The notes under the pieces were generated by a model. It was given only the letters and a program-made list of their open reading frames with translations. It did not search any database and was not told the origin of the DNA. From positions 1,260 through 65,259 of IMG/VR virus record IMGVR_UViG_3300021364_000018: DNA of 64,000 bases. One strand, 5' to 3'. This DNA comes from a virus (lineage: Duplodnaviria; Caudoviricetes). Positions within the stretch are counted from its first letter, which is position 1, and every line of letters starts with the position of its first letter. Positions 1 to 64,000 of this stretch are shown piece by piece. The translations under genes and the position numbers were made by a program.

Positions 1-3000
1 CAATGTCTGCCATTGTAAATCTTCTGTAGTCTTTAGACCTTACTTTAATTTCTTTTACATTTTTAGTAAATGGTGGAACAAATAGTTCAAACATCTCTAA
101 TGAATCATCGATTCTGGTTGGTCGAGAAGGAGTGATTGAAGGATTACCTTGCGATACTATGAACTCGCCACCTTTGTGTAAGAAAATTTTATCTATTCTT
201 GGAACATAGAAACTAATATTACCTGCAATCATTGATGTAGGTAATGGGCATCTACTAAATGAAGGTCTAGCAGCAGTGATATCTGCGTTTGCTTTTGCAC
301 TTCCGTCATAAGGAATGTTTTCTCTTGCACTCTCGTAATTTCTTGCTTCATAAACAAAAGGTGCAATCTTTATACCTTCACCTGAACCATTTGATGAATC
401 GTAATCTGAAATATCAACAGTTGATGTAATATCAAAATTACTTGTAGTTAAACCAAATGCTGAACTTGGGAATATTTGACCAACACTTGGTCTAAAGTCT
501 ACTGCATCTGCAAGTTCAAACTGACCATCTGGTTCAAAACCACCTAAGTCAACTTTGTTTGGAGAAAAGTTTGGTATATCTACATAGTCGATATCAGAAT
601 ATGAACCTACATCATAGAAATCACCGTCACCACCTACGAAGTAATCAAAGATGATTGTTAATGCGTTGTTAGGGGCAGGTTCGCCTTGTTTTCTAATAAT
701 CTTACCATGGTCATAGAAACCATCTCTTTGACCGTTATCTAAGTAAAATCTATTAGCAATGTTTGGTGATGCAGTGTGTAAAGTTGTAATTGTTGCGACT
801 GCATTAGTTGATTCATCAACTACAGTTTCACCTTCTGTAAATTTGTTATCTGTTAGATAGTAAAAATATGAACGACCACCTGAGTTGAAGTCGATTAATT
901 TTGCACGAACACCTGATGTTTGTCCTTTGACAAAATGACCTGTATCAAAAGAACCTGATGATACATCTAATGTGAAACTTGGTGGTGTTGCAACTTGTTT
1001 TGACCCAACTGTTGTAGTTGTTCCTGGAACTGCTTCATAGATTGCACGAATCTTATACACATCTGAAACACCCAATGAAATTTCTTGGTGTTTATATGAA
1101 GTTCCGTAGAAATTGTCAATAGTATTACCACTCGATACTTCTAATGACCTGTATTCTCTTAATGTCTTACTTTTTCTACTTGGGTTAGCAACGATTACAG
1201 TCCAAGATGCTCTGACTCTTCCGTTTTGGTCATCCGCATTACCGATTTGAACTGTTTTAGATGTTGTGCCTGTAATTGAGACATCATCTCCTTTTAAAAC
1301 ATTACCTAATGCTCTCTGAGGCGATGAACCTGAACCCGCTTTGATAATTGCGAATTGATAATTATCGTTGTTTACAGCAGAGAAGGTTTCATCTGATGAC
1401 TTAGTGATTGATATTTGACCGTTAGCATCAATATTAAATTCTTCTTGTCTTCTTACAGTGCATAATGTTGGCGTATGTTCTTTAACATAGTCTCTAGGCC
1501 ATGCGAAGATAGATGCTGATTGGTCTTGATTGTAGAGTTTCGCTCTTCTTCTAATTAATGAAACTTGATTTAATGCTGTCACACCTGATGAAGCAACTGT
1601 TTGTGCGTTTGAATTATCTGTGACTTCACTAATTACTTGTTGAGTACCGTTGCCATCTAATATGACATCGCCTATTCTCAGTTCTGTTAAGAATGCAGTT
1701 CCGATACCTGTAAGAGCACCACTTGTTGACAAATTAGATGAACCTGATATAATCTTATCATTATCTAAAATGATGTTAGCAGTGAAATTACCGTCTGATG
1801 AATCTGATGGACTTTGTGCGACACTTCTTGCATCTTCAATGTTGAAAGGTCTGACTTTTTGAATAGCACCACCAGAAGTAGATGTTGACCTTCTTCCGAA
1901 TGTTTGAATATCATTACCGTCAACGAATGTACCGTTTACATCTGATATAAACAAATAATTGTTAGAAGCATCTATTGCTTGAATAATACCTGTTGCACCT
2001 GTGTCTAGCGACATAATTTTATCGCCTACTGCATACAATGAACCTGATACAGATGACATTTCAAGTCTTGTAAACATCTTAATGTCGAATAGATACAAGT
2101 TCAATAAAGATGATGATTGTTCATCTATGTTTCTTACTCTTGCGAAACCTATTTGATGTTGAGTTGCATTACCCAAAGCATCAGGTATTGTGCCTGCACT
2201 TGAATTTGCTTGTGAATAAAGTATAATAGGTTTGTAAGACTCAATAGATGTTGATTCACCAAACTCTGGTAAACCAAATGCATCTTGAATTCTAAGTTTA
2301 TTACCTAATCTTGCAGGTGTATTAGCATTTGATAATGATTCTGTTGTTCTTGCTTTATTGATTTCAATAGGAGTTGTTCCTGTTTTTTCAATTTCATAAC
2401 CTTTAACATATGCTTTACCAGGCGATGCCATAAACATAACTTTAGATTCGTCACCACCTTGATAATCTTCGTAGTAACCTCTATTGAAATCTTTTAATAA
2501 GTGTTCTCTAAATGAATGTGTAAATTGTCTTATAACGAAATCACCATTTGCATCGAATGTTCTTCGTGCTAGTGAGTTTTCGATATGATTGTAAATTGGT
2601 CTATTAACTTCTAGTTCAATGACACCTGCGTTTACTCTTCCTAATTCTATGAAGTTAGTATCAGTGACATCTGTTAATGTGTATTTTGCAAGATTTAAAG
2701 AAAATTTTAATCTATCAGCGCCAGGTGCGTTTTCGTTTGTTGAACCTTGAGCATTATCTAATAGTGAATTGTCTTCTGAACTTGTCACTAGAGATTCTAC
2801 TATGTTGATACCGATTCTATATGAAGGTTTACCTGAATATTTCTCTAATGTGATAACTTGTTTTTCTACTTTAACAAAGTATCCTCTTAAAAAGAGAACA
2901 CCCTCTGATACTGAAGCAATAGATGCTCTACCTACAGGGTCATCTCCTAATGATTTGACTTTGAATTCGTTATTGTTAGATGCTGAAGTTGCAGTTCCAT

Positions 3001-3490
3001 CAGCGTCAAGTGTGATTTCTCTTAGTTCTTCTGCACCTTTAAATCTAACTGAAGCGGCAGTTGTAGATGTTCCGTCTGTACCCTCTTGTAAGTATTTGAC
3101 TATAAGTGTATCAGGTTCTGTTTCAGTTTGTGCTTCAGTGTTTACCACTAATGCGATACAACCTGACTCTTCACCTTGAATTAATTTGTCTTTGAAACCT
3201 GATAGATAACTTGCAACAGCGGCGTTTCCTGATGTGTTAGGATTGTCTGAATCGACTTTTACATATTCGACATCCATATCGATATCTGACTCAGCGCCAT
3301 TAACGATACTGCCCTCTTTGAACATATGATTACCAAATTTTTGAATTTGGTTTTGTAAGATTGATTGTGACTGAGTTAACTCTCTTGCCTGAATAGGTCG
3401 ACCTGCACGGAATAAGACCTTATGAAAGTTTTTGTCCTCTGAATAATCATCGTAATAGGGTGATATGTTTAAGTCTGTTTTCTCTGCCAT
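1..3490 (-). CDS. Large virion structural protein, VrlC-like/DUF4815 family (runs off the left window edge)
   Basis: Not in the ORF track. Manual translation from ATG at 3490 gives MAEKTDLNISPYYDDYSEDKNFHKVLFRAGRPIQARELTQ, the typical N-terminus of this family; it follows gp8. Confidence 0.85.
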   Translation of the reverse strand, partial: MAEKTDLNISPYYDDYSEDKNFHKVLFRAGRPIQARELTQSQSILQNQIQKFGNHMFKEGSIVNGAESDIDMDVEYVKVDSDNPNTSGNAAVASYLSGFKDKLIQGEESGCIALVVNTEAQTETEPDTLIVKYLQEGTDGTSTTAASVRFKGAEELREITLDADGTATSASNNNEFKVKSLGDDPVGRASIASVSEGVLFLRGYFVKVEKQVITLEKYSGKPSYRIGINIVESLVTSSEDNSLLDNAQGSTNENAPGADRLKFSLNLAKYTLTDVTDTNFIELGRVNAGVIELEVNRPIYNHIENSLARRTFDANGDFVIRQFTHSFREHLLKDFNRGYYEDYQGGDESKVMFMASPGKAYVKGYEIEKTGTTPIEINKARTTESLSNANTPARLGNKLRIQDAFGLPEFGESTSIESYKPIILYSQANSSAGTIPDALGNATQHQIGFARVRNIDEQSSSLLNLYLFDIKMFTRLEMSSVSGSLYAVGDKIMSLDTGATGIIQAIDASNNYLFISDVNGTFVDGNDIQTFGRRSTSTSGGAIQKVRPFNIEDARSVAQSPSDSSDGNFTANIILDNDKIISGSSNLSTSGALTGIGTAFLTELRIGDVILDGNGTQQVISEVTDNSNAQTVASSGVTALNQVSLIRRRAKLYNQDQSASIFAWPRDYVKEHTPTLCTVRRQEEFNIDANGQISITKSSDETFSAVNNDNYQFAIIKAGSGSSPQRALGNVLKGDDVSITGTTSKTVQIGNADDQNGRVRASWTVIVANPSRKSKTLREYRSLEVSSGNTIDNFYGTSYKHQEISLGVSDVYKIRAIYEAVPGTTTTVGSKQVATPPSFTLDVSSGSFDTGHFVKGQTSGVRAKLIDFNSGGRSYFYYLTDNKFTEGETVVDESTNAVATITTLHTASPNIANRFYLDNGQRDGFYDHGKIIRKQGEPAPNNALTIIFDYFVGGDGDFYDVGSYSDIDYVDIPNFSPNKVDLGGFEPDGQFELADAVDFRPSVGQIFPSSAFGLTTSNFDITSTVDISDYDSSNGSGEGIKIAPFVYEARNYESARENIPYDGSAKANADITAARPSFSRCPLPTSMIAGNISFYVPRIDKIFLHKGGEFIVSQGNPSITPSRPTRIDDSLEMFELFVPPFTKNVKEIKVRSKDYRRFTMADI

Positions 3491-3508
3491 GTTTTGCTTC
3501 TTTTGTTG

Positions 3509-3526
3509 TGGGGTCTATTGACCCCA
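3509..3526. other. Intergenic hairpin between gp8 and the VrlC-like gene
   Basis: TGGGGTC-TATT-GACCCCA; no U-tract on the coding (-) strand. Confidence 0.5.
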
Positions 3527-3530
3527 TTAA

Positions 3531-5000
3531 TTACATTTCGATAATCAGTTTGATATCTTCAATTTGGTCAGCAGCCCTTGTCACTGCACCTCTATTTTCA
3601 ACATAGAGAATTTGACCTGAGAATCTAGTCATCTCTGGATGAGCAGTAGAAACTCCGTCTGAATTAACATCAGCAACTTTAGTACCATCGACATAAACTT
3701 CATCTGAGTTTGCAAAGTCGACATACTCACCACCTGAGTTAACTACAGGTAATGTTTTGATAACATTATTTGTTTTAGATACAACTCTATGTTTAGCAGT
3801 AGTTGCTGATTCTGAGTTTGAATCCATAATAATGTCATCTACTGAGATACTAGCAGCGTTGTCAACTGTTATCTGACTTGTTGCTGTTAGTGATGTTTCA
3901 CCTGAAATAGTTGAATCAGATGATTGAACTGGATTCTTAATAAGACCAATTCTTCTAAAATCGTTATCAGTTGGGAAATCACCTGCACCTTCGCCGAACT
4001 CTAAACGAGAGTTGACGATAACATAGTTACCACCCATTTCTTCGATTGGGTTAGCACCATGTCCGTTGATTGGTGAAATGATTGGTTTGATTGAACCACC
4101 AGAACCGCCTGAGATTCCTGAAATTGTAGAATCTAAAGTTGGGAAAGATGCTCTTTTATAACCTGAACCATATGATGATGAATCTTTAAATGTGACTGAA
4201 CTTATTGAACCACCTGAGAAGTTGATAGTTGCGACAGCACCTGAACCATCTCCTTCTACAGCGACATCAACTGAGTCACCTGAGTCTAAAGTATAACCTG
4301 AACCTGCTTGTTCTACGATGTAATGATAGATTGCACCATCAACTGAAGCATTTTCTACATCCCATTGTGAACTTCCATCATCATCAGCAGTTGAACCGAA
4401 TTCGCCGTTTGTTCCTGAACCAGCGACTCCTGATTTTGCACCTAATGTTTTAACTGGAATAAAGTCGTTAGTCACGAACTTAATAACATCTGATGCTGAA
4501 ACTGTATACATGAACTTCCAAAGATAACCGTCACCTGTTGCTTCAGGATTTACAGTATCTACAGAAGTAGGTTTGACTGTTGAATTTACAGGACTTCCTG
4601 ATGATGTGCCTGTTCTAAGACATTTATACACTTTATATTCATCAGTGATTACATAACCTCTTCCATCGAAGAAGTTTGATACACCTGTGACATTAGTAGG
4701 ATTAGCAGAAGAATAATTATCTCTCCACTCATCATACTGTGTATTGCCTGTTGAGTCCCAATCATATCTGACTAGACCATGTGTAATATCAGAAGTTGCT
4801 ACTTTTTTAAGAGCAATCATATCTTCATATGCTTGTATCTCTTCTGATTCTGAATTAGCTGGTGCAGGAGGACTTGTATCGTCTGCCCAACTATGACTTC
4901 TGCCAATGAAGATATAGTTTGAAGAGTTTGCTTCACCAAAATCTTCAATGAACTGCCTTGCATTGTGCGTTCTAAATTTTTCTGTTATTATTGCTGCCAT
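3531..5000 (-). CDS. gp8: Baseplate wedge subunit gp8
   Basis: MAAIIT.KFR..NA start, YKVYKCL, DGYLWKFMY, NDFRRIGL and the C-terminal YVENR..TRAADQIEDIKLIIE motif. Confidence 0.9.
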   Translation of the reverse strand: MAAIITEKFRTHNARQFIEDFGEANSSNYIFIGRSHSWADDTSPPAPANSESEEIQAYEDMIALKKVATSDITHGLVRYDWDSTGNTQYDEWRDNYSSANPTNVTGVSNFFDGRGYVITDEYKVYKCLRTGTSSGSPVNSTVKPTSVDTVNPEATGDGYLWKFMYTVSASDVIKFVTNDFIPVKTLGAKSGVAGSGTNGEFGSTADDDGSSQWDVENASVDGAIYHYIVEQAGSGYTLDSGDSVDVAVEGDGSGAVATINFSGGSISSVTFKDSSSYGSGYKRASFPTLDSTISGISGGSGGSIKPIISPINGHGANPIEEMGGNYVIVNSRLEFGEGAGDFPTDNDFRRIGLIKNPVQSSDSTISGETSLTATSQITVDNAASISVDDIIMDSNSESATTAKHRVVSKTNNVIKTLPVVNSGGEYVDFANSDEVYVDGTKVADVNSDGVSTAHPEMTRFSGQILYVENRGAVTRAADQIEDIKLIIEM

Positions 5001-5034
5001 TTTTCTCTAAACTCCAGTTTATTTATTAAACTAT

Positions 5035-8000
5035 TTATAACGACTGTAAGGTCGAATTTGTTATATTTGATGAATTAACATAAGAACTGAATGCAATATT
5101 CGTTCTTTTTCTTTCGTGTAGTGGTAATTCATTGACATAGAAGTTTCCTAGTTGTTCTTCTAACTGAGAAATAGTCAAACCTGTTGCTTCTACATCTTCC
5201 ATTAATATACCACTGATTCCGTCTTCCATTAAGATTTTATCTTCATCATTTGTATCAGAAGTTTCATCTAATAGATAATGTGATATCTTATAACAGTTCT
5301 GGAATGCAATCTTATTTAGAGTTCTAAAAGTATGCCCTAGAGGAACAAAAGTATGAACACTCTCGCCTGCACCTTCTTTAATAAGAACATCTCCATTCTC
5401 CATTACAATTCTATCATGGTCTTCGTAATACAAGAATGGCGAATGTAAATCAATCGACCTTTCAGTGACGAAGAACTCTCTATCTTCTGGTACAGTATCA
5501 TCTTCTAACAAAATTGTACCTGAATCGTCTTCCATTAAGATTTTGTGACCATGCAAGTCACCCTTATCAACAGGGTCAAATCTTAAATTGTTTAAAGGTT
5601 CTTCATTTAATATTTTATATCCATCTTCGAGTATGAGTATCTCTTCTGATGGATGATAATATTGAAAAACCTTACCTTGGTCAGACGGTCTAACACCGAT
5701 TGCCCCATATTCACTATCGATTGGGAACGATGTTTCTTTTATATAGTAATCATTATCAGGTGTATCTAAGTTAAGAACACTGATTACTCCGTCTAATCTT
5801 GGCGACCTTTGATTCAACAATGTGACGGACTCTGCTACAGGTGCAATCGGTAAACTTACTCTTGCATCAATAACAGCGTTTGTCGAATCGTTAATGAATT
5901 TTTTAATTGTATGAACATTGTAATGAGCATTCTCATGTAAATCTTTATTCTTCTCATTACCTGCATCACGAAGTTGAGTAATCATATCTTGAGCATTCAC
6001 TTCGTCTGCTGTAGTCCATAACATCAATACTGTTTCTTTTGATGTTTGTGCGATATTATCTCTAGAATCTTCGTTCTCTAATAGATGACCATCTTCTAAT
6101 AGAATTCTATGTTCTATGTCTCTTGTTGATTCTTCTAATAAGACATTGTTTGTTGGGAATGCCGTAATGATAATTGTCGGAACGAACTTAGTAGATAATA
6201 TACCTAATTTGTTATCTTCGTTTACATCGAATCTACCTTCAATATCTGAACTTAATATCTGAGTCTTAACTGCAACTTCACCAAAGAAGATGTGACCAGA
6301 TGGATGAATTAAGTCTTTTACAATTGAACGATAGTTGTTGATTGACTCACCAACTTTAATGATGTATGAATGTGATTGATAAAGTTTACTATCATGTATG
6401 TTAGCAACTTTAGAATCTGCGAAACCTGTATCACTGAGGAATGAATCGTTTAATAGACCTTCACCAGCGACTGTTCCTCTTCCTGTGTAAGGAGAGTTTT
6501 TAATGATATCGAAACTATCACTATTCTCGTATCTGACTTTCTCGTTATCGATAAACATTCCATTTAACTGTTTGTATTTTAGAATGTGTCTTTGAGAATC
6601 ATATGATTGTATTAATGCTGTTGCGCCTGATGATTGACCTGTTATCTGAACATCTTGGTTTAGATTTCCTGTAGGTGTAGTAATCATCATATTGTAATAT
6701 GATGTAGCATCAATTATCGCATCACTATCGAACTCATCACCTTGCGATGTGATTGTTAATTTTTCTACACCGCCGATTGAATCTGAATATGAGAATAGAC
6801 TTGCACCTGTACCTGTTGATACAGTTGTTTGTGTTAGTGTTTTTTGAGTTAAAGAGTTAGAACCTCTAATTGCTTCTCCGACTGAGAAAGCATTAATATC
6901 TGTTGAAGTTCTTTTGATAACGAGTCTATTACTTTTAGACTCTACTCTTATTATACTACCTGTTGCATCTGATGTCAACCCAACTATACCTTCTCCTTTT
7001 TGGAAACCTGATACATCATCAAAGTATAGATAACCACCTGGGAATGCAGTTGGTAATTTTGTATAACCTGCACCTGCGTTTGTTATTTGAACAGACCTAA
7101 TTCTCTGGTCTGTTATAACATTAACAAAGTTTCCACTGTTGAGGACATCTTCTACTTCATATGCATTCAATAACATCTCAGTGCCATCTTCATAGAGTAG
7201 TCTACTTTTATCTGTAAATATCTCCACTCTTTCTCCCCCTAAAAGTGTAGGAGGTGTAGTGAACACGATGCTATCTCTAAAAACTTGATAATGTTCAGGA
7301 TTCTGAACGATACCGTTAATGTGAACTTCTACTGCTTTGTTTACAGCATTGATTGCTATTGGTTTGCCATGGTCATCTCTTACTGCTTTACCATTGAGCA
7401 TACCACCGAAATGCACTTGACCTGCTTCAGCAGTGATTTCATACTGTTCAAAGGCAAGAGCATCTTCTAATATAATCTCATCACCAACAGAACCGATAAG
7501 TGCTTCTGCACCATTACCACCTGTTGCTGAGTTATCGAAGACAATTAAATCACCACCCTCGTAGTTGATACCACCCTCTTCGATGAAAATTCTTTCTACG
7601 CCACCTCTTGTTAGACCTGTGACATTTGCTTTTGCTAATAGTGTATCTGTATCTGCTTTACCGCCTGAGTAATTGATAACATCTTGCATATCATACAAGG
7701 AACCAATTGTAGATTGTTCATGAACAATACCACTTCCTGTTTCAAGTAATAAATCACCTGAGTCATCTTCTAAACTTACAAAGATAGATGATGAACTATC
7801 AGAAGGTTTTGATACAACACCTTTTAATGTTCCGACATATTTTGTCACACCATCTCTATCTACGAATGTGACTTCTCTATTGAATTCAAACTCACCTCGA
7901 TGTTCTAGGGATATCGATACTGAGTATTTTCCTGCGTTCTCATCAATGATGAAAACATTTTCTACGATTGCTTCGGCAGATATTAATGTCGGATTTATAA

Positions 8001-8814
8001 TATCATACTGAATAATCTTATCTGTTCTCTTAGGTGTTCCGCCTGGTTCCATAGTGACGGATACTCTTCTCTCTTCGTTATATGCTGAACCTGAAGCGAA
8101 TAGAGTTTCGTCTATCGGATACTTGACTTCTGCATTTTCGCCATATAGAAGTCGCATTAAGAACTTGACTGATTCAGCAGTACCTTTTTGTTTGTATAAC
8201 GAACCAATGTTCTTTAATGTTAATCTTGCGTTTTGTGTTTCTTTTAAATCTAGTGACGGAATGAAATCTTTTTGGAAATATTTTAAGAACGATTCTAATG
8301 TTCTATCAATATCTGAATAGTCTAATAGTCTGTTTGATGCAACAACTGAGTTCTCTTTATAATTCTTAACTACACCTGTTTGTTTACCATCTCGACCTTC
8401 TATAGATTCGCTTTCTGCAAAACCTGTACCTGATATCGTATCAACTATTAGTGTTAGACCATTAATAACTTTTATCTTTGCAACTGAACCGTTTGTTTTA
8501 CCATAGATGTATTCACCTACTTGAAATGGTTCTGTTGGAGATTCTTGTAATAGTTTTGATGTGTCAATATCAGGAGCGGCAGGGTCGGTACCTCTTTCGA
8601 TTAATATCTTAGATTCTTCTAGAGAAGTACCGTCCTCTAACCTGACGCCCTCTAAATCGCCTTGCGATTCGAGGACTATTATTTCGGATTCTAGGTACTC
8701 GAAATACGCTTGTAAGAATTCTTCAAAGAAAGGTGAGTCTTCTCTGATATGTTCAGGAAGAAGACTCGGTAATCTTGTCGATAATCTATCTACAATGTGT
8801 TTTTCGTGTGCCAT
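5035..8814 (-). CDS. gp7: Baseplate wedge initiator gp7-like
   Basis: LPEHIRE..FL.AYFEYLE, LYKQKGT.ES.KFL.RLLYGE, YQSHSY.IK and HPSG motifs; lies between gp6 and gp8. Confidence 0.8.
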   Translation of the reverse strand: MAHEKHIVDRLSTRLPSLLPEHIREDSPFFEEFLQAYFEYLESEIIVLESQGDLEGVRLEDGTSLEESKILIERGTDPAAPDIDTSKLLQESPTEPFQVGEYIYGKTNGSVAKIKVINGLTLIVDTISGTGFAESESIEGRDGKQTGVVKNYKENSVVASNRLLDYSDIDRTLESFLKYFQKDFIPSLDLKETQNARLTLKNIGSLYKQKGTAESVKFLMRLLYGENAEVKYPIDETLFASGSAYNEERRVSVTMEPGGTPKRTDKIIQYDIINPTLISAEAIVENVFIIDENAGKYSVSISLEHRGEFEFNREVTFVDRDGVTKYVGTLKGVVSKPSDSSSSIFVSLEDDSGDLLLETGSGIVHEQSTIGSLYDMQDVINYSGGKADTDTLLAKANVTGLTRGGVERIFIEEGGINYEGGDLIVFDNSATGGNGAEALIGSVGDEIILEDALAFEQYEITAEAGQVHFGGMLNGKAVRDDHGKPIAINAVNKAVEVHINGIVQNPEHYQVFRDSIVFTTPPTLLGGERVEIFTDKSRLLYEDGTEMLLNAYEVEDVLNSGNFVNVITDQRIRSVQITNAGAGYTKLPTAFPGGYLYFDDVSGFQKGEGIVGLTSDATGSIIRVESKSNRLVIKRTSTDINAFSVGEAIRGSNSLTQKTLTQTTVSTGTGASLFSYSDSIGGVEKLTITSQGDEFDSDAIIDATSYYNMMITTPTGNLNQDVQITGQSSGATALIQSYDSQRHILKYKQLNGMFIDNEKVRYENSDSFDIIKNSPYTGRGTVAGEGLLNDSFLSDTGFADSKVANIHDSKLYQSHSYIIKVGESINNYRSIVKDLIHPSGHIFFGEVAVKTQILSSDIEGRFDVNEDNKLGILSTKFVPTIIITAFPTNNVLLEESTRDIEHRILLEDGHLLENEDSRDNIAQTSKETVLMLWTTADEVNAQDMITQLRDAGNEKNKDLHENAHYNVHTIKKFINDSTNAVIDARVSLPIAPVAESVTLLNQRSPRLDGVISVLNLDTPDNDYYIKETSFPIDSEYGAIGVRPSDQGKVFQYYHPSEEILILEDGYKILNEEPLNNLRFDPVDKGDLHGHKILMEDDSGTILLEDDTVPEDREFFVTERSIDLHSPFLYYEDHDRIVMENGDVLIKEGAGESVHTFVPLGHTFRTLNKIAFQNCYKISHYLLDETSDTNDEDKILMEDGISGILMEDVEATGLTISQLEEQLGNFYVNELPLHERKRTNIAFSSYVNSSNITNSTLQSL

Positions 8815-8826
8815 TAAATTATCCTA

Positions 8827-9321
8827 TTAGATGCCTTGAACAGAAGAGTTAGTTCCGACTACGCTTAGTGGATACCAAACTAAATCTGAATCTGACCCTA
8901 ATGCAATCAATACACATGCCCCACCTGTTGCTAATACGATGTGAGGTCCTGAACCTGTTGAAGTCCAAGAGTTAACAGTGATGTCAACATTTTGTGCAAC
9001 TGCATCATCTTTTCTTACGATGATTTTGATTTGACCAACTGAAGCGCCATCAGCTAAAGTCATTGCAACATCTGAACCACTTTGACCTGTAATGTCAATC
9101 AAAGATACTGCTTCAGTTGCTGAAACTACTGATGAAGATTCGTCTAATGCTTCAACATCATCGAATGCAATGTAAGTTGGAAGATTGTTAAACATTCTTG
9201 CCAAACTCATTTTTTTGTTAACAGGTGTTCCTGATGGATTGTCAACGATGTGTAGTAAATCTACTGCGTTTACATCACCAGCCGCTATCTCTGTTAGAGC
9301 GGTTATTTTTTTATCTGCCAT
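8827..9321 (-). CDS. Small virion structural protein
   Basis: MADKKITALT start typical of fibre/virion proteins; strong SD AGGAGG. Confidence 0.6.
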   Translation of the reverse strand: MADKKITALTEIAAGDVNAVDLLHIVDNPSGTPVNKKMSLARMFNNLPTYIAFDDVEALDESSSVVSATEAVSLIDITGQSGSDVAMTLADGASVGQIKIIVRKDDAVAQNVDITVNSWTSTGSGPHIVLATGGACVLIALGSDSDLVWYPLSVVGTNSSVQGI

Positions 9322-9394
9322 TTTAGTTTCCTCCTATAAAAACCAAGTTAATGGAATGCTACTTACGGTAAATGCCGTAATCACCTTATTCATA

Positions 9395-11266
9395 TTAATA
9401 TGATGTGCTTGATGTAGAGTTATATCCTATACCAGCACTACTTTCACCACTTGAAATGGTGTCAACTTCACCTGTTACTTTAATGTCATCGACACTGATG
9501 TCAATCAAAGAACCTCTGATTGCAACAACATCGTCACTTTCTGGTATCACGGTGAAATCGATTGATGTATCACTGTTTACTGTTGAGGTAAACTTAATGG
9601 CATCAATCGAAACTTTACCACTGGCGTAATCTATTGTGCCAGCAGATGAATCTGCGATGACTCTCTGACCTGATGCGAGACTATATCGTCTTACATTGCC
9701 TGAACCGTCATCATCAAAGAAGTATGTATTTACAGAATCGCCATCTACTTTGAAACCTGTTGATACTAAAATACCACCTGACATTTTGTTATGTCCGTCA
9801 TGTGGGTGATAGAATGAGTTTCCGAAATTGATAACTAAACCTTCTGAGAAATTTAATTTTACATCTTTCTTCTTTCTTAATCTTATGTTTGTTATGTTTG
9901 AAAGAATAGAATCGTTTATCTCGTCAATCGCCTTAACAAGATTTGAATGTCTAAAGATTGCATCAAAGTTGTTAAGATTTGTATTATCGAAATTGACGAT
10001 ACCTGTTCTTACTAATTGTTCTAATTCTCCCTTTGAAAGAGTTGTGTCATTCTTATTGTATTTGAATACTGTTGATATAAGAATCTTGACTATCTCTGCA
10101 TCTTTGATAACAGGTCTAACAGTCAACATATTAAGTTGATTAAGTTTGTTTTGAACTTCTGTTTTTTCTGTTTCAGATAGATAGTCTGAGTTTTGTGGTT
10201 TAAGTGATATGAACACTTTACCATATTCAGGTGGGTCGTTGTCTTCACCACCCCATACTGCAACTGCATCAGCATTCGGATAATACTCTTGCACTTTTGC
10301 TTTATAGTCATTCAATGTGACTAATCTGTTTTGTGATGTATAGAATTTTGTTGCCTTAAACTTGATTGAATCAATTGATTCTTTTTCTGCACCACCTGAT
10401 GAACTTGATAATGTTGTGATTGATGCATTTGTAAATCCGTTAATTGCATCTACCATTGAAAATATCTTTGCACCATCGGCATGAAAATCATCAACTACGA
10501 TATATGTGATATCTATTGTGTCGCCATCTAATAGTTCTTTACCTAAGACACCATCACCAAAATAAATCTCTATGAAACCTTCTTCGTTTTCTTGGGTGTA
10601 AAATACTCTAGTTGAATTTGTAATTGTAGATACATCAGTTGACAATGAAAATTTGTTTGAGAAACCACCTGATGTGACTGATACTTCTAATTTAGATTTA
10701 TCAACTCTTGCATTTGACAAAACAAATTTAGAGTTTTTAATTTGACTATCATATACAAAGGTATCTGTTATGTATTGACCTTGAACTAAGTTTACATTTT
10801 CGTATTTAAAATTCAAACCATCTCTAGTCGGTATGATTGAATCTGCATTTACATAGTTGTATGATACGCCGTCATAGACTGAAACAAAATTATGACCTCT
10901 AGCAAGTCTCATCTGGTCACCTGTAGGGATTGTGCCATCGATGTTTCTTATATTGTTCATTGATAATTCTACAATAGCAGTAGATGCTTTCTCTGATGCA
11001 GGTGTAAAACCTAAGTCTTTTGCTCTTGATACTACATTCTTACGAATCTGTGCTGAATCTAGGAATAATTCTGAAGCGGCGATGTTTGTATTGACACCAC
11101 CGATATGTGATGCATATGCCAACATATCAATAAGAACTGACATGTTTGAACCTTCGAAGTCATAGTCTTTAAATTTGTCTTGACCTTTGAGATATGTTTT
11201 AATATTATCGACTATATCATCAAAGTCTAAATCGGTTGCGTTTATTTGTGAACTTTTTACTGCCAT
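9395..11266 (-). CDS. gp6: Baseplate wedge subunit gp6
   Basis: LDFDDI..LK..F.DYDFEGS, ELFLDSA..R, IYFGDGV.GK, QNRLVT..DY, WGGEDNDPPEYGKVFIS. Confidence 0.95.
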   Translation of the reverse strand: MAVKSSQINATDLDFDDIVDNIKTYLKGQDKFKDYDFEGSNMSVLIDMLAYASHIGGVNTNIAASELFLDSAQIRKNVVSRAKDLGFTPASEKASTAIVELSMNNIRNIDGTIPTGDQMRLARGHNFVSVYDGVSYNYVNADSIIPTRDGLNFKYENVNLVQGQYITDTFVYDSQIKNSKFVLSNARVDKSKLEVSVTSGGFSNKFSLSTDVSTITNSTRVFYTQENEEGFIEIYFGDGVLGKELLDGDTIDITYIVVDDFHADGAKIFSMVDAINGFTNASITTLSSSSGGAEKESIDSIKFKATKFYTSQNRLVTLNDYKAKVQEYYPNADAVAVWGGEDNDPPEYGKVFISLKPQNSDYLSETEKTEVQNKLNQLNMLTVRPVIKDAEIVKILISTVFKYNKNDTTLSKGELEQLVRTGIVNFDNTNLNNFDAIFRHSNLVKAIDEINDSILSNITNIRLRKKKDVKLNFSEGLVINFGNSFYHPHDGHNKMSGGILVSTGFKVDGDSVNTYFFDDDGSGNVRRYSLASGQRVIADSSAGTIDYASGKVSIDAIKFTSTVNSDTSIDFTVIPESDDVVAIRGSLIDISVDDIKVTGEVDTISSGESSAGIGYNSTSSTSY

Positions 11267-11694
11267 TATCGTACCCTACTTACGGTGAAATCTACTTGTT
11301 GACCTGGTAGACCGTTTTTTATTGAATAGAATACTCTGACATCTAAGTTGTTTCTCTCAACTGGTGAAACATCAACCTTTATGTTAAATATTCTAGGTTC
11401 GTATATCTTTAATACCTTTTCTAAATTGTTTTTAATTCTTCGACCAGCACCAACAGTGTCTAATTCGAATAATTGTTGTCTAAGATTACCACCGAAGTTT
11501 GGTCTAAATGGTCTCTCATAGTGATTTGTTAATAAGATATTTCTCACTGCTCTCTTAATTGCATCTGAATCTTTCTTAACTGTAATGTCGTTTGTGACAG
11601 GATGAGATGTAAACATTATGTCAAGGTCTGAATAAGCGTCCTTAACTGCTGTTGTCTTAGAATTCGGTTTTGTGTAATCTCTAGAGTTTGCCAT
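11266..11694 (-). CDS. gp25: Baseplate wedge subunit gp25
   Basis: YSDLD..F..HP, AIKRAVRNI.LT..ERPF.P.FG, YEPRI. Confidence 0.95.
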   Translation of the reverse strand: MANSRDYTKPNSKTTAVKDAYSDLDIMFTSHPVTNDITVKKDSDAIKRAVRNILLTNHYERPFRPNFGGNLRQQLFELDTVGAGRRIKNNLEKVLKIYEPRIFNIKVDVSPVERNNLDVRVFYSIKNGLPGQQVDFTVSRVR

Positions 11695-11699
11695 TTAAC

Positions 11700-11707
11700 T
11701 ATTTATA
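11700..11707 (-). promoter_or_regulatory. T4-type late promoter TATAAATA
   Basis: Exact TATAAATA 5 nt upstream of the gp25 ATG. Similar (A/C)TAAATA boxes at about 5032, 17920(+), 17947(-), 20613(+), 34439, 36229, 39469, 41312, 43804(+), 50444 and 60948. Confidence 0.8.
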
Positions 11708-11723
11708 ACATTCTTAATAGTGT

Positions 11724-13556
11724 TTAATGCCTGAATATAGAAATAAATGCACCTTGTGCTGGTGGATTACGAAATACAACTGAGTTACCAGACATATACA
11801 CTTGTCCTAAACCACCTACACCAAAATTTTGTTTTACACCATCTACGAATACATACAATGACCCACCTGTTGTTGGGGCGGCATATGTATCTTCACCATC
11901 AATTGCATCGAATGTGTTAACATCACTATCATCGTTTTTGAAACTCTCTTTTGAAAATAGACCTTGAACAGTCTTAACATCTTTTTTAGTGCTTTCTATA
12001 ACACCTTCGATATCTGGCATGTTAATATTGATATCAAACTTCATTCCTAGTAATTTAAGAATATCACAAAATGTCAAGAATAGAGGTTTAAAAATTTTAC
12101 CCAAACCAATTGCATTAAAGAACTTCTTAACTATCTTGACCCATGAAAATAGAATTTTCTTATGCCAATTCGCTTTGAAATCTTTTAGTTCAAGAGCAAA
12201 GTCAGCGATTTCTTCTTCTATAGAAGCTGCTGTTGATTCAATCTTATCGCCAATGATTTTTCTAAGGTCAAAACCGAAAATACTGATACCTTCAATAGCA
12301 TCTCTTACAGCAGTATGAAATTCATTAACTTCTTTGAGTAAGCCTTCTTCTAATAATCGTTTTTCTTCTTCTAGTTTATCCAATTCTTCTGAAAACTTGA
12401 CATGGTCGTCCATCGAAATGTCTTTGTCATCTAACTTTTTCTTCAATTCTTCTATTTGTTTGTTTATCTGTTTAATTTTTACTAATTGACCTGCTTTTGA
12501 TGCTTGAAATTTTGCTTTTATTGAAGCAATTCTTGCCTCTATCAATGCACCAATGTCTAAAGTCATTATTGAGATTAATTCACCGATAGGTATTCCTGGT
12601 AAACCAAGTAAATCCCAAATTTCTTTGAATATACTAATTAATTTCTCAAATGCTTTCATATGAGCGTTTTGAATCCACTCTTTAATCTCTGTTTTGATGT
12701 ATTTCCAGACTAATTTTGCTTTTGCTTCAGTATCAATGACTCCGAATTCGCCGTCAAACTGTCTTAACTCTTCTGGAATCATTTTGAAGAACTTATCAAC
12801 CCATTCTTCTCTCTTTTTTTCTAAATCTTCTATCTCTTTTTTAAGAGTATCAATCTTCTCTTGCAACTCTTTGTCATCTGGCGTTGATTTTTGTTGTTCT
12901 TGTAAATCTGATAACTGTTTTTTCTTTGCGATAATCTGTGTTAGATAATTTTTACCTGCAATTTGGTCAATCAACTCATTTTTATAACTTGGCGAAGTGA
13001 CAAGTTTAAGAATGTTAATCGATAGACCCATAATGCTAATTGTAAAATTGAAAGGCACTAACTTAGATACGAATTCTGCAATTTTTGTAGGTATGTAAGT
13101 ATGAAACTCTTGTAATAATTCAGTAAAAGCATCTCTTGCTTCTTTTTGCCAATTACGAACTGAACCTTTTTGCCAGAATGGTGATAATATGTCTGCTAAG
13201 TCTTCTATGAATGCTTCAATGTCTGCAATTGTTTCATCTATCTTTTCTTTAATCTCACCAAACAAGACATTTTCAATATAGTTCTCTTTTGCTTTTATCT
13301 CTTCTTGTATCTTTTTGAGTTCATCGGGGTCATCAATCTTCTTCATCTTCTCAGTCAATTCAGCAATCTCTTTTTCTTTTTCTGCTTTCATCTCTAAGAC
13401 TTTAGCTTGCAACTTTCCTGGAATAGATGCTATCTCATTAAAGGTGTTAATGAGGTCTGCTTTTGTTGGGAGAGAAAAGATGTCACCGTCTGGACAATTA
13501 AATCCAGAAGGTATCGCTTCTTTTAAACTTGCTGTTGTGTTTGTTTCACCTGACAT
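11724..13556 (-). CDS. Uncharacterised helical/coiled-coil baseplate-region protein
   Basis: 610 aa ORF between gp5 and gp25 with alternating coiled coils and amphipathic helices. Confidence 0.7.
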   Translation of the reverse strand: MSGETNTTASLKEAIPSGFNCPDGDIFSLPTKADLINTFNEIASIPGKLQAKVLEMKAEKEKEIAELTEKMKKIDDPDELKKIQEEIKAKENYIENVLFGEIKEKIDETIADIEAFIEDLADILSPFWQKGSVRNWQKEARDAFTELLQEFHTYIPTKIAEFVSKLVPFNFTISIMGLSINILKLVTSPSYKNELIDQIAGKNYLTQIIAKKKQLSDLQEQQKSTPDDKELQEKIDTLKKEIEDLEKKREEWVDKFFKMIPEELRQFDGEFGVIDTEAKAKLVWKYIKTEIKEWIQNAHMKAFEKLISIFKEIWDLLGLPGIPIGELISIMTLDIGALIEARIASIKAKFQASKAGQLVKIKQINKQIEELKKKLDDKDISMDDHVKFSEELDKLEEEKRLLEEGLLKEVNEFHTAVRDAIEGISIFGFDLRKIIGDKIESTAASIEEEIADFALELKDFKANWHKKILFSWVKIVKKFFNAIGLGKIFKPLFLTFCDILKLLGMKFDININMPDIEGVIESTKKDVKTVQGLFSKESFKNDDSDVNTFDAIDGEDTYAAPTTGGSLYVFVDGVKQNFGVGGLGQVYMSGNSVVFRNPPAQGAFISIFRH

Positions 13557-13557
13557 A

Positions 13558-14604
13558 TCATGAATTCAATTTAAGGTCTTGGGCACTTAGTTTGATTGTC
13601 TTAGCAGACTTGATGTTAATATCATCACCTGCTTCTAAGTCAATCTTACCTGATGCATCAATCTTAGTATCATTATATGATTTGATATCTACTTTACCAT
13701 TTGCATGAATCTTAGCATCGCCCAATACTTTGATGTTTACTTTACCACCAATGTATACTTCATTGTTTTTACATATAACTGTATAATTATCGTTAACTAC
13801 TCTATGAATCTGATTACCATCTTTATCAATTTCATAGAATGTTCCTGTTCTATGTTCTAAAGATATTCTTTCATTACCTCTAGTATCATCTAATTCTAAT
13901 ATGTGACCTGACTCTGTATAAAGCGCCTTGTTGAATGGATACATTGGCGTTGCATTTGACTTCGCTTCTTTTAAGTCATCTGACACTTCGCTCATATCTC
14001 GACCTGTGTAGATTGCATCGCCTGTTGAGAATACATTGATGTCACTTGCATCAGTGACTAATGGATAATAAGGTAATGTTTTTTCTGACTCTTCAAACTC
14101 TGTAATCTTTGAACCTGCACCTGTGTATTCTATCTGAACTTCTTTTGGGAGTTGTGGTGAAGTTTCTAAAGATAAAGAAAGAGCATTTGGTCTAGGACCT
14201 GATGGTGGGTTTAAACCGTCATCAGTTCCTTCATAATCAGATTGTGTTGTTCTTCTTGGGTCATTAAAACCTCTGAGTGGTGTCACTGTTCTGGATAACA
14301 ACTCATCGGTCACTGTTTCTTTATAACCCTTTTGAGAGATACCTTGACCAACACCTAAAACTACAAAATCTTGTAAGTCGTCATCTCTAAAGTGACCATA
14401 GACTGTTGTACCTTCAACTATAGAATGTTGAGTTCCGAATCCACCCAAACCTGCTGTTGTCGCCGGCATGATTACTTGCGACCAAGGTAAATCAGGTGTT
14501 GCAATTAATGATTTGTTATCTGTATGCAAACCATGAACACGAACTCTAACACGACCAATCTTCAATGGGTCGTTTCTATCTTCTACTATACCATAATAAA
14601 ACAT
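13558..14604 (-). CDS. gp5: Baseplate hub/central spike gp5 (no lysozyme domain)
   Basis: GIVEDRNDPLKIGRVRVRV.G.H..LPW OB-fold, YPFN...TESGH..E.DDT..ERI...HRTGT, C-terminal beta-helix repeats. Confidence 0.9.
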   Translation of the reverse strand: MFYYGIVEDRNDPLKIGRVRVRVHGLHTDNKSLIATPDLPWSQVIMPATTAGLGGFGTQHSIVEGTTVYGHFRDDDLQDFVVLGVGQGISQKGYKETVTDELLSRTVTPLRGFNDPRRTTQSDYEGTDDGLNPPSGPRPNALSLSLETSPQLPKEVQIEYTGAGSKITEFEESEKTLPYYPLVTDASDINVFSTGDAIYTGRDMSEVSDDLKEAKSNATPMYPFNKALYTESGHILELDDTRGNERISLEHRTGTFYEIDKDGNQIHRVVNDNYTVICKNNEVYIGGKVNIKVLGDAKIHANGKVDIKSYNDTKIDASGKIDLEAGDDINIKSAKTIKLSAQDLKLNS

Positions 14605-16091
14605 TACACTTCCTCAGGTTCACTTGTTTGACTTAATGGATTGTATGATTTAATATCTACACCATAACTCTCTTTGATTGTCTGCATTGTCACTGAACCT
14701 TTATTGTTAATAGGGTCAATGAAGAAAACAAGTTTACCAATTAAATATTTTCCGTCTTCTAGTTTATCGCCGTCATCAGAATCAGTTTTGATTTCAGTTG
14801 TTGGTAATGTAAGTCTTACAACTGAACCAACTGAGATATCACTTCTAAAAGGTATAGTTGCTTTGATAACATTTTGTTCGAATAGAGACAACAATGCTTT
14901 TCTCTCTAAGATACCTGTATCTCTATATTCATTACCTCTAGGTTGTGTTGTTGATTTACCATCAGTTGCATCAATCAACTTAGATTCATCTGAAAAAGCA
15001 TTCGTTGGATTGACCTTATAATGTGTTTTAGATTCCCATGCTTGGTCAGGTGCAAGGTCTACAAATGCTTCTTTTGAATCAGGATTAGTTGTGACATCTA
15101 ACATCTCTTCTGCTTCGTATATAGTTTCTAAATCAGAAGCACGAATTAAAGGAAAACCTGATACATGAGCTGCCTTTCTATCAAAAACTTTTGATATAGA
15201 ATATACATTCTCTTCTTCAAGTTTACGAATTGGGTCGTATGTTTTTAACATGGAAGCATACGCACCATCTTGAACACCTTTCATTGTATTGAACTTTTGT
15301 GGAAACTGATAATCTAAAATCTGACTATTCAAACCCACATCTGGTGCATTGATATCTATCTCTTCTGTATCTAATTTTGCATTTCTTGGATAATAACTAA
15401 ATCGTAATGGAAACTCCATTTCTCTACACATGGTGTCAAAAGAAACAAATCTAAAACTACCATTTAATGTTTGAAAGAAGAACATACTGTTTTGCCAACT
15501 TGCATCTTCTCCATAGTTTGCGTTTTCGGTGCAATACTTAATTACTTTGTTTAGATTCCAATTAGGACAAATGAATTGTTGATTTTCTGGTTTAGATTCT
15601 TCCCAATAATCTGCTAAATCATCTACACTTCTTAGTTTACCAAACCCACCATCTTCTCTCAATGCTTTAAGTAAGATACTAGAATATGAACCTCTATATG
15701 TTTTACTTACTACAGTCTTTTGACAAGTAAAGAATTTTGGGTCTACAATATGAAGAACATAAGACTTTGTTAAATCGTTGACTGGTTGAATATTTGTTAG
15801 ACTGTAGATTCTGAATACTTTATCGATTGAGTTTTCTGTGCTAGAGAATTCACCTTCTGAACCTTCTCTTTGTCTTATCTTCATAGTAAGAGATTCTTGA
15901 CCAACAAGTTTGAAGTTTTTGATTAAGTCTAGACCATCGACAATAGACAATCTACCTGATAAGAAAGGTTTGTCTATCGATTCAAATATTTTGATGCTTG
16001 TTGTTATGCCTGATATGTCAATCGTATCTCCTTCTGGATTGACTATAGTAAGGGCATCAACAACAAGTTCTCCTTGTTGTAAATTGCTCAT
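14604..16091 (-). CDS. Baseplate hub protein, gp27-like
   Basis: Position between gp53 and gp5; I.IFESI..PFLSG.L.I.D, FFFQT..G..F and terminal GKYLI motifs. Confidence 0.65.
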   Translation of the reverse strand: MSNLQQGELVVDALTIVNPEGDTIDISGITTSIKIFESIDKPFLSGRLSIVDGLDLIKNFKLVGQESLTMKIRQREGSEGEFSSTENSIDKVFRIYSLTNIQPVNDLTKSYVLHIVDPKFFTCQKTVVSKTYRGSYSSILLKALREDGGFGKLRSVDDLADYWEESKPENQQFICPNWNLNKVIKYCTENANYGEDASWQNSMFFFQTLNGSFRFVSFDTMCREMEFPLRFSYYPRNAKLDTEEIDINAPDVGLNSQILDYQFPQKFNTMKGVQDGAYASMLKTYDPIRKLEEENVYSISKVFDRKAAHVSGFPLIRASDLETIYEAEEMLDVTTNPDSKEAFVDLAPDQAWESKTHYKVNPTNAFSDESKLIDATDGKSTTQPRGNEYRDTGILERKALLSLFEQNVIKATIPFRSDISVGSVVRLTLPTTEIKTDSDDGDKLEDGKYLIGKLVFFIDPINNKGSVTMQTIKESYGVDIKSYNPLSQTSEPEEV

Positions 16092-16819
16092 GCTCTCATT
16101 ACTTTTTCAAATCGTCTGACTATCGTATCAATTAAACTAGGTCTGATGACTTTGATTTTTCTTTTTTCCTCGTTGATGTTCTGTTCATTAATATCATGTG
16201 ATACAGCAGTGAAACCTGCCTGTGGACAATTTCTTTTTAGACCTTCTGCATTAACATAGTATGCGACACCATCTCTTTCTTCAACTACAGTTGTTGGTGT
16301 AAATGTTCTAGTTGATACTGCACCTGTGATAAGTTCATTCGATTTAAAATCACCACCTTCTATTGCAATTCTATGATGTTCTGGTTCTACTTTAGTGATT
16401 CTACCTTCACTTGATACACTTGTTACCTTCTCACCTAAGAGATATTTATTTGATATATCTGCAACTGTTGTCTTAGCACTAACTATCTCTGCCTGTGTCA
16501 AGGCAACTGCATATTGACCTGGATATTTTGCAGTCATATATCTTTCAAATGTTTCACTATCTTTGTGCCAATCATAATAGTTTTCTATCTCATTAACTAA
16601 AAAGAAAGTCCAATGTAAATCTGGATTACCATATAGTTTTGTTGCAACAACATCTGGTCTCTCACCGTCTTCTATATGATAGTAAGAATAATCGACAATA
16701 GATTCAACTGCTTCTTGTTCTATCTTAGACTTACGAAAAAAGTCTTTGATGAAAATGACTTTACCGTCATCTAACTTATATTGAATCTCTGGAAAGTTTT
16801 GAAAAAATTGACTAGCCAT
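16088..16819 (-). CDS. gp53: Baseplate wedge subunit gp53
   Basis: FF.NFP.I.Y, Y.I.DGERPD..A.KLYG..LHW, NEEKR.IKV. Confidence 0.9.
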   Translation of the reverse strand: MASQFFQNFPEIQYKLDDGKVIFIKDFFRKSKIEQEAVESIVDYSYYHIEDGERPDVVATKLYGNPDLHWTFFLVNEIENYYDWHKDSETFERYMTAKYPGQYAVALTQAEIVSAKTTVADISNKYLLGEKVTSVSSEGRITKVEPEHHRIAIEGGDFKSNELITGAVSTRTFTPTTVVEERDGVAYYVNAEGLKRNCPQAGFTAVSHDINEQNINEEKRKIKVIRPSLIDTIVRRFEKVMRA

Positions 16820-17918
16820 CTACATCACCTCTTTGTGACCTTTCGAATATACTTTCTTCTGCACCATACTCATGTTCGAATCTAAGGTCTTGCGATTCTG
16901 CTTTGATGACATTGTAATTTCCTTGTGTAAGAATTTTGATTTCTAAGAACTGTAATGTCAATTGAATATGTGCAGGCATTCCGTCTTCAAATGTTGAGAA
17001 CTTCTGCCCACCTGTGTAATCAACCTGTGCGTTTGAACAAACAGCAGGTAAGAAACCATCTACTTTATTACCCATAGGTCCGTCAAAGTAAATATCGAAT
17101 ATGTTTGGATAGTTAAAGAAGTTTGCGTTTGGGTTGTCTTCTGGTGATATGACTTCTTCGCCACCTAATATTGATACATCTGAATATGTATCAGGCAACA
17201 TTGACATTCTAAATGTTTCAATGATTTTTAAAACACTCTTTGCCTCTTCTTGCGACCTTGGATAAAAGTCATATGTAAAGTCCCACGACCTGAAAGGCAC
17301 ACCATCTAGTATTTGTTCGTTTTGTGGATTGACTGCTCGACCTGCTCTAAGGTTTGTTAAACCACCTGTCATTTTATTCAGCGTTTCTTTAACGAATGCG
17401 TTTGCCATTTTTTTACCTTCTTCAGCACCCACATCTGCCAAATCTTTTTCTGGTGACATCAGAGCTTGTCCAATTCTTTCTAAACCTCTAGTGAATGAAT
17501 TAACACCTGTTTGTGTATATTGAACTGTTGCTTGTGATATGATTTGGTCTGGAACATACAATGCAATAGAACGAGACTTGTCTGCAAATTTAGATGAACC
17601 TCTCGCTCTTCTTGGTCTAATATCGAATACTAGATAATTTGCAAGTCTATCGTGTATCGGATAAACTATTTGGGGTTCACTACCTGCTGGTAATCTCTTT
17701 GAATGCCCTCTACCTTTTGAACCGTCATAGTTCAATGAGTTTTGAAGACTACTTCTTCTTTGGTCTAACTTCTTTAATGCGCTTTCTTTTGCTTCGCCTA
17801 GTTCATCTAAGGCACTCTCATAGTTTATTGCTTGTATCTGACTTGCAATACCTTTGATAGAGTTTATAGCATTTTTTGCTTTTTGAAACTTCGATAATAA
17901 TTTGTCTATGTATGCCAT
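16812..17918 (-). CDS. gp48: Baseplate tail-tube cap gp48
   Basis: IALYVP, NP..E....GV.FR.WDF.Y.FYPRS.EEA, YPNIF.I, L.L.F.E. Confidence 0.85.
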   Translation of the reverse strand: MAYIDKLLSKFQKAKNAINSIKGIASQIQAINYESALDELGEAKESALKKLDQRRSSLQNSLNYDGSKGRGHSKRLPAGSEPQIVYPIHDRLANYLVFDIRPRRARGSSKFADKSRSIALYVPDQIISQATVQYTQTGVNSFTRGLERIGQALMSPEKDLADVGAEEGKKMANAFVKETLNKMTGGLTNLRAGRAVNPQNEQILDGVPFRSWDFTYDFYPRSQEEAKSVLKIIETFRMSMLPDTYSDVSILGGEEVISPEDNPNANFFNYPNIFDIYFDGPMGNKVDGFLPAVCSNAQVDYTGGQKFSTFEDGMPAHIQLTLQFLEIKILTQGNYNVIKAESQDLRFEHEYGAEESIFERSQRGDVDG

Positions 17919-17942
17919 GTATAAATAATCCTAAAAGGTTTA

Positions 17943-18398
17943 TTGTTATTTATGTCATACAGTGGTAAGTTCAAACCAAAGAACTATAAAAAGTATAGGG
18001 GCGACCCTACTAAAATCTTCTATCGCTCATTATGGGAAAGAAGATTCATGGTCTATTGCGATAATAATGAAAAGATTATTGAATGGGGTAGTGAAGAAGT
18101 AATCATACCTTACAGGTCGCCATTAGATAAAAAAGTCCATAGATATTTTCCTGATTTTTATATAAAATATATTAATAAGGATAAACAAGTGGTACGAGAG
18201 ATAATTGAAGTTAAACCTAAGAAACAACTCAACCCACCTAAAGAACCAAAGAGAAGAACTCAAAGATATCTAAATGAAGTCACTACATATATGGTGAATC
18301 AGGCAAAGTTCAAAGCAGCTCAAGAATACTGCAATGATAGAAAACTAGGTTTTAGAATCTTAACAGAAGACCACTTGGTTCCAAAAAAGAAAAAATGA
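17943..18398 (+). CDS. gp4: Head completion nuclease gp4 (likely start ATG at 17952)
   Basis: YSGKFKP.N..KY.GDP..I.YRS.WE, W.SEE..IPY..P.D..HRYFPDF, IEVKP. Confidence 0.95.
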   Translation: MLFMSYSGKFKPKNYKKYRGDPTKIFYRSLWERRFMVYCDNNEKIIEWGSEEVIIPYRSPLDKKVHRYFPDFYIKYINKDKQVVREIIEVKPKKQLNPPKEPKRRTQRYLNEVTTYMVNQAKFKAAQEYCNDRKLGFRILTEDHLVPKKKK

Positions 18399-19009
18399 AA
18401 AAATTATATGTATTCGATTTAGACGGCGTTCTAATCGATTCTCTACCCAATATGGAAATGTCTTGGGGTGTAGTTCAATTACACCATAAGATAGACATAC
18501 CCTTTTCTGAATACGCAAAACATATCGGTAAACCTTTCTTTGACATACTAACTGAAATCGGTATACATGATAATCAATCAAGAATTAAACTGACTTATGA
18601 TGAAGCGTCTATTCAAGGCACTGAAATAAAAATATATCCAGGTGTTATTGAAACACTTGAAGAACTCAAATCAAGAGGTTGTAAGATTGCAATCTGCACA
18701 TCGAAAGATATTAAAAGAGTTCATCATGTCATTGCTAGTTTGATACTAGACGGTAAAAAGATGCCAAAGTTCGATTGGGTATGTGCCCCTAAAAAAGGTC
18801 TAAGAGGAAAACCAGCACCAGACCAACTACTAAATACTATTGCATTCTGTAATGAAGACCCACATGATACATACTATATCGGAGATATGGAATCAGATAT
18901 GTTTTGTGCTAACAGAGCAGGTGTAGACTTTATACATGCAAACTATGGATATGGACAAGTGAAATGCGAACTCTCAGTGAACCAGATAGAACAAATCCTC
19001 TCACTGTAG
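18395..19009 (+). CDS. HAD-family phosphatase (phosphoglycolate phosphatase-like)
   Basis: FDLDGVLIDS motif I, CTSK, KPAP, YIGD..SD. Confidence 0.9.
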   Translation: MKKLYVFDLDGVLIDSLPNMEMSWGVVQLHHKIDIPFSEYAKHIGKPFFDILTEIGIHDNQSRIKLTYDEASIQGTEIKIYPGVIETLEELKSRGCKIAICTSKDIKRVHHVIASLILDGKKMPKFDWVCAPKKGLRGKPAPDQLLNTIAFCNEDPHDTYYIGDMESDMFCANRAGVDFIHANYGYGQVKCELSVNQIEQILSL

Positions 19010-19713
19010 GATTAATCCCAGCAAGATGGCAGTCGACTCGTTTCGAAGGCAAACCCCTAGCATTAATCAAAGGTATTCCGATGATTCAGCGAGTCTATGA
19101 CCGTGCAAGAATGTGTAAGAACTTAGATACTATTGTAGTCTTAACTGATGATGACCGTATCAGACATTATTGTGCTGTAAATGAAATACGATGTATAGTA
19201 ATCGAAAATGATTGTCTGACCGGAACAGACAGGTGTGCGAAAGCACTAGAACTACTTGACGGCGACTTGTTTGTCAATATTCAAGGAGACGAACCACTTA
19301 TCAATCCTGATGCAATAGATACCTTAATAGAAAAACACGATAGGAATATAGGAGTGTCTAACTCTTATGTCTATGTAGATGATGATAGATTAAACGATAG
19401 AAATGTTGTCAAGGTCGTCACTGACAAAAATTCTAATGCAATCTACTATTCTAGATTAGGCATTCCGTTCCATCAAAAAGAAGAGACCCCATATAAACAA
19501 CAAATGGGGTTATATGTTTTCAATCGAGAACTGTTAGAATTATTCAATCTCTTAAAACCTGGTGAAGTAGAGAAAGCAGAATCAGTAGAGATGTTAAGAT
19601 TCATCGAACACGGTTACGATGTGAAAATGATAGAAGTAGAAGATGAAGGTCTTTCCGTAGACACAATCGAAGATTTAAAAAAAGTAGAGGAACATATTAA
19701 TGCGTATCAATAA
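18964..19713 (+). CDS. kdsB: 3-deoxy-manno-octulosonate cytidylyltransferase (CMP-Kdo synthetase)
   Basis: IPARWQSTRFEGKPLA, TGTDR, VNIQGDEPLI, VVKVV, YYSR, E.LR..E.G, SVDT.EDL. Confidence 0.9.
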   Translation: MRTLSEPDRTNPLTVGLIPARWQSTRFEGKPLALIKGIPMIQRVYDRARMCKNLDTIVVLTDDDRIRHYCAVNEIRCIVIENDCLTGTDRCAKALELLDGDLFVNIQGDEPLINPDAIDTLIEKHDRNIGVSNSYVYVDDDRLNDRNVVKVVTDKNSNAIYYSRLGIPFHQKEETPYKQQMGLYVFNRELLELFNLLKPGEVEKAESVEMLRFIEHGYDVKMIEVEDEGLSVDTIEDLKKVEEHINAYQ

Positions 19714-20611
19714 AGATGAAGTCGTGTTGACACCTGAAATAGTTGAAACATCAAAAACATACGAACCTGAATGTAAACATTTTTTCTTAAAACAAGATGG
19801 CAGTCAAAGAGGTTCAATATATGAAGAGATGAAAGAACATTGGCATTGGATTGTAGAAAACAGGTCTACACCTTATCTCTTAACTATGACTGACTTATTA
19901 GAATTGAAACTAATAGGTCCTGAAAATAGTCGATACAACCATAACGAGATTTTTAGAAAGGTCACTCAACTATTAGATTACATTGACGGACCAGAACTCA
20001 ATAAAGAAAACTTTATGGAGTTGACAGGTAATGATACAAAAATGAATCAATGTTATCATACATGTAAAACAATGTATCTGATAGACCAATACAGAACAGT
20101 CGGTTTATATTCGACAATGCAGGCAATCACTGAGAACAAAGGTGCAAACATGTTTGTTCACCCTGGTTTCTCTCGTATACATGCTTATTACTACATGGCG
20201 AATCCAGAAGATGTTTTAATTTTATGGGACAACGACAACATAGTAAAAGACAAAACACCTTTGACATTTGATGAATGGTTTGAAATCTTTGACAAGATTG
20301 AAGATAAAGATATCTTCGCCGCCAATGTAAAAGGTAAGATTATGGAAATGCATATGGAAGAAGATAGACCACAAATCTTAATATCTACAGAAAGCATTAA
20401 AGATATGTTTGATAGAAAACTACCTGTTCTCATCGGCGAATGTGATGAAGAAGTAGAACAATACTTTAGAAAAGAAGGTGATAAAGGCGTATTCTTTGAA
20501 ACTATCAACGACCATAAAATCAATAAACTCGATATGTGTCACATATTATCACTTTATCCAGAATCATCTGAATCTTTTGAAACAGAAAACTTTAAAGTTT
20601 ATGTAAAATGA
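19700..20611 (+). CDS. Hypothetical protein co-transcribed with kdsB
   Basis: 303 aa ORF overlapping the kdsB stop; HPGxSR motif. Confidence 0.7.
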   Translation: MRINKDEVVLTPEIVETSKTYEPECKHFFLKQDGSQRGSIYEEMKEHWHWIVENRSTPYLLTMTDLLELKLIGPENSRYNHNEIFRKVTQLLDYIDGPELNKENFMELTGNDTKMNQCYHTCKTMYLIDQYRTVGLYSTMQAITENKGANMFVHPGFSRIHAYYYMANPEDVLILWDNDNIVKDKTPLTFDEWFEIFDKIEDKDIFAANVKGKIMEMHMEEDRPQILISTESIKDMFDRKLPVLIGECDEEVEQYFRKEGDKGVFFETINDHKINKLDMCHILSLYPESSESFETENFKVYVK

Positions 20612-20626
20612 ACATAAATAATAGGC

Positions 20627-21262
20627 ATGAAAAGTCTATTAGAAAGATTAGATTCAGAATCACCCAAAGAACTTGAAAGAAGAAGTAGAGAATCTTTAGA
20701 GTGGTTTAGAAAAAATACCAGAAGATTAAAGATTACTTCTGAACGATTCTATAAACAGTCTCATCTTCCTAGAACTAACAAGTATATAGATGGTCGTTTC
20801 TACACTTACTTTTATAATCCAGAATACGCCGCTAAATTACCTTATTACGATAGATTTCCTTGCGTTCTGATAATCGAAAGATATCAGAATGGTTTTCTAG
20901 GTTTGAATTTTCATTACATTCCACCTAGAATGAGAGTAAAACTTTTATACAATCTATTTGAGTTTGCTATCTACGAAGAAAAAGATGAGAGGGCACCTAA
21001 CGACCCAGCACTTGAAGGTATCGGTTCAGAAGACAATGAAACAAATAGAATTCGTATGAACTATAGACTTTTAAATGCAATAACAAAATTAAGATTCTTC
21101 AAACCTTGTTTGAAAAGATATAGATACGACAAGATACTCGGAAGAGCATTAGAAGTAGAACCCAAATATTGGGATATCATGGCAATGTTGCCAACTGCTC
21201 AATGGGAGAAAACAACAGCATCATCTGTTTATAGAGATGCGAGACAAATGGTAAATGCATAA
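20627..21262 (+). CDS. gp2: DNA end protector gp2
   Basis: S..WF, Y.Y.P...KLPYYDRFP, FLGLNFHY.PP..R, KPC.KRY. Confidence 0.9.
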   Translation: MKSLLERLDSESPKELERRSRESLEWFRKNTRRLKITSERFYKQSHLPRTNKYIDGRFYTYFYNPEYAAKLPYYDRFPCVLIIERYQNGFLGLNFHYIPPRMRVKLLYNLFEFAIYEEKDERAPNDPALEGIGSEDNETNRIRMNYRLLNAITKLRFFKPCLKRYRYDKILGRALEVEPKYWDIMAMLPTAQWEKTTASSVYRDARQMVNA

Positions 21263-22029
21263 TGGCACTATTAGATAAAACACAAACAACAAAACCTCAG
21301 ACTACACAAAAAACATATGGGGGTCGATTAAACATCGATAAGATTAAATACAACTTTGACCAAGGTGCAAGAGCAAATAGATTCAATGTAGACTTTTTCT
21401 GTCCGCCTCTTGGTATCAACTTTGAAGGTCTAAGAGTATTACAATGTAGTTTACCTGGTCGTCAATTAGAAACACAGGATTTTTCAGAGTATGGTATCAC
21501 TCGTAAGATGCCATTTCAAGTCGGTAATGATGGTGGTGAAGTAACATTCACTTTCTTATGCGACTCGACCTTTGCTGATAGATTTGTCATAGAAGCATGG
21601 AACGGTGCTATCTTTGACGGTAAGGGTCCAGCAGGTGACGGATTGAACCTTGGTGGTTCAGCAGTTAACCCACAGTTTAGATATTACAATGATTATATTG
21701 GTGAAGTTCATATTCAACAAATAACTCATAGTGATAAAGATTCATTAAAGTATGTCTTGTATGAGGCATACCCTATATCATTTGCACCCATGGAGTTAGA
21801 CTCAGGCACTGTAGATGATATAATGAAATTTGAATGCACATTTGCATTTAGAACCTTCTCCACTGAATATGCAAATCCATCTAATTTAGATGGACTAAAT
21901 AGAGGAAGAAGGATATTAGATACTATCACTGATACTCTCGGTTTATTCGGAAGTAAAGGTAGAAAAGCATCTAGTAAAGTTCAGAAATTTAGCGATAGAC
22001 TCGCTAAAATTTCAGGTATATTTGATTAG
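21262..22029 (+). CDS. gp54: Baseplate tail-tube initiator gp54 (gp19-like fold)
   Basis: ARANRF.V, SLPGR, F.YY.DY, L.EAYP.S; follows gp2. Confidence 0.75.
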   Translation: MALLDKTQTTKPQTTQKTYGGRLNIDKIKYNFDQGARANRFNVDFFCPPLGINFEGLRVLQCSLPGRQLETQDFSEYGITRKMPFQVGNDGGEVTFTFLCDSTFADRFVIEAWNGAIFDGKGPAGDGLNLGGSAVNPQFRYYNDYIGEVHIQQITHSDKDSLKYVLYEAYPISFAPMELDSGTVDDIMKFECTFAFRTFSTEYANPSNLDGLNRGRRILDTITDTLGLFGSKGRKASSKVQKFSDRLAKISGIFD

Positions 22030-22039
22030 AGGATAAATT

Positions 22040-22744
22040 ATGGCATTACCAATTCAGGCGGCGCCCAAGTATAACTTGACGCTTCCGATAACAAATAAAA
22101 AGGTTTCATACAGACCTTTTCTTGTTAAAGAACAAAGAAGTTTGTTGTTAGCGAGAGAAAGTGAGAGCACAACAGATGTGTTTGAAGCAGTATGTGATAT
22201 GATTAGTAGTGTGACAAATGGCAAAGTCGATGCAATGAAGTTGCCTGTCGCTGACTTAGAATATCTTTTCTTACAGATTAGAGCAAAATCTGTAGGTGAA
22301 ACAGCAGATGTTTCTCTAGCATGCACAGAGAAAGAATGCAGTGGTTTTGGTCAAGCAAGTATTGACCTGAATAGTGTAGAGGTAGATGTTTCAGGATTAG
22401 AAGACAATAGAGTCGAATTATCTGAAACTCTAATTGTAGAAATGCAAGCGCCTACTACATCAACTGCTCTAAAGATGGAAGGTCTTGATGAAGCAGAATC
22501 AATCAAACCAATGCTTCGTTCTTGCATGACTAGAATCTTTGATGAAGATTCTGTATATGAACTTTCTGAATATAGAGATTCAGAAATTGATGACTTCATC
22601 GAAAGCATGACCGTTTCACAATTTGAAAAGATATCTGATTGGTTTACTAATCTACCGACACTAAAACATGATGTAGAATACACATGTGGTGTCTGTAAAA
22701 CACACTGTAACAGAACACTAGAAGGATTGAACTCTTTTTTTTAA
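22040..22744 (+). CDS. gp26: Baseplate hub assembly protein gp26
   Basis: MALP...P.Y.L.LP...YRPFLVKE, DLEYLFL.IRAKSVGE, ends LEGLNSFF. Confidence 0.9.
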   Translation: MALPIQAAPKYNLTLPITNKKVSYRPFLVKEQRSLLLARESESTTDVFEAVCDMISSVTNGKVDAMKLPVADLEYLFLQIRAKSVGETADVSLACTEKECSGFGQASIDLNSVEVDVSGLEDNRVELSETLIVEMQAPTTSTALKMEGLDEAESIKPMLRSCMTRIFDEDSVYELSEYRDSEIDDFIESMTVSQFEKISDWFTNLPTLKHDVEYTCGVCKTHCNRTLEGLNSFF

Positions 22745-22935
22745 TCGCCCTTTCACATGAAAGTTTAGTGAACTATATCAATACTAACTTTCAGATGATG
22801 CAACATCACAAATATTCTTTAACAGAATTAGAAGGTATGATTCCATGGGAAAGGGAGATTTACATAAAGTTATTATTAAATCACCTTGAAGAAGAAAAAG
22901 AAAGGCAAAAACAAAGAAATGCTAGGAGAAGATAA
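22741..22935 (+). CDS. gp51: Baseplate hub assembly catalyst gp51-like (reading frame lies -1 to gp26)
   Basis: Not in the track. Frame reads LIALSHESLVNYINTNFQMMQHHKYSLTELEGMIPWEREIYIKLLLNHLEEEKERQKQRNARRR*. Possible starts GTG 22768 or ATG 22795 lack a clear SD. Confidence 0.85.
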   Translation, partial: LIALSHESLVNYINTNFQMMQHHKYSLTELEGMIPWEREIYIKLLLNHLEEEKERQKQRNARRR

Positions 22936-23318
22936 TGGCTAAAGAAGATTCTGCAAAGGATAGGAATGAAGTAGAAATTGATTTGGATAAGTATATGGAG
23001 CTTATCAATAAGCTCGATGAACAAGAAGACCAAATCAAAGAGATGCAAGAAGAGGCAAAGAAAGCTGCCGCTCAACTTGCACCTCCAAAGAGAAAAATGA
23101 TTGACTTGTTCCTTGACGATAACGACATAAACGAGAAATCAATTATTGGTTTTATCTCGTTCGGACTAATGACTGTATTCGGTATTACCGATTTAGTCAC
23201 AGCGCTGATGTGGGACATGGACTTGAAAGTATCTGAAACTATATACACCTCATTTGTTGTAGTGACATTGGGTGCATTTGGTATCAGTGAAGCAGGTAAA
23301 GCATTCGGCGGAAAATAA
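22935..23318 (+). CDS. Membrane protein (coiled coil plus two TM helices), possibly holin-like
   Basis: Two hydrophobic segments IIGFISFGLMTVFGI and IYTSFVVVTLGAFGI. Confidence 0.6.
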   Translation: MAKEDSAKDRNEVEIDLDKYMELINKLDEQEDQIKEMQEEAKKAAAQLAPPKRKMIDLFLDDNDINEKSIIGFISFGLMTVFGITDLVTALMWDMDLKVSETIYTSFVVVTLGAFGISEAGKAFGGK

Positions 23319-23330
23319 AGGACACACTAA

Positions 23331-25157
23331 ATGGAAAACACCCTACCAGTTGCAAGTATCGGTTCAAACGAACCTTTAATGGTTGAAGTTATAAGTTCAT
23401 CATCAGATGACCCTATAGCAAAAAGATTAGACCAAGTTGTTGAAACATTAAAAATTGGTTTTAACGGACTCAATAAGTCTATTGGCGTATTAGCACAATC
23501 AATGCTAAAACAACCCAAAGTAGAACCTGCTGAGTTTGTTGGACCTCAACAACCTGATGAACCAACAGAAACAGGTGGGGGAGAAGTTAACACACCTCAA
23601 TTAAGTTTCTTTGCAAAATTTAGAGAACAGATTGCAGGTTTGGGTGAAACATTCTCTGCTGTTGGTCAATCAATTAAAGAAGCTGGTGGGGGTGATATTC
23701 AAGATGGTTTCAGTAAACTCGGTCAAGGTCTTGGAGTTCTAGGACCTATTGTATCTGTTGCAAAAGATATCTTCGAAAAAGTCACAGGTGTTTTTCAAAT
23801 TGTAAAAGGTTTCGGCAAACTAATATTCAATTCTGTTAAGGGTGTTGTTGGTGGTATCAAATCAGGTATCGGTTCAATCTTCGGTTCAAGTGAAGAACAA
23901 GAAGTCGATGATAGTAGAGAAGAGAATAAAGATGCTATTGATGAACATACTGAGGCAATGCAAGAGAATGTCGAAACAATGAGAGAAACGAGTAATCTTC
24001 TCGGTAAAGCAAGTGGTGACGAAGCAAACGAAAGAAAGAAAACGAGCAAGGTATTCAATAAGTTTAACATGGGTATTCTTCTTGTTATCGCCGCTATATT
24101 AGCAGTGATATTTGCATTTAAGAATAACATGTTTGCCGCTTTAGGTCAGATTGGTAAACAAGTTGCACTTAAAGTTGGTAGTATCGGTCAAGGTATCAAA
24201 ACAGGTATTGAAAAATCAGTCAAACAAATCAGTGATGGTGCAAAGGTTGTCAAAGATAAATTTGCTAAGACTGCCGATGATGTCGCTAAAGGTTTAAAAG
24301 CAAGATTCCCAAAAGCAACTGAAGCAGTAAAGAATGCCGCCACTAAAACCAAAGATGTAGTAAAAGGTGGTTTAGAAAAAGGTAAGAACTTCTTTCAGAA
24401 AGTAGGTTCAGGTATCAAAAATGCTGCTGGTGGTGCAATCGATAAAGTTAAATCAGGTGCAAAAGTTGTTGCTGAAAAAGCAGGTAAGGCAGGTTCAGTT
24501 GTCAAAGGTGCCGCTAAAACTTTAATAAAAAGATTACCAGTTATCGGTGCTGTTGTCGAAGGTGGTCTTGATGCAAAAGATAATGCTCAAAAATTTGGTG
24601 TAATCAAAGAGGCATACGAAAACGAAATACCAATCGTGCCTGTTGACCCAAACAATCCTGATGCAGGTAAAAGACCTCTAACAAAAGAAGAGTTCGAAGA
24701 ACAAGAACAAATCTATAAAGCATCTCTCGCCGGTTCTACAGGTAAGGCAGCCGGTGCTGGGGGTGGTGCCGCCGCTGGGGCAGCTGCAGGTGCAGCTATC
24801 GGTTCAGTTGTGCCAGTTGTTGGAACAATTGCAGGTGGTATAATCGGTGCAGTAATCGGAGGTTGGTTCGGTGGTAAAGCAGGTGATAAAGCAGCTACTG
24901 AAATTGCTGAAGCAGGTATGGGTGTTGATAATGTAAATGAACTAGATACAAGTCTAGTAGCAGCCGCTACTCAATACATGAATGCTGAGAAACTAGAATC
25001 TGCAAACAGTGAAATCGCTGATATGAAAACAGAAGGTTCAGGCACTAGTGTAAATGCACCAACTGTTGTAGACCAATCATCACAAACAATCAATGAGAGT
25101 TATTCTACAACGAATACAAATATGAACGACTCTCAATTAGGTTATTCAACAACCTAA
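23331..25157 (+). CDS. Tape-measure / gp29-like hub protein
   Basis: Ala/Gly/Lys-rich helical protein with a TM segment and glycine zipper, C-terminal NAPTVVDQS; follows gp26/gp51. Confidence 0.65.
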   Translation: MENTLPVASIGSNEPLMVEVISSSSDDPIAKRLDQVVETLKIGFNGLNKSIGVLAQSMLKQPKVEPAEFVGPQQPDEPTETGGGEVNTPQLSFFAKFREQIAGLGETFSAVGQSIKEAGGGDIQDGFSKLGQGLGVLGPIVSVAKDIFEKVTGVFQIVKGFGKLIFNSVKGVVGGIKSGIGSIFGSSEEQEVDDSREENKDAIDEHTEAMQENVETMRETSNLLGKASGDEANERKKTSKVFNKFNMGILLVIAAILAVIFAFKNNMFAALGQIGKQVALKVGSIGQGIKTGIEKSVKQISDGAKVVKDKFAKTADDVAKGLKARFPKATEAVKNAATKTKDVVKGGLEKGKNFFQKVGSGIKNAAGGAIDKVKSGAKVVAEKAGKAGSVVKGAAKTLIKRLPVIGAVVEGGLDAKDNAQKFGVIKEAYENEIPIVPVDPNNPDAGKRPLTKEEFEEQEQIYKASLAGSTGKAAGAGGGAAAGAAAGAAIGSVVPVVGTIAGGIIGAVIGGWFGGKAGDKAATEIAEAGMGVDNVNELDTSLVAAATQYMNAEKLESANSEIADMKTEGSGTSVNAPTVVDQSSQTINESYSTTNTNMNDSQLGYSTT

Positions 25158-25360
25158 TCTAACTTATCGTAATACTTCGCCTTTCTAGGGATTACTTTAG
25201 TCTTGTCTTTATGCACCTGAGTAGATGCATGGGAAGGTGATTCTTTACGAACCTTTATTTCAGGTTTCTTTTTACCAAAGATTTTTTCCCAATTGTCAGC
25301 ATATAACTGTTCATCTGAGTTTCGTCTTTTACTACCTTTGCCACCGTGCCAATTGCTCAT
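25154..25360 (-). CDS. Small basic hypothetical protein
   Basis: Probable start MSNWHGGKGSKRR, overlapping the upstream stop (ATGA). Confidence 0.65.
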   Translation of the reverse strand: MSNWHGGKGSKRRNSDEQLYADNWEKIFGKKKPEIKVRKESPSHASTQVHKDKTKVIPRKAKYYDKLD

Positions 25361-25509
25361 CTTGTATAATAGAATAATAAACCACAACCAATTAGAAGAA
25401 GCGCTCCTAAAAGAGCTGAGATGATTCTTTGTCGTCTTATTCTTTTCTCCCTATTAGTTAATTTTGGTGCTCTTCTTGGCGACCAATTTATACCGTGTTT
25501 ATTACCCAT
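25357..25509 (-). CDS. 50-aa membrane protein
   Basis: Manual translation MGNKHGINWSPRRAPKLTNREKRIRRQRIISALLGALLLIGCGLLFYYTR; coupled to rpsU by TAATG. Confidence 0.55.
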   Translation of the reverse strand: MGNKHGINWSPRRAPKLTNREKRIRRQRIISALLGALLLIGCGLLFYYTR

Positions 25510-25739
25510 TATCTACGATAACCTTTCATCATTGCTCGTTTAGCATTGAGTTTTTTCTGGCGTTTGATTTCTTGGTTTCTTTGATTACGAGTATCATTAG
25601 GTTTCTCAAAATACTGCCTGTCTCTACACTCTTTAACAATACCTTTTTTATCACACGCTTTCTTAAATCTTCTTAACATTCTATCGAATGGTTCGACATT
25701 TTTAGTTTTCGGATTTATTCTTGGTTTTACCTGAGTCAT
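25509..25739 (-). CDS. rpsU: Phage-encoded 30S ribosomal protein bS21
   Basis: EPFDRMLRRFKKAC.K.GIVKE.R.RQYFEKP...R matches the bS21 signature. Confidence 0.9.
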   Translation of the reverse strand: MTQVKPRINPKTKNVEPFDRMLRRFKKACDKKGIVKECRDRQYFEKPNDTRNQRNQEIKRQKKLNAKRAMMKGYRR

Positions 25740-25786
25740 GTTTATATTATATTAAAAAAGTGTTGTTATTGTATAGTGGTTTTTTA

Positions 25787-25950
25787 AAAAAAGATGTGTA
25801 GTCGCCCCAGCACTTTACAGCAACCCGCTCTACACCAATTGATTCCGCATCTATACTAATCAATTTTTCCCCTACTGAGTTCCCCCTATTCCACGGTCTC
25901 AGTTCTGTAGTCGCATTCACGGACACATGATTAATCACGACTACACCCAA
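25787..25950 (-). ncRNA. Candidate structured RNA (four hairpins plus U-tract) between gp32 and rpsU
   Basis: GC-rich intergenic segment with inverted repeats TGTAGTCG/CGACTACA, ACTGAG/CTCAGT, AATTGATT/AATCAATT and GTGTAG/CTACAC, followed by T6. Confidence 0.6.
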
Positions 25951-25958
25951 TATAGAAG

Positions 25959-26858
25959 TTAGTCGTTTGCTAACTTCTTAAAGTAATCCATCGCTTCGTC
26001 TTCACTTGAATCACCTACTGATGAAGATTCTGCTGATGCGATTACAGGTTCTTCTGCCACTGTTTCAGTGTTTACATTTGACCAAGGCACTTCTTCTAGG
26101 TCTTCTGCAACTGATTCAGCAGTAGAGTTTGATACACCTGTTGTCCCTAACACTCTATCGAGTTTCTCTTTCAGTTCGTCATAAGACTTGAACTGGTCTG
26201 GTGAGATGATAGAGGATAATGGACTCAGTGAAGTATATATATCATTTAACTGATTTTCATCAGTAAATAATGGTGCTGGTGAATCAAATTCTGATTTATC
26301 GTAGTTCCAGTAACCATCGACTTTTCTGATTTTGATTTTAAAGTTAGCACCTTCTTCTCTGAGGTCAAAAGGGTTGATAGCACTCTCATCTTCAAATGCT
26401 GGTGAGATTGCCTCTTTCAACATTTCAAAGATTTTCTTACCATAACGGTATTGAAATACTTTCCCTTCATTATCAGGATTTTTAGGGTCTGAAACAACAT
26501 AGATGTTAGACACATAATGAAGTCTACGCTTCTGCTTACGAGCCTGTTCTCTGTTTGCTTCGATATTAGTGTTCCACAACTGAGTGTTGTATTCACTAAC
26601 AGGGTCTTTTTTACCAATGGTAGTCAAAGACTTTTCGATATACCAACCACCTGGGCCTTGAAAGCCATGGTCGAAGTAAGATACCCATGGCATCTCTTCG
26701 TTCTCTGGTGTTGGGAGGAATCTGATAATTGCGTAACCGTTACCTGATTTATCAAGTTCTGGTTTCCAGAAATTATCATCTGAGTAGGATTTTTTTGCAC
26801 CTTGTTCAGGTGAAGCAGATTCCATAGCTGCTCTTAGTTTATCTAATGATGTCGACAT
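25959..26858 (-). CDS. gp32: Single-stranded DNA-binding protein gp32
   Basis: WKPELDKSGNGYAIIRFLP, HGFQGPGGWYIEKSLTT, YGKKIF, NYDKSEF, acidic tail DYFKKLA. Confidence 0.97.
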   Translation of the reverse strand: MSTSLDKLRAAMESASPEQGAKKSYSDDNFWKPELDKSGNGYAIIRFLPTPENEEMPWVSYFDHGFQGPGGWYIEKSLTTIGKKDPVSEYNTQLWNTNIEANREQARKQKRRLHYVSNIYVVSDPKNPDNEGKVFQYRYGKKIFEMLKEAISPAFEDESAINPFDLREEGANFKIKIRKVDGYWNYDKSEFDSPAPLFTDENQLNDIYTSLSPLSSIISPDQFKSYDELKEKLDRVLGTTGVSNSTAESVAEDLEEVPWSNVNTETVAEEPVIASAESSSVGDSSEDEAMDYFKKLAND

Positions 26859-26886
26859 TGTATTCTCCTATTGTATCGCATTGTAT
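26857..26886 (-). promoter_or_regulatory. Putative gp32 translational operator (3 x ATACAAT around the SD/AUG)
   Basis: AATACAAT-GCG-ATACAAT-AGGAG-AATACAATG. Confidence 0.5.
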
Positions 26887-26923
26887 TAGCATTTTATGTA
26901 AAGGTATTGGGATGGCGTCTACT

Positions 26924-27721
26924 TTAGATTTGACTCTGAAAGCAAGCTTCAATCAATACCCACTCGTCTTCGATATTAAGATTTTCAGTCTTGTATCTAT
27001 TGAGTATATCATTATACTCAATTTTATCGAATCCGTCTACCGAGTTTTTAAAATAAACATTGGCATTCGGATGATTCTCTTCTATCCATTGTAATAGAGA
27101 TAGAAACTGCAACTTTTGACGGTCGCCCACTTCGGAATCAGAAGTGTATTCGTCTTTATATGTATGACAAACAGTAGAGTCATAGATGTTATCTACAACA
27201 TCAAACTCTAATGTATCAAACCCTATAAGACAAATTTCTGTTTCTCCATGTTCTAAAGCATAACCTAATGCTTTTAGACCACAGAGTAAATTCTTAAACT
27301 CATCTTTTTTATATATAACTATGTTATCTTGATGAACAGAGCTATAAGCTGTAAAGTAATGAACCAGGTCATCTTTACCTTTGAAGTTTTCACTATTAAC
27401 TACAAACTTATCATCGCCAGGTTTTCTGACATCAAAGTAAGTAAATACCACATGTGGATTTGCAACTTTCATACCTTCGTGCAACATGTTCCATGATTCT
27501 TCGTCTTCATCTAAATCAATCGAATCAAAAGTCTCACCAACATACATTCTGATTTGTTTATAGACTTCTTCATCAATAGCATGTGACATAGTTGCAACAT
27601 CATTTACGAATAACATTTCTGGCATCGCATCTCTATAAACCATATTCATACCCCACCATCTTTCGAGAGTGGATAAATCGTAGTTATTTCTTGATGGTCC
27701 GTTTCCTACTATGTAGAGCAT
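26924..27721 (-). CDS. Rossmann-like GNGPS protein (DUF115/MptE- or glycosyltransferase-like)
   Basis: IVGNGPSR ... G.N..YRD ... EICLIGFD. Confidence 0.55.
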   Translation of the reverse strand: MLYIVGNGPSRNNYDLSTLERWWGMNMVYRDAMPEMLFVNDVATMSHAIDEEVYKQIRMYVGETFDSIDLDEDEESWNMLHEGMKVANPHVVFTYFDVRKPGDDKFVVNSENFKGKDDLVHYFTAYSSVHQDNIVIYKKDEFKNLLCGLKALGYALEHGETEICLIGFDTLEFDVVDNIYDSTVCHTYKDEYTSDSEVGDRQKLQFLSLLQWIEENHPNANVYFKNSVDGFDKIEYNDILNRYKTENLNIEDEWVLIEACFQSQI

Positions 27722-28302
27722 AATTGTATTAACTTCTTTTTAAACTTGTTATAGTCATAATTAATAAATGACTTATACTTATTTATCTTGTTTATAACCT
27801 CCGGATAAATTAAATTATCACTTATGAGATTATCCCATTTCTTTTGGCATTGTGTTATCTCACATAACATTACCATTGTTTCAATTGATATCTTCTTACC
27901 CATAAACTGTTTAAGAAGATAAGGGTGTTGTCCGTCTTTGACTGTTAACACCTCTTGTATCGATTTCTTCTTTAGAAGATTACTAACTTCATTCTCAAAT
28001 AGATAAGTTAGTTTTTGATTTCTTTTCTTCCAATCGATAAAAGTTTTCTTCGCCTCGTTTTCAATCATGTCACCAACCCACATATCTTTTGTGCATAGAT
28101 TAGCGACATAGAAATCTTTTAACTCTTCTTTATATAGTCGTGCCAATTTAGCGAAGTGAAATCTATCATTTCGTTTGAGAAAGGAAGATAGTTCTGCTTT
28201 GACTTTACCATTGTATTGATTAAAGTCATAGTCCCTAGAATGAAAATGTAATTTTATTCCAAGATACAGTTTATAACTATCAAATCCTTCTCTACTACTC
28301 AC
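27709..28302 (-). CDS. gp59: Helicase loader gp59
   Basis: Y..YL..K.HF...YDF..Y.GK, F.KR.D..F.KL, ISIET. Confidence 0.9.
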   Translation of the reverse strand: MSSREGFDSYKLYLGIKLHFHSRDYDFNQYNGKVKAELSSFLKRNDRFHFAKLARLYKEELKDFYVANLCTKDMWVGDMIENEAKKTFIDWKKRNQKLTYLFENEVSNLLKKKSIQEVLTVKDGQHPYLLKQFMGKKISIETMVMLCEITQCQKKWDNLISDNLIYPEVINKINKYKSFINYDYNKFKKKLIQLCST

Positions 28303-28591
28303 CGCCTACAATGACCTTCTTTTTCTTAGGCACAACTAAGGCACCTGTAGCAGTTCTCCATGCTTCTTCTATTTGGTCGTTAGTTGGAACAACTAAAGAT
28401 ACTGTATAGAATCTTGCTTCTTTTGGATTCTCTTCACCTGTCATTGCGACACCTCTTGCGAAACCCATTTTGCCTTCTGGCGCTTGAACAATCATTCTAG
28501 GGTTTTCTAATATCAGAGGTTCTTCACTTTTCATTTTACCAATGAACTCTCCGTTCATTGTGACTACGCTTACTATATCACCTTTCTTCAT
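28295..28591 (-). CDS. Hypothetical protein, possible Sm-like beta fold
   Basis: GDIVSVV..NGEFIGK....L.L.NPR pattern. Confidence 0.5.
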   Translation of the reverse strand: MKKGDIVSVVTMNGEFIGKMKSEEPLILENPRMIVQAPEGKMGFARGVAMTGEENPKEARFYTVSLVVPTNDQIEEAWRTATGALVVPKKKKVIVGGE

Positions 28592-28830
28592 TTCGACTCC
28601 GTATAAAAAGATGTGAGAGATGCTCTACTAGACTTCTCAACATTAATTAATTTTAACTTCTCTGCCTCAGCAGTAAGTTTTTCTTTTAAAGGTGGAGAAA
28701 GAAGTCTTTTTGCACCTTCTGGTTCTACACCATTCACTTCACAAACTTTGAGTATAGCACTCATTACATCTGTTTTGTTTCCTACTAATAGTCTTTCGAC
28801 TTGTTCTGTAAATTCTTTTCTAGTTATCAT
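28588..28830 (-). CDS. gp33: Late transcription coactivator gp33
   Basis: F...VE...AIL..CE...EPE...L.S.PLKEKL..EA..L.LI; neighbours gp59. Confidence 0.9.
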   Translation of the reverse strand: MITRKEFTEQVERLLVGNKTDVMSAILKVCEVNGVEPEGAKRLLSPPLKEKLTAEAEKLKLINVEKSSRASLTSFYTESK

Positions 28831-29177
28831 ATCAAATTTATTGGAGCGTGTTGAACTTCCTCACCATTATCAAAGTTTTCAATCCAATCCATCATGACTC
28901 TATAGTATGCATAGTATGTTGGACTATGACCATTCATATCCATACCTTCACCACCGTCAGCATAAGGAGTTTCTAAGTAATCAATAAGTGCTTGACATTC
29001 GTCTAAGTGAACTTCGGTAAGTTCGTCTTCACTTCCTATTTCAAGATACTCTAACATATTGTCATATGCAGTATCGTATGCTTGTTGATGAATCCAATCA
29101 TCTGATTTATGAAATATCTTACCCCAATTCCAATCTTGTTTTAGAGTAAACTTCTCTTCGTTATAAAAATCTGCCAT
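28827..29177 (-). CDS. Hypothetical protein
   Basis: Acidic ORF coupled to its neighbours. Confidence 0.65.
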   Translation of the reverse strand: MADFYNEEKFTLKQDWNWGKIFHKSDDWIHQQAYDTAYDNMLEYLEIGSEDELTEVHLDECQALIDYLETPYADGGEGMDMNGHSPTYYAYYRVMMDWIENFDNGEEVQHAPINLI

Positions 29178-29614
29178 TAGAATATCTCCTTATCTGTTTC
29201 TTCTACTACAATTGGACCATAGAATAGATATTCACAATCTATTGAATCATACCCATTGTCAAAGAAATAACTTGTACCTTCTTCATAGAGAGTTTCTTCT
29301 AATACTTCTCTCTCTTCATCGGTGCCTTTCCATTCTAATATTTCAGAATCGAATGAACAACCATCCCAACATTCCTGAAACTCTTGTTCTTCAAAAACTT
29401 GTGGTTCAAACCAATCAGTGTCTTCCTGATTCATTGCATCTGTTAACCATTCAACTTCATCTTCATTCATTGGTTTGATTAACCATTCACCGTTTCGCCA
29501 CATTGTCTCTGTTTTAATTCTATTGCCTGATTCATCAGTCCAATATTCTAATTCATAGACACTCTTCTTATTAGCACATGATATTTCATATGTCTTTCCA
29601 ATCTCAATATTCAT
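29177..29614 (-). CDS. Hypothetical protein
   Basis: Acidic ORF with SD AGGAG. Confidence 0.7.
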   Translation of the reverse strand: MNIEIGKTYEISCANKKSVYELEYWTDESGNRIKTETMWRNGEWLIKPMNEDEVEWLTDAMNQEDTDWFEPQVFEEQEFQECWDGCSFDSEILEWKGTDEEREVLEETLYEEGTSYFFDNGYDSIDCEYLFYGPIVVEETDKEIF

Positions 29615-29623
29615 AATATACTC

Positions 29624-30226
29624 CTATTTAAACTCTCGTTCTCTAAACCACAAATTGAATGCATACTTCTCTCCTTCAAGCACAGGCAAACCTGCATGTT
29701 TAGAAAAGGGGTCTCTCTTATTTGTGTCTGGTAAAACATTATGCCAGAATATCATTGTGCCTTTTCTAGGTTGCACTTCGATACCTAACAAATTAAAACC
29801 TGTTCCGCCACCTTTGGGCACATCTCTTAGATAACCTAAAGCAGTAATCATTCTTTGACCGCCTCTATCTAAGTAGATTGAATTGAAATCTTCATCTTCT
29901 TCATCAAAGGTGTCATAGTGATAATCATACATTTCACCTTCGCTATAATAAACTACTTGAAAAGGTTCAGCATGACTTAAAGGTATTCTAACAGTGTCAG
30001 CAATCTTCTGACCGATTCTCTCTATTTCAGGTGATACATTATGATACACCCATGTATGTGAACCTGTGCGACCTTCTGTAAGTTGACCTTTGCCGTCTTT
30101 ACTTGATACTGTTGCTTTCTCTAAATCTTGCCATGACCATCTTAAAATTTCATCGCATTCTTCGTCTGTTAGAAAGTCATGTATTACTGATAGCATGACT
30201 CTATCATTCTTCATTACATTTATCAT
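29624..30226 (-). CDS. 2OG-Fe(II) oxygenase, prolyl 4-hydroxylase-like
   Basis: FLT.EEC, EPFQVVYY, HYD, R..T.L.YL.DV..GG.T.F, HAGLPV..GEKY..N.W. Confidence 0.9.
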   Translation of the reverse strand: MINVMKNDRVMLSVIHDFLTDEECDEILRWSWQDLEKATVSSKDGKGQLTEGRTGSHTWVYHNVSPEIERIGQKIADTVRIPLSHAEPFQVVYYSEGEMYDYHYDTFDEEDEDFNSIYLDRGGQRMITALGYLRDVPKGGGTGFNLLGIEVQPRKGTMIFWHNVLPDTNKRDPFSKHAGLPVLEGEKYAFNLWFREREFK

Positions 30227-30903
30227 ACGCCGTATAAGTTTTTGTATTGTTTTCTAAGTTGCACTAGTTCTTCTATATGTTCACTAGGGTCACTAATGAA
30301 TAATTGAAATGTATTCATGCCTTCAACGCCAACTATTGCAACAACTTCATCGATTGCAACACCTGTAAGTTCTTCGACCATGATAGCATATGCAGTCATT
30401 TGTATGAACCATGGTGTCGCCATGTAATCATCTTTTGGTTTACCTGATGATTTAAAATCTATGATTGCAAGTTGGTCTTCAAATAGTCCGACACAATCAA
30501 CTCGACCTGCCATTTTTAATTCATGTGAATATAGAGGTGCTTCTAGAGCGATTGGTGTGATACCATCTAAGACAGGTTGAACTGCTTTGAACATACCTTC
30601 TTGTAGTATGTTATCAAACTCAATGTATTCTTTTTCTTGTCTTAGATAGTCTTCTATGTGTTGATGAAACTTTGTGCCTCTATTCGTTGCTTGTTTAGTA
30701 ATCTTGTTTGCAGTCTCTTCTCCGACTCGTTGACGCCAGAGTTTAATTTGTTCTTTTGCTCTTAGACCAACAACTGTCGTAACACTTGGATACTTAGCAT
30801 CGTTTTCGCCAACATAAAATCTTTGACCGTTCTCTGAGATAGTTTCTAATTGTATAGATTCTAAGTCACCAAGTTCATACAGTTTTGTTTTCAATTTTGT
30901 CAT
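30223..30903 (-). CDS. PD-(D/E)XK exonuclease (T4-like exonuclease A / Cas4-like family)
   Basis: YPSVTTV, RGT.FH...E, E..LYS..L..AGRVDC, IIDFKSS, Q..AYA. Confidence 0.85.
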   Translation of the reverse strand: MTKLKTKLYELGDLESIQLETISENGQRFYVGENDAKYPSVTTVVGLRAKEQIKLWRQRVGEETANKITKQATNRGTKFHQHIEDYLRQEKEYIEFDNILQEGMFKAVQPVLDGITPIALEAPLYSHELKMAGRVDCVGLFEDQLAIIDFKSSGKPKDDYMATPWFIQMTAYAIMVEELTGVAIDEVVAIVGVEGMNTFQLFISDPSEHIEELVQLRKQYKNLYGV

Positions 30904-30914
30904 AATGTATTATA

Positions 30915-31211
30915 CTACTTATTTCTTTGTTTGTGAATATGTTTTTTAACAACCTCTTTGGTCTTAATATCTTTGATTGATTTGTTTGTGTTCAATGGTG
31001 AACCTGGATGTCCTTCACCAATCTTAGATAAGACTTCTTTAAACCCACTATCAGTTTTAATTCTATCACCATGACCACCCACGATATTAGGGGCGCCAAT
31101 GATTTCTTTTACCTGTGGATTCTTTTTAAGATACTTGACTTTGTTATCATAAGACATCATAAGTTCGTATCTCTCATCTAACTCTGAGTTATAAAATTCG
31201 TAAAGGGGCAT
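30915..31211 (-). CDS. FmdB-like small protein (Cys ligands absent)
   Basis: MPLYEF start and GFKEVLSKI...HPGS motif common in T4-like phages. Confidence 0.6.
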   Translation of the reverse strand: MPLYEFYNSELDERYELMMSYDNKVKYLKKNPQVKEIIGAPNIVGGHGDRIKTDSGFKEVLSKIGEGHPGSPLNTNKSIKDIKTKEVVKKHIHKQRNK

Positions 31212-31384
31212 TAAGTTCTCGGTAAGTTTTGTTCAACGATATCAAGCACATCTTGTTCTTTATACCAAAGACCAGAATAGACTTGTTTGTGACCGTCATT
31301 CCATTCTACATGATATCTTTTATAACCAAAAGGTCTATCACTAAAGACTCTACAATCGCCGTAATTTTTTATTAATATTCTCAT
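31211..31384 (-). CDS. 57-aa hypothetical protein
   Basis: Manual translation MRILIKNYGDCRVFSDRPFGYKRYHVEW...; fills the gap and overlaps both neighbours. Confidence 0.6.
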   Translation of the reverse strand: MRILIKNYGDCRVFSDRPFGYKRYHVEWNDGHKQVYSGLWYKEQDVLDIVEQNLPRT

Positions 31385-31917
31385 AACATAAATGCAGGTG
31401 TATCTCGTTTAGTCCACACTGCGAAGTCTCTCTTATATTTATTGTAATATTGTTGATACGCTTTTACTACATCACTTGACTTGACATCATCTGGCATTGC
31501 AGGTGGTGGGGGTGAAAACGGACCTGGTGTAATATTATTTGGTGTTTCACATAGAACATTTCTAAGTTTTGAATCTGTTAGATGTTCTCTGCCATATCTG
31601 AAAGTATACTCATCACAAAGATGAACAAACAACTCATACAAGAATTCATAGTTGCCTGATGTTTGTCTTGCCCATACAGCAGTAGGGTGATTCAGGTGTG
31701 ACGCCTTGTATAAAGTGTTTTCTAAGTTAGAGTTTGGCATACGCCATCTTTTGATTCGTCTACCGTTTTTAGATAACGCCTCGTATTGGTCGCCATCTAA
31801 CATACGATGTGCTGTAGACATCAACTGAGCATACTCAATAATCATTTTAACAACATGCTTATCACAATGTAATTCAGCACATGGTTTGGGTTCTTCGTGT
31901 AAGTAAAATAAATTCAT
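31381..31917 (-). CDS. Pyrimidine-dimer DNA glycosylase / endonuclease V-like family protein
   Basis: MNLFYL...CA..HCDKHVVKMI.E.AQL.STAH, YK..H.NHP...W, EYT.RYG..H. Confidence 0.8.
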   Translation of the reverse strand: MNLFYLHEEPKPCAELHCDKHVVKMIIEYAQLMSTAHRMLDGDQYEALSKNGRRIKRWRMPNSNLENTLYKASHLNHPTAVWARQTSGNYEFLYELFVHLCDEYTFRYGREHLTDSKLRNVLCETPNNITPGPFSPPPPAMPDDVKSSDVVKAYQQYYNKYKRDFAVWTKRDTPAFML

Positions 31918-31961
31918 AGTTCTAGTATATCATAAATTAAGTTCATTGAGAACCTGTTTTG

Positions 31962-32492
31962 TCATTTGTAAAATATGTGGTCGTTAATAACTACAGTCTC
32001 ATTCAATGAATCATTCCAATATGGGTCGACATACAAAGTATGATAATGTGTTGCACCTTCTGTAATATCAGGATACTTACCCATAATCACATCTTGAGCA
32101 ATCACATATGATTCAAAGAATGTATCAGTGTCTAAAGGTTCATCTGACTTGCCATCACAGAACCAACTGAACTGACATTGATTACGAATTGGTACCATGT
32201 TGCCTTTCCAGTTCTCTCTATACTTTGCTTGATAAATTACTCCACATATATCTTTTGGATATGCGGAATGTTCCATACGATTTAGAACAACCTGTGCGAC
32301 AGCAACTTTACCTGCAAGAGGTTGATTACCTGCCTCAAAGTAAATGTTCTTCGCCATACAAACTACCTCACCATTTTCATCAGCAGCATTGACTGTTTGT
32401 GGTAACATCATAACGAACATTAAAAAGGCACCGAAACCCATGCCATATAAGAATGCTTTGAAAGCATCTTTCTCTGTATGTTTATGTTGCAT
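31962..32492 (-). CDS. Cell wall hydrolase (SleB/Hydrolase_2) with N-terminal TM anchor
   Basis: C.A.NIYFEA, AVAQV..NR, CQFSW.CDG, GATHYH, H.FY; probable start MQHKH at 32492. Confidence 0.9.
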   Translation of the reverse strand: MQHKHTEKDAFKAFLYGMGFGAFLMFVMMLPQTVNAADENGEVVCMAKNIYFEAGNQPLAGKVAVAQVVLNRMEHSAYPKDICGVIYQAKYRENWKGNMVPIRNQCQFSWFCDGKSDEPLDTDTFFESYVIAQDVIMGKYPDITEGATHYHTLYVDPYWNDSLNETVVINDHIFYK

Positions 32493-32493
32493 A

Positions 32494-32694
32494 TTAATAC
32501 CCGCTGGTTGTATGTGCATACTCATCAGCACAATCTTTCTCACCACAAACACAATAACCTGGTGCAGGTTCATCTGCTGGGTCAGGTGCAAACTCACTAG
32601 GGTGTTTGACACCATATGTTTCTAAATTGTAAACTTCTTCTTCGGTTAGTTTACCGCCACTTGCCTCTGCAAGTATCTTATAATGATTAAGCAT
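32494..32694 (-). CDS. Small Cys/His protein
   Basis: C-terminal CVCGEKDC..EYAH motif. Confidence 0.55.
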   Translation of the reverse strand: MLNHYKILAEASGGKLTEEEVYNLETYGVKHPSEFAPDPADEPAPGYCVCGEKDCADEYAHTTSGY

Positions 32695-33106
32695 AACTCT
32701 CTCCTAATTCTGCTGGGTCTAATTGACCGTTAGCGATTAATGATTGCTCATGTAAATAAGTTTCTGAGATTAACTCATTGAAACTACCTTGAAAGTAAAT
32801 ATCTTCCTCAGGACTTCTGAGATAGTCTTCAAGGTATAACTTCTCAATAGAAGTAATGTAATCAAACGAACCTCTGAGTCCGTTGTACCTGTTAACATGC
32901 TTCATGACCTCAGCGGCAACTGATGCTTCAGTTACACTCGGCACCTCATAGTAGTCATGTTCGCCTGGACCATAAGCATCTCTCTCAAAGATTTCTTTGG
33001 TCAGTTCAGCATGAACAACATAAGTTGAACCACCCTTGAACTTATGAAAGTTAGAACCATACTCTTCAAGGTTCTGAGTGTTAACAATGTATACAAATTT
33101 TTCCAT
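32687..33106 (-). CDS. Hypothetical protein
   Basis: Probable start MEKFVY after SD AAGGAG; TQ..E.YG..HKFKGG..Y motif. Confidence 0.65.
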   Translation of the reverse strand: MEKFVYIVNTQNLEEYGSNFHKFKGGSTYVVHAELTKEIFERDAYGPGEHDYYEVPSVTEASVAAEVMKHVNRYNGLRGSFDYITSIEKLYLEDYLRSPEEDIYFQGSFNELISETYLHEQSLIANGQLDPAELGESYA

Positions 33107-33107
33107 A

Positions 33108-33419
33108 TTAGTCTCCTTTAAAATCAAAATTAGCCCAAAACTCATCGGTTTCTTTTTCTCTTAGTTCGCAAGAAACTCTGAGTTGTTTTGGTGTTATCAT
33201 TAGTGCCTCACAGAAATCTAACAACATATCACCGAAAGGTATTTGATTGTTAGAATGCCATCTTACGATGTCGCCTGGTGCAACATAAAAATCTTTAGCA
33301 TATTTGTTGACTGCATCTTCTGTAGTAGAAAAGGTGCCTGTCACACCCCACCTTGAATAGTGTCGACCTGCAACAGTCATATTGTCTTTGAATCTTTTTT
33401 TGTATTCTCTAAACTTCAT
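33108..33419 (-). CDS. Hypothetical protein
   Basis: SD AAGGAG; compact ORF. Confidence 0.65.
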   Translation of the reverse strand: MKFREYKKRFKDNMTVAGRHYSRWGVTGTFSTTEDAVNKYAKDFYVAPGDIVRWHSNNQIPFGDMLLDFCEALMITPKQLRVSCELREKETDEFWANFDFKGD

Positions 33420-33428
33420 AATGTCTCC

Positions 33429-33815
33429 TTATATTAAGTAATCTGGACCAAACACTCTATGAGTTGGGTAAGCCTGACCAACCACATAACCTTCGAGAAC
33501 ATTACCTCTCGGTTTGTTCAAAGCAGGGGCAGCCCAACCTGCAGCTTTTAGAACATCACCGACTGCAAATTTTGGGTTTGCAATGTTGATAAAACCCCAA
33601 ACAGAACTAGGGTGACCTTCTCTGGTTTCTATAATTTTAATATATTTTTTGCCGATAGAATAATCGTGGGCAGTATTGTTATCTTTAGTGTGGGGGTAAA
33701 CTTTATACAGTGCTTCTGAAATATCAGAACATAATTTCTCACAAGCATCAGCAAGTTTGGTTGCATTTTTTAAAGTATCTTTATTCATGATTTCTCCTTT
33801 CTTATTTCTCATCAT
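33429..33815 (-). CDS. Conserved phage early protein
   Basis: GKKYIKI..SVWGFI..GDVLKAAGWAAPA.N..RGN; start at 33815 or SD-led 33788. Confidence 0.7.
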   Translation of the reverse strand: MMRNKKGEIMNKDTLKNATKLADACEKLCSDISEALYKVYPHTKDNNTAHDYSIGKKYIKIIETREGHPSSVWGFINIANPKFAVGDVLKAAGWAAPALNKPRGNVLEGYVVGQAYPTHRVFGPDYLI

Positions 33816-33821
33816 GGTTAT

Positions 33822-33851
33822 ATGGTACAAAAAAAGTGAACCTATTGTCAA
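33822..33851 (-). promoter_or_regulatory. Sigma70-type early promoter
   Basis: GGGG-TTGACA-18 nt-TACCAT; near copy at 43139-43168. Confidence 0.75.
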
Positions 33852-33854
33852 CCC

Positions 33855-34118
33855 CTACTCTTTGATATATTGTTTCTTGTTGTTTAGATAATGCAGAACT
33901 GCATTCTTCTCGTTGCTTGTTAGATGATTGACACTATTGAATCGAGACCAAGGTGTGCCATATGTGACCATCTTATTACCTGCTGTCACAGCGGCATTCC
34001 ATAGTTCATCATCTTTTGGGAATAGTTTGTTTTCTTCACATAGGGTTATGAGTTGTCGCCCTATCTCGACAATTTTTTTGACCTCTTTAGGGTCATCGTA
34101 ATATGATTTGTAAGTCAT
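33855..34118 (-). CDS. Hypothetical early protein
   Basis: SD GGAG; own promoter TTGATT-18-TACACT at 34149-34178. Confidence 0.65.
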   Translation of the reverse strand: MTYKSYYDDPKEVKKIVEIGRQLITLCEENKLFPKDDELWNAAVTAGNKMVTYGTPWSRFNSVNHLTSNEKNAVLHYLNNKKQYIKE

Positions 34119-34184
34119 TATGTTTCTCCGTTAGTTTTGATACTGTTAAGTGTATCAAAAAGTGAGACCCATAATCAAGTGTTT

Positions 34185-34433
34185 TTAGATATTTTTCTGG
34201 AGTTCATTCAGTTCTTCAAGTTTCTTTTGAAGAATCTCTGCCCTGTTGGGCCAATAGATGTAATCTTTGTCTGAGTCTTTTGCAAGGTTCTCTAACAAAG
34301 GTCTAATAAAGTTATCTAATTTTTCAATAACTTCTGTTGCTGTTGTGGTCTTCTCTACAATCTTTGTGTCTACTGATGCAAGTTCATCAGCGTCCATCGC
34401 TGTAAATCCGAAATCGTTGTATTCAATACTCAT
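34185..34433 (-). CDS. Conserved T4-like hypothetical protein
   Basis: DFGFTA.D..EL...PLL.NL....KDYIYWPNR. Confidence 0.75.
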   Translation of the reverse strand: MSIEYNDFGFTAMDADELASVDTKIVEKTTTATEVIEKLDNFIRPLLENLAKDSDKDYIYWPNRAEILQKKLEELNELQKNI

Positions 34434-34437
34434 ACTA

Positions 34438-34557
34438 TTATTTAGTATGTTTTGGGTAATTATCCCAACGATAAAATTCTTTTCTCTCTGAGTGCCAATA
34501 CCAACCCTTATGTTTCTGTTCGTTTTGAGGCGTATTAGACTCGTTGTATTTTGACAT
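34438..34557 (-). CDS. 39-aa hypothetical protein
   Basis: Manual translation MSKYNESNTPQNEQKHKGWYWHSERKEFYRWDNYPKHTK. Confidence 0.4.
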   Translation of the reverse strand: MSKYNESNTPQNEQKHKGWYWHSERKEFYRWDNYPKHTK

Positions 34558-34960
34558 GTCTTTCATATTCTCCATCTCCGTCAACTACGGTCATTGTATA
34601 TTTGCCGAGTTGAATATCATCAGGTGGCATTAAGAAGAACTGAGCATCATCATCTTCTTCTACTGCTGACTGAGGATTACAATTAACTTTCGACCAGTAG
34701 AGTTTAGGTTCTGCTAGCCACTCGTATGGCATATCTAAGATACTAAACACCATGGTGTCATTTTCATCTTTATATACCTTAACCGACTTCGGTTCGTGAT
34801 ATCTAGTTCCTAGTATTGAACATATTTCTCTAGGAATATTGACACGAAAAAACTCGCAGTTAGCGAGTTCTTCGTGGTAATCTTTAATTATGTTTTTAAG
34901 ATTAACAGTAGTTACCTCTGTATTAGAAGTAACCTCCGTCTTTGTTATCTTCTTCATCAT
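34535..34960 (-). CDS. Hypothetical protein
   Basis: ORF; probable start MMKKIT overlapping the end of the upstream gene. Confidence 0.55.
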   Translation of the reverse strand: MMKKITKTEVTSNTEVTTVNLKNIIKDYHEELANCEFFRVNIPREICSILGTRYHEPKSVKVYKDENDTMVFSILDMPYEWLAEPKLYWSKVNCNPQSAVEEDDDAQFFLMPPDDIQLGKYTMTVVDGDGEYERHVKIQRV

Positions 34961-36128
34961 TATCATCTGTTTCAGCGGAAACAAATTCACCACTATCTTG
35001 TAGACTAGCGATGAATTCGTCCGTTTGTTGAGTGAATGAACTAATCATAGTCGCCTTAGGAGATGACACTGATACATCGAAACCTAGTTCAGTTGCCGCC
35101 TCAGCGATTTGTTTCTTAGTCATTGATTTTAATTCTGATTCGGAAGGTATAGTTATCTCTTCATACTCTTCTTCTGGTTGAGGTGTTTCTTCGATAACTT
35201 TTACTTTGTCGGTCTTTAATACTTGTTTATTTTCTGCTGTGACTTGACCGTCTGAGATTTTAGGTAATGAAGGTGTTGACTCTGTATCTTCTTCTGCAAC
35301 TTTAAGTTCAGGTACAGCATCATAGTCTTCATCATCGATTTCTAATTCAGCAGCCATCTTCATCTGTTCATCGAGAACATTAGCTACTTCTTCTTGGAAT
35401 TCTTTTGTGCCTTTCGCATCTTCTGGCACTTCTAGTTCTGTTGTCTTAGTCTCTGCTTCCCATTCTGAAAATGATTTTTTAGTTTCTTCAACTTTCTCTA
35501 AAAACTCTTCATCATCTGAAATTTTAGGTTCAGGATTTAATGCCCTTGCCATTTCAAAAGCACGACTCTTAGGTTTATTTAATGGTGCAGGTGCAATGTT
35601 ATCTTTCTCTACTGATACAATGCTATCAACCTCTGCCTGTTCTTCTGCTGTTAACTCTCTTTGAACTTGACCTTGTTTTAACCCTACTACGCCATCGCCG
35701 TCTAAGTCCATGCTAATGCCATGTGACTTTAACACTGCTTCCATTTGAGCTACTCTGTCTTGGGTTGCCTTTCTTAATTGTCTTTCGTCTGAAAGTTTTT
35801 GATTAAAAGCATTTTCTCTCTTAGCAAGTTCAATTTGTTTTTGTTCTTGTTCTTCAATCAACAATTCTTGCAATCTCTTCTGCTCTCTTTCCATCATAGA
35901 ACGATAGTCGATTGTCGCCTTGTTGACCTCATCTCTTAACATTACTAATGCTTCAAGGTCAGTAGATTTAATTAGACCTGCTTTTAATTGTTGTTCAAGC
36001 AATACAGATATTACTTGTAGACTGTTGGGTGAAATTGACGCCTGGTAAGTTTGAATACGCTCTCGTATTCTTTCTGATTCTGATTTCTCAGTAGTCACTT
36101 CACTTGCGAATGTTGGTTGTTCTGCCAT
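34923..36128 (-). CDS. Acidic coiled-coil protein with a C-terminal Rho-N/HeH-like motif
   Basis: ELKSMTKKQIAEAATELGFDVSVSSPKATMI; EF-hand-like DLDGDG. Confidence 0.65.
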   Translation of the reverse strand: MAEQPTFASEVTTEKSESERIRERIQTYQASISPNSLQVISVLLEQQLKAGLIKSTDLEALVMLRDEVNKATIDYRSMMEREQKRLQELLIEEQEQKQIELAKRENAFNQKLSDERQLRKATQDRVAQMEAVLKSHGISMDLDGDGVVGLKQGQVQRELTAEEQAEVDSIVSVEKDNIAPAPLNKPKSRAFEMARALNPEPKISDDEEFLEKVEETKKSFSEWEAETKTTELEVPEDAKGTKEFQEEVANVLDEQMKMAAELEIDDEDYDAVPELKVAEEDTESTPSLPKISDGQVTAENKQVLKTDKVKVIEETPQPEEEYEEITIPSESELKSMTKKQIAEAATELGFDVSVSSPKATMISSFTQQTDEFIASLQDSGEFVSAETDDNDEEDNKDGGYF

Positions 36129-36137
36129 TATATTAAT

Positions 36138-36228
36138 ACTCCATGGAGTCGGACTCTGCTAGAAAGTTTACACATAGGAAAGTGTATAACCTTTCCCTTT
36201 TATTATGTATAGCATCTGCCGACAATAA
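36138..36228 (-). promoter_or_regulatory. Structured 5' leader downstream of a late promoter
   Basis: Nested stems GTCGG/CCGAC, TGCTA/TAGCA, GAAAG/CTTTC, TACAC/GTGTA; ACTC-CATG-GAGT covers the SD. Confidence 0.55.
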
Positions 36229-36235
36229 TATTTAT

Positions 36236-36751
36236 CTAAAATTGAGCATCAGGAAACGCTTTTTGTGCAATTTCTTTACTCAGGTTTTTGAATGGATTTA
36301 CCTTGTCTTTAACAAGTTCCATAAGTTCTGCCTCTTTGGCAGGTATACTTTCTAACATTTCAATCCACATTGTCTCTCTACGAGTCTTAGGGATTTGTTC
36401 TGTCACAAAGTATTTAAACTTTCTAAATTCAAATCTTAATGCTGATTCAGTTAAATCACTTGCTGGTGCATCATTAGATTTATAAGGTGTTTTACCTGCA
36501 GGCAAGGTTGATTTAATGTGGTCACTAAACAACCATTGCAATACAGATTGAACTGCACCGTTGTTTTTATTAAATGCTTGTAGACCATTTACTGCATGGT
36601 CTTCATTTTCAGCGGCAACTAATTCTGCTTGGCATAGTATTTCATACACATCAGCATTCTTCATAAGCTTCTCTCGCTTAGTGATTAGTTCCATTTTTGG
36701 TTTATTAGGGGCGCCCTTAGGTCTGCCTCTTCCTCTTTTCTTTTCTGTCAT
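36236..36751 (-). CDS. Conserved T4-like protein with an N-terminal AT-hook-like motif
   Basis: KKRGRGRPKG; LP.G..PY, RE..WI..LE.I...EA. Confidence 0.7.
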   Translation of the reverse strand: MTEKKRGRGRPKGAPNKPKMELITKREKLMKNADVYEILCQAELVAAENEDHAVNGLQAFNKNNGAVQSVLQWLFSDHIKSTLPAGKTPYKSNDAPASDLTESALRFEFRKFKYFVTEQIPKTRRETMWIEMLESIPAKEAELMELVKDKVNPFKNLSKEIAQKAFPDAQF

Positions 36752-37584
36752 AACGAAAAATCTCCAATGTTATCTAGTAATTGATTAAGTCGATGAGTTC
36801 TGAGATAGTCGAATACTTTCCCTTTGACTGGTTCTGTTTGAGAATATTCACTGAGAATTGCATCTTCTATTTTTTCAGGTATCATATCTAGGTCAATCAA
36901 GTTTTGATTTCTTAAATAATTACGATAGTATTTATCATCATTTTCAATACTAATCCTGAGATATTTTTCTAATACAGGTTTTCTCAAAGGTGTTTGTCTG
37001 ATACCCAAATCTAAACAATCATCATTAGATAAGATATTAGGTATGCCATCTGACTTATCACCTTTTAGAATATGCTCTTTCAAAAACATATCTGGTTCAT
37101 CACAATCAACAAACTTATTTAGATTAGGTGACCATTGTTTCACATAGTCATACTTCTGTAATTGTTGAAAGTCTTTATCACCAGACACAATCAATACTGA
37201 TTCTTTTGAGTGTTTAGTTAACACTGCAATGATATCATCTGCTTCACAATTCTCAACATACATGTATCTGTATGGGAAGTTCTCTTTGATTTCCATTTTA
37301 ACTTCATGTAATGTATCAAAGATTAACTGCCAATCTTTATCATCTGCCTCTCTACTCTTTTTACGATTCGCCTTATATAAGGGAAAGAAATCTTTACGCC
37401 ATGGGTTTGATGCATCGGTGCATAATACCATCTCGCCGTAATCAGAAGCATATCTCTTCTGATAGTTTCTGAGTGAGTTAAGAATCATATGTCTTAACAT
37501 GTTCTCGTTTATTTCGCCATCGTTTGATTTGATTTGTGCCATCAGACCAGCGATAACAGTTTGAGTAAAGTCAATTAATATCAT
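36748..37584 (-). CDS. rnh: T4-like RNase H / 5'-3' exonuclease
   Basis: ILIDF.Q, WRK..FP.YKA.RK, EADDIIA, SGDKDF.QL, GD.SDGIPN. Confidence 0.95.
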   Translation of the reverse strand: MILIDFTQTVIAGLMAQIKSNDGEINENMLRHMILNSLRNYQKRYASDYGEMVLCTDASNPWRKDFFPLYKANRKKSREADDKDWQLIFDTLHEVKMEIKENFPYRYMYVENCEADDIIAVLTKHSKESVLIVSGDKDFQQLQKYDYVKQWSPNLNKFVDCDEPDMFLKEHILKGDKSDGIPNILSNDDCLDLGIRQTPLRKPVLEKYLRISIENDDKYYRNYLRNQNLIDLDMIPEKIEDAILSEYSQTEPVKGKVFDYLRTHRLNQLLDNIGDFSL

Positions 37585-37617
37585 GCGACCAGTATAACAG
37601 AAAATGTATGTTATTGT

Positions 37618-38049
37618 CTAGTGAGTTTTTCTACCCTTAGTTTCTTCAATAATCTTCATTCGTTTTTCTCTTGCTTTTCTCATCTTAGTATTCAATCTTT
37701 TCATGGCAGTCTCTTGGTCCCATTTTGCCTGATTCTTCTGAATGTAGATATCGCAACCTTCGATTATTGATTCAATAAATTTTATAAACTTTTTCTTTTG
37801 AGGTTTAGTCATGTAATTATAACCCTCGATTAAATCCGGGTCATCTGATGTGAGTTCTTCGAGTAGAGGTTTATATTCTTCTCTACACATATCGACTAAC
37901 TTAGGTTTGAATTCAATCTGACCCAAGTATTTGTCCATTTTAAAATTTGATTTGTAATTATTAGATAAGAACTTATCTATTTGGTGCTCGACTTCCCCCA
38001 ACGCATGGTTGACTTTCTTTCGCATCGCTTCTTTAATTGGGTTCGCCAT
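37618..38049 (-). CDS. Hypothetical protein
   Basis: ORF with DPDL.EGY motif. Confidence 0.65.
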   Translation of the reverse strand: MANPIKEAMRKKVNHALGEVEHQIDKFLSNNYKSNFKMDKYLGQIEFKPKLVDMCREEYKPLLEELTSDDPDLIEGYNYMTKPQKKKFIKFIESIIEGCDIYIQKNQAKWDQETAMKRLNTKMRKAREKRMKIIEETKGRKTH

Positions 38050-38055
38050 ATCATT

Positions 38056-38760
38056 TTAGTATACCAGGTTTACATTCCCTGCTACACTTATCCTAATTTT
38101 ACCTTCTTCATAAAATGAATAAACTGTATGCCTTAACCAACTAGGGAACATTATAATATCACCTCTACTTGGTACATGGTTGAAGAGTTGCCAGTTAAAG
38201 AAGTTTGCCTCACCGTATGACAATTCAATCATACCTGCAATTGCTCTTTGGTCGATACCGCCTTTAGAACGATTATCGTATTCATTATCCTGTATCTCTT
38301 CTACAGTCATATTCTCTAAATCATTTCGGGTATATATAACAAACGAGAACGCACCGTCATGTTGATGAGGTGGATTGAACTCTCTTGCCTCTTGTATGTT
38401 TGACCAAAGCGAAGTCAATTCATACATGTTATATGTGTTAGGTTGATTCTTTGTCTGTTCGATAGGCGACATTCCTTCTGTAAAACTTGTAGTAATACCT
38501 GTCATTTGATTTACAGTATTATGATAGTGTGCTACATGTTCTAGCATATGATTTCTGCAATCTTTAGAGATGACATCAATCAGATGTGTTTGTTTTTTAA
38601 TACGACCTGCAAGTTGACCACTAGCATCGAATTCAGGTTTGCCACCGTTCTCTTCGATACGAGCATCTAACTCTTCAATACATTCTTCTGCAACCTTATT
38701 AATATAGACTGGCGGCCCAAAAGGAAATACTACAGGATTATATTCTTCATTCTGATTCAT
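38056..38760 (-). CDS. Putative 2OG-Fe(II) oxygenase (TIGR02466-like)
   Basis: W.N.Q...EFNPPHQH.G.FSFV.Y, FPSWL.H.V, RISVAGN. Confidence 0.8.
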   Translation of the reverse strand: MNQNEEYNPVVFPFGPPVYINKVAEECIEELDARIEENGGKPEFDASGQLAGRIKKQTHLIDVISKDCRNHMLEHVAHYHNTVNQMTGITTSFTEGMSPIEQTKNQPNTYNMYELTSLWSNIQEAREFNPPHQHDGAFSFVIYTRNDLENMTVEEIQDNEYDNRSKGGIDQRAIAGMIELSYGEANFFNWQLFNHVPSRGDIIMFPSWLRHTVYSFYEEGKIRISVAGNVNLVY

Positions 38761-39085
38761 TGTGTAACCTCACAAAATATTCGGCATCAATTACGACTAA
38801 GGGTTTCTTACGATTCTTTTTTATTACTACAAGAGGTTCGTACCCTTTACAGTTTGATTCTGCCTGTTCGTATGCCGACCATACATTAACTTTCTCTTGA
38901 TTCTTACATTCTACACTATAAGGGAAGACCTGTCTAGATTGTTTTCCCATTATGATATCTTCACCACTAGACCCCATTGGTCTAGATTCTAAATCTTCTT
39001 CGTCTAAGTGTAGATGTTCAATTAACTTTTGCACAACCCATTTCTGTAGATTGCGACCTTTTGCTTTCGCACTTGATGTTTTCAT
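38747..39085 (-). CDS. Holliday-junction-resolvase-like PD-(D/E)XK nuclease
   Basis: SAKAKGR.LQ, MG..GEDI, SVECKNQE. Confidence 0.7.
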   Translation of the reverse strand: MKTSSAKAKGRNLQKWVVQKLIEHLHLDEEDLESRPMGSSGEDIIMGKQSRQVFPYSVECKNQEKVNVWSAYEQAESNCKGYEPLVVIKKNRKKPLVVIDAEYFVRLHNESE

Positions 39086-39086
39086 A

Positions 39087-39467
39087 TTATAATTCTACTG
39101 CAAATATTTTACTTTTATCGACCTCGACTTGTTCTAAATCAAAATTAATACTGACACCACAACCACATGAATCTTTTTCTTTAGGGTTGTGAAACTTGAA
39201 TACTTCGTTTAAACCTTCTTTCACAAAATCGAGTGTCATTCCATTTATATATGGTACACTGATTTTATTTACTACGAATTTTAATTGACCGAAGTCTATG
39301 ATGATGTCATCTGACTCAGCAACATCGCTAGAGTCAAACACATATTCAAAACCAGCACAACCACCACCAGTAATACCCAGCCTAATATAATTGAATTTCT
39401 CTTTCTCTTTTTTTCTAAGTAATTCAACAATCGCTTCATCGGTTATATCAATTAAATTGTCCATCAA
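39087..39467 (-). CDS. iscA: Fe-S cluster assembly A-type carrier (IscA/HesB)
   Basis: GGGCAGFEY, NP....CGCGVS. Confidence 0.9.
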   Translation of the reverse strand: MMDNLIDITDEAIVELLRKKEKEKFNYIRLGITGGGCAGFEYVFDSSDVAESDDIIIDFGQLKFVVNKISVPYINGMTLDFVKEGLNEVFKFHNPKEKDSCGCGVSINFDLEQVEVDKSKIFAVEL

Positions 39468-39471
39468 TTAT

Positions 39472-40125
39472 TTATGAAGGTGGTAAAGGTTTATCGTCTC
39501 CATCTGTTGAAGTTGCAGGTTTAAATCCTGGAATATATTTTGTTTTATCTCGTATACAATCGTAAGGGACATGAATCTCTTGGTCTTCTGGAATATATAA
39601 ATGATTAATCATAGAACGATTACAGGTGTCAATGGCATCATAGACTGTTTCACATATTGCTTCGCCACCTAGATTAAATGATGTATTAAATAATATTGGT
39701 ACACCTGTTCTCTCATAAAAACCTTTAATGAGATTATAATAATTTTTATTCTGTTCTTCGGTCACTGTTTGAATTCGACAAGTGTTGTCGGCATGAACAA
39801 GTGTAGGAATATCTTTGAGTGCCTTAGGTTTACACTGAATGGCAAACGACATCCAAGGCGATTCAGGTAATTGCAACATGTCAAAGTATTCTTCTGCATG
39901 TTCTAACATAACAGTGCAAGCAAATGGTCGATAGGACTCTCTCTTCTTTACATCATTGACAATTGCTTTGGCATTGTGATGTCTAGGGTCAAATAATATA
40001 GAACGATTACCTAGAGCACGAGGACCCCATTCAGAATGATTCTGAAAGATTGCGACAATCTGTTCGTTGTCAATAATTTCATCAAGAATTGAATCTTGGT
40101 CTCTATGAATATTAGTTGTTAGCAT
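39472..40125 (-). CDS. Carbamoyltransferase C-terminal domain (NodU/CmcH family)
   Basis: EWGPRALGNRSIL.DP, KKRE.YRPFA, H.DNTCRIQTV, NTSFNLGGE. Confidence 0.92.
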   Translation of the reverse strand: MLTTNIHRDQDSILDEIIDNEQIVAIFQNHSEWGPRALGNRSILFDPRHHNAKAIVNDVKKRESYRPFACTVMLEHAEEYFDMLQLPESPWMSFAIQCKPKALKDIPTLVHADNTCRIQTVTEEQNKNYYNLIKGFYERTGVPILFNTSFNLGGEAICETVYDAIDTCNRSMINHLYIPEDQEIHVPYDCIRDKTKYIPGFKPATSTDGDDKPLPPS

Positions 40126-41287
40126 GATTTCTCCAATAATCTAAAGCGACACCAACCGCAGTGCCACCGTCATGTGGGATAGGGTCAACAAAAAATTGCA
40201 CATCAGGAAATGCCTGTAGATACTTATAGTTGTTGGTGCAGTTCAATGAATACCCACCTGAGAGAACTACATTCTTACAATCAGGTACCATATCAAGTGC
40301 CTTCTGTATGATTTCTTTACTATGTTCAAGAGCAGCAAGTTCAAGTCTTTGTGCTTCTGTATGTTTAGTAAAGACTTTCGGATGGGCGCCACCATATGAT
40401 GCCATACCCATAACTTTACCTGACGCTCTTCCCATTTTATCACACCCTAATGCATAAGACATTTGTGAGAAGTTCATACCCATTGAAGGCATTGATGTCA
40501 GGACGACTGGCACACCATCTCTCTCATAGACTTCATCTGTATAACACATAAAGGCATCTTCACCAAATGCATCTAAATCAAAATGCATTGAGTGAGAGAA
40601 TCTCTGATTTGATAATCTTTTCCAAATAGGTGTGACTTGTTTGTCTTTGTAATGCCAAATGGTTTCAATTTCTTGATACATAGGGAACTCATCAAAGTAA
40701 GTTTGTGCTCCCCCACCGTCCCAGGCGATAACAATTGCCTCATCGTAAGGTGATAAATGCGACCCACAGACAGCATGATAATAATGATGGTGACGAATAT
40801 CAAAATGATAATTCTCAACTTCTACTTGTCTTGCAATTGCCTGATTAATGTGGTCGTCTTCGTCAACAAAGGTATGATTATCATCAAACACACTATCACC
40901 AAAGGCCTTTCTTATCTCTTCGATTCGTTTAAGAGTAAGTTGTGCTGATGAAAACTCCTGAGTTAATTCTTTTTGTAAGAGTCTATCTTTGTAAACTCTA
41001 TCTTTAAACTTGACTTGAAAATCTCTACGGTCAAACGAGGCTAACGCCAGAGCGCTAGGTTTGTGTAACTGTTTGTGGTCTATTGCCAGTAAGGCAAAAT
41101 TTTGATAGGAGTCAAGACCTTCGTTCTCATGGGTATCAAACCCAGCATCGTCAATCGGTGAGAAATGTTTTTGTCTACGGCATCGTTCTTCTTCGTAAAC
41201 ATTTAAAACTTCACCTGATTTCCTATCAATACATGCGACTGATGTATCGTGTGATTGGTTCACGCCCAATATAATATTGTCATTCAT
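40112..41287 (-). CDS. Carbamoyltransferase N-terminal (Kae1-like) domain
   Basis: ILG...SHD, EEER..R.K, HH..HA, DGGG, GKVMGMASYG, SGG..LNC..N, D.G.A.G. Confidence 0.9.
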   Translation of the reverse strand: MNDNIILGVNQSHDTSVACIDRKSGEVLNVYEEERCRRQKHFSPIDDAGFDTHENEGLDSYQNFALLAIDHKQLHKPSALALASFDRRDFQVKFKDRVYKDRLLQKELTQEFSSAQLTLKRIEEIRKAFGDSVFDDNHTFVDEDDHINQAIARQVEVENYHFDIRHHHYYHAVCGSHLSPYDEAIVIAWDGGGAQTYFDEFPMYQEIETIWHYKDKQVTPIWKRLSNQRFSHSMHFDLDAFGEDAFMCYTDEVYERDGVPVVLTSMPSMGMNFSQMSYALGCDKMGRASGKVMGMASYGGAHPKVFTKHTEAQRLELAALEHSKEIIQKALDMVPDCKNVVLSGGYSLNCTNNYKYLQAFPDVQFFVDPIPHDGGTAVGVALDYWRNHANN

Positions 41288-41310
41288 AATAATCCTGAAT
41301 TGTAAAATAC

Positions 41311-41487
41311 TTATTTAGTAATATTTTTATAGTTATCAATTAATTGTTTTGAGGTTACCAGACCTCTATCGAGTAAATCGTATAATAAATCAGACTGACC
41401 TGTTCTGGCACCGACATAATAACCGTACCAATACGACCCACCGGCACATACTGAAATAAAAATGATGTGTATTAAATATAAATCCAT
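41311..41487 (-). CDS. 58-aa membrane protein
   Basis: Manual translation MDLYLIHIIFISVCAGGSYWYGYYVG...; SD GAGG. Confidence 0.55.
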   Translation of the reverse strand: MDLYLIHIIFISVCAGGSYWYGYYVGARTGQSDLLYDLLDRGLVTSKQLIDNYKNITK

Positions 41488-41649
41488 TTATTTGTCCTCG
41501 TTGTATTTATTGCGAACAATAGGACTACGAAAAGAAATATAATTACCAGTTAAAACTGCGTAGATACCTCCAACGAGAGTAATCCAGAACATGAGAGTGA
41601 ACCCATACTTAAAGATGGAAAAGGGTAACATAAAAATTTCATATAACAT
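41488..41649 (-). CDS. Small membrane protein
   Basis: Start MLYEIF after SD AGGAG; hydrophobic core. Confidence 0.55.
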   Translation of the reverse strand: MLYEIFMLPFSIFKYGFTLMFWITLVGGIYAVLTGNYISFRSPIVRNKYNEDK

Positions 41650-41665
41650 AGCGTCTCCTATAAAC

Positions 41666-41760
41666 CTGGCAGGGAGGGATTGCACACATCAATCGTATAA
41701 TGCTTGTGGATTTTGTGATATTTAATCCCTTTATCCCTTGCCCGAGCTCATTCGCCCCTA
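41666..41760 (-). ncRNA. Candidate structured RNA or leader
   Basis: GGCA-AGGGA-TAA-AGGGATT pairs with AATCCCT-CCC-TGCC; 5' GGGC/GCTC mini-hairpin; promoter TTGTCG-17-TATACT at 41780-41808. Confidence 0.45.
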
Positions 41761-41810
41761 TTATTTAAAATCAACTACCAGTATACACTGGTCTGCGACA
41801 TACGACAACC

Positions 41811-41927
41811 CTATTCCCAAGGTAATTTGTGGTATTTACCGCTTTTGCTTTCACCATAACAGTGTGCTGAACCCCATGCGAAGACACCTGCAACGCAAAG
41901 GGCAATGATTTGTGTAAATATTTCCAT
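41811..41927 (-). CDS. 38-aa membrane peptide
   Basis: Manual translation MEIFTQIIALCVAGVFAWGSAHCYGESKSGKYHKLPWE; SD AGGAG. Confidence 0.45.
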   Translation of the reverse strand: MEIFTQIIALCVAGVFAWGSAHCYGESKSGKYHKLPWE

Positions 41928-42155
41928 TCAAATCTCCTTTTTCCGACTAAAATAACGCCTTATAGTATACACCCTTACATAAGCGACCACTGTCATCCAT
42001 GCGGTGACTGTAGTCCCAATGTGTAAAGTGTTCGTCATACCCCATAAATCTATGCAAATAAACAATCCGAGTAGATTTAAAGGGTAATTTATCAGTAGAC
42101 CAGTGAAGACTGTAGTAAAAGTCTCTTTGTGCCTCTGTCTAACCTCTTGATTCAT
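41928..42155 (-). CDS. Small two-TM membrane protein
   Basis: E....V..G..I...N ... R.Y.IRR.F pattern. Confidence 0.65.
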   Translation of the reverse strand: MNQEVRQRHKETFTTVFTGLLINYPLNLLGLFICIDLWGMTNTLHIGTTVTAWMTVVAYVRVYTIRRYFSRKKEI

Positions 42156-42421
42156 GCAAAACCATACCTCCGTGCATAGTATTTTAAGTCTAAGATGTTA
42201 TTCTCAGGAGTGTAAGACTCCTTATCCATCTCATAAACAGGGTCTCCTTCATCATCATCACCATAATAGACTGATAATACGAGTTGACCGTCTCTGTCCT
42301 CAATATAAAAGAGTGTATCTTCTTCTATACCGTGGGTTTCGAGAAACACCTCTGCATCTAATTCATCATCAAAGTGTATCTCATCGTCAATTACCTCAAA
42401 ATTATAACCGACATATCGCAT
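42152..42421 (-). CDS. Acidic hypothetical protein
   Basis: ORF with SD AAGGA. Confidence 0.6.
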   Translation of the reverse strand: MRYVGYNFEVIDDEIHFDDELDAEVFLETHGIEEDTLFYIEDRDGQLVLSVYYGDDDEGDPVYEMDKESYTPENNILDLKYYARRYGFA

Positions 42422-42548
42422 TTTTGGTTTCCTTCTTCGTTTTTCCCAAAAAAAATTTTAATAAGGGTACCGGTCAGAAAAACAACCCGATGCCTTAACA
42501 TCAGTGGACCAAGGGCAACACAATCGCTGGGACTGTTCCTAAGCGATT

Positions 42549-42728
42549 CTACTGCACCCGAGTGACTTCGACTACACACTCCTTCGATTCTAACTCTGAG
42601 GCGACTTCCATCGCTTCTCTCATAGGTATCGGAGTCGTATTATAGACCTGCCATACTCTGTCACCACTAATGTGTTTGATATTCTTATGGAAGTACCTCA
42701 CAGTGGCATTCATGTTGTCTACTGTCAT
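42549..42728 (-). CDS. 59-aa hypothetical protein
   Basis: Manual translation MTVDNMNATVRYFHKNIKHISGDRVWQVYNTTPIPMREAMEVASELESKECVVEVTRVQ; SD AAGGA. Confidence 0.5.
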   Translation of the reverse strand: MTVDNMNATVRYFHKNIKHISGDRVWQVYNTTPIPMREAMEVASELESKECVVEVTRVQ

Positions 42729-42742
42729 ATGTATCCTTATAC

Positions 42743-42864
42743 TATATGCTGTAGTGGGCGGGGCAACCTCCTCCCCGCCATGGATGTTCGGACATCAACC
42801 TCTGGGACTTTCACATATGCATGATATATTACAGGTAACTCCCAGATGAACCCTACAACATATA
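42743..42864 (-). ncRNA. Candidate ~120-nt four-way-junction RNA
   Basis: Closing stem TATATGTTGTAG/CTACAGCATATA; arms TCTGGGA/TCCCAGA, GATGT/ACATC, GGCGGGG/CCCCGCC; promoter TAGACA-18-TATAAT at 42868-42897. Confidence 0.7.
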
Positions 42865-42894
42865 ACCATTATACTATGGTAATGCAGTCTATGT

Positions 42895-43134
42895 CTAGTG
42901 GAAAACTCGCTCAACACCTCCAATTACTATGAAGTCTATGGCTATCTCACCCTCTATGACTATGCCCTCTCTATGGAAGACACTCGCACACATGAGTGAC
43001 CAGCATTCATTGATGTTTTCCTTAACCATTGCCAGTTGCATCTCCTTACTATTAAGGGGTATGTCTACTGGTATATTGGATGCGATATGCACCCCTCGTA
43101 ATCCGTTAATCATGTTATTTCCTTTTCTCATCAT
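42895..43134 (-). CDS. Hypothetical early protein
   Basis: ORF directly behind tandem sigma70 promoters. Confidence 0.6.
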   Translation of the reverse strand: MMRKGNNMINGLRGVHIASNIPVDIPLNSKEMQLAMVKENINECWSLMCASVFHREGIVIEGEIAIDFIVIGGVERVFH

Positions 43135-43138
43135 GGTA

Positions 43139-43286
43139 ATGGTAACAAAAAATGGAGGTCACTGTCAACCCCTCTATGGCGCTACGAATCACCTGCATAA
43201 CCCTCCATGGTATCATATATGGGGGTCATATGTCAAATCCTCAGAGGGTCTCAAAAGGTTGACATCTCTCGAATTATACATATACT
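43139..43286. promoter_or_regulatory. Cluster of divergent sigma70-type promoters
   Basis: (-) TTGACA-18-TACCAT at 43139-68 and 43207-36; (+) TTGACA-16-TATACT at 43259-86. Confidence 0.65.
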
Positions 43287-43394
43287 AACATCTCTGAACA
43301 CACTCCGCTAAATGCAAAATAATCCCCTTTACACAATCTCACATATATACTAATATATTCCACACAATTACACACTTTGTCACACTAATATATT

Positions 43395-43691
43395 ATGAGC
43401 ATACTTGAACGATTCAAAAAAATATTCAAAGACCCCATTCCTAAGGGGTTTCAACCCTATAAGTTCACCTTAGATTGGTATGTGAAATGGATTGCATCTA
43501 TCTTTGTTATCCTTGCAATGTCACTTCGAGGCGTATCTGAGTTAGTCTTCTATGATATGTTATTCACACTTATCGGTCTCATACTATGGTTATGGGTGTC
43601 TATCATATGGCGGGATAGAGCATTAATCATACTCAATGCGGTGGGTTTTATTCTCGTTTTGCGTAATTTCGTAGAGTTTCTCTTAGTATAA
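43395..43691 (+). CDS. Small multi-TM membrane protein
   Basis: DWYVKWIAS ... W.WVS..W.DRALI.LN; three hydrophobic segments. Confidence 0.7.
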   Translation: MSILERFKKIFKDPIPKGFQPYKFTLDWYVKWIASIFVILAMSLRGVSELVFYDMLFTLIGLILWLWVSIIWRDRALIILNAVGFILVLRNFVEFLLV

Positions 43692-43816
43692 GGGTCAGCG
43701 GAAGCGTGGTGTCTATGGAGGTGCGTTTTTGCGTGTATGTATGTCCCCTTCGTTTGCCTCATCCTGGAGCGGACTTGTAGTATCTACGGAAATCGTGTAT
43801 TATACTAAATAGTAGT

Positions 43817-45097
43817 ATGAAATATGAAATGATAGTCAATCAAATCGCAGGTGCAATCAAGCATACTGAGTGGGAGTTTAAAGAACCTGGTCTTCCTGAT
43901 AATACGAATAGATTAATAAAGGTTATATGTAGCACAAAAGAAGATAGAGATTCTATTCGTAGGAGTGTGCAAAAATATATTCGTAAGACCTTTAAGTTTA
44001 AGGTGAAAGAACATAAGACTAGCGATTCAGGTAAAAAGGTCACATCATTTAATAGTCAAAATCATAAGTTTCGTATCATTTATAAACCTAAGTCTGGCGG
44101 AATGTCTCAGACTACCCTTAATAGTAGTATTACTGAGTTATTTCCTTGTATTGCGTTTGAGAATAAAATCACTAGTAAGAATGTCGATGATTTTTATCAT
44201 AAAGTATATGTGTTAGCGAATGTCAATCATAAGTGTTATACAAGTGTTAAGAACTTTGAAGCGGGTGAACAGTTTATTGAAAAAGCAGATAGTAGTAGTA
44301 AGTTTAAAGAAAAGATTAAGAATGCTATTGCGATTACTCAGTTTATAAGAGATACAGATAAGAAAAAGAAAGTAAAACAAACCTATTGGACATATCGACC
44401 ACCTAAACCTAAGGGTGTTCCTGATAATAGTCCTGCTGATATTGTGTTAGAGTTTGATGATAATACTATGTTAGGTGTATCATTGAAGGCGGGTGGCGAG
44501 AAGACAGCAGAACCTTTACTTAACACTTATGTAAATCCTGTGTATGAATTCTTTTATACATCTACTCTGCAAAAGAATAATCTGCGTAAAAAACTATGGA
44601 AAAACTCATACTCTAAGATAGAAGGTATTGACGAGAAATACGATGAGAAGGCGAATCTAAAAGTCACAAAACAACAATTAGAATATTTCGAAGAGAATTA
44701 CTTAGATGAATACGAAGCGATGTATAATAGTAATCTGAATATTATACGAGATGACCTGATGAAAGCATTTACATCGAATGTCGATAAGTTTAAGGATTAT
44801 TGTAATACACAGATAATGAAAAAGAGTGACTTACCTACTATCATCATTAAAGCAATCGGTAAATCATATAAAGAAGTTGAAGATAGTAGTCAACTTGCAA
44901 CATTACTAGCGATGACTGATAATGTAAAAGCGAAGAAGTCTACTACCTCAAAACAAAACTTCAATCTATGTCTCTACGACAAATCGAATCGTTTACTTGG
45001 CGAAATGAAGATGTCTGTTCGTTCTAATAAGGTCGGTGTTGACCATAAACTCGGACAGTTCTTTAATCTTGCAGTCAAGTATAACGGATTAGAGTAA
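43817..45097 (+). CDS. Putative PD-(D/E)XK endonuclease-fold protein
   Basis: ITEL.PC ... SPADIV ... GVSLK; late-type box ACTAAATA upstream. Confidence 0.55.
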   Translation: MKYEMIVNQIAGAIKHTEWEFKEPGLPDNTNRLIKVICSTKEDRDSIRRSVQKYIRKTFKFKVKEHKTSDSGKKVTSFNSQNHKFRIIYKPKSGGMSQTTLNSSITELFPCIAFENKITSKNVDDFYHKVYVLANVNHKCYTSVKNFEAGEQFIEKADSSSKFKEKIKNAIAITQFIRDTDKKKKVKQTYWTYRPPKPKGVPDNSPADIVLEFDDNTMLGVSLKAGGEKTAEPLLNTYVNPVYEFFYTSTLQKNNLRKKLWKNSYSKIEGIDEKYDEKANLKVTKQQLEYFEENYLDEYEAMYNSNLNIIRDDLMKAFTSNVDKFKDYCNTQIMKKSDLPTIIIKAIGKSYKEVEDSSQLATLLAMTDNVKAKKSTTSKQNFNLCLYDKSNRLLGEMKMSVRSNKVGVDHKLGQFFNLAVKYNGLE

Positions 45098-45976
45098 TCT
45101 TAACTTCAAAAAGTAATCGTGTTCGTCCTCGAATTCAGGATGTTTGACTAAGTGTAGTAATGAACATTGACGAGAGAAGTCACGATAGTCATGATTCCAT
45201 GATATGAACTTAGCATCTTCTTCTCCGCCCATACCTCTCCAATTATCAGGAAAGTTAGGTCTTACATTCTCTTCCCATGCTTCGTTAAGTTCATCATTCT
45301 TTGCTTTATCTCTGACATAGTATTTACCAACAATACCAGGTTCCATAGGAATCACAAACTCTGAGTATTCTTCATCTAAGAATTCCATGAATGAACTATA
45401 CTGAGATATAACCTCATCATCAAACATCTTTGCAACAAAGTCTGAATGTTCGCCATAATTGAATTGATAGAAATATGGCATGAGTGTTGTTTGTTCTGTC
45501 TTCGTCCAATCAAGTTGACCTGAGATAGATGCATAATTGTTATCGGTGATTTCTGCTTTCTGAGATTCAGACAATGCATATGATGAGTGACTTGGGTCAC
45601 CTTTATCAGGTAATGTTGAGAATAAGATTGAGTGACATAGACCCATAGGAATCGTATTACAATCTATGAACATAGTTTTATCTTGCGACCCAAAGACATC
45701 GTTCTTCCATACATGTCGTTGATGAAATGATGTATCAGGTACATCATCTGATTTTACAAAGAGAAACTTTACAGATGTTTCTACATTGGGGTCGTCTTCA
45801 TATGGATTTGTGAAGTCTTCGAGTGCGTAATCAGTGATAATTACAAATCTCACTAATTGCATCCCTTCGTTCATAATTAACCTTTGTTTGTCAAGGTGTG
45901 CTTTCATTCTCAGTGCTGAATCAGGTGTGACATTTGGGTCATCCTTCATCACTAATGTTGCCATGTTCATCGCCAT
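45089..45976 (-). CDS. Hypothetical protein, weak GT-A glycosyltransferase resemblance
   Basis: FVIITD ... W ... MFIDCN layout. Confidence 0.4.
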   Translation of the reverse strand: MAMNMATLVMKDDPNVTPDSALRMKAHLDKQRLIMNEGMQLVRFVIITDYALEDFTNPYEDDPNVETSVKFLFVKSDDVPDTSFHQRHVWKNDVFGSQDKTMFIDCNTIPMGLCHSILFSTLPDKGDPSHSSYALSESQKAEITDNNYASISGQLDWTKTEQTTLMPYFYQFNYGEHSDFVAKMFDDEVISQYSSFMEFLDEEYSEFVIPMEPGIVGKYYVRDKAKNDELNEAWEENVRPNFPDNWRGMGGEEDAKFISWNHDYRDFSRQCSLLHLVKHPEFEDEHDYFLKLRLL

Positions 45977-45982
45977 GATATA

Positions 45983-46318
45983 TTATCTCCTCATTCGTGC
46001 TAAATCTTTAGCATATTGTTTATCTTCTTCAAAAACAGGTACAAGATTAGATTTATGCATCACTCCTATACCTATCAACTTTCTTTCACCTGAGTATTGC
46101 ATCGGTTCAATTCTAGGGGTTGGATTCCCTGTCGATGTAGATACAAGACTCGGATATTCTTGTTTAATCTCTCTCATCACTTGGTCATATTGTCGTTTCT
46201 GAGATTCGATTAATTCATTATATTTAGTTCGTTTAGACTTTGTAGTAAATGCTTTAGTCTTGCGTTTTTTACCAGTCGGTCCATATTTAATAGAACTAGA
46301 TAAATTCAAATAACCCAT
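45983..46318 (-). CDS. Conserved basic hypothetical protein
   Basis: YPSL, Y.G.R.LIGI..MHKSNLVPVF. Confidence 0.7.
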   Translation of the reverse strand: MGYLNLSSSIKYGPTGKKRKTKAFTTKSKRTKYNELIESQKRQYDQVMREIKQEYPSLVSTSTGNPTPRIEPMQYSGERKLIGIGVMHKSNLVPVFEEDKQYAKDLARMRR

Positions 46319-46365
46319 GTATATAATTATAATCTATGTATGTATTTTATTCAATATGGTTTTTA

Positions 46366-46998
46366 CTATAAAGTGTAATTAATCCAACCTGTTAATACAT
46401 ATTTGTCATTCTTCAAAGGTGGGTTACCCCTATGTATATGTGTCCAACCCGCTGGCCAACATACGAATCGACCTTGTCTTGGGGGTACTCTCACACTTTG
46501 ATATAAAAATTCTGTTTCGCCACCTTCGTCTACATCATTGAGATAGACCATGAATGCAAGTATACTATTTCTATCATAGATAGTTGAACCTGCTTCTGAG
46601 TGCCATTGATGATAACCTTCTGTCGGTCTTGTCTTTTGCATCTTAATCTGAGATGTAAACAGTCCATCGTATGTATTAGAATCAAGTAGTGGGTATTTAA
46701 TCTGCCACGACTCTATGATTTCATTGTTGATATAGTTTACAACATCTTGTAAAGGTTCGTTCATTGATGCATCGCATGATGTGTAAAAGATTTGTTGGTC
46801 TGCTTGTGCAAGATTAGGTATGCCACTTGCTCTTCGACTTGTTGTTAAACCTTTATCTTCTAAGTAATTGAATCTATTGATACATTCATTACATATATTT
46901 TCATCAAAGAGATTATCAATGATTCTGATATGGTCGCCATACGAATCATCCCATGGCAAATCAGGTCTATTCTTTACTTGTTCGTTTTGTTTTGTCAT
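46366..46998 (-). CDS. 2OG-Fe(II) oxygenase
   Basis: QKT.P.EGYHQWHSE, YLNDVDEGGETEFLYQ, WPAGWTHIHRGNPP, KY.LTGW. Confidence 0.92.
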   Translation of the reverse strand: MTKQNEQVKNRPDLPWDDSYGDHIRIIDNLFDENICNECINRFNYLEDKGLTTSRRASGIPNLAQADQQIFYTSCDASMNEPLQDVVNYINNEIIESWQIKYPLLDSNTYDGLFTSQIKMQKTRPTEGYHQWHSEAGSTIYDRNSILAFMVYLNDVDEGGETEFLYQSVRVPPRQGRFVCWPAGWTHIHRGNPPLKNDKYVLTGWINYTL

Positions 46999-47134
46999 AA
47001 TATTTTAAACTGCATTCAGGTCCACAAAACACTTTTGCAGGTGAACCTTCTTTAATCGATGTATGATATTTGACTTCTGATACTTCTATCTCAGTTCTAC
47101 ATACAAAACATTTAACTACTTGGGGTCTAAACAT
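46967..47134 (-). CDS. Small zinc-binding protein (TRASH/YHS-like)
   Basis: Manual translation MFRPQVVKCFVC...VFCGPECSLKYY. Confidence 0.55.
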   Translation of the reverse strand: MFRPQVVKCFVCRTEIEVSEVKYHTSIKEGSPAKVFCGPECSLKYYDKTKRTSKE

Positions 47135-47816
47135 CTTCTCCCATTAGTTCATCATTTGTTGGGTGTGGGTTGTCATTGAATGTGAACCACATCAACAATA
47201 CATATCTTTCACCTTGAAATATAGGTTCTACGCCGTGCCATCTCTCTGTAGAGTTATTGAATGCAAGAACTGAACCCTCATCTAAATCAAAAGTATTTCT
47301 ATCAACTGACACCCTTGCACCTTTATAGTTGTTATTGAGTGTCATTATGAGTGTTCCTGTATCATTCATATCTCCTACATCTTTGTGATATGGGAAGAAT
47401 GAATCGTCTTTGTAGTGTGCTATCTGAACATATTGCACGACCTCGAAGTCAACATGATTAGGTATGCAGTGACCCATGATGTCAAGTATCTTGTTAAACT
47501 CTTTTGATTCTAAAGGTATAACAGTATAATCTACATTCATTTCATGAGCATACTTATATGGAAGATTACGAGATACTTTATCCTCAGGACCTTTTACTTT
47601 GTTAGTCTCTAAATCGTGTTCTACTTCTTCAAAAGGTGTATTATGATGTATGTCTATAATCTCATCACAACCCTCTTCTGTTATTGATTGTGAAAATACT
47701 TGAATGAAGTCTTGTTCTCTCTCAAAGTGAAATTCACTTTTCTCCTCTTCTTCTTTTACAACAATCGGTGTGTGTTGTTCTGCATTTGTAAAGTCTGTGA
47801 CATTTAGTTTACCCAT
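47127..47816 (-). CDS. 2OG-Fe(II) oxygenase
   Basis: QIAHY..FPYHKD, LN.NY.G, WHGVEPI..GERY. Confidence 0.85.
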   Translation of the reverse strand: MGKLNVTDFTNAEQHTPIVVKEEEEKSEFHFEREQDFIQVFSQSITEEGCDEIIDIHHNTPFEEVEHDLETNKVKGPEDKVSRNLPYKYAHEMNVDYTVIPLESKEFNKILDIMGHCIPNHVDFEVVQYVQIAHYKDDSFFPYHKDVGDMNDTGTLIMTLNNNYKGARVSVDRNTFDLDEGSVLAFNNSTERWHGVEPIFQGERYVLLMWFTFNDNPHPTNDELMGEDV

Positions 47817-47819
47817 TTT

Positions 47820-48503
47820 TTACCTCGGATGATAGAATCTGACAAAGGTGTATCTCCATTTGTCATCTTTAAATTTGTTATAGTCGTTTATATATGCACC
47901 ATGCATTCTATTTCCTGCAAAGATGGCGCATCTATTGAATTTTGCAGGTATAACTCGTTGAAGTGTAAAGATATCTTCAACAGGATATAATAAGTCTATG
48001 TTCTCATCATTAGTAATCCATTCACCCCCATAGATAGCAGTTCCGCCATCGTCTTCTTTGTCCATGTATACTAACATGTTGAGTGTCGAGTCTTCGTCAC
48101 TAGCATCTAAGCGTGAATCAATATGTGGATAATGTTGATACTTGTTGTCGAATTGTGTAATAGTTTGAAAACAGTTGAACTCAATGATGTGTTTAAAGTC
48201 GTAATGACCTTTCCAGAAGTATTGTCTGCATAAGTCTAAGAGTCTTTGATTCTCTATTTCGTTAATTCGTGTAGGATGACCAATGGTATCAGTAATACGA
48301 CAATCATTATAATCAATGTGATTGCGAGTGCGAGATTCAGGATTGTATTTCCAAAGTGGATAATCTCTGTTAGTGATGTGTTCATATATGTCTTCAGCGT
48401 TTTCAAAAAAGTCATCGATTATTATTACCTCGCCATCGAAAGTGTGATTACTGAAATCACTTCTAAATTTATATAAGTTGTCTACTGCATAAGGTTTACT
48501 CAT
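47820..48503 (-). CDS. 2OG-Fe(II) oxygenase-like protein
   Basis: IIDDFFEN, PHID, LVY...GGTA.Y, KFNR..IF....HGA, R. Confidence 0.8.
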   Translation of the reverse strand: MSKPYAVDNLYKFRSDFSNHTFDGEVIIIDDFFENAEDIYEHITNRDYPLWKYNPESRTRNHIDYNDCRITDTIGHPTRINEIENQRLLDLCRQYFWKGHYDFKHIIEFNCFQTITQFDNKYQHYPHIDSRLDASDEDSTLNMLVYMDKEDDGGTAIYGGEWITNDENIDLLYPVEDIFTLQRVIPAKFNRCAIFAGNRMHGAYINDYNKFKDDKWRYTFVRFYHPR

Positions 48504-48505
48504 AA

Positions 48506-49276
48506 TTAACTCTCTTGTATGAATGAATAGTCCATATTGTCACCTGTCTCGTATGAACCTAAGTCTTCTTTATGATTTAGGTTAAATGAAATCGCAATTC
48601 TCTCATAATCATCTGAGTATTCTTGCGATACTCTAGGAACACCATGCATGATATACGATGGCCATAAGAGAAAATCACCTGTCTTAGGTGTAAAATGTAT
48701 TTCTGATTGAGCACCTTTTGAACCCACCCACATCAATTGGTCTTCATCAGGCGTTGACATAGCAGTATCGGAGGCGCCATGATTAAATGTAGTTGTGATG
48801 TTAGGATTTATGAACTTGATAGGTTGAACCTCGTCTTGAGCAAAGGGATAGTATGTACCACTGATACGACTTTTTACATGATTATGTAATTCGTGTTGAT
48901 GAGGTTTATTGTAGACACTAACCCATGCAAAGAAATGTATGTCATGTCTACTGATGTGTTTGATATCAAAATCAAATTGAGTTGAAATAAAATCAATATA
49001 CGAATCTTTCATTTGATTTGAGAATACTCTGAACCATTCTTCTTGTTCCATCTCTCTTCTCAAATCTTGATGAAAATATGTTGTGTAGTTTGTCTCATCG
49101 TTTTCAGGTTCTATCATCTTCGCTTGAGAGACCTGATATCTACAGTATTCTGCTATCTGATTATGAGGTTGATTGACAACACCTTGAAAAAAAGGTGTCG
49201 GAAATAATGCATGATATCGACCTCTTTGAGGTTGATACATGTTTTTATTTGGTAGATTAGTTTGAATCGGATTCAT
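48506..49276 (-). CDS. Putative 2OG-Fe(II) oxygenase (TIGR02466-like)
   Basis: LFPTP, H.LHNH..SG.YY, P..GD.LLWPSY..H.V, RI.ISFN. Confidence 0.85.
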   Translation of the reverse strand: MNPIQTNLPNKNMYQPQRGRYHALFPTPFFQGVVNQPHNQIAEYCRYQVSQAKMIEPENDETNYTTYFHQDLRREMEQEEWFRVFSNQMKDSYIDFISTQFDFDIKHISRHDIHFFAWVSVYNKPHQHELHNHVKSRISGTYYPFAQDEVQPIKFINPNITTTFNHGASDTAMSTPDEDQLMWVGSKGAQSEIHFTPKTGDFLLWPSYIMHGVPRVSQEYSDDYERIAISFNLNHKEDLGSYETGDNMDYSFIQES

Positions 49277-49808
49277 TTTTCTTCACTGCTACGCCAACAC
49301 CCTTACTTCCGTCTGGCATAGTCACATTACGATAATATATTACAACTTCTCCTAATTGTTTGATGTATCTTTTTAACTCTTGCATATCTTCTGCCATTAC
49401 TTTGTAATCACCGATAGACGATGCAACGAACAATATCTCGCCATTGTTCTGTTCTTTCATTTCATCTAAGAATCTATCTAAGTATGTATACCCAACAGGC
49501 CAATCTGGATTTTCTCTCTCTGATAAATCACATGCTTTTGGTCGTTTGAGTTCTTCTGCACCATTCTCATCATATCTCTTAGGTTCGAATGATATTGATT
49601 TCTTACAAGGGTTTACAATCTTTGCTTCTGATACAACATACCATGTTGGTGCTGTCAATTGAACCGGTCTCGGCAAATCAGGTTGCATGATGTCAATCTT
49701 TATTGGTTTTGATACTATTTCTACCTTTTTTGTTGGTAGAAGTGAACATCCACTAATTGTTATCAGTAGACTCAGGAACAGTAAGTTTATATAATTCTTC
49801 TGTATCAT
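49257..49808 (-). CDS. Outer-membrane spanin (Rz1-like lipoprotein)
   Basis: Lipobox LLITISG-C, Pro-rich segment, C-terminal M.ELKRYI.Q...I.YY; overlaps the i-spanin. Confidence 0.75.
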   Translation of the reverse strand: MIQKNYINLLFLSLLITISGCSLLPTKKVEIVSKPIKIDIMQPDLPRPVQLTAPTWYVVSEAKIVNPCKKSISFEPKRYDENGAEELKRPKACDLSERENPDWPVGYTYLDRFLDEMKEQNNGEILFVASSIGDYKVMAEDMQELKRYIKQLGEVVIYYRNVTMPDGSKGVGVAVKKNESDSN

Positions 49809-50142
49809 CTTCTAGACCCTCCATAACTGCTTCACTTGCATTGTTAAATCTTAATTCAATCATTCCAGGTTTCTTTAGAGCAAGTAAATCTAAATTATGT
49901 CTACTGAATATCGCAAGATATTCTGCTTTCTCCTGTTCAATCTCTGCATTCTTTCTACTCATGTTCATGAGTGCCTTACCTTGTTTCTCGTAAGACTCTT
50001 TAAGAGCGTTCATCGCTTCTTTTTGTTCTTCTACTGCATACTCTAACTTTGCATTATTATCTTTCAGTGTTAGATTTTCCTGATAGAGATAATAACCCCC
50101 TAGTCCGAGCACAAGTATAATACCTATAAACATTTGATTCAT
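49753..50142 (-). CDS. Inner-membrane spanin (Rz-like)
   Basis: N-terminal TM helix, coiled coil, LA.KKPG.IE.R.N. Confidence 0.75.
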   Translation of the reverse strand: MNQMFIGIILVLGLGGYYLYQENLTLKDNNAKLEYAVEEQKEAMNALKESYEKQGKALMNMSRKNAEIEQEKAEYLAIFSRHNLDLLALKKPGMIELRFNNASEAVMEGLEDDTEELYKLTVPESTDNN

Positions 50143-50438
50143 AGTTCATCTCCATACTCATAGTCTTCTATGATATAATTCAACCCAGCGGAACTTCTAT
50201 ACTCGACAACTTTGTCGTCTTCATCTTTGAACTTTAGATGTTTCTCTTTCTGAGTAATTATTTTCTTTGCAATATAGGTTCTATCGTCTGCATCGCCCCA
50301 TTCTTTGTTGAATGATACAGTAACTTTATATCGAGTGATGAATAAATCTTTTACCCATATCGCAAATTTCTTCAGCATTCCTACCCACCATATAAAGATA
50401 GATGCAAGAATACTCCTGACTTTATTTAAAAACTTCAT
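50139..50438 (-). CDS. Hypothetical protein
   Basis: ORF upstream of the spanins behind a late-type box. Confidence 0.65.
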   Translation of the reverse strand: MKFLNKVRSILASIFIWWVGMLKKFAIWVKDLFITRYKVTVSFNKEWGDADDRTYIAKKIITQKEKHLKFKDEDDKVVEYRSSAGLNYIIEDYEYGDEL

Positions 50439-50446
50439 AAAACTAT

Positions 50447-50956
50447 TTAGTCGTTATTTCTAAGAGACTTTAGAATCTCAATAGTGTTCTTAGCACTAGT
50501 ATGAACGATACCTATACCCCCTGCTTCATTCCATGCATCGATGTTCTTTTGTCTATCATCGATAAGAACAGAACCTTCGAAAGCATACGCCGCTTTCTGA
50601 GTACCTGTGAATGTGCAAGTGACAGGAATAGTTGGGTCGACATATCTTTTCACCCATTCATTCTTATCATATACTACTAACTCTCTGTTGACTTCACCAG
50701 CGGCAGTCAATATCTCCCATGGTGTCTCACAATGTCTGACATATGCAAGTAAATCATACATATCGACCATTGGAGGTAGATTCGCAAAGAGTCTCTTGTT
50801 TGTTAGTTCTTCTTTTCTTAGGTCATATGTTGTATGACCCTCAGAATCATTAGTAAGTGGTTCACCCAAATACTGTGGCATCTCAACACCTCTTAGAAAG
50901 TCGGCAAGAACACCGTCCATATCTAAGAATATTCTTTTTACTTTTCCTTTCATCAT
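50447..50956 (-). CDS. HAD 5'(3')-deoxyribonucleotidase-like protein
   Basis: FLDMDGVLADF, ILTA, K..W, LIDDR.KN...W..AGG.GI; start MMKGK at 50956 behind TTGACA-18-TATAAT. Confidence 0.85.
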   Translation of the reverse strand: MMKGKVKRIFLDMDGVLADFLRGVEMPQYLGEPLTNDSEGHTTYDLRKEELTNKRLFANLPPMVDMYDLLAYVRHCETPWEILTAAGEVNRELVVYDKNEWVKRYVDPTIPVTCTFTGTQKAAYAFEGSVLIDDRQKNIDAWNEAGGIGIVHTSAKNTIEILKSLRNND

Positions 50957-50963
50957 GTGGTTA

Positions 50964-51287
50964 TTATATGAAAAAATTGGGGTCATTGTCAAGTGTTTTC
51001 TCTAGTAGATATGCTTCATGTTCGCATATATTTTCACCGTTTAACACTTGTTTGGCGTGAACCATTTCGTGTGCAAGTGTGACATATCTATCATCGTTCA
51101 TTCTGACATAAATGTTGAGATATGTTTTGTCTTCTAATACTCTAGGGTGTTCTATTAAACCCTGTTGTTTGAATGAAGGAGGGAGACGCTTAATATCTAA
51201 TACACAATTGTGATGGTCGATTTTAAGTTTCTTTGAGTATTCGACTGCTTTGTTTAAAAGGTCTTTATACTTACAATATATCTCCAT
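50964..51287 (-). CDS. Putative zinc metallopeptidase-like protein
   Basis: TLAHEMVHAKQ...E.EAY (HExxH). Confidence 0.7.
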   Translation of the reverse strand: MEIYCKYKDLLNKAVEYSKKLKIDHHNCVLDIKRLPPSFKQQGLIEHPRVLEDKTYLNIYVRMNDDRYVTLAHEMVHAKQVLNGENICEHEAYLLEKTLDNDPNFFI

Positions 51288-51300
51288 TCTCTCTCATAAT

Positions 51301-51459
51301 CTAATCTTTATCCAAATCATCGTAATAGTATTCGTCTATCTTCTCACCTGTAAAAATACATTTCAAAGGTTTGTGTTCTTCGATATCGAAATCTTCTGAT
51401 TTTGCTTTAACTTCAATTTCAACATCATGTTCTTCACAATAGTAAACTAGTCTAATCAT
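51301..51459 (-). CDS. 52-aa acidic protein
   Basis: Manual translation MIRLVYYCEEHDVEIEV...KCIFTGEKIDEY. Confidence 0.5.
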   Translation of the reverse strand: MIRLVYYCEEHDVEIEVKAKSEDFDIEEHKPLKCIFTGEKIDEYYYDDLDKD

Positions 51460-51721
51460 ATTTGGGTATATACTCCTCTTCGTGTTTGATTAATTTCCAT
51501 AATGATTCGAAGGACTTTTTCTTACCTTCTCTTTCACCTTCATCAACAAGAACACCATATGGTAGTGGGTGTTTTGCATCTTTTTGTTTAAAGTCTAAAC
51601 CTTGCGTATATATTCTAACTTCGTTGAGTTGATTATCAATAGACTTAAACAAGTGCTTATATCTCTCACATATGACATCTTGGTCTTTCTCTGCTGGAAG
51701 ATATAAGTAAAACTTTCTCAT
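51452..51721 (-). CDS. Hypothetical protein
   Basis: Coupled to the glutaredoxin gene by TAATG. Confidence 0.6.
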   Translation of the reverse strand: MRKFYLYLPAEKDQDVICERYKHLFKSIDNQLNEVRIYTQGLDFKQKDAKHPLPYGVLVDEGEREGKKKSFESLWKLIKHEEEYIPKYD

Positions 51722-51945
51722 TACTTATTAGTGTGCCATTCGAGTAGGTTATCATACCCACCGATTGCAGTGCCATCGATTCTGATTTGTGGAAAAGTTC
51801 TTGCAGTTGGGAACTGTTCAAAGAGTTCTTCTCTTGTAAAGTCCTCATCTAACATCTTATATTCAAATTCATACCCTTGTTGTTCACAAAGCGCTTTCGC
51901 TTTTACACAATAAGGACATGACGGTTTACTAAAAATCTCAATCAT
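51721..51945 (-). CDS. Glutaredoxin (NrdC/NrdH-like)
   Basis: CPYC, TFPQI..G..IGGY. Confidence 0.95.
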   Translation of the reverse strand: MIEIFSKPSCPYCVKAKALCEQQGYEFEYKMLDEDFTREELFEQFPTARTFPQIRIDGTAIGGYDNLLEWHTNK

Positions 51946-52109
51946 AATATATGTTTCTCCCTGTCTTTCTTTGCAGTATATATTGTTCCTGTCTTACGAC
52001 CATAATAAGGTTCTCTTTCGAGACCCTTGGTTCCTTCTGTATTGAATAGTAATAGTATCAAACAAAAGATACTAACTATTAATGCAAATGTTAAAAGTAT
52101 CGCCTCCAT
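51942..52109 (-). CDS. Small membrane protein
   Basis: Probable start MEAILL; single TM helix. Confidence 0.5.
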   Translation of the reverse strand: MEAILLTFALIVSIFCLILLLFNTEGTKGLEREPYYGRKTGTIYTAKKDREKHIL

Positions 52110-52303
52110 TATGAGTTGATACCCTCTACCCAATTCTCAGCAGTGTTCTCTGCATAAACCTCTGAGTGATTGTGAACCTTTTTTGTTGCTTCGAATTCTG
52201 TTCCTTTAAATACATCAACTTCGAAACCCAAAGGTGTGCTATAGACTTTCGCCATTCTATCACCTTTCTGATATTGATGTAATATTTCTCTTTCTTTTGT
52301 CAT
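52109..52303 (-). CDS. Conserved small hypothetical protein
   Basis: HSE.YAE..AENWV.G motif, often found after nrdB in T4-like phages. Confidence 0.65.
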   Translation of the reverse strand: MTKEREILHQYQKGDRMAKVYSTPLGFEVDVFKGTEFEATKKVHNHSEVYAENTAENWVEGINS

Positions 52304-53397
52304 AATTTAAAGTCCGCAAATGTGTCATCACTGACATCTTGTTTTATACCCCCAATGACATAAGATTCAATCTCTGTTTCTTGGGGTGCATTCTGTAATC
52401 CTCTACTATTGAACCAATGTTTAGTCCATGGCAGTGGGTTATTGGCACTTGAAATATCATAGATAGGATTCAACCCTATAGCTCTCAAGCGCTTGTTTGC
52501 AATGTATTCTACATATTGACCGAGTAAAGGTACTGATAGTCCAATCATTGAACCTTCTTTGAATAGAAACTCTGCCCATTCTTTCTCCTGTGCAACTGCA
52601 TCTTCATACATTGCATAAACTTCTTTCTCACAATCTTTCATGACCTTGTTCATCATCTTGTCATTCTCTTGATTTTTATATGCTTTGAGAATATGTTGTG
52701 ATACTGCAAGGTGTTGTGCTTCATCTCTAGCGATGAATGATATAATCTTTGCTGAACCTTCCATGAGTTTTAACTCACCGAATCCGAAACTACATGCGAA
52801 TGACACAAAGAATCGTATACCTTCTAAGATGTTGACTGATATCAATGCGAGATATAATGCTTTATATAATTCGTATTCGTCTACTTTGAGACCTAATAGT
52901 TTTCTACGACCCAACTCAATGAACTTGTCATACTTCTCTGTTACCATCTCTGCTCTCTTAATGATTGCAGGTTCATCTATAATTGTGTCAAATATATCAC
53001 TAGGGTCTGCATAAACATTCTTTATAATATGTGTATAACTTCTACTATGAATTGTCTCCATGAAGTCCCATGTAATAATACAAGACTCTAGTTCAGGTAG
53101 GGTGACAAATGGTAAGAATGCTATGGATGGCGCCCTACCTTGAACTGAGTCAAGTAAAGTTTGATATCTTAGATTTGATGTAAAGATATGTTTTTGTGCA
53201 TCATTCAGTTGTAGATAGTCTGACCTATCTTTCTGTAATGATACTTCTTCTGGTCTCCAAAAGAAACCTAATTGTGTTTGTGTAAGTTTGTCAAAGATAG
53301 GATATTTGAACTCATCAAATCTTTGAGTATTTAACTCTTCGCCAAAGAATATCTTGTTCTTTGTGAAGTCTACATTTTTCTTATTGAATACTGTCAT
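52300..53397 (-). CDS. nrdB: Class Ia ribonucleotide reductase beta subunit
   Basis: FFWRPEEV, QTLLDSVQGR, ETIHSRSYTHI, LEGIRF.VSFACSF, RDEAQH, APQETEI. Confidence 0.98.
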   Translation of the reverse strand: MTVFNKKNVDFTKNKIFFGEELNTQRFDEFKYPIFDKLTQTQLGFFWRPEEVSLQKDRSDYLQLNDAQKHIFTSNLRYQTLLDSVQGRAPSIAFLPFVTLPELESCIITWDFMETIHSRSYTHIIKNVYADPSDIFDTIIDEPAIIKRAEMVTEKYDKFIELGRRKLLGLKVDEYELYKALYLALISVNILEGIRFFVSFACSFGFGELKLMEGSAKIISFIARDEAQHLAVSQHILKAYKNQENDKMMNKVMKDCEKEVYAMYEDAVAQEKEWAEFLFKEGSMIGLSVPLLGQYVEYIANKRLRAIGLNPIYDISSANNPLPWTKHWFNSRGLQNAPQETEIESYVIGGIKQDVSDDTFADFKL

Positions 53398-53403
53398 GGT
53401 TGT

Positions 53404-54375
53404 CTATTTAGTCGCCTCTCGTTCCATTTTCTTTTCGTCTAATTCAATATCATCATAATTATTTACAAACTCTTTTAAATTACCCATTGCTTGAATATTT
53501 TTGTAGTGACCATTGAAATTTCTAAATGCATCTAATTGTCTACATTGAATTTCGTTTGTGTTCATATATTTGTGTTTTCTAGCATCTAACTCTAATGCTT
53601 GTATGGGAGGGGCAGTTGCAACATTTCTACTTTTTGCATAATTAAAACCTTCTATATGTTGCATCTTACTAAATCTATTGAACCAATGAATGAACATATG
53701 ATAACTGTAATCGCCTAACAGATAGTCTCTCCAATGTGGAATATTAGGACCTTGATAGAGAAGTAAATCACCTGGTTCTAGAGATATCGACTTACAATTA
53801 TTCTTTAGTCTTTCTCTCTGACTCAGGTCTTGCGACTCACCCTTGACTGTTTCTGGTGACTCGTCAACATAATTCTTATCGTTTCTCACCCATATCTTCC
53901 AAGGTGTATTATCATCTGTTTGATAATCTAAACATAATGTTCCACTGACTTCACATGATGGTCTATCTAAATGTGACCCTAAGTATGCACCTCTAACATA
54001 TTTTCTTGTATATGAATATGTTTCTACTAATTCCATGTCAAAGAAACTTTCTAACTTCTTCGTCAAGTAAGAGTGCATTGCGACACCCTGTGGTGTGCAA
54101 TAACCCCCATGCGATTTACCTATTGATGACTGAGGATTATCGAATGTTATGTCTTTTGTTTCATGAAGCATGAAACCCTTTTCAGGTGCATTCTCATCTA
54201 CTCGCCACATATCCATCGCCATCTCTATAATGTCTTTGGGTATGAAGTTCTTTAAGACAACATATCTGTCTTTCATAAACTTCCATGTTTCAGGTGTAGT
54301 TGTGCCTCTAGAGTTTTTTACATCTGGATTCGTATTTCTTATATGAACAGTTTTATTCTCAAATGGCACAGGCAT
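53404..54375 (-). CDS. 2OG-Fe(II) oxygenase-like protein between nrdA and nrdB
   Basis: TYSY.R.Y..G..L..H.DRPSCE.S.TL, GD..LY.G...HWR; probable start MPVPF. Confidence 0.8.
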   Translation of the reverse strand: MPVPFENKTVHIRNTNPDVKNSRGTTTPETWKFMKDRYVVLKNFIPKDIIEMAMDMWRVDENAPEKGFMLHETKDITFDNPQSSIGKSHGGYCTPQGVAMHSYLTKKLESFFDMELVETYSYTRKYVRGAYLGSHLDRPSCEVSGTLCLDYQTDDNTPWKIWVRNDKNYVDESPETVKGESQDLSQRERLKNNCKSISLEPGDLLLYQGPNIPHWRDYLLGDYSYHMFIHWFNRFSKMQHIEGFNYAKSRNVATAPPIQALELDARKHKYMNTNEIQCRQLDAFRNFNGHYKNIQAMGNLKEFVNNYDDIELDEKKMEREATK

Positions 54376-56668
54376 CGCAATCTTCCTCACTATCATCATA
54401 TTGAGACATCACATTAGCGGCGTCTTCAACAGCGCTTGGTTTATCTTCAACAACATCTTCTACTTTACCATCCATTGTGTTCTGATAATAAGATGTTTTC
54501 CAACCATACTTATATGTATTCAATAAATCTTTTGCCATAACTGATACAGGAACTTCATTGTTCTCATAGTTCTCTGGATTATAAGACCAGTTTCCTGATA
54601 TCGCTTGGTCAAAGAATTTCTGCATAACTGCAACTACATTGATATACCCTGTATTGTCTTTCATATCCCATAAAAGAGTGTATGCATTCTTTAAGTGAGA
54701 GTATTGTGGCACAATCTGTTTCAGTGTACCTTTCTTACTCTTCTTAACTGACAAGTAATCTCTAGGTGGTTCGATACCGTTTGTTGCATTGGACACAACA
54801 CTTGACGATTCACTTGGCATTTGTGCTGTGAGTGTCGAGTGTCTCAACCCATGAACTTGAATATCTTTTCTTAGTTTCTCCCAATCACAATAGTATTTTG
54901 GTTCTACTAATTCATCTACTTCTTTCTTGTAATGGTCAATCGGCAATTTACCTTCTGCATATTTTGTTCTATCAAAGTATGTGCATTCACCTTTCTGTTC
55001 TGCAATCTTATTAGATGACTTTAACAGATAGTATTGAAATCTCTCTGTTAGTTCATGAACTAATTTCCATGCAATTGGGTCGTCATACTTGACTTTGTTC
55101 TTTGCGAGAAAATGTGCAAGACCGATATACCCAATACCAAGACTTCTTCTTGCGAGTGTTGACCTCTCAGCAGCAGGAACAGGATACTCCTGATAATCTA
55201 TCAGTTCTTCTAACCCTCTGACTGCAAGGTCGCATACTTCTTCTAGTTCAGAATCTTTTACTATACCCACATTGATAGCAGACAAGATACATAATGCAAT
55301 CTCACCTTCACCATCAATGTGTTGAATAGGGTCTGTTGGGAGTGTAATTTCTTGACAAAGATTACTCATGTTAACTTTGTCTAAGAAACTACTATGCGAA
55401 TTACAATGGTCAATATTCATAATATAAATTCTGCCAGTCTCCGCTCTTTCTTTTAGTAATTCTGTAATTAACTCCCTAGCACCTATTTTAGTTTTTGGAA
55501 TTGAAGTCGCTCTTTCGTATTTCTCGTAGAGTTCATCAAACTCACTTGTTCCAAACTTGTCGTATAAATCAGGCACATCATTAGGACTGAACAATGTAAT
55601 GTCTTCATTCTGTAAAAACCTCTTATAAAATAATTCACTTAATTGTATAGAGTAATCTAGTTTTCTTACTCTGTTGTCTTCTGTCCCCTTGTTGTTTTTG
55701 AGGACGATGATGTCTTCAATTTCTTGATGCCAGATTGGAAAGTGAACAGTAGCTGACCCACCTCTGACGCCGTTTTGAGTGCAACATCGTACCGTTGATT
55801 CAAATTTTTTAAGGAAAGGGATAACTCCAGTATGCTGAACTTCACCTCCTCTAATTTTTGACCCAATACCTCTAACTCTTCCTGCATTGATTCCAATGCC
55901 TGCTCGTTGTGCAACATATCTTCCTATCGCCATGTCTGATGAAAAGATTGAATCAAGCGTATCGTCTGTGTCGACTAATACACATGATGCAAACTGTTTT
56001 AAAGGTGTTCTTACACCCGCCATAATAGGAGTGGGTATGTTTATCTTAAACTGACTAATAGCATCATAATACTTCTTGATGAATTCTAGTCTATCACTCC
56101 CATAATCTCTAAACAATGTCATAGCAATTAACATATACATGAATTGTGGTGTTTCAAAGATTGCACCATTACTTCTATCTTGCACAAGGTATTTGTCTAC
56201 AACCTGTTGGAGACCTGCATATGTGAAATCTAAATCTCTACTATGTCTTAGATATGAATCTAACTTAGCGTATTCTTCTTCACTATACAGTTTTAGTAGT
56301 TCGCCTGTGTATAATCCTTTTTCTACATTACGCTCTACTAAATCTTTTAAATTCGGATAAATCTCTGAGTCTTTCCATTTTGTGTTAAAGACCTGTTTCT
56401 GAACTGCAAATAACAATAATCTAGCAGCAACAAATTGATAGTTCGGTGATTCTAATGATATCAGGTCACTGGCACTTTTGACAAGTATCTTTTGTATCTC
56501 TTGGGTTGTAATGCCATCATAAAATTGTAGACCACTATTCATCTCTACGAGTGACTCTGATACACCTGTAATACCTCTACAGGACTTTTCTACCATTCTA
56601 TGAATCTTATCTAAATCAATACTGACTTTCGAACCATCTGACTTTATAACTTTTATATCTGAATTCAT
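54359..56668 (-). CDS. nrdA: Class Ia ribonucleotide reductase alpha subunit
   Basis: ATP cone, PTPIMAGVRT, SCVL, SNLCQEI, MPSESSS, C-terminal CDAC. Confidence 0.98.
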   Translation of the reverse strand: MNSDIKVIKSDGSKVSIDLDKIHRMVEKSCRGITGVSESLVEMNSGLQFYDGITTQEIQKILVKSASDLISLESPNYQFVAARLLLFAVQKQVFNTKWKDSEIYPNLKDLVERNVEKGLYTGELLKLYSEEEYAKLDSYLRHSRDLDFTYAGLQQVVDKYLVQDRSNGAIFETPQFMYMLIAMTLFRDYGSDRLEFIKKYYDAISQFKINIPTPIMAGVRTPLKQFASCVLVDTDDTLDSIFSSDMAIGRYVAQRAGIGINAGRVRGIGSKIRGGEVQHTGVIPFLKKFESTVRCCTQNGVRGGSATVHFPIWHQEIEDIIVLKNNKGTEDNRVRKLDYSIQLSELFYKRFLQNEDITLFSPNDVPDLYDKFGTSEFDELYEKYERATSIPKTKIGARELITELLKERAETGRIYIMNIDHCNSHSSFLDKVNMSNLCQEITLPTDPIQHIDGEGEIALCILSAINVGIVKDSELEEVCDLAVRGLEELIDYQEYPVPAAERSTLARRSLGIGYIGLAHFLAKNKVKYDDPIAWKLVHELTERFQYYLLKSSNKIAEQKGECTYFDRTKYAEGKLPIDHYKKEVDELVEPKYYCDWEKLRKDIQVHGLRHSTLTAQMPSESSSVVSNATNGIEPPRDYLSVKKSKKGTLKQIVPQYSHLKNAYTLLWDMKDNTGYINVVAVMQKFFDQAISGNWSYNPENYENNEVPVSVMAKDLLNTYKYGWKTSYYQNTMDGKVEDVVEDKPSAVEDAANVMSQYDDSEEDCDACAI

Positions 56669-57690
56669 ACCTTTTTAAACTCCATCAATTGTAATCGTGC
56701 TGAGAGACCTTGAACTGTATTACGATTGATGATATCAATTACTTCAATCTCACTAAGACCTGACATAATCATGTCATTGATGTCTTTGCATTCTGTTATT
56801 CTCTTATCATTCCATATACAGACACGATAACCAAGGTCAATGACCTCTTCAATCTTCTTTATGATTTCTTGGTTTCTTGGTTCGTTGTCAAATATGAGTA
56901 TCGCATTTTCTTTTATATCTTCGCTGATTTTCTTAAAGTCACTACCTGCAACAGCAATACTATTTGGTAGGAATAGACTGTCTATGGGTCCCTCTGTCAC
57001 ATAGATTGTCTTAGTTCGGTCCACATTATTATAGTTGAAGATGAGCGGAACATCATCTCGAAACCTAAGGGTTAAATATCGTAAAGGTGAGTCGTTGATT
57101 GCTCGACCTGTTAACCCTGTTAGTTTCCCATTCTCATCATAGAATGGCAATATGATTCTTGGGTCATTACCTAAGACCCTGTCTTTATACTTATCTGACA
57201 ATAAATGTAGAACTTGTGCTTGTTCTACAAACCAGATGTCTTTCCATTGAAACTCTGGTATCATTCTCTTTCTGAGATATTGTCTTGACACCTCTTTCTC
57301 GCCAGCAGTGAATGCTATCGCTTTGAGTGAATCATCTTTTTTATTTAGAAAATCTGTCCGTGGACTGAACTTAAATTTAGACGAATCTGGCATTTTTCTT
57401 GACTTAGGTTTGACTCCTTTCTCTCTAAGATATTCTTTGAGATACTCTTTATGTATAGAAGGGAAATTATCTTTGATAAAGTTAACACTAGAAGTCGACT
57501 TACTACAGTTATGACACTTGTAGATGAGTGATTGTTCTTTTACAAAGTGATAACCCCTAGATTTGTAGACATTCTTTTGTGAATCACCACAATATGGACA
57601 TCTATGATTAAAGGTATTTTCGTTTACCCATTTAGCTCGGTCAAGATAGACCGACACCATATTAAGATATTTCTTCTCTAACCATAGCAT
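56665..57690 (-). CDS. gp61: DNA primase gp61
   Basis: RCPYCGDS...K.RG, KCHNC, EGPIDS.F, DNEPRN, KDINDM. Confidence 0.95.
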   Translation of the reverse strand: MLWLEKKYLNMVSVYLDRAKWVNENTFNHRCPYCGDSQKNVYKSRGYHFVKEQSLIYKCHNCSKSTSSVNFIKDNFPSIHKEYLKEYLREKGVKPKSRKMPDSSKFKFSPRTDFLNKKDDSLKAIAFTAGEKEVSRQYLRKRMIPEFQWKDIWFVEQAQVLHLLSDKYKDRVLGNDPRIILPFYDENGKLTGLTGRAINDSPLRYLTLRFRDDVPLIFNYNNVDRTKTIYVTEGPIDSLFLPNSIAVAGSDFKKISEDIKENAILIFDNEPRNQEIIKKIEEVIDLGYRVCIWNDKRITECKDINDMIMSGLSEIEVIDIINRNTVQGLSARLQLMEFKKV

Positions 57691-57733
57691 GTATACTATT
57701 ATACATGGGTCTGATATAGATTACAAGGTGGTT

Positions 57734-58546
57734 TTATGTCTTTTTCTTGGGTAATTTTGACTTGGGAACCTGTAGAACATATCTGTTTTCTACCACTTTT
57801 GGTTTCTCTTGTTCAACTCTTCTTGCAATCAGACCAGTTGTTGACACCAGTAGTAACACCGCCAAGGGGTCGAACACGAAAATGAGTGCAAAAATCACCC
57901 ACCTCACGGCGTTGTCAAGGTACTTGACAGACTCTTCTTGACCGTATATTACTTCTGCAACATACTTAATTGGTCCTATTTCACTCTCTTGTTCTAATTG
58001 TAATCGTTCAAGAGGTAGTTTTTGTTCATTTAATAATACTATATCATCTATGATAATGTCAATATCATTTGCAATTTCTTTTCTTTCGTCTTGTTGTCTT
58101 CTATCGATATAGTTTCTATCTTGGGGTCTTGCAGTTTCTATAACTTGGTCAAGTGTTGCAACCCTACTCTCTAATCTATTGAGTTGTGATTCTTTTGCAT
58201 CTATTCTTTTATCGATGATTGACATCTCTAATGTATACGAATCTCCAACTAATGTTGTTTCTATATTCGCCTTAGATAGATAACCAAATATACCGAGTGA
58301 TGTTATCAACATGAGAACTACGACTGATGCAGTCAAATAGTATTTCATGTAGTTTAGTTTTTCCCAATAGAGATGTAGATAAGCGGCAGTGACTAATTTA
58401 CCAAACTCTAAAGCACTTGTCATTACTACTACGCCAAGATATGCACCTGCGAATATAGTTGCAAGTCCAATGACTGAGAAGTAAGCGGCGATTCCAGCAA
58501 TGTAGATACTTGTCGCCAATGCTAGATAGTTCAAAAATTTGTTCAT
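57734..58546 (-). CDS. Conserved membrane/coiled-coil protein
   Basis: AAYFSV.GL..IF.G, LE.GKLV, ITS.GIFGYLS, GPIKY, FVFDPLAV. Confidence 0.75.
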   Translation of the reverse strand: MNKFLNYLALATSIYIAGIAAYFSVIGLATIFAGAYLGVVVMTSALEFGKLVTAAYLHLYWEKLNYMKYYLTASVVVLMLITSLGIFGYLSKANIETTLVGDSYTLEMSIIDKRIDAKESQLNRLESRVATLDQVIETARPQDRNYIDRRQQDERKEIANDIDIIIDDIVLLNEQKLPLERLQLEQESEIGPIKYVAEVIYGQEESVKYLDNAVRWVIFALIFVFDPLAVLLLVSTTGLIARRVEQEKPKVVENRYVLQVPKSKLPKKKT

Positions 58547-58549
58547 AAT

Positions 58550-60334
58550 TTATCTGAATCTTTTTAAAAGACCAAAGAGTTTTTTAGAATCTTCTTTATT
58601 CTTCTTCAAGTATTTAGACCGACTTTTCATGAGTGGTATATCAGTCGATACTGCTGAACCTGTAGAGTTGAGAGGTGCATCTTCTGATACCTCATCAAAG
58701 TTCATATACTTTACAAGTTCGTCTGCAAGTTTTATACCTGCTTTGTAGTCACTAGGGTAATGTAAACCTGCAACTACTCTTCCATAAGCACTTTTATCTG
58801 CCATCTTTCTGAGTTCGTCTTTATGCTCTGGATATTTTTCACTGTAGTAATTTGCTACTACATATGATTGAACAGTATGACCACTAGGGTATGATGGTGT
58901 ATTTGCTGTTCCTGTTTTGAATTTCTTAAAAGGTATCTTTAGTGCTTCTGCAATCTGATATGGTCTTGGTCTATTGAATATGTTTTTATAATGTCTTTGA
59001 ACTGGTGTAGATTGGTCTTCTAAGTATTCTATGACATCATCACTGTAATCTAGACCGACTTCGTTTAGATACTCTTTGATGTAATACGATGTATCTTTAT
59101 CAGTCATCTTGTATTCTATTTGTAGTTCTTTACTTGCACCGTTGACTTCTTTTTGTATTGTTTCTATCTCTTGTCTAGTAGTTTTAGAATCATTCTTAGG
59201 TGGTTCAGGTAATTTTATAGATGACCATTGGTCGTTGAAAACTTTTATCTTTTTGTATTTTGCTTTTTTCAAATCTTTTGAAGGTGCAAATTGCATATCG
59301 TTCATCTCTAAGATGTTTACGATTCTCATTTCTGATACACCTTTGGGTTCATTGTTCTTATCGAGACCAATTGCTTTATCTACTGCTCTTGCACCTTTCT
59401 CTACAGTATCACCCATTTTTTGTGCCCATTTGACCATTCTCTCTTTCATGACCTTACCCGCTTCAGTTTGACCTGCGCTTTGTAGACCTGAATAAGTTAA
59501 TGCTAGTGCAAGACCTGTAGCACCTCCCATCCATATAGGAAGACCACCTGTTGCTATACCTGCTGATAATAGACCCATACCCTTTATGCCATCAGGCGTT
59601 GCAATTAGTTCTCTAAAACCTGCTTCACCTGCAAATGCTTGAGGTATAATAGTCAAGTCAAAATCTGATTCGATATCACCTGAGAATGACATTCTTAACC
59701 ATTGTCCGATTGCAAGACCTGAAACTGCAACAGCAGATAGTGTAGATAGAGGTTTGTTCTTCTGCATAAACTCATCTACTTTGATGATACCCTTTTCTAA
59801 TTTTTGAAACGAATCAGTATCATGTATAGCGGCACCGCCAACTGTTAGTGATTTACCAATAGTTCTGAGTGACCCCATAACAACTCTTGATGCACCTGTT
59901 ATACCTGCACCCAATGCTTTTACTGTATTGTATACTGATGGTTCTTTGAATGCAATCGCAACTGTTTCTATGTCAGCGTCAACAGCATCTATGACACTTC
60001 TGACATGTTGTTTTAAATCTTTGACTGTATCAGGAAGTTCTGGTTGTTCTTGTTCTGGTGCAACCTCACCCTCTTCACCTTCTGGTTTCTCTTCGTCATC
60101 AGGTATTTCATGGTCGTCATCAGACATCGCATCTCTTTTCTTTGCGAGTTCTTTTGCTTTCTTAGAATTTGGGTGGTCTTTTAGATATTGTTCTTGTTCA
60201 TCAGGAGTCATGTCGAAGAACCATGCATCCTTCTTATTGTCTTCTAATAATATCTCTTCACATATCTTATCTATCGCATCACAATATTGTCTGTATTCTT
60301 CGTCAATATGATATAATACTTCGTTAATATACAT
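58550..60334 (-). CDS. Multidomain protein with C-terminal PAP2 / vanadium-haloperoxidase-type phosphatase domain
   Basis: K..F.RPRP (C1), PSYPSGH (C2), R..AGLHYPSD (C3). Confidence 0.8.
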   Translation of the reverse strand: MYINEVLYHIDEEYRQYCDAIDKICEEILLEDNKKDAWFFDMTPDEQEQYLKDHPNSKKAKELAKKRDAMSDDDHEIPDDEEKPEGEEGEVAPEQEQPELPDTVKDLKQHVRSVIDAVDADIETVAIAFKEPSVYNTVKALGAGITGASRVVMGSLRTIGKSLTVGGAAIHDTDSFQKLEKGIIKVDEFMQKNKPLSTLSAVAVSGLAIGQWLRMSFSGDIESDFDLTIIPQAFAGEAGFRELIATPDGIKGMGLLSAGIATGGLPIWMGGATGLALALTYSGLQSAGQTEAGKVMKERMVKWAQKMGDTVEKGARAVDKAIGLDKNNEPKGVSEMRIVNILEMNDMQFAPSKDLKKAKYKKIKVFNDQWSSIKLPEPPKNDSKTTRQEIETIQKEVNGASKELQIEYKMTDKDTSYYIKEYLNEVGLDYSDDVIEYLEDQSTPVQRHYKNIFNRPRPYQIAEALKIPFKKFKTGTANTPSYPSGHTVQSYVVANYYSEKYPEHKDELRKMADKSAYGRVVAGLHYPSDYKAGIKLADELVKYMNFDEVSEDAPLNSTGSAVSTDIPLMKSRSKYLKKNKEDSKKLFGLLKRFR

Positions 60335-60941
60335 CTTCTGCTGTGAATAGAACTCTATCTTCGCCTATTCTTCCCTCGTATATGAGTATGCCATATCCGA
60401 TACTTTTCTCTGATATATGCGATACAATTGATTTTGCAGGATAGATTTTTATCTCTTCGTTCTCATCAAAGTTTTGTTTGATTTGAGTTCTAAGTCGATA
60501 TTCATCTTGTATAGATAACTTGCCAACATTTTGTGCTTCTGATAGTTGTTCTGGTGTAAGTAGACCTTCATTCTTTAAATGTCTATAGAAGTCTTCAAAT
60601 AGTTGGTCAGATTGTTCTGAATCTAATTCTGCATGTTCTTTTAGAAGTGCAAGTGCGACAGCGTATGAAGCGAATGCAGTCTTACCACCTGGTAATTTAC
60701 CGAGTAGTTTCTTCAAGTTGAATACTAATCTATGTAAAGGTGTAAGAGAGTTCTTCTCTTCTTTTGTCTTAGGATTGTTTTCTACAAACTGATTCTTAAT
60801 CTCTGGATGAGGAATCTTTTTAATTCTATTGCCATCTCTGTCAATAAAACCAAACTTATAAGCAGGAGTCTTTTGAAAATCTGTTGTTAACATTTTCAAA
60901 ATCCTGAATACGATTAAACTGTCTATTACTCTTCCGACCAT
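60324..60941 (-). CDS. Conserved T4-like hypothetical protein
   Basis: D....R.LK.L...F...AY..G.ID..G, T..HRLVFNLK, SYA.AL.L. Confidence 0.75.
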   Translation of the reverse strand: MVGRVIDSLIVFRILKMLTTDFQKTPAYKFGFIDRDGNRIKKIPHPEIKNQFVENNPKTKEEKNSLTPLHRLVFNLKKLLGKLPGGKTAFASYAVALALLKEHAELDSEQSDQLFEDFYRHLKNEGLLTPEQLSEAQNVGKLSIQDEYRLRTQIKQNFDENEEIKIYPAKSIVSHISEKSIGYGILIYEGRIGEDRVLFTAEDVY

Positions 60942-60967
60942 AATATCTATTTATGCAATCTGAATGA

Positions 60968-61339
60968 CTACAATTCTCTGAGTCTAGCGATTAAAGTATC
61001 ATCAAGAGGTATTTCGGTCATCCAATCTTCTTCTATAAGTTCTAAGTATAATAACATAGTCTTTATAGATGACCAGTGTTTGTCTTCCTTTATCTTAAAC
61101 TGTAACATTCTCATGCAAGGGTCGAAACCGAATACATTGAATAAACATATGATATGGTTCAACATGAGGCGTTCCCTCAGTTCACCATTTTCGTGATAAC
61201 GATGTAGTAATCGTTTTAGATATCTGAACCTTCGTAAGTCTTCTTGAAAATCCTCAATGTCTTCACATTGGGGGTCATCGTAATACTTCATAGCGAATGC
61301 TTGAAAGTTCTTTGCTGTGATTTTGTCAAATAGACCCAT
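60968..61339 (-). CDS. Conserved T4-like hypothetical protein
   Basis: FA.K.YD.P.C...F.EDL.RF.Y.KRL...ERL.LNH.I...NVF. Confidence 0.8.
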   Translation of the reverse strand: MGLFDKITAKNFQAFAMKYYDDPQCEDIEDFQEDLRRFRYLKRLLHRYHENGELRERLMLNHIICLFNVFGFDPCMRMLQFKIKEDKHWSSIKTMLLYLELIEEDWMTEIPLDDTLIARLREL

Positions 61340-61361
61340 AATATAGTAGTATGTATAATGT

Positions 61362-61386
61362 AAAAAAGGGTCTAATAAAGACCCTA
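61362..61386 (-). terminator. Rho-independent terminator
   Basis: AGGGTCT-TTATT-AGACCCT followed by a T run on the minus strand. Confidence 0.75.
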
Positions 61387-61390
61387 ATCT

Positions 61391-61843
61391 TTACACTAAA
61401 TTGCCGTAAACTTTAAATGAACCTGTTTCTAACTGTTCGTATTTAACTTTTAAGTTTACAATTTTTTCTTCTTTATCGAATTCATCATGTGGTGTGTCTA
61501 CTGACTTACCAAATGTTTCTCCGTATCTAGAAAATTGTAGGTCGAGTTCACCTGTTCCTGAGAACTCTTCTTCTTGCACAACTCCGTGTCCTTCTGTTGA
61601 CACTTTCTTATGCAAACCGAGTAATGAAAGTTTACTTTCCATCTGAGCGATTGCCGCTTTTGGATTCATAAACTCACTTACTGCAACATGACCTAAAACT
61701 GCGTTAATTTTGTTCTTAACATCTACATCATCTATATCATAAGGGACTTTTGATGAACTCAATCCTGCCCCACCTGATACTAGTCCAGCATCATGGAATG
61801 CAAGAGCGGTATTCTCTTCTAAGTAATCTTTAAATGATTTCAT
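61391..61843 (-). CDS. Probable head-associated protein
   Basis: N-terminus MKSFKDYLEE resembles the T4 internal-protein capsid targeting sequence. Confidence 0.6.
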   Translation of the reverse strand: MKSFKDYLEENTALAFHDAGLVSGGAGLSSSKVPYDIDDVDVKNKINAVLGHVAVSEFMNPKAAIAQMESKLSLLGLHKKVSTEGHGVVQEEEFSGTGELDLQFSRYGETFGKSVDTPHDEFDKEEKIVNLKVKYEQLETGSFKVYGNLV

Positions 61844-61867
61844 ATTTTTCCCCTGTTAAATTGTTGA

Positions 61868-62152
61868 TTAACTATCTGCTAATACAGTATCGTCATCAAC
61901 ATCTGGTGTTCCAACATCTGAATCGTCATCAAAGTCAGCGACATCAGCGCCCATTGAACCTGATGACATTGCTACCAATGTTTCCCATTGAGTTCTTGAA
62001 CCGACCACTTTTCTTTTGACCCAACCTTCTGACTTAACACCTGCATTAGCAGCGACTTCTGCTGTATCAGCACCATATGTGTCTGCTTTATCTGCTGTGT
62101 TAAGGTATTTTGGTTTAGATGCTTCGTTATCTAATAATCCCCAAAGTGCCAT
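61868..62152 (-). CDS. Small virion protein
   Basis: MALWG..D...KPKYL ... GWV ... ETLVAM motif. Confidence 0.6.
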   Translation of the reverse strand: MALWGLLDNEASKPKYLNTADKADTYGADTAEVAANAGVKSEGWVKRKVVGSRTQWETLVAMSSGSMGADVADFDDDSDVGTPDVDDDTVLADS

Positions 62153-62161
62153 GTTATTCTC

Positions 62162-62743
62162 CTAAAATTTATTTGCGACTTTCAATATCGCATTAAAAGT
62201 CTTCTTAAATGTATTACTATCTTTTTGTAATAGTTGTAAGTATTTAGTCCGAATAGGTGCTTTAACCTTCATTAAAGTGTCATGAACTATACGAGCATCT
62301 TTGTTTTTGACCTTAGTCTTTTTCATGTCGTCTGTTCTGACTTCGCCATCTTTTGTTAAATCTTTGAAACTTCTCAATTGCATTAACATAGCGGCGTCTG
62401 GTCTATTCTGAACACCTTTTGCTTTAGAATTAAATGCATCTAAAGCTCTTTGATAAACCTCATCTTCTTCTGCTTCTGAGTATTTACCTTTTGCCATGGT
62501 TGAAATCTTCATCAACCTTGATTTTAAATCTTTTTCATTCTTCGCTTGTGATACTGCACGAGCAATCTTTTTATTACCTGCATCAGACATCATAGAAAAG
62601 TCTGCAATCTTTTCCATGACTGCATTTACTTCTTTCGACTTCTTAACATAACCTAATTTCAAAAGTTTCTTCTTAAATGCTTTAGTTCTTGCATCAGAAG
62701 TTAGAACTTTCTCAATAGTTTGTTCTACTTCTTTTCTATCCAT
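62162..62743 (-). CDS. Lys-rich hypothetical, probably head-associated
   Basis: DARTK.FK....KL.Y and ..QLR...D motifs. Confidence 0.6.
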   Translation of the reverse strand: MDRKEVEQTIEKVLTSDARTKAFKKKLLKLGYVKKSKEVNAVMEKIADFSMMSDAGNKKIARAVSQAKNEKDLKSRLMKISTMAKGKYSEAEEDEVYQRALDAFNSKAKGVQNRPDAAMLMQLRSFKDLTKDGEVRTDDMKKTKVKNKDARIVHDTLMKVKAPIRTKYLQLLQKDSNTFKKTFNAILKVANKF

Positions 62744-63881
62744 TACTTAGTCGTTCTGCTTTGTCTCTGAGTGCTTCTAATTTGTCTTGAGCATCCCAAA
62801 CTTTATTTTGATATCTTCTTAGAGCTTGTCTACCTTCACCTCTATCACCTGCTTGAGACTTAAACTTTCTTGCCCTTTGAAGTTCAGCGGTTGCTCTTTC
62901 TATTTGTTTTCTTAATGTTTCAGGCACTTCTTCTTCTAATGATTCATTGTATGGGAAACCTTTTAAAGGATTCTTATCGAATTCATTTGAAGCGGCGAGT
63001 AGTTTCTTTGCATCAACTCTATCATGAAACTTGAATGTATGTGTCTTACGAGTCTTATCATCTTGAACAGTATAACCTGTTGCGGATTTCTTGACAATTT
63101 TACCCATGTGTTTATTGCCTTTTGAATCGTAATAGTCTAACTCTAGACCAACTCTTGCATCTTTCTTAGTTTCTGTGCCCATACCTTTTTGTGCAAGTTT
63201 TCTGTAGTTCTCTGACATCTGTATTTTAGGTTTAAACTTCTGCATGACTTGTTTATGATACTTAGTCATGTCTTTGTTACCTGCATCTACAGCAAGTTCA
63301 CCACCATTTAGATTATCATCATTGATGTCAAAACTCATAAGATTAACACTTTTAAGCATGTTCATTGCCTTTTGAGCATCATTCTTATTTTTAAATTTGT
63401 ATTCTACATACGATACTTTCTCAGTCATCATCTCTCTGTATGTGTCCATGACATCAAAAGATTCTCTTGTAGGTTTCTTAGGTGCAGGATTCTTTCTTCT
63501 CATGTCAACGATTGCAGTCCAGAGTTCTTCTCTAGTCATTGTGTCGCCTGAACCTGCATCTTTGAATTGCATCGCAAAATACTTTTCCATCTTATCATAG
63601 ATTTCATCAGCGCTTAAAAATGATTTGATATAACTTCTAAGTTCTCTGTTTGCTTTTGCGTTGTATTGTGCGTTGACTCTTGCCTTCTTATGAATAAATG
63701 CAAAGTAGTAATCATTGTCATAGACAGGATAACTTAAAGATAACCAAGAACTCTTCAATGCGCTATTGTTATAATAGTGAGTGCCTTTATCGTTCTTTAC
63801 AATCCAATCTTGTTCTTTCTTGTTTATACCAACCTTCTTTGCAAAGACTTCGATTGGCATTTCTTTTGACATTTTTGCCAT
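62736..63881 (-). CDS. Modular Lys-rich protein, probably head-associated
   Basis: Short modules separated by xxE junctions (TRES, MMTE, QMSE, YNES). Confidence 0.6.
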   Translation of the reverse strand: MAKMSKEMPIEVFAKKVGINKKEQDWIVKNDKGTHYYNNSALKSSWLSLSYPVYDNDYYFAFIHKKARVNAQYNAKANRELRSYIKSFLSADEIYDKMEKYFAMQFKDAGSGDTMTREELWTAIVDMRRKNPAPKKPTRESFDVMDTYREMMTEKVSYVEYKFKNKNDAQKAMNMLKSVNLMSFDINDDNLNGGELAVDAGNKDMTKYHKQVMQKFKPKIQMSENYRKLAQKGMGTETKKDARVGLELDYYDSKGNKHMGKIVKKSATGYTVQDDKTRKTHTFKFHDRVDAKKLLAASNEFDKNPLKGFPYNESLEEEVPETLRKQIERATAELQRARKFKSQAGDRGEGRQALRRYQNKVWDAQDKLEALRDKAERLSNG

Positions 63882-64000
63882 GATTTACCTCGGCATTCCT
63901 TTTGCTACTTTACCTCTTCGCATCTTTTTCATGATGCTTCTTTCCATGTTTTCTTCGATTGCATCTTCCCAAATTTGACGATTACTCTCATTCGCCATAG
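63881..64000 (-). CDS. C-terminal fragment of an upstream gene (starts beyond the window)
   Basis: Open frame ...MANESNRQIWEDAIEENMERSIMKKMRRGKVAKGMPR* ending near 63885. Confidence 0.4.

Follow-up and report, generated by a model that had tools for sequence, protein, structure and literature searches.

In phage lambda, two tail chaperones, gpG and gpGT, adjoin the tape measure gene and share an N-terminus by way of a -1 shift, which Levin et al. in 1993 and Xu et al. in 2004 reportedly placed near the end of the first ORF. The T4 proteins gp26 and gp51, which are homologues of the protein considered here, act in baseplate hub assembly, unlike lambda gpG and gpGT. In T4 the genes for these two proteins are divergently transcribed and there is no slip site. 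T4 gp26 (208 aa) consists of the PF12322 domain alone, and the 3' end of its gene, GAG TTC TTT GAG TTA CTA TAA, is not slippery. T4 gp51 (249 aa) has PF12322 at residues 1-201, followed in frame by a C-terminal tail; on the phrog_150 profile gp51 covers positions 13-280 and gp26 positions 14-235. Citrobacter phage Moon has the same two-gene pattern as T4, and in a 13-sequence alignment Moon gp51 continues beyond the F-F residues at which other gp26 proteins end. The T4 record (L122:7803-8090) also lists an internal product, 26', which is the C-terminal part of gene 26 and represents another route to more than one protein per gene in the gp26 family.

A 2022 paper by Vladimirov, Gautam and Davidson reportedly names gp26 and gp51. 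According to a passage of PMC12846349 that cites this work (Vladimirov et al. 2022), poly-T tracts in TAC-N genes are known to act as -1 signals in T4-like phages; a passage of PMC10885494 with the same citation says that certain T4-like phages have, in place of this, one short gene alongside a longer one that is a fusion. Because both citing passages match the present results, we rate the phenomenon as already known and the locus described here as one more instance of it, in an uncultured marine phage. A preliminary description of this DNA supposed that such a frameshift is not ascribed to T4-like phages, a view that these passages show to be out of date. In the literature that our search covered, no direct treatment of gp26/gp51 recoding was found. 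To judge from those citing passages, the three stop spacings, the U_UUU_UUA heptamers and the +1 lineage with its own start that are described below may or may not be covered by the 2022 paper.

The DNA analyzed here, which we refer to as the window, is a 64-kb stretch of a 65,259-bp metagenome-derived virus record that is judged 35% complete. The nearest named relatives are the pelagiphages HTVC008M and Mosig together with Kyanoviridae cyanophages. The plus strand of the window carries a gp26-like gene at 22040..22744 that would encode a short chaperone form (TAC-N) of 234 aa (PF12322, E = 3.2e-53; phrog_150, E = 1.9e-56). The 3' end of this ORF reads AAC TCT TTT TTT TAA, and within the T8 run at 22735-22742 the slippery heptamer T_TTT_TTT (22735..22741) stands in X_XXY_YYZ phase, with the TAA stop of the short form (22742..22744) immediately 3' of it. 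The -1 frame extension (22741..22935, plus strand) starts L-I-A-L-S-H-E-S and is open for 64 sense codons, closing with the TAA at 22933-22935. A -1 overlap at the end of gp26 and a heptamer in the appropriate phase ahead of it are therefore both present in the window. The earliest ATG, GTG or TTG in the -1 frame is the GTG at 22768, codon 10 past the junction, which has no Shine-Dalgarno (SD) sequence upstream in the window sequence and is preceded by nine conserved residues. On all these points the sequence bears out the preliminary description, which had reported the T8 run and heptamer directly before the stop, a -1 frame open for 64 codons, a gp51-like ORF without a convincing SD-led start and a gp51-like pattern that begins before the first start codon; its sizes of 234 aa and about 298 aa are likewise right as those of the predicted products.

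The gene lies where a tail chaperone gene would be sought. Directly upstream is the gene for a gp54-like tail-tube-fold protein of 255 aa (21262..22029, plus strand; phrog_45 'tail tube', E = 3e-24), the equivalents of which in relatives are annotated as tail tube protein or baseplate tail tube initiator. Downstream on the same strand is the gene for a 608-aa tape measure protein (23331..25157; phrog_167 'tail length tape measure protein', E = 6e-14), and the equivalent gene in HTVC008M is annotated as a putative tail tape measure. Between the chaperone and tape measure genes there is a single 127-aa ORF with no assigned function (22935..23318, plus strand), which has weak matches only, the best of them to PF23984 (DUF7307, 'Pam3 gp33-like') at E = 0.0036 and under that profile's cut-off. 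The fusion had been placed just upstream of the tape measure gene; the order is as claimed, but with this ORF intervening the two genes are not directly adjacent. Small ORFs are found at the same position in pelagiphages, and none was seen there in the cyanophages inspected. A DNA end protector gene, like the tube-fold gene, is located upstream of the gp26-like gene, and baseplate wedge, hub and tube-cap genes occupy the minus strand from 3531 to 17918. The window gene and T4 gp26/gp51 share a setting in the hub/tape-measure gene region. The 65-kb record, itself 35% complete, gave no match to PF06841 (gp19).

The gp26-like protein is a full-length member of the T4 gp26/gp51 family. Its match to PF12322 (T4_baseplate) scores 181.1 bits against a curated cut-off of 24.5 and aligns residues 9-234 with profile positions 2-218 of 219. 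The -1 extension would form the C-terminal chaperone domain and is the counterpart of the T4 gp51 tail. From residue 2 on it matches phrog_634 ('baseplate hub assembly catalyst'; E = 3.6e-27), and it falls on positions 238-278 of phrog_150, the gp26 profile, and is found by BLASTP to be related both to T4 gp51 residues 224-249 (E = 2e-4) and, over its residues 4-45, to Moon gp51 204-244 (E = 9e-5, with one single-residue gap). The earlier identification of the -1 ORF as a gp51-like domain is therefore upheld as far as homology goes, but the ORF is not the equivalent of gp51, since it matches the tail only and the T4 protein has its counterpart in the fusion as a whole. To judge by these alignments, the 298-aa product would be laid out in domains like T4 gp51, and the 234-aa product like T4 gp26, with the difference that T4 uses two genes where the window has one gene and a predicted recoding event. 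The gp51-type layout, PF12322 followed by a Y-S-L ... M-I-P-x-E-R tail, arises in the window only by way of the -1 shift. Consistent with this arrangement, the source record holds one PF12322 gene; the complete genomes of HTVC008M, S-PM2 and Aeh1, all of which carry the heptamer, also have one each, and that of T4 has two. With respect to lambda, no sequence similarity to the window protein was found, the heptamer differs, and the window protein, at 234 aa, is larger, with additional domains and a likely Cys4 site.

We consider it very probable that a recoded fusion is made at the T run, whether by a ribosomal or a transcriptional mechanism, and we regard ribosomal -1 slippage as the likely means. 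Most ribosomes would then stop at TAA 22742 and release the short form of 234 aa, which corresponds to gp26 of T4 and gpG of lambda. A smaller fraction would slip one base back on U_UUU_UUU (22735-22741), with both Phe-tRNAs pairing anew in the -1 frame, and would read 64 further codons to 22935, yielding a 298-aa long form analogous to lambda gpGT. If the analogy with lambda holds, the product of the tape measure gene downstream would be coated by the N-terminal domain common to both forms, and the C-terminal domain peculiar to the long form would connect the tape measure complex with other tail or hub parts. What the sequences show directly is the anatomy of the site, the extent to which it is conserved and the homologies of its products; from these we infer the occurrence of slippage, its ribosomal nature, its efficiency and the binding partners of the two forms, with binding to the tape measure protein and to a tube/hub protein proposed by analogy. 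The suggestion in the preliminary description that the locus specifies a G/GT-like chaperone pair is supported by strong comparative evidence: by the conserved heptamer and its phase, by the gap-free homology in the -1 frame and the scarcity of start codons described below, by the composition of T4 gp51 and by gene position.

Conservation of the junction carries much of this argument. A first look at 15 loci found NNT TTT TTY near the end of gp26 together with a homologous -1 ORF in 14 of them, with Moon as the exception. The full survey comprised 92 loci. Besides the window it took in 11 loci that were named or had been looked at before, plus 80 from IMG/VR, the best of at least 595 there; these 80 were found with a 7-sequence alignment, are 33-99% identical, and include one (L016) that is on the same contig as another (L005). 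The surveyed loci are interrelated, so the counts that follow describe conservation and not independent events. An in-phase T_TTT_TTN is present in 91/92 loci at a distance of 0, 1 or 8 codons 5' of the gp26 stop. The heptamer is TTTTTTT in 46 of these 91 loci, TTTTTTC in 38 and TTTTTTA in seven, and the stop follows after 0 codons in 39, one codon in 46 and eight codons in six, placing it 0 or 1 codon 3' of the heptamer in 85/91. Past the gp26 stop the -1 ORF extends for 53-68 codons, three loci being cut by a contig end, and the +1 frame, used as a control, mostly for 1-9 codons. The 91 extensions (89 of them unique) give a gap-free alignment that starts at the first codon past the heptamer and has conserved positions at 4, 6, 9, 11, 13, 16 and 17. 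In the six loci with the stop eight codons on, which include Mosig, it is the -1 frame and not the 0 frame that is conserved. Aeromonas phage AS-yj has the canonical layout. The junction alignment that had been proposed as a check on the earlier reading thus finds heptamer and -1 phase kept in 91/92 loci. Random phase among relatives together with a conserved independent gp51 start would have told against recoding; the phase is constant in 91/92 loci, and an extension with an SD and ATG of its own was seen in the lineage of one locus, L085.

The codons at the slip site are also more uniform than the residues they encode would lead one to expect. The codon preceding the Phe pair ends in T in 91/91 loci (AGT 42, GAT 22, AAT 14, TCT 10, GCT 3), against a background for T-ending codons of 0.33-0.74 elsewhere in gp26-like genes, and 91/91 loci have TTT as their first Phe codon, as against 0.71 elsewhere. 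The conserved F-F residues account for the T's in part, and T4 gp26 likewise ends E-F-F.

These data bear on the simplest alternative to recoding, in which no fusion is made and the small ORF is translated alone from GTG 22768 to give a separate 55-aa 'gp51'. Current annotation agrees with such a protein: none of the 13 heptamer-type GenBank records that we inspected has a joined CDS, and 11/13 have a separate small CDS after gp26, the two without one being Aeh1 and AS-yj. A start codon is available by codon 4 of the -1 frame in 23/91 loci and by codon 9 in 44, and the +1 lineage and two phages with a TAATG overlap that are discussed below suggest that separate expression can occur. The first start is, however, at codon 19 or 20 in 32/91 loci, where its use would drop 18-19 conserved residues, and in two loci none was found, such that in most loci conserved residues stand 5' of any start codon in the -1 frame. 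In the window itself the nine conserved residues 5' of the GTG include the nearly invariant H6 and L9, and the GTG has no SD. Translation of the small ORF alone would furthermore leave the fixed silent T's and the constant -1 phase unexplained, and the corresponding tail of T4 gp51 is covalently joined. For these reasons, namely the conserved residues before the GTG, the missing SD, the fixed T's and the constant phase, we reject independent initiation as the sole explanation and regard a stand-alone gp51 in the window as quite improbable. The '55-aa gp51' is best read, on the sequence comparisons, as the recoded C-terminus of a predicted 298-aa chaperone. Given that a joined CDS is lacking from 13/13 records, many marine T4-like genomes probably share this mis-annotation; the records inspected include 2023-2025-series accession numbers.

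A more trivial possibility is that the two-frame layout is an assembly artefact, the true run being T9, which would make a single fused gene, or some other length that was miscalled. Errors are common in homopolymers, and the record from which the window was taken is metagenome-derived. Against this, L005 and L006 (99% identity) and L007 (89%) are independent contigs that all have the same T8, and the layout is found in 91/92 loci, including isolate genomes from several laboratories. On these two grounds we set homopolymer error aside and give it a negligible probability.

It is harder to distinguish ribosomal slippage from transcriptional slippage, in which the polymerase would add one U in some mRNAs and ordinary translation of these would give the same 298-aa product. 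The run in the window is T8, which is conceivably long enough for polymerase slippage, and heptamer and stop together give T8 in 34/91 loci. Long homopolymers are, moreover, strongly avoided across the window, which has a GC content of about 0.35. T8/A8 runs number two in the 64 kb, compared with 15.8 +/- 5.1 expected from 100 dinucleotide-preserving shuffles, all of which (100/100) contained at least two, and T7/A7 runs number 17 compared with 49 +/- 9 in shuffles. Because T8/A8 runs are this scarce relative to shuffled sequence, the gp26 T8 is more than a chance feature of an AT-rich genome. The second T8, at 42448-42455, is located, as read by eye, upstream of the ATG of a minus-strand ORF that ends at 42421, which leaves the gp26 run as the only one found within a family-matched gene. 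The avoidance of runs of eight or more elsewhere in the window is thus a point in favor of transcriptional slippage. On the opposite side, 45/91 loci have six T's only, followed by C or A. With regard to the length threshold for stuttering by bacterial polymerase, a T6 run is short. These six-T loci, together with the seven that have U_UUU_UUA, fit a ribosomal heptamer better than polymerase stuttering. Transcriptional slippage also has no need of an X_XXY_YYZ phase, yet this phase is kept in 91/92 loci, a comparison that is confounded by the F-F residues. Overall, we judge a transcriptional origin of the fusion to be unlikely and favor the ribosomal one.

Ribosomal slippage on such a heptamer has known parallels, U_UUU_UUA being the heptamer of HIV-1 gag-pol and the -1 slip site of T7 gene 10A/10B being U-rich as well. 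The T7 site is also mentioned in a passage of PMC12846349. The likeness lies in the U-run heptamers and tandem tRNA slippage, and in seven relatives of the window the heptamer is exactly U_UUU_UUA. The difference is that no conserved downstream stimulator was found in the window family, where instead a stop codon stands next to, or one codon beyond, the slip site in most loci. In the window a local RNA hairpin can be folded at 22753..22798 on the plus strand, 11 nt 3' of the heptamer (dG -11.1 kcal/mol, z -2.35), but it is weak, with 3/200 shuffles folding as well, and is not conserved. RNAalifold found no consensus structure 3' of the heptamer in 91 unique relatives, whose single-sequence folding z-scores average -0.7 (against mononucleotide shuffles only), and a search of 22500-23100 against Rfam gave 0 matches. 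Upstream, an SD-like GAAGGA (22721..22726, plus strand) is positioned 8 nt 5' of the heptamer and might be thought to act as a stimulator, and an SD-like 4-mer is found within -20..-5 of the heptamer in 81/91 loci. We do not claim this element as a stimulator: it is encoded by conserved E-G residues, which T4 gp26 has too, and is thereby confounded with constraint on the protein. A stop codon 0-1 codon past the slip site, the feature retained most regularly, could itself slow decoding and so favor slippage.

The exceptions to the canonical layout are informative in their own right. At L085 (1840-1960) the junction reads GGC TTT TTT CGC, and the gp51-like extension is in the +1 frame relative to gp26. 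Two loci from other samples, L106 and L107, have the same layout and 100% protein identity; a further locus from the search that yielded them, L105, is on the same contig as L085, and the remaining 14 are canonical. Read from the sequence, the L085 lineage has an ATG three codons 5' of the junction and 5 nt after a GGAGGG, and its small protein may be started independently or produced via a +1 event. The lineage retains a T6, from which loss of one U would serve the +1 extension, as could happen in transcriptional slippage; that it has an SD and ATG of its own argues the other way.

Four further phages, Vibrio phage GR28A, Salmonella phage PhiSH19, Vibrio phage D506 and Serratia phage KNP4 (L097-L100; Ackermannviridae or Vibrio phages), have no T6 run. 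Their gp26-like genes end NNT TTC AWN followed by the stop, and a homologous -1 ORF is present. The conserved in-phase T_TTC of these phages might be a P-site slip site. In GR28A and D506 there is a TAATG stop-start overlap; going by this arrangement and that of the +1 lineage, the C-terminal domain may on occasion be produced as a protein of its own. In the PhiSH19 record the gap carries no annotated gene.

Taken together with T4, these variants invite the reading that T4-like phages have at least three interchangeable means of expressing the C-terminal chaperone domain. They would be -1 recoding at a U run with only the adjacent stop as stimulator, in most lineages including the window; a second full-length gene, in T4; and an overlapping ORF that has a start codon of its own, in L085/L106/L107 and the TAATG phages. 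The T8 class would possibly work by polymerase stuttering or by a stop-stimulated P-site slip instead of classical tandem slippage. If the three-way reading were true, covalent linkage to the N-terminal domain would not be essential. We offer it tentatively and hold it to be rather doubtful. With recoding of the kind predicted here, T4-like myoviruses would join the near-universal pattern of a tail chaperone in two forms, and the puzzling gp26/gp51 pair of T4 would be explained as an unfused counterpart of this device, an insight that appears to be in print already.

In the record of Citrobacter phage Moon (L014:1-695) the depositors entered a two-piece CDS that overlaps gp27 and is labeled 'GT-like fusion protein; T4 gp28-like', which hints that a gp27/gp28 frameshift, distinct from the one considered here, has been proposed for T4-type phages.

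From a 79-sequence alignment, AlphaFold2 gave a confident model of gp26, with a pLDDT of 90.5. Exhaustive alignment of this model to 48,161 PDB chains gave matches covering residues 1-87, led by 3fgx_B, an uncharacterised Bacillus protein (Z 7.6, rmsd 4.2, 85 aligned), then 2ob9_B, the HK97 tail assembly chaperone (Z 7.2, rmsd 3.2, 82 aligned), and 3klu_A, B. subtilis YqbN (Z 6.6, rmsd 3.7, 85 aligned), with the Z range of 6.6-7.6 being within the tool's stated background, reachable by unrelated folds. The resemblance of the modeled N-terminal domain (1-87) to the HK97 chaperone is suggestive, given that second place goes to a protein named as a tail assembly chaperone and that most of 2ob9_B is covered, 82 of 104 residues at 11% identity. 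Residues 88-234 have no counterpart in the HK97 protein. Foldseek of the model against the PDB returned nothing at E <= 0.001, and a profile search of PDB sequences gave 0 matches. A complex prediction for the 64-aa extension with the upstream tube-like protein scored 0.00, which is a 'no answer' and was counted neither way. Cysteines 95, 100, 216 and 219 of gp26 are kept in 67, 43, 60 and 60 of the 79 aligned sequences, respectively, a pattern that hints at a metal-binding site that has been lost in some lineages.

Follow-up and report, generated by a model that had tools for sequence, protein, structure and literature searches.

A phage bS21 gene, two structured RNAs and predicted start-abutting promoters in a marine T4-like myovirus lineage

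We find that a lineage of marine T4-like phages carries several real and separable gene-expression features, namely a bS21 gene, structured RNAs and promoter-like boxes that abut start codons. That these form a single system is not demonstrated, and we put the probability of our overall reading, separate features instead of one system, at roughly 0.6. The features were studied in a 64,000-nucleotide stretch of DNA (the window; 36% GC), which belongs to an uncultured marine T4-like myovirus. What we observe directly is the bS21 gene, the structures of the RNAs, the geometry of the motifs and their conservation. A preliminary description of this DNA had joined them into one translation-takeover system; its parts are real, and two of them appear to be new, but the integrated mechanism is unproven.

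A phage bS21 gene with its own predicted promoter

No ribosomal protein gene is commoner in viruses than that for bS21. As first proposed, the phage has its own copy, a 76-aa bS21 (rpsU) gene at 25509..25739 on the minus strand. The ORF matches the Pfam profile PF01165 (E 8.2e-13, 48.3 bits, cut-off 27; 47.4 bits in a six-frame search of the window) as well as 27 distinct PDB sequences of bS21 chains from solved ribosomes, the best of which (E 2.3e-12) aligns phage residues 11-65 with chain residues 5-60. All 160 relatives of the protein lie on metagenomic or viral contigs, and one cluster is present on 438 contigs. The phage bS21 looks ordinary, and phage genes of this kind are known. By analogy with the HTVC008M protein, which is reported to enter E. 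coli 70S ribosomes (PMC6375957, Mizuno et al. 2019), it would be expected to join host 30S subunits.

The gene is preceded by a sigma70-type promoter, TATACA-18-TATAAT (25746..25775, minus strand), whose -10 box stops 6 nt short of the ATG, and no SD was found ahead of this ATG in the window sequence. We refer to such starts as leaderless-type, a class called from promoter-to-ATG spacing in genes without an SD, with 5' ends predicted from sequence. Among relatives, bS21 genes lack an SD in nearly all variants, but the leaderless geometry is kept in only 22 of 78 assessable cases, with better -35 boxes (TTGACA or TAGACA); the own leaderless-type promoter is missing in the other 56. The suggestion that the bS21 mRNA is leaderless thus agrees with promoter geometry and the lack of an SD in the window, and does not extend to most relatives. 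In the window's sub-lineage, bS21 would have gained its own sigma70 promoter, positioned such that the A of the AUG should be the first base transcribed.

Predicted promoters abutting start codons

With bS21 included, sigma70-type -10 or T4-late TAAATA boxes lie 5-7 nt before the ATG in about 15 of 76 genes. Eight of the 76 ATG genes have a -10-like hexamer at a spacer of 5-8 and seven have TAAATA at a spacer of 5-7. The peaks are sharp, at 5 nt for TAAATA (binomial P 6e-5 in the window) and at 6 nt for the -10 hexamer, and both spacings match the expectation for a start site at the A of the ATG. The earlier claim that many operon heads are leaderless is to this extent borne out at the sequence level.

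Full -35/17-18/-10 promoters stand at leaderless spacing ahead of four long ORFs. TTCACA-17-TATAAT ends 5 nt before the ATG of an exonuclease gene (30223..30937, minus strand), with the same spacing in the orthologue of G001, a 151-kb genome of the clade. Another exonuclease gene (36748..37620, minus strand) has CACTAGACA-18-TATACT ending 6 nt before its ATG, an arrangement not kept in G001. For a deoxyribonucleotidase-like gene (50447..50992, minus strand), TTGACA-18-TATAAT ends 6 nt before the ATG at 50956 and is kept in G001; a longer TTG-start ORF of this gene begins within the -35 box. TATAAT also lies 7 nt before the ATG of a DNA primase gene (56665..57705, minus strand; 6 nt in G001). 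The late box ATAAATA is found 5 nt before the ATG of a baseplate wedge gene (11266..11706, minus strand), as it is in G001 and HTVC008M, 6 nt before that of a gp2-like DNA end protector gene (20612..21262, plus strand; 7 nt in G001, 5 nt in HTVC008M) and 6 nt before that of a function-unassigned gene (60324..60953, minus strand), where G001 has CTAAATA at 5 nt. SD-led genes make up 36% of the phage genes in the window, compared with 16% of genes in a putative SAR11-like genome. The two genes named beforehand as SD-led, at 9321 and 22040, do carry AGGAGGA and GAGGA; in the first, a late gene (8827..9340, minus strand), AGGAGGA lies 7 nt before the ATG.

The spacing is kept in eight window/G001 orthologue pairs, in two of them also in HTVC008M at ~35% protein identity, and it is retained while the spacer sequence changes. 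Most orthologues compared with G001 or HTVC008M are homologous from residue 1. Four of 12 window genes tested have lost the abutting promoter in G001. Across genomes, TAAATA at a spacer of 4-7 was counted 8, 11, 15 and 6 times in four T4-like genomes with bS21 and 3, 3, 3, 0 and 0 times in five without, where the peak lies at ~19-29 nt; these counts come from a crude ORF caller (first ATG, at least 50 aa). The difference between the two groups is marked (Fisher p = 5.6e-10, nine genomes), although the bS21-bearing genomes stem from only about two independent lineages, and host and clade are confounding factors. Pelagimyophages, too, often carry TAAATA 5 nt ahead of an ATG (15 in HTVC008M, 6 in Mosig), and by this measure the leaderless-type style appears common to the window phage and bS21-bearing pelagimyophages.

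The window phage shares its (A/C)TAAATA core with the late promoters of T4, whose 8-bp TATA box is described as lying roughly a helical turn ahead of the transcription start (PMC2988020). In T4 and cyanophages, however, TAAATA sits 19-29 nt before the ATG, as expected for leadered late mRNAs, whereas the sharp class at 5-7 nt in the window lineage and pelagimyophages leaves a leader no space. Early/middle promoters of the sigma70 type and late ones of the TAAATA type would in many cases abut the start codon. Given this arrangement, a substantial minority of the phage's mRNAs probably have no leader, alongside the SD-led genes.

Alternatively, the boxes may be unused, representing AT-rich, SD-independent initiation contexts or chance matches in genes that are read from longer polycistronic transcripts. 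The low GC content would suit this, as would the very common ATT context at -3..-1, the TATATT-type hexamers directly abutting five ATGs and the position of most flagged genes within long same-strand arrays; late-promoter prediction is, moreover, reported to have failed in pelagimyophages (PMC7029224). We nonetheless consider it unlikely, since AT-richness would spread the peaks rather than sharpen them at 5 and 6 nt. The full promoters at exact spacing before four long ORFs, the more distant position of the same motif in T4 and cyanophages and the spacing conserved in orthologues despite changed spacers also speak against it.

A conserved structured RNA between gene 32 and bS21

Between gene 32 and bS21 lies RNA-1, a ~170-nt structured RNA with four helices (25786..25957, minus strand; covariance-model match of 154 bits). 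Helix P1 is a variable hairpin, the internal loops of P2 are conserved, P3 comes next, and P4 carries a large invariant loop and has U7 after it. In an alignment of 52 distinct sequences, pairing holds in 98% of cells, and both sides change in 17 of 26 pairs. The covariation score of 0.568 (0.166 in shuffles) was reached by none of 500 shuffles and dropped to 0.08 or below once pairing partners were slid; P1 folds in 28 of 28 sequences. The case for a structured RNA next to bS21 is, with this covariation, stronger than originally made.

Related viral loci with RNA-1 number 114, and in all of them the order is gene 32 - RNA - bS21, one locus being cut before bS21. The covariance model matched the window and 78 of 80 bS21 loci, and the two loci without a match break off 660 and 748 nt upstream of bS21. 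It also matched 36 of 63 further loci chosen by RNA motif alone, with gp32 just 5' in 36/36 and bS21 3' in 35/36; the one locus without a visible bS21 is cut 212 nt after RNA-1. The carriers all come from a single clade, their gp32 proteins being 72-84% identical. Neither HTVC008M nor Mosig, both bS21 phages, was found to hold RNA-1, nor was it present in any of 80 cellular loci showing the pattern of the P4 loop, and blastn against 50,697 phage records gave no match. Over the window, no Rfam 15 family matched RNA-1 or RNA-2 at the gathering score, and searches of both up to E 10 returned noise only (E at least 1.5). A literature search found no paper describing RNA-1, although supplementary annotations might hold it. 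On this sequence evidence, we regard RNA-1 as a previously undescribed and strongly conserved structured RNA.

Its neighbour, the SD-led gene 32 for the ssDNA-binding protein (25959..26858, minus strand; phrog_224, E 4e-105), has its stop codon ~10 nt before RNA-1, and its product is ~50-53% identical to the gp32 of pelagimyophages, Melnitz and cyanomyophages. On the other side, three arrangements occur among 78 loci: bS21 follows RNA-1 after a gap of 23-36 nt in 34, stands behind its own promoter downstream of an intact RNA-1 in 22, and is separated from it by a 295-aa methyltransferase-like ORF in 22. Given that RNA-1 is intact under all three, its constant partner is the end of gene 32. The U-run after RNA-1 counts 6-7 where a promoter comes next and 3-4 where the next ORF abuts. 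P4 is an 8-pair covarying stem, followed in the window by AUC and U7; its loop of ~27 nt is unusual for an intrinsic terminator, and a simple terminator scan did not list it.

These observations allow us to propose that RNA-1 is made as the 3' end of an abundant gene 32 transcript, which its last helix and U-run would end or attenuate. P4 and the U-run would in this way set read-through into the next cistron, be it bS21 or the inserted methyltransferase, with termination predicted to be strong (U7) in the window's sub-lineage. RNA-library contigs from four studies cover gene 32, RNA-1, bS21 and RNA-2, these being assembled contigs, which cannot show ends. Word depth in three RNA runs was 20-70 in the gene 32 bins and 0-10 elsewhere. 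The alignment shows invariant unpaired G-rich segments, and this core would most likely bind a protein (bS21 or gp32) rather than the anti-SD; we infer the function of RNA-1 from its position only.

A different role for RNA-1 would be that of a cis-acting ribosomal protein leader, bound by phage bS21 to repress translation of its own message or of the downstream operon, after the pattern of classical r-protein autoregulation. RNA-1 is always upstream of bS21 on the same strand, including the 22 loci where it directly precedes the methyltransferase-bS21 pair, and invariant unpaired G-rich segments are typical of protein-binding sites. Consistent with this, bS21 is reported to bind a structured non-coding RNA (PMC12054373), and HTVC008M S21 has another structured RNA, a tRNA, 17 nt before it. 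However, the window and 22 loci have a putative U-run terminator and a promoter of bS21's own in between, so that a leaderless-type bS21 message would be made without RNA-1, which is equally well conserved in that setting (154 bits). Furthermore, no CCUCC or other anti-SD-like element and no SD-anti-SD-like helix was seen in the RNA-1 alignment, and the available text of an r-leader survey (PMC7247131) puts no S21 leader on record, with 0 mentions of S21. A leader function seems unlikely to us, though the 34 of 78 loci in which RNA-1 abuts bS21 lend it some weight.

RNA-1 could also be a riboswitch, a trans-acting small RNA or a ribozyme, its link to bS21 being merely a gene order inherited within one clade. 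Its multi-helix fold with invariant junction nucleotides is compatible with this, as is the confinement of every carrier to that clade, and a glutamine riboswitch is reported in the related phages Melnitz and Mosig (PMC9004378). Given the failure of any Rfam family to match even at E 10, the lack of RNA-1 in the 80 cellular loci and the fact that no ligand-related gene is regulated in common, we rate this as quite improbable.

The AGGAGGU loop of RNA-2

RNA-2 is a structured RNA of three hairpins (42729..42866, minus strand; z = -2.79) behind an early promoter, (CCAC)TAGACA-18-TATAAT (42868..42897, minus strand), which matches 11 of 12 consensus positions and is kept in the related contigs L325-L327. 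One hairpin, GGCGGGG-AGGAGGUUG-CCCCGCC (42757..42779, minus strand), presents AGGAGGU (42766-42772, minus strand) in the loop of a 7-bp GC stem. The preliminary description was thus right that an early RNA of the window displays this motif. Nevertheless, all four homologues (L324, L325, L326 and L327; three distinct) carry the loop AAUGAAAAC on the covarying stems GGAGGGG, GGCGGG or GCGCCGG, leaving the window as the only one of five homologous RNAs with the AGGAGGUUG loop. RNA-2 in L327 is near-identical save for compensatory changes, with flanks 79% identical.

Given that AAUGAAAAC replaces AGGAGGU in the four homologues, display of an SD is not a conserved trait, and we set aside RNA-2 as an anti-SD decoy or SD-displaying RNA. 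Within the window the AGGAGGU heptamer is not enriched (3 found, 4.6 expected) and GGAGG is depleted (25 found, 42.8 expected). Judged from these sequences, AAUGAAAAC is the usual loop and AGGAGGU a variant confined to this contig, probably an incidental one. Three bS21 carriers, G001, HTVC008M and Mosig, were searched for RNA-2, and none was found to have it.

The takeover proposal held that the RNA blocks or soaks up the anti-SD early, that leaderless messages are then favoured and that bS21 later restores SD-led structural translation. In its favour, bS21, the AGGAGGU RNA and leaderless-type starts are all present in the window, RNA-2 has a strong early-type promoter, and bS21 is reported to bind an SD/anti-SD mimic in OLE RNA (PMC12054373). 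Co-occurrence, by which the proposal was to be checked, held between bS21 and leaderless-type starts across the nine genomes and failed for RNA-1 in HTVC008M and Mosig and for RNA-2 in these two and G001. With its comparative part already largely refuted, with the motif in one of five homologues and at chance frequency, with bS21 not leaderless-type in 56 of 78 relatives, with a single hairpin loop per transcript likely to be a weak sponge against thousands of ribosomes, and with a damp-then-retune order that sits oddly with more SD-led genes in the phage than in the SAR11-like genome, we consider this scheme very unlikely.

Relation to known systems

bS21 is classically required for SD-led, not leaderless, initiation, a role that sits awkwardly with its travelling together with leaderless-type starts. 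A literature search found no paper tying phage bS21 to leaderless mRNAs, although supplementary annotations might matter here. The role offered so far for phage bS21, in the portions of the literature available, is that of a possible substitute for the host protein that would favour phage mRNAs. One speculative extension, to which we give low odds, is that bS21-bearing T4-like marine phages make a large share of their early and late units leaderless while keeping SD-led ones, and that bS21, buffered or delivered by RNA-1 as an OLE-like partner, re-tunes the 30S subunit for both in an SD-poor host. If true, phage bS21 would thereby acquire a mechanistic function; any ribosome effect, like the start sites, termination and binding partners, we infer.

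The separable features matter in their own right. RNA-1 represents a well-defined new RNA family, physically linked to gene 32 and bS21 in a phage lineage that is abundant in the ocean, and the abutting promoters are a sequence signature that separates bS21-bearing T4-like phages from bS21-less relatives. Together they may explain why late-promoter prediction in pelagimyophages was described as 'unsuccessful' (PMC7029224). The same source describes S21 as core to the pelagimyophages (Zaragoza-Solas et al. 2020), and HTVC008M and Mosig resemble the window phage as T4-like marine myoviruses with a small basic PF01165 protein. Their S21 is, however, only 36-38% identical to the window bS21 (tblastn E 0.04-0.1), and the neighbourhoods differ, the window gene following gene 32 and HTVC008M S21 following cobS and a tRNA. 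By identity and neighbourhood, orthology of the window bS21 with HTVC008M/Mosig S21 is not supported.

OLE RNA, a conserved structured non-coding RNA, sets a precedent for bS21 binding away from the ribosome. As reported, it is a ~600-nt RNA of Bacillota that binds bS21 at a CCUCCU/AGUAGG SD-anti-SD mimic (PMC12054373), whereas RNA-1 is far shorter, phage-borne and without a CCUCC segment, and its bS21 partner is only putative. For the promoters, lambda cI is the closest likeness, in that the -10 of PRM is reported to place the start at the A of the AUG, with no SD (PMC10491246). The window differs in having many such genes, T4-type late promoters included, with 5' ends predicted here. A role for bS21 as a switch of SD dependence has a parallel in Bacteroidia, where anti-SD sequestration and rpsU autoregulation are described (PMC9976891), although the window phage and its relatives are SD-led in 36-46% of genes. 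According to the same account, flavobacterial rpsU has an extended SD (PMC9976891); the phage bS21 gene is the opposite, with no SD in nearly all variants.

Phage lineage and host

The contig, of which the window covers 64,000 of 65,259 bases, has a CheckV completeness of 35%. The window has a GC content of 36%, and ARAGORN found neither tRNA nor tmRNA genes in it. PHROG matches identify a T4-type myovirus, with a gp32-like ssDNA-binding protein (E 4e-105), a baseplate hub, a tape-measure/lysin-like protein, NrdA and NrdB, primase and exonucleases, a gp2-like end protector and a baseplate wedge. The gp32 shares only 50-53% identity with its counterparts in the Pelagibacter phages Mosig and HTVC008M, the Methylophilales phage Melnitz and cyanomyophages. 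A nucleotide search of 50,697 deposited phage records with 20 kb of the region and with the RNA upstream of bS21 (RNA-1) gave no match for either. We therefore place the phage in an uncultured lineage. A Bacteroidetes-type SD-less host, as the cause of missing SD sequences, was rejected because SD-like motifs occur at 36% of window genes compared with 4% in a control position.

A conserved structured RNA lies between gene 32 and bS21

As the preliminary description had claimed, the phage carries its own bS21: the ORF at 25509-25739 (-) matches Pfam PF01165 at 48.3 bits (cut-off 27) and 27 PDB bS21 sequences (best E 2.3e-12). Its 160 database relatives all lie on metagenomic or viral contigs, with sizes up to about 150-217 kb, and a single bS21 cluster is present on 438 contigs. 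This is most likely a known kind of phage gene in a new context. The substitution hypothesis for phage bS21 has been stated in PMC9723584, where the term 'leaderless' gave no hit. Our search of main article texts returned neither a published link between phage bS21 and leaderless mRNAs nor a description of RNA-1. Two small basic ORFs 3' of bS21, at 25154-25360 (-) and 25357-25509 (-), end the minus-strand unit, which converges on tail genes; the second (MSNWHGGKGSKRR...) is conserved in relatives such as locus L009, without a family match.

RNA-1 (25786-25957 (-)) was aligned from 80 viral loci encoding relatives of the window bS21 (61-96% identity). The interval between gene 32 and bS21 aligns as a four-helix RNA (P1-P4) with many invariant unpaired positions (GCCGUGGA..GGGGG, GUAnGGGnAA, GCGG and GCGGGnnUGCUGUAAnGnG..GGGGCGA). 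RNAalifold gives 26 pairs, with compensatory changes at 17, and pairing holds in 98% of cells (52 distinct sequences). The covariation score of 0.568 compares with 0.166 in shuffles, none of 500 reaching the observed value, and with at most 0.08 for slid partners; even the variable 5' hairpin P1 folds in 28/28 sequences. The covariance model matches the window at 154 bits and 78/80 of the bS21 loci, the other two extending only 660 and 748 nt upstream of bS21. With this covariation and distribution, the structured RNA noted beside bS21 is better supported than a reading of one sequence could know.

In viral contigs, a scan that used only the P4-loop pattern listed 80 loci, or 63 once 17 on contigs already in the set were left out. 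The full RNA is present in 36 of these, with gp32 immediately 5' in all 36 and bS21 3' in 35; the remaining locus is cut 212 nt past the RNA. Searches of the complete HTVC008M, Mosig and Melnitz-3 genomes at E up to 1 did not detect RNA-1. In cellular genomes the pattern gave at least 120 chance matches, with the full RNA in 0/80 among the matches listed. No Rfam family matches RNA-1, or the second structured RNA described below, at gathering score or in E-value mode (RNA-1: E up to 10).

Several other readings were discarded. The bS21 protein binds OLE RNA at an SD/anti-SD mimic (PMC12054373). A role for RNA-1 as such a mimic or as an SD sponge was rejected, as the J2/3 'AAGGG' varies (CUGGG, AUGGG) and CCUCC is absent. 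An alternative P1-P4 pairing seen in the window is not kept by relatives, the UGCUGUAA segment has no -10 box after it to make a MotA-box or promoter, and a 67-aa TTG ORF across the RNA was discounted because the helix substitutions are compensatory. In the long P1 hairpins of L034, L040-L043, L048, L061 and L077 the loop is conserved and includes a word resembling TATAAT or TGnTATAAT, then AUGUGUCC. This may be a promoter inside the RNA or no more than loop conservation, and short P1 variants lack it.

In pelagimyophages the prediction of late promoters failed and no riboswitch came to light (PMC7029224). Melnitz and Mosig have a tmRNA and a glutamine riboswitch (PMC9004378). A tRNA gene of HTVC008M (Rfam tRNA, 49.5 bits; locus L197 2880-2950, KC465899.1 about 91140-91210) ends 17 nt 5' of the S21 start codon, so that in this phage too a structured RNA lies directly 5' of bS21.

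RNA-1 is fixed to gene 32 and variably related to bS21

Three architectures are found 3' of RNA-1. In 34/80 loci the RNA abuts bS21 with a short U-run and no promoter; the distance from the conserved GGGGYKA segment, which opens the P4 3' side, to the bS21 ATG is 23-36 nt, placing the ATG about 10-25 nt past the end of P4. In 22/80, whose arrangement the window shares, U5-7 comes directly after P4 and precedes a complete sigma70 promoter ((CAC)TAGACA or TTGACA, an 18-nt spacer as scored, TATAAT or TATACT), with 6 nt from the -10 end to the ATG in 16/19 automatically scored loci and 8 nt in 3/19. In a further 22/80, a 295-aa ORF (e.g. L009 3515-4402) begins 4 nt past RNA-1 and has its stop one base 5' of the bS21 ATG; we call it DNA-methyltransferase-like from the motifs DPFAG and TCPPY recognised by eye. 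The remaining 2/80 are cut by contig ends.

The RNA is thus fixed to the end of gene 32, and its relation to bS21 is variable. It is conserved equally well where the bS21 message would exclude it, which argues against a purely cis leader role and is more in line with an RNA that forms the 3' end of the gene 32 transcript. The last helix and U-run would then gate read-through from that transcript, and the most likely role of this novel gene-32-3' RNA is to gate expression into bS21. The window bS21 itself has a TATACA-18-TATAAT promoter whose -10 box ends 6 nt 5' of the A of the ATG, and no SD upstream of that ATG. The suggestion that bS21 is leaderless-type is supported by promoter spacing in the window, but the promoter arrangement occurs in only 22 of the 80 other loci.

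Expression in RNA libraries

Contigs from four RNA-library runs (four studies, at least 88% identity) cover gene 32, RNA-1, bS21 and the second structured RNA. In three runs gene 32 bins have a word depth of 20-70 vs 0-10 elsewhere, a pattern that real transcripts fit better than DNA carry-over, in contigs that rank genes unreliably. Shares were small across the 24 runs, all available as contigs only (0.06-0.23 in 18 filed as metatranscriptomic; 0.38-0.44 in 6 of unknown kind), and transcript starts and ends therefore cannot be read from them. Contig breaks near 25819-25823 are no evidence of RNA ends. A 1190-nt contig of run X7 (word depth 46.5) spans 25844-26981 with sequencing adapter at both ends, its 3' side stopping within the P3 loop of RNA-1; assembly artefact and abundant fragment are indistinguishable here, and the end at 25844 is no evidence.

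The SD loop of a second RNA is replaced in relatives

RNA-2, 138 nt at 42729-42866 (-), lies 3' of a promoter with 11/12 consensus positions, and its folding surpasses that of shuffled sequences (z = -2.79). In the window, AGGAGGU (42766-42772 (-)) forms the loop of a GGCGGGG/CCCCGCC hairpin. The heptamer is found 3 times in the window vs 4.6 expected. GGAGG falls short of expectation on both strands (25 vs 42.8 expected; all 100 shuffles gave at least 25), a depletion that coexists with SD-like motifs at 36% of genes.

Protein-based relatives of the 41-44 kb region comprise only 2 plus 2 loci. The closest, L322 (= L327), is 79% identical over 2.6 kb and almost identical over RNA-2, where two compensatory double changes and the loop differ. 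Stems covary as GCGCCGG/GCCGGCGC in L326 and GGAGGGG/CCCCUCC in L325, the latter shared with L327, and the partial homologue L324 has GGCGGG/CCCGCC. All four homologues (L324-L327) carry the loop AAUGAAAAC; RNA-2 is therefore a real RNA, yet what its homologues conserve is not SD display. For the early RNA said to display AGGAGGU, both the RNA and the window's loop stand. Searching with nhmmer (E up to 1), we did not find RNA-2 in G001 (a 151-kb genome of the same clade), HTVC008M, Mosig, Melnitz, three cyanophages or T4. Both RNA-2 contigs long enough to judge encode bS21; two short ones end before that.

A leaderless mini-ORF, AUG-UUG-UAG, at the RNA-2 start is not kept by relatives. A short ORF within RNA-2 (42742-42795 (-)) is opened by an invariant GAGGU-UG-AUG and reads MSEHPWRG... 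over 17 codons in the window and MSEHPWRGMKTP... in relatives. Because stem covariation changes its residues, the constraint on this region seems to be RNA structure, though it could encode a small peptide. An extended -35 motif, (C)CACTAGACA, sets apart one promoter class, seen at RNA-2 and an exonuclease gene (window 42888-42897 and 37611-37620) and, in relatives, upstream of bS21 (L024-L032 and L059). The divergent control region at 43139-43236 (-) and 42930-43060 reaches the highest GC content of the window (about 0.40). It contains two TTGACA-18-TACCAT sites together with numerous CATAGA/CCATAG repeats, and may hold clustered early promoters or regulator sites.

Predicted promoters abut start codons, and the pattern may go with bS21

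We surveyed promoter spacing before 76 ATG-start genes of the window. Matches to -10-like hexamers peak at spacer 6 (4 genes; 8 over spacers 5-8) on a background of about 0.6 per offset, and for the T4-late core TAAATA the peak is at spacer 5 (4 genes, binomial P 6e-5; 7 over spacers 5-7) on about 0.1 per offset. An ATG follows at 5-6 nt in 4 of 24 strong -35/-10 matches, three of which lead into ORFs of 169-278 aa and one into RNA-2. Given the usual -10-to-start distance, such spacings would be those expected of transcripts that begin with the A of the ATG. In PMC2988020 the TATA box is put roughly one helical turn upstream of the start.

Sigma70-type cases are replication/recombination genes (exonucleases, primase, a RusA-like protein, deoxyribonucleotidase), and late-type cases include the baseplate wedge and gp2. 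The abutting promoter is retained in 8/12 G001 orthologues examined and absent from exo_37584, dbp_31917, rusA and nrdB. HTVC008M retains it too at wedge and gp2, with about 30-35% protein identity. Homology between orthologues mostly starts at residue 1. The proposal of many leaderless operon heads thus stands at the level of promoter spacing, and the structural genes at 9321 and 22040 are SD-led as described; the phage group probably uses many leaderless messages alongside SD-led ones. Gene starts also favour an A/T-rich -3..-1 context (ATT-ATG; e.g. 29614, 43395, 51945, 61339), and TATATT-type hexamers directly abut 5 window start codons, so that -10-like matches show a spurious 'spacer 0' peak, which recurs in HTVC008M (18) and Mosig (12).

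Nine genomes were then scanned alike, counting TAAATA before first-ATG ORFs of at least 50 aa, with crude ORF calls. Counts at spacers 4-7 and 8-40 were 8 and 7 in the window contig, 11 and 30 in G001, 15 and 19 in HTVC008M and 6 and 26 in Mosig, all with bS21. They were 3 and 28 in Melnitz-3, 3 and 30 in P-RSM1, 3 and 31 in P-SSM4, 0 and 35 in S-RIM12 and 0 and 39 in T4. A Pfam search found no bS21 in the last four, and for Melnitz-3 tblastn with the window protein gave a best E of 3.4. In phages lacking bS21 the TAAATA peak is at about 19-29 nt, a leadered pattern. Pooled counts differ (40/82 with bS21 vs 9/163 without; odds ratio 8.8, p = 5.6e-10), as do per-genome counts (Mann-Whitney p = 0.01), with the four bS21 genomes representing about two lineages, possibly one host group. 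The association is suggestive and phylogenetically thin.

The preliminary description, largely right in what it observed, had joined bS21, the SD-loop RNA and leaderless mRNAs in one takeover system expected to co-occur over related phages. That model is supported only in part. Abutting starts do go with bS21, the sole and suggestive cross-genome support for it, but RNA-1 and RNA-2 were not found in HTVC008M and Mosig, the SD loop fails the comparison, and RNA-1 and the bS21 promoter belong to a lineage or sub-lineage. According to PMC12054373, bS21 tends to be missing from species with many leaderless mRNAs.

SD-like motifs occur at 36-46% of genes in Melnitz and the pelagimyophage-like phages. 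Cyanophages have fewer (15-23%) and T4 more (54%). Among 401 genomes sampled, the bS21 closest to that of HTVC008M (66% identity) is in G032, a 1.41-Mb alphaproteobacterial genome that may be SAR11-like. Over 380 kb, G032 has 33% GC, SD-like motifs at only 16% of ORFs of at least 100 aa (control 6%) and no spacer-6 peak of -10 boxes. Since these motifs are at 36-46% of phage genes, pelagimyophage-like phages may be more SD-dependent than their presumed hosts, here one genome picked by bS21 likeness to HTVC008M rather than to the window phage. The rpsU of G032 has GAGGU before a TTG start.

What the first reader, a model, noticed from the sequence alone, without database searches (positions are those of the whole stretch)
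25787..25978. Four-hairpin RNA with duplicated stems and alternative pairing between gp32 and rpsU
Seen on the minus strand: H1 UGUAGUCGU...GCGACUACA (inner UCAUG/CGUGA), H2 ACUGAG...CUCAGU, H3 AAUUGAUU...AAUCAAUU, H4 GUGUAG...CUACAC, then U6. GGTGTAG and GCGACTACA each occur twice, so the 5' strand can instead close the whole element with a perfect 9-bp GUGUAGUCG/CGACUACAC helix (25938-46 with 25796-804). Four GGAA motifs fall in unpaired regions. A 9-bp hairpin AGAAGTTAG/CTAACTTCT spans the gp32 stop codon. Inference: a 3'-UTR-derived sRNA or an attenuator controlling read-through from gp32 into bS21.
Basis: partly seen in the sequence, partly recalled or inferred. Interest (0 to 1): 0.72.

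Follow-up and report, generated by a model that had tools for sequence, protein, structure and literature searches.

The report
Conserved structured RNA after phage gp32
Right behind the single-strand-DNA-binding gene of an uncultured marine T4-like phage lies a roughly 160-base RNA whose four-helix fold is kept by compensating mutations in many related phages, most likely a small non-coding RNA of unknown job, not a switch for the ribosomal-protein gene next door.

Summary
The four hairpins, the U-run and the stop-codon hairpin are all present at 25786-25978 (minus strand). They belong to a conserved structured RNA. A covariance model finds one copy in the window and one in each of 57 related contigs. 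There, 98.2% of pair cells are standard pairs and 27 of 35 pairs show double changes. No Rfam 15 family matches.

The 67-aa ORF is not conserved.

The RNA always follows gp32: 70 of 71 and 37 of 38 pattern hits, the other two lying at contig ends. What follows it varies: bS21, a DNA methylase, a small basic protein, or a convergent gene.

A sister clade carries a divergent homologue behind an exact T4-late-promoter octamer (38 of 38). In 6 of 11 testable loci of one subtype, that homologue abuts a convergent gene.

Best reading: a discrete non-coding RNA, made here as the 3' extension of gp32 mRNA, that acts through invariant G-rich loops. Its function and partner are unknown. It is a new RNA family of a familiar kind.

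The parts
25959..26858 (-). gp32, single-stranded-DNA-binding protein (299 aa); the RNA lies directly 3' of it
   Evidence: Pfam PF08804 gp32, E 4.8e-37. ORF listing.
25954..25978 (-). P0: 9-bp hairpin spanning the gp32 stop codon. The 5' arm encodes the C-terminal K-K-L-A; the 3' arm holds the stop codon and the first UTR bases.
   Evidence: Sequence and fold. In relatives the stop codon is paired in 31 of 37 sequences, mean z -2.7 against shuffles. Leu-codon changes are matched by changes in the 3' arm.
25949..25953 (-). A/U-rich single-stranded linker (AUAUU) between P0 and the RNA body; candidate processing site (inferred)
   Evidence: Relatives have an A/U-rich linker at the same place.
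25792..25951 (-). Body of the structured RNA (P1-P4) as matched by covariance model R1; the only copy in the window and in the 65-kb record
   Evidence: 147.8 bits, E about 1e-37.
25906..25945 (-). P1: long hairpin (UGUAGUCGU/GCGACUACA plus the inner UCAUG/CGUGA stem), preceded by the conserved GGG at 25946-25948
   Evidence: All 8 modelled pairs show double changes across 57 sequences. Each of 37 relatives with P1 folds it alone by MFE. P1 is deleted in L011 and short in L043.
25874..25903 (-). P2: ACUGAGACC/GG(A)ACUCAGU, with conserved loop ends GUGGA...GGG
   Evidence: 6 of 9 pairs have double changes. Recovered from the MAFFT-only alignment. L025, L033 and L045 insert extra sequence or a hairpin in the loop.
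25866..25873 (-). J2/3: purine-rich junction (AGGGGAAA here; family consensus AAGGGAAAG)
   Evidence: Invariant or near-invariant columns. Counterpart GAGGAAAG / GAGGUAAG in the sister clade.
25837..25865 (-). P3: AAUUGAUU/AAUCAAUU hairpin with conserved GCGG at the 3' end of its loop, followed by GG(U)
   Evidence: 6 of 7 pairs have double changes. GCGG is invariant.
25796..25835 (-). P4: outer stem GUGUAG/CUACAC, an inner 2-bp GC helix, and an apex GGG-[small GUAA-capped hairpin]-GGGG. This is the most conserved part of the RNA.
   Evidence: 6 of 8 pairs have double changes, including the inner G-C to A-U switch (42 against 15 sequences). The same GC-GGG...GGGG-C architecture occurs in the sister clade.
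25786..25792 (-). U7 run after P4: terminator-like 3' end
   Evidence: TTTT lies within 12 nt of P4 in 39 of 57 relatives. The simple terminator scan does not call it, because the P4 loop is too large for its rule.
25746..25775 (-). Sigma-70-like promoter (TATACA-18-TATAAT) for bS21, lying between the RNA and the bS21 ATG
   Evidence: 10 of 12 matches. A similar TAGACA/TTGACA...TATAAT is present in L009, L011, L023, L028 and L043.
25509..25739 (-). Phage-encoded ribosomal protein bS21 (76 aa): the downstream neighbour, not part of the RNA
   Evidence: Pfam PF01165, E 8.2e-13. 160 homologues, the 120 listed all PF01165.

Best explanation
The element is a discrete, independently folding non-coding RNA of about 160 nt. 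It belongs to uncultured marine T4-like phages related to pelagimyophages.

In the window's clade it is transcribed as the 3' extension of the gp32 mRNA. The order is: a hairpin over the stop codon (P0), a short A/U-rich linker, a GGG, four helices (P1 to P4), then a U-run that gives a leaky 3' end.

Inferred: the body is released, or at least acts, as an RNA product. P0 would then protect the gp32 message's new 3' end.

Its working surface is the set of invariant purine-rich unpaired segments that the helices present: 5' GGG, GUGGA...GGG in the P2 loop, AAGGGAAAG, GCGG in the P3 loop, CGGU, and GC-GGG...GGGG-C at the P4 apex. P2 and P4 look like two copies of one module. Through these segments it most likely binds a protein or a C/U-rich RNA in trans.

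Shown: the fold, its conservation, its strict linkage to gp32, and its independence from the downstream gene.
Inferred: processing, trans action and the partner.
For: 1. Real structured RNA.
- Model R1 finds 57 of 57 clade-1 contigs and exactly one site in the window and in the 65-kb record.
- 98.2% of 1992 pair cells are standard pairs, against 73.3% in shuffles (0 of 500). 27 of 35 pairs show double changes. Slid controls give 28-41%.
- The 18 highest mutual-information column pairs are all modelled pairs.
- A structure-blind MAFFT alignment already gives P2 to P4.

2. Not coding. Any open frame across the element exists in 13 of 57 sequences. Lengths are spread over all three residues mod 3. 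The ORF has no Pfam hit.

3. Tied to gp32, not to the next gene.
- 70 of 71 clade-1 pattern hits in viral contigs have gp32 about 150 nt upstream; the other is at a contig end.
- bS21 follows directly in most. In others a 295-aa N6/N4 DNA methylase lies between.

4. A sister clade (gp32 about 55-62% identical) has a colinear, divergent version at the same place.
- R1 hits L053 at E 0.002.
- Model R2, built from the 3' half of the sister-clade RNA, hits clade-1 elements full length in 11 of 22 loci, 9 of them at E < 0.05. The 30 loci without the element give only two hits, both near E 9.
- The sister-clade version has its own covariation: 20 of 42 pairs.

5. Stand-alone expression in that clade.
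- An exact TATAAATA lies between the gp32 stop and the RNA in 38 of 38 instances.
- The same octamer lies 8-25 nt before the ATG of the gene after gp32 in HTVC008M, Mosig and at least seven other contigs.
- In subtype 2a a long convergent ORF abuts the RNA in 6 of 11 loci with enough flank. In the other 5, no co-directional ORF starts within 200 nt.

6. The stop-codon hairpin is conserved: 31 of 37 sequences, mean z -2.7.

7. Contigs from RNA libraries bridge the gp32 3' end and the element in 3 of 4 runs laid: X6 25735-26306, X9 25824-26413, X10 25827-26980. This is consistent with co-transcription only, because DNA carry-over is not excluded.
Against: - No transcript ends, processing site or partner has been observed. 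The RNA-library data are assembled contigs, which cannot show strand, ends or that the stretch is transcribed.
- That TATAAATA is a promoter here is inferred from its exact conservation and from recalled T4 biology. The octamer is not enriched overall in the clade-2 loci: 66 found against about 54 expected from composition. It is rare in the window: 3 against 6.8 expected.
- Clade 1 has no recognisable promoter of its own before the RNA, so a purely cis role in gp32 mRNA stability or 3'-end formation fits clade 1 equally well.
- In subtype 2b and in many clade-1 members, a co-directional gene starts 9-40 nt after P4. There the RNA is also a 5' leader.
- Model R2 did not reach E 10 on the window's own element.
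- The covariation counts come from an alignment fitted to the model.
- No CsrA or Hfq gene is present in the 65-kb record, which is estimated 35% complete.
Confidence: 0.55

Rival explanations
1. A cis-acting 3'-UTR module of the gp32 message. The compact multi-helix fold plus the P4/U-run would form the 3' end and shield the very abundant gp32 mRNA from 3'-to-5' exonucleases. There would be no separate RNA product and no trans target.
For: - The element is always directly 3' of gp32.
- It ends in a stem plus U-run in 39 of 57 sequences.
- Clade 1 has no promoter of its own.
- RNA-library contigs run from gp32 into the element.
- Another, different structured motif plus terminator occupies the same place in Melnitz-like phages. 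This suggests the gp32 3' UTR is generally structured.
Against: - A stabiliser needs stable helices, not 30-odd invariant unpaired purines.
- In the sister clade a conserved late-promoter octamer lies between gp32 and the RNA in 38 of 38 instances. It would make the RNA without gp32.
- A separate hairpin (P0) already closes the gp32 reading frame.
Confidence: 0.2
2. A transcription attenuator or riboswitch-like element. Alternative pairing of the P1 5' strand with the P4 3' strand would decide whether polymerase terminates at P4/U7 or reads into bS21.
For: - The 9-bp alternative helix is exact in the window.
- P4 plus U7 looks like a terminator.
- bS21 follows within 50-60 nt in most clade-1 contigs.
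- The conserved loops could form a ligand pocket.
Against: - The alternative helix is 9 bp only in the window and L005. It is at most 5 bp in 52 of 57 sequences, near the shuffled mean of about 3.8.
- The gene behind the RNA is bS21, a DNA methylase, a small basic protein, or a convergent gene.
- The window's bS21 has its own promoter-like site downstream of the U-run.
- No Rfam riboswitch matches.
- P4 does not overlap the downstream ribosome-binding site.
Confidence: 0.07
3. An autoregulatory leader for the phage bS21 gene. The RNA would mimic the protein's 16S rRNA binding site, and bS21 would bind it to repress its own synthesis.
For: - The RNA lies directly upstream of bS21 in most clade-1 contigs.
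- Some loop words loosely recall the 16S 3' end. The 16S sequence is recalled from memory and was not tested against the host.
- bS21 is a small RNA-binding protein (Pfam).
Against: - In the sister clade bS21 lies about 1.5 kb upstream of gp32, while the RNA stays behind gp32.
- A methylase gene separates the RNA from bS21 in several clade-1 contigs.
- The window's bS21 seems to have its own promoter and almost no leader.
- No SSU rRNA model hit appears, even at E 10.
Confidence: 0.05
4. The sequence is explained by the overlapping 67-aa ORF (25747-25950, minus strand), that is, a small protein gene.
For: An uninterrupted TTG-started ORF exists in the window.
Against: - Only 13 of 57 homologues have any stop-free frame across the element.
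- Indels are not multiples of three.
- No Pfam hit.
- The substitution pattern is pairwise-compensatory.
Confidence: 0.01

Closest known systems
3'-UTR-derived small RNAs of bacteria (processed type, such as CpxQ, and own-promoter type, such as DapZ). Names recalled, not from a call.
   Same: - It sits at the 3' end of a protein-coding message and shares that message's terminator-like 3' end.
- One clade appears to make it by read-through and processing.
- The sister clade has an internal promoter just after the stop codon.
   Different: - It is phage-encoded.
- At about 160 nt and four to five helices it is much larger and more structured than typical seed-pairing sRNAs.
- The conserved unpaired parts are G-rich, not C/U-rich seeds.
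- No target, chaperone or processing has been shown.
Candidate structured RNAs of viruses and phages catalogued from IMG/VR (PMC10690425, Comput Struct Biotechnol J 2023). Passages read.
   Same: - The data source is the same (IMG/VR intergenic regions).
- The kind of evidence is the same (covariation).
- That paper reports 12 candidates directly upstream of GP32 genes.
   Different: - The passages I read describe motifs 5' of gp32. This one is 3' of gp32.
Phage T4 gene 32 translational operator (5' pseudoknot plus an unstructured A/U-rich tract). Recalled, and mentioned in PMC10690425.
   Same: It is a structured RNA physically linked to gene 32 in a T4-like phage.
   Different: - It lies after the stop codon, not before the start.
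- It is G-rich with four helices, not a small pseudoknot.
- The window's gp32 has its own distinct 5' UTR, with tandem AUACAAUGC-like units and an AGGAGAA Shine-Dalgarno sequence.
Csr/Rsm-type protein-sponge RNAs (CsrB, RsmZ). Recalled.
   Same: It is a multi-hairpin RNA with GGA-containing unpaired segments. GUGGA and GGGAAAG are invariant. AGGAUGG and AGGA words occur in the sister clade.
   Different: - Only two GGA motifs are invariant in clade 1.
- Most conserved G-runs are not GGA.
- No CsrA gene is present in the 65-kb record.
- The host is unknown.

Membership tests
Any Rfam 15 family | Match to a curated covariance model at its gathering score | tested here: not met
   0 hits in the whole window. 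Only chance-level eukaryotic snoRNA/lncRNA hits at E 2-10 in 25400-26300. 0 hits on the element in 10 related loci.
Intrinsic (Rho-independent) terminator | G+C-rich stem-loop immediately followed by a U-run | tested here: inconclusive
   In the window, the P4 outer stem of 6 bp is followed by AUC and U7. TTTT lies within 12 nt in 39 of 57 relatives. The consensus scan does not call it because the P4 interior is large. No 3'-end data.
Transcription attenuator / riboswitch | Conserved, mutually exclusive terminator and anti-terminator pairings | tested here: not met
   The alternative helix is 9 bp in 2 of 57 sequences and at most 5 bp in 52 of 57.
Transcription attenuator / riboswitch | Constant position upstream of the same regulated gene or pathway | tested here: not met
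   The downstream neighbour is bS21, a methylase, a small basic protein, or a convergent ORF.
3'-UTR-derived sRNA | Lies within the 3' UTR and shares the mRNA's 3' end | tested here: met
   It starts about 10 nt after the gp32 stop codon and ends at the P4/U-run.
3'-UTR-derived sRNA | A separate stable RNA species, made by processing or from an internal promoter | not testable with these tools
   Only assembled contigs of RNA libraries were available. An internal promoter is inferred for the sister clade from TATAAATA in 38 of 38 instances.
3'-UTR-derived sRNA | Base-pairing seed and mRNA target(s) | tested here: inconclusive
   A crude duplex search against gp32 5' UTRs gave z between about -1.5 and +1.5 in the 23 loci printed before the script timed out. 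No other targets were tried.
Csr/Rsm sponge RNA | Many GGA motifs in loops, and a CsrA-family partner | tested here: inconclusive
   Two invariant GGA motifs. No PF02599 hit in the 65-kb, 35%-complete record. The host genome is unknown.
Ribosomal-protein autoregulatory leader (bS21) | Immediately 5' of the regulated r-protein gene throughout the family | tested here: not met
   In the sister clade bS21 lies about 1.5 kb upstream of gp32 while the RNA lies downstream. A methylase is inserted in part of clade 1.
Small protein-coding gene | Reading frame kept open, and indels in multiples of three | tested here: not met
   13 of 57 sequences have an open frame. Length mod 3 splits 30/17/10.

The most novel reading that the evidence does not exclude
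A new functional class of phage RNA that travels with gp32. It would be a two-module, G-rich decoy made late in infection that captures a host or phage factor. Candidates are the C/U-rich 3' end of 16S rRNA on free 30S subunits (the junction words UAAGGG / GAGGA / GAGGU are Shine-Dalgarno-like), in concert with the phage's own bS21, or an RNA-binding protein. Alternatively, the four conserved G-runs of the P2 and P4 apices could assemble into an intramolecular G-quartet core or a ligand pocket. Nothing in the evidence excludes these readings, and nothing tests them.
Probability: 0.2. Interest if true: 0.85.

Novelty: new variant of a known kind. Interest (0 to 1): 0.55.

Why it matters
Phages of the pelagimyophage lineage are among the most abundant large phages of the ocean. 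They are almost untouched experimentally, and their regulatory RNAs are unknown.

The evidence for a real, functional RNA is as follows:
- It has well over 100 natural variants.
- Four helices are kept by compensation.
- About 30 unpaired purines are invariant.
- It has a fixed place behind the essential ssDNA-binding gene in two clades that share only about 58% gp32 identity.

This makes it a well-defined, testable object for three purposes:
- structure probing;
- partner pull-downs;
- asking how these phages (which also carry their own bS21, here apparently on a leaderless message) take over gene expression.

It also removes a false lead, because the neat alternative pairing in this window is a lineage-specific coincidence.

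Tried and rejected
- **tRNA/tmRNA scan.** ARAGORN found none in the window.
- **GenBank phages.** blastn of the element and of the sister-clade element against 50,697 phage records gave no match. No cultured phage, and so no host, could be linked.
- **Species-representative genomes.** A pattern scan gave 13 hits, about what chance predicts for the pattern. Only L155, a phage-like 121-kb contig binned in a MAG, is a true instance. Six Verrucomicrobiota hits lie in a conserved coding gene. No bacterial homologue was found at this stringency.
- **Pairing with the gp32 5' UTR.** The duplex search showed no signal (z about -1.5 to +1.5) in the 23 loci printed before the script hit its time limit. 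The method ignores intramolecular structure.
- **Pseudoknots and tertiary pairs.** The mutual-information scan gave nothing convincing beyond the modelled helices. The exception is one candidate pair, the first J2/3 base with the P4a stem: AU 53, UA 3, CG 1.
- **RNA-library contigs.** X5 has no contig over 25699-25926. Two contigs from different studies end at 25824 and 25827, inside the P4 apex. No DNA run was laid beside them, so neither the gap nor the shared stop is used as evidence.
- **TATAAATA as a genome-wide late promoter.** It is not enriched in the loci held. These loci are mostly replication-module DNA.
- **CsrA and Hfq genes.** Both are absent from the 65-kb record, which is 35% complete. 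This is not informative about the whole phage or the host.
- **Literature.** Three full-text searches found no description of an RNA downstream of gp32. Passages were read from PMC10690425 and PMC7029224. Their supplements could not be seen and may list this motif as an unnamed candidate.
Full report
**Setting**

The window is part of a 65-kb, about 35%-complete virus record. It comes from an uncultured marine T4-like phage. On the minus strand the gene order is:
- a gp59-like helicase loader (27709-28302);
- an unknown 265-aa gene;
- gp32 (25959-26858; Pfam gp32, E 4.8e-37);
- a 219-nt spacer;
- ribosomal protein bS21 (25509-25739; Pfam S21);
- two small ORFs;
- a convergent 608-aa gene.

The nearest named phages by gp32 DNA are Pelagibacter phages HTVC008M and Mosig and the Methylophilales phage Melnitz, with cyanophages close behind. 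At protein level gp32 is only about 52-53% identical to them.

**The observation**

- the 9-bp hairpin over the gp32 stop codon (25978-25954);
- four hairpins (25945-25906, 25903-25874, 25865-25837, 25835-25796);
- a U-run (seven U, 25792-25786);
- the duplicated words;
- the exact 9-bp complementarity between 25946-25938 and 25804-25796;
- four GGAA.

RNAfold reproduces the hairpins. The energy is only 2 sd better than shuffles, and 6 of 200 shuffles fold as well. The single sequence does not settle anything.

**Comparison settles it**

A gp32 search of IMG/VR returned 80 loci. In all 42 with gp32 at least 74% identical (L005-L046), the 160-210 nt after the stop codon are recognisably similar. 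An exact-pattern scan for the most conserved 25 nt found 71 viral contigs.

Structure-blind evidence:
- A MAFFT alignment of 39 distinct sequences, folded by RNAalifold, gave P2, P3 and P4. In 18 of 24 pairs at least one sequence keeps the pair after changing both sides.
- P1 was misaligned by MAFFT because its length varies. Even so, 37 of the 39 sequences fold a long P1 hairpin on their own, with quite different stem sequences. It is deleted in L011 and shortened in L043.

Model-based evidence:
- A covariance model was built from an 11-sequence seed that was in register for all helices.
- It finds 57 of 57 distinct clade-1 loci given to it, at 83-168 bits. It finds exactly one site in the window (25792-25951, 147.8 bits) and in the whole record.
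- On the resulting alignment, 98.2% of 1992 pair cells are standard pairs, against 73.3% after shuffling partners (0 of 500 shuffles reach it).
- 27 of 35 pairs show changes on both sides.
- Sliding the 3' partner by 1-3 columns drops pairing to 28-41%.
- That alignment is fitted to the model, which favours the structure. However, the MAFFT-only result and the single-sequence folds agree with it.
- An independent mutual-information scan ranks 18 modelled pairs as its top 18.

The hairpin over the stop codon is also conserved. The stop codon is paired in 31 of 37 relatives, with mean z -2.7. Synonymous Leu-codon changes in the 5' arm are answered by changes after the stop codon.

**Not a protein gene, not a known RNA**

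- The 67-aa ORF is open in the window, but only 13 of 57 homologues have any stop-free frame. Element lengths fall in all three classes mod 3.
- Rfam 15 gives nothing at gathering thresholds in the window or in ten related loci. At E up to 10 it gives only chance hits to eukaryotic families.
- ARAGORN finds no tRNA or tmRNA.

**Anatomy**

Read 5' to 3':
1. P0, the stop-codon hairpin.
2. A 4-8 nt A/U-rich linker.
3. GGG(G).
4. P1, a long and variable hairpin. Many members have AUUAUG...GUGAU near its top.
5. P2: ACUNAGACC - GUGGA - variable A-rich stretch or extra hairpin - UGGG - GGU(A)CUNAGU.
6. The junction AAGGGAAAG.
7. P3, whose loop ends in GCGG.
8. CGGU.
9. P4: a 6-bp outer stem, a 1x2 internal loop, a 2-bp G-C helix that switches to A-U in 15 sequences, then GGG - small hairpin capped by GUAA - GGGG.
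10. ACAC and a U-rich tail.

P2 and P4 read like two copies of one module...AGACC|GUGG...UGGG|GGUACU against ...AGAGC|GGG...UGGG|GCGACU. Some 30 columns are invariant, most of them unpaired G or A. This speaks for a specific binding or tertiary surface and not mere stability.

**The alternative pairing**

Across the 57 sequences, the longest Watson-Crick helix between the 5' GGG/P1 5' arm and the P4 3' arm is:
- 9 bp in the window and in L005 (98% identical over the element);
- 7 bp in L009;
- 6 bp in L006 and L007;
- 3-5 bp in the other 52, about the shuffled mean of 3.8.

It is not a conserved switch.

**Context**

- The RNA is tied to gp32. 70 of the 71 viral pattern hits have gp32 ending about 150 nt upstream; the last is at a contig edge.
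- The one true hit among 13 in species-representative genomes is a phage-like 121-kb contig with the same gene order.
- What follows the RNA differs. Usually it is bS21, 25-60 nt on. In L016-L019, L024, L026, L037, L044, L155 and others, a 295-aa N6/N4 DNA methylase starts about 10-15 nt after P4, with bS21 behind it.
- In the window and in L009, L011, L023, L028 and L043, a sigma-70-like -35/-10 pair lies between the U-run and the bS21 ATG.
- TTTT follows P4 within 12 nt in 39 of 57 sequences. P4 is therefore at best a leaky terminator.

**A sister clade**

Contigs whose gp32 is 55-62% identical (L047-L055, L058 and more found by pattern) carry a divergent, colinear version behind gp32:
- GGG, then P1 with loop UCGUGUC;
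- sometimes an extra hairpin;
- P2 with a GGGG or AGGAUGG-containing loop;
- GAGGAAAG or GAGGUAAG;
- P3 with GCGGCAG in the loop;
- CGGU;
- P4 with N-G-C | GGG...GGGG | C-N'.

Its helices covary in their own right: 20 of 42 RNAalifold pairs.

Homology to the window's family rests on four points:
- the same position;
- the same order of motifs;
- R1 hitting L053 at E 0.002;
- a model of the sister clade's 3' half hitting clade-1 elements end to end in 11 of 22 loci (9 at E < 0.05), while 30 loci without the element gave only two hits, both near E 9. That model did not reach the window's own copy.

In all 38 sister-clade instances an exact TATAAATA lies between the gp32 stop codon and the RNA. 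This octamer is the T4 late-promoter consensus (recalled). In HTVC008M, Mosig and at least seven other contigs it lies 8-25 nt before the ATG of the gene after gp32, behind a terminator.

In subtype 2a, a long convergent ORF ends 2-10 nt after the RNA in 6 of 11 loci with enough flank. In the other five, no co-directional ORF begins within 200 nt. In subtype 2b, a small co-directional ORF follows.

Thus, at least in 2a, a promoter-like element appears to drive the RNA and nothing else.

**Reading**

The data show a conserved, folded RNA whose constant partner is the 3' end of gp32 and whose downstream neighbour is interchangeable. That excludes a dedicated leader or attenuator for bS21 as the family's function.

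The sister clade argues for an RNA made for its own sake. In the window's clade it would be made by read-through from gp32. The combination of stop-codon hairpin and A/U-rich linker is the layout expected for endonucleolytic release that leaves a protected gp32 3' end (inference, by analogy with processed 3'-UTR sRNAs).

The invariant G-rich loops point to a specific partner, either a protein or a C/U-rich RNA. None could be named:
- a crude pairing test against gp32 5' UTRs was negative;
- no CsrA or Hfq gene is in the partial record;
- no cultured relative carries the RNA.

A purely cis role in gp32 mRNA 3'-end formation or stability remains the main rival for clade 1.

**Expression data**

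Assembled contigs from RNA libraries of three studies span the gp32 3' end and the element: X6 25735-26306, X9 25824-26413, X10 25827-26980. This is compatible with co-transcription. It is not proof of transcription, and it says nothing about ends.

**Literature**

Three full-text searches turned up no description of an RNA behind gp32.
- PMC10690425 (passages read) catalogues 10,006 candidate structured RNAs from IMG/VR, including 12 upstream of GP32. Its supplements, which might list this motif, are closed.
- PMC7029224 (passages read) names S21 among proteins core to all pelagimyophages. It says late-promoter prediction failed in these genomes.

**Verdict**

The attenuator and alternative-pairing half is not supported. 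The element is a well-supported new structured-RNA family (no Rfam match) of a familiar general kind, and its function is open.

Noticed in passing
window 25739-25775 (minus strand): The phage bS21 gene has a sigma-70-like promoter (TATACA-18-TATAAT) whose -10 box ends 6 nt before the ATG, with no Shine-Dalgarno sequence. The bS21 message is therefore probably leaderless. The same layout occurs in L009, L011, L023, L028 and L043. Other clade members have AAGAGAA/AGGAGAA before the ATG instead.
   Followed up: partly
window 26859-26923 (minus strand), and the same place in clade-1 loci: The gp32 5' UTR carries three to four tandem AUACAAUGC-like units before the AGGAGAA ribosome-binding site. 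This is a candidate counterpart of the T4 gene 32 translational operator.
   Followed up: no
L003 3324-3440, L059, L065, L070, L073, L084, L056 (after gp32): Melnitz-like phages have a different conserved motif behind gp32. It is a hairpin AAGG...CCUU whose loop covaries with a downstream GACUnnn segment (AGUAG/CUACU, GUCAG/CUGAC), suggesting a pseudoknot. A canonical terminator follows. RNAalifold, which cannot see pseudoknots, found only the 4-bp stem.
   Followed up: partly
L003 63-111 (Methylophilales phage Melnitz-1): Glutamine riboswitch aptamer (RF01739, 52.8 bits), just past the annotated tmRNA.
   Followed up: no
L155 5608-6495; also L016-L019, L024, L026, L037, L044: A 295-aa N6/N4 DNA methylase gene is inserted between the RNA and bS21 in part of the clade. 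Its ATG lies 10-15 nt after P4.
   Followed up: partly
L155 (contig JAAXIF010000105.1, 121 kb): A contig binned in a 'Sphingobacteriales' MAG carries gp32, the RNA, the methylase and bS21 in phage order. It looks like a near-complete phage genome and not bacterial DNA.
   Followed up: partly
window 25154-25387 (minus strand); L211, L247: A conserved small basic protein (MSNWHGGKGSKRR...) with no Pfam family lies two genes after the RNA in the window. In sister-clade subtype 2b it follows within about 60 nt of the RNA's end.
   Followed up: no
alignment A5 columns 177 and 275 (window about 25873 and 25819): The first base of the J2/3 junction covaries with the U of the small P4a hairpin (AU 53, UA 3, CG 1). 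This is a possible tertiary contact or base triple, resting on two or three independent events.
   Followed up: partly
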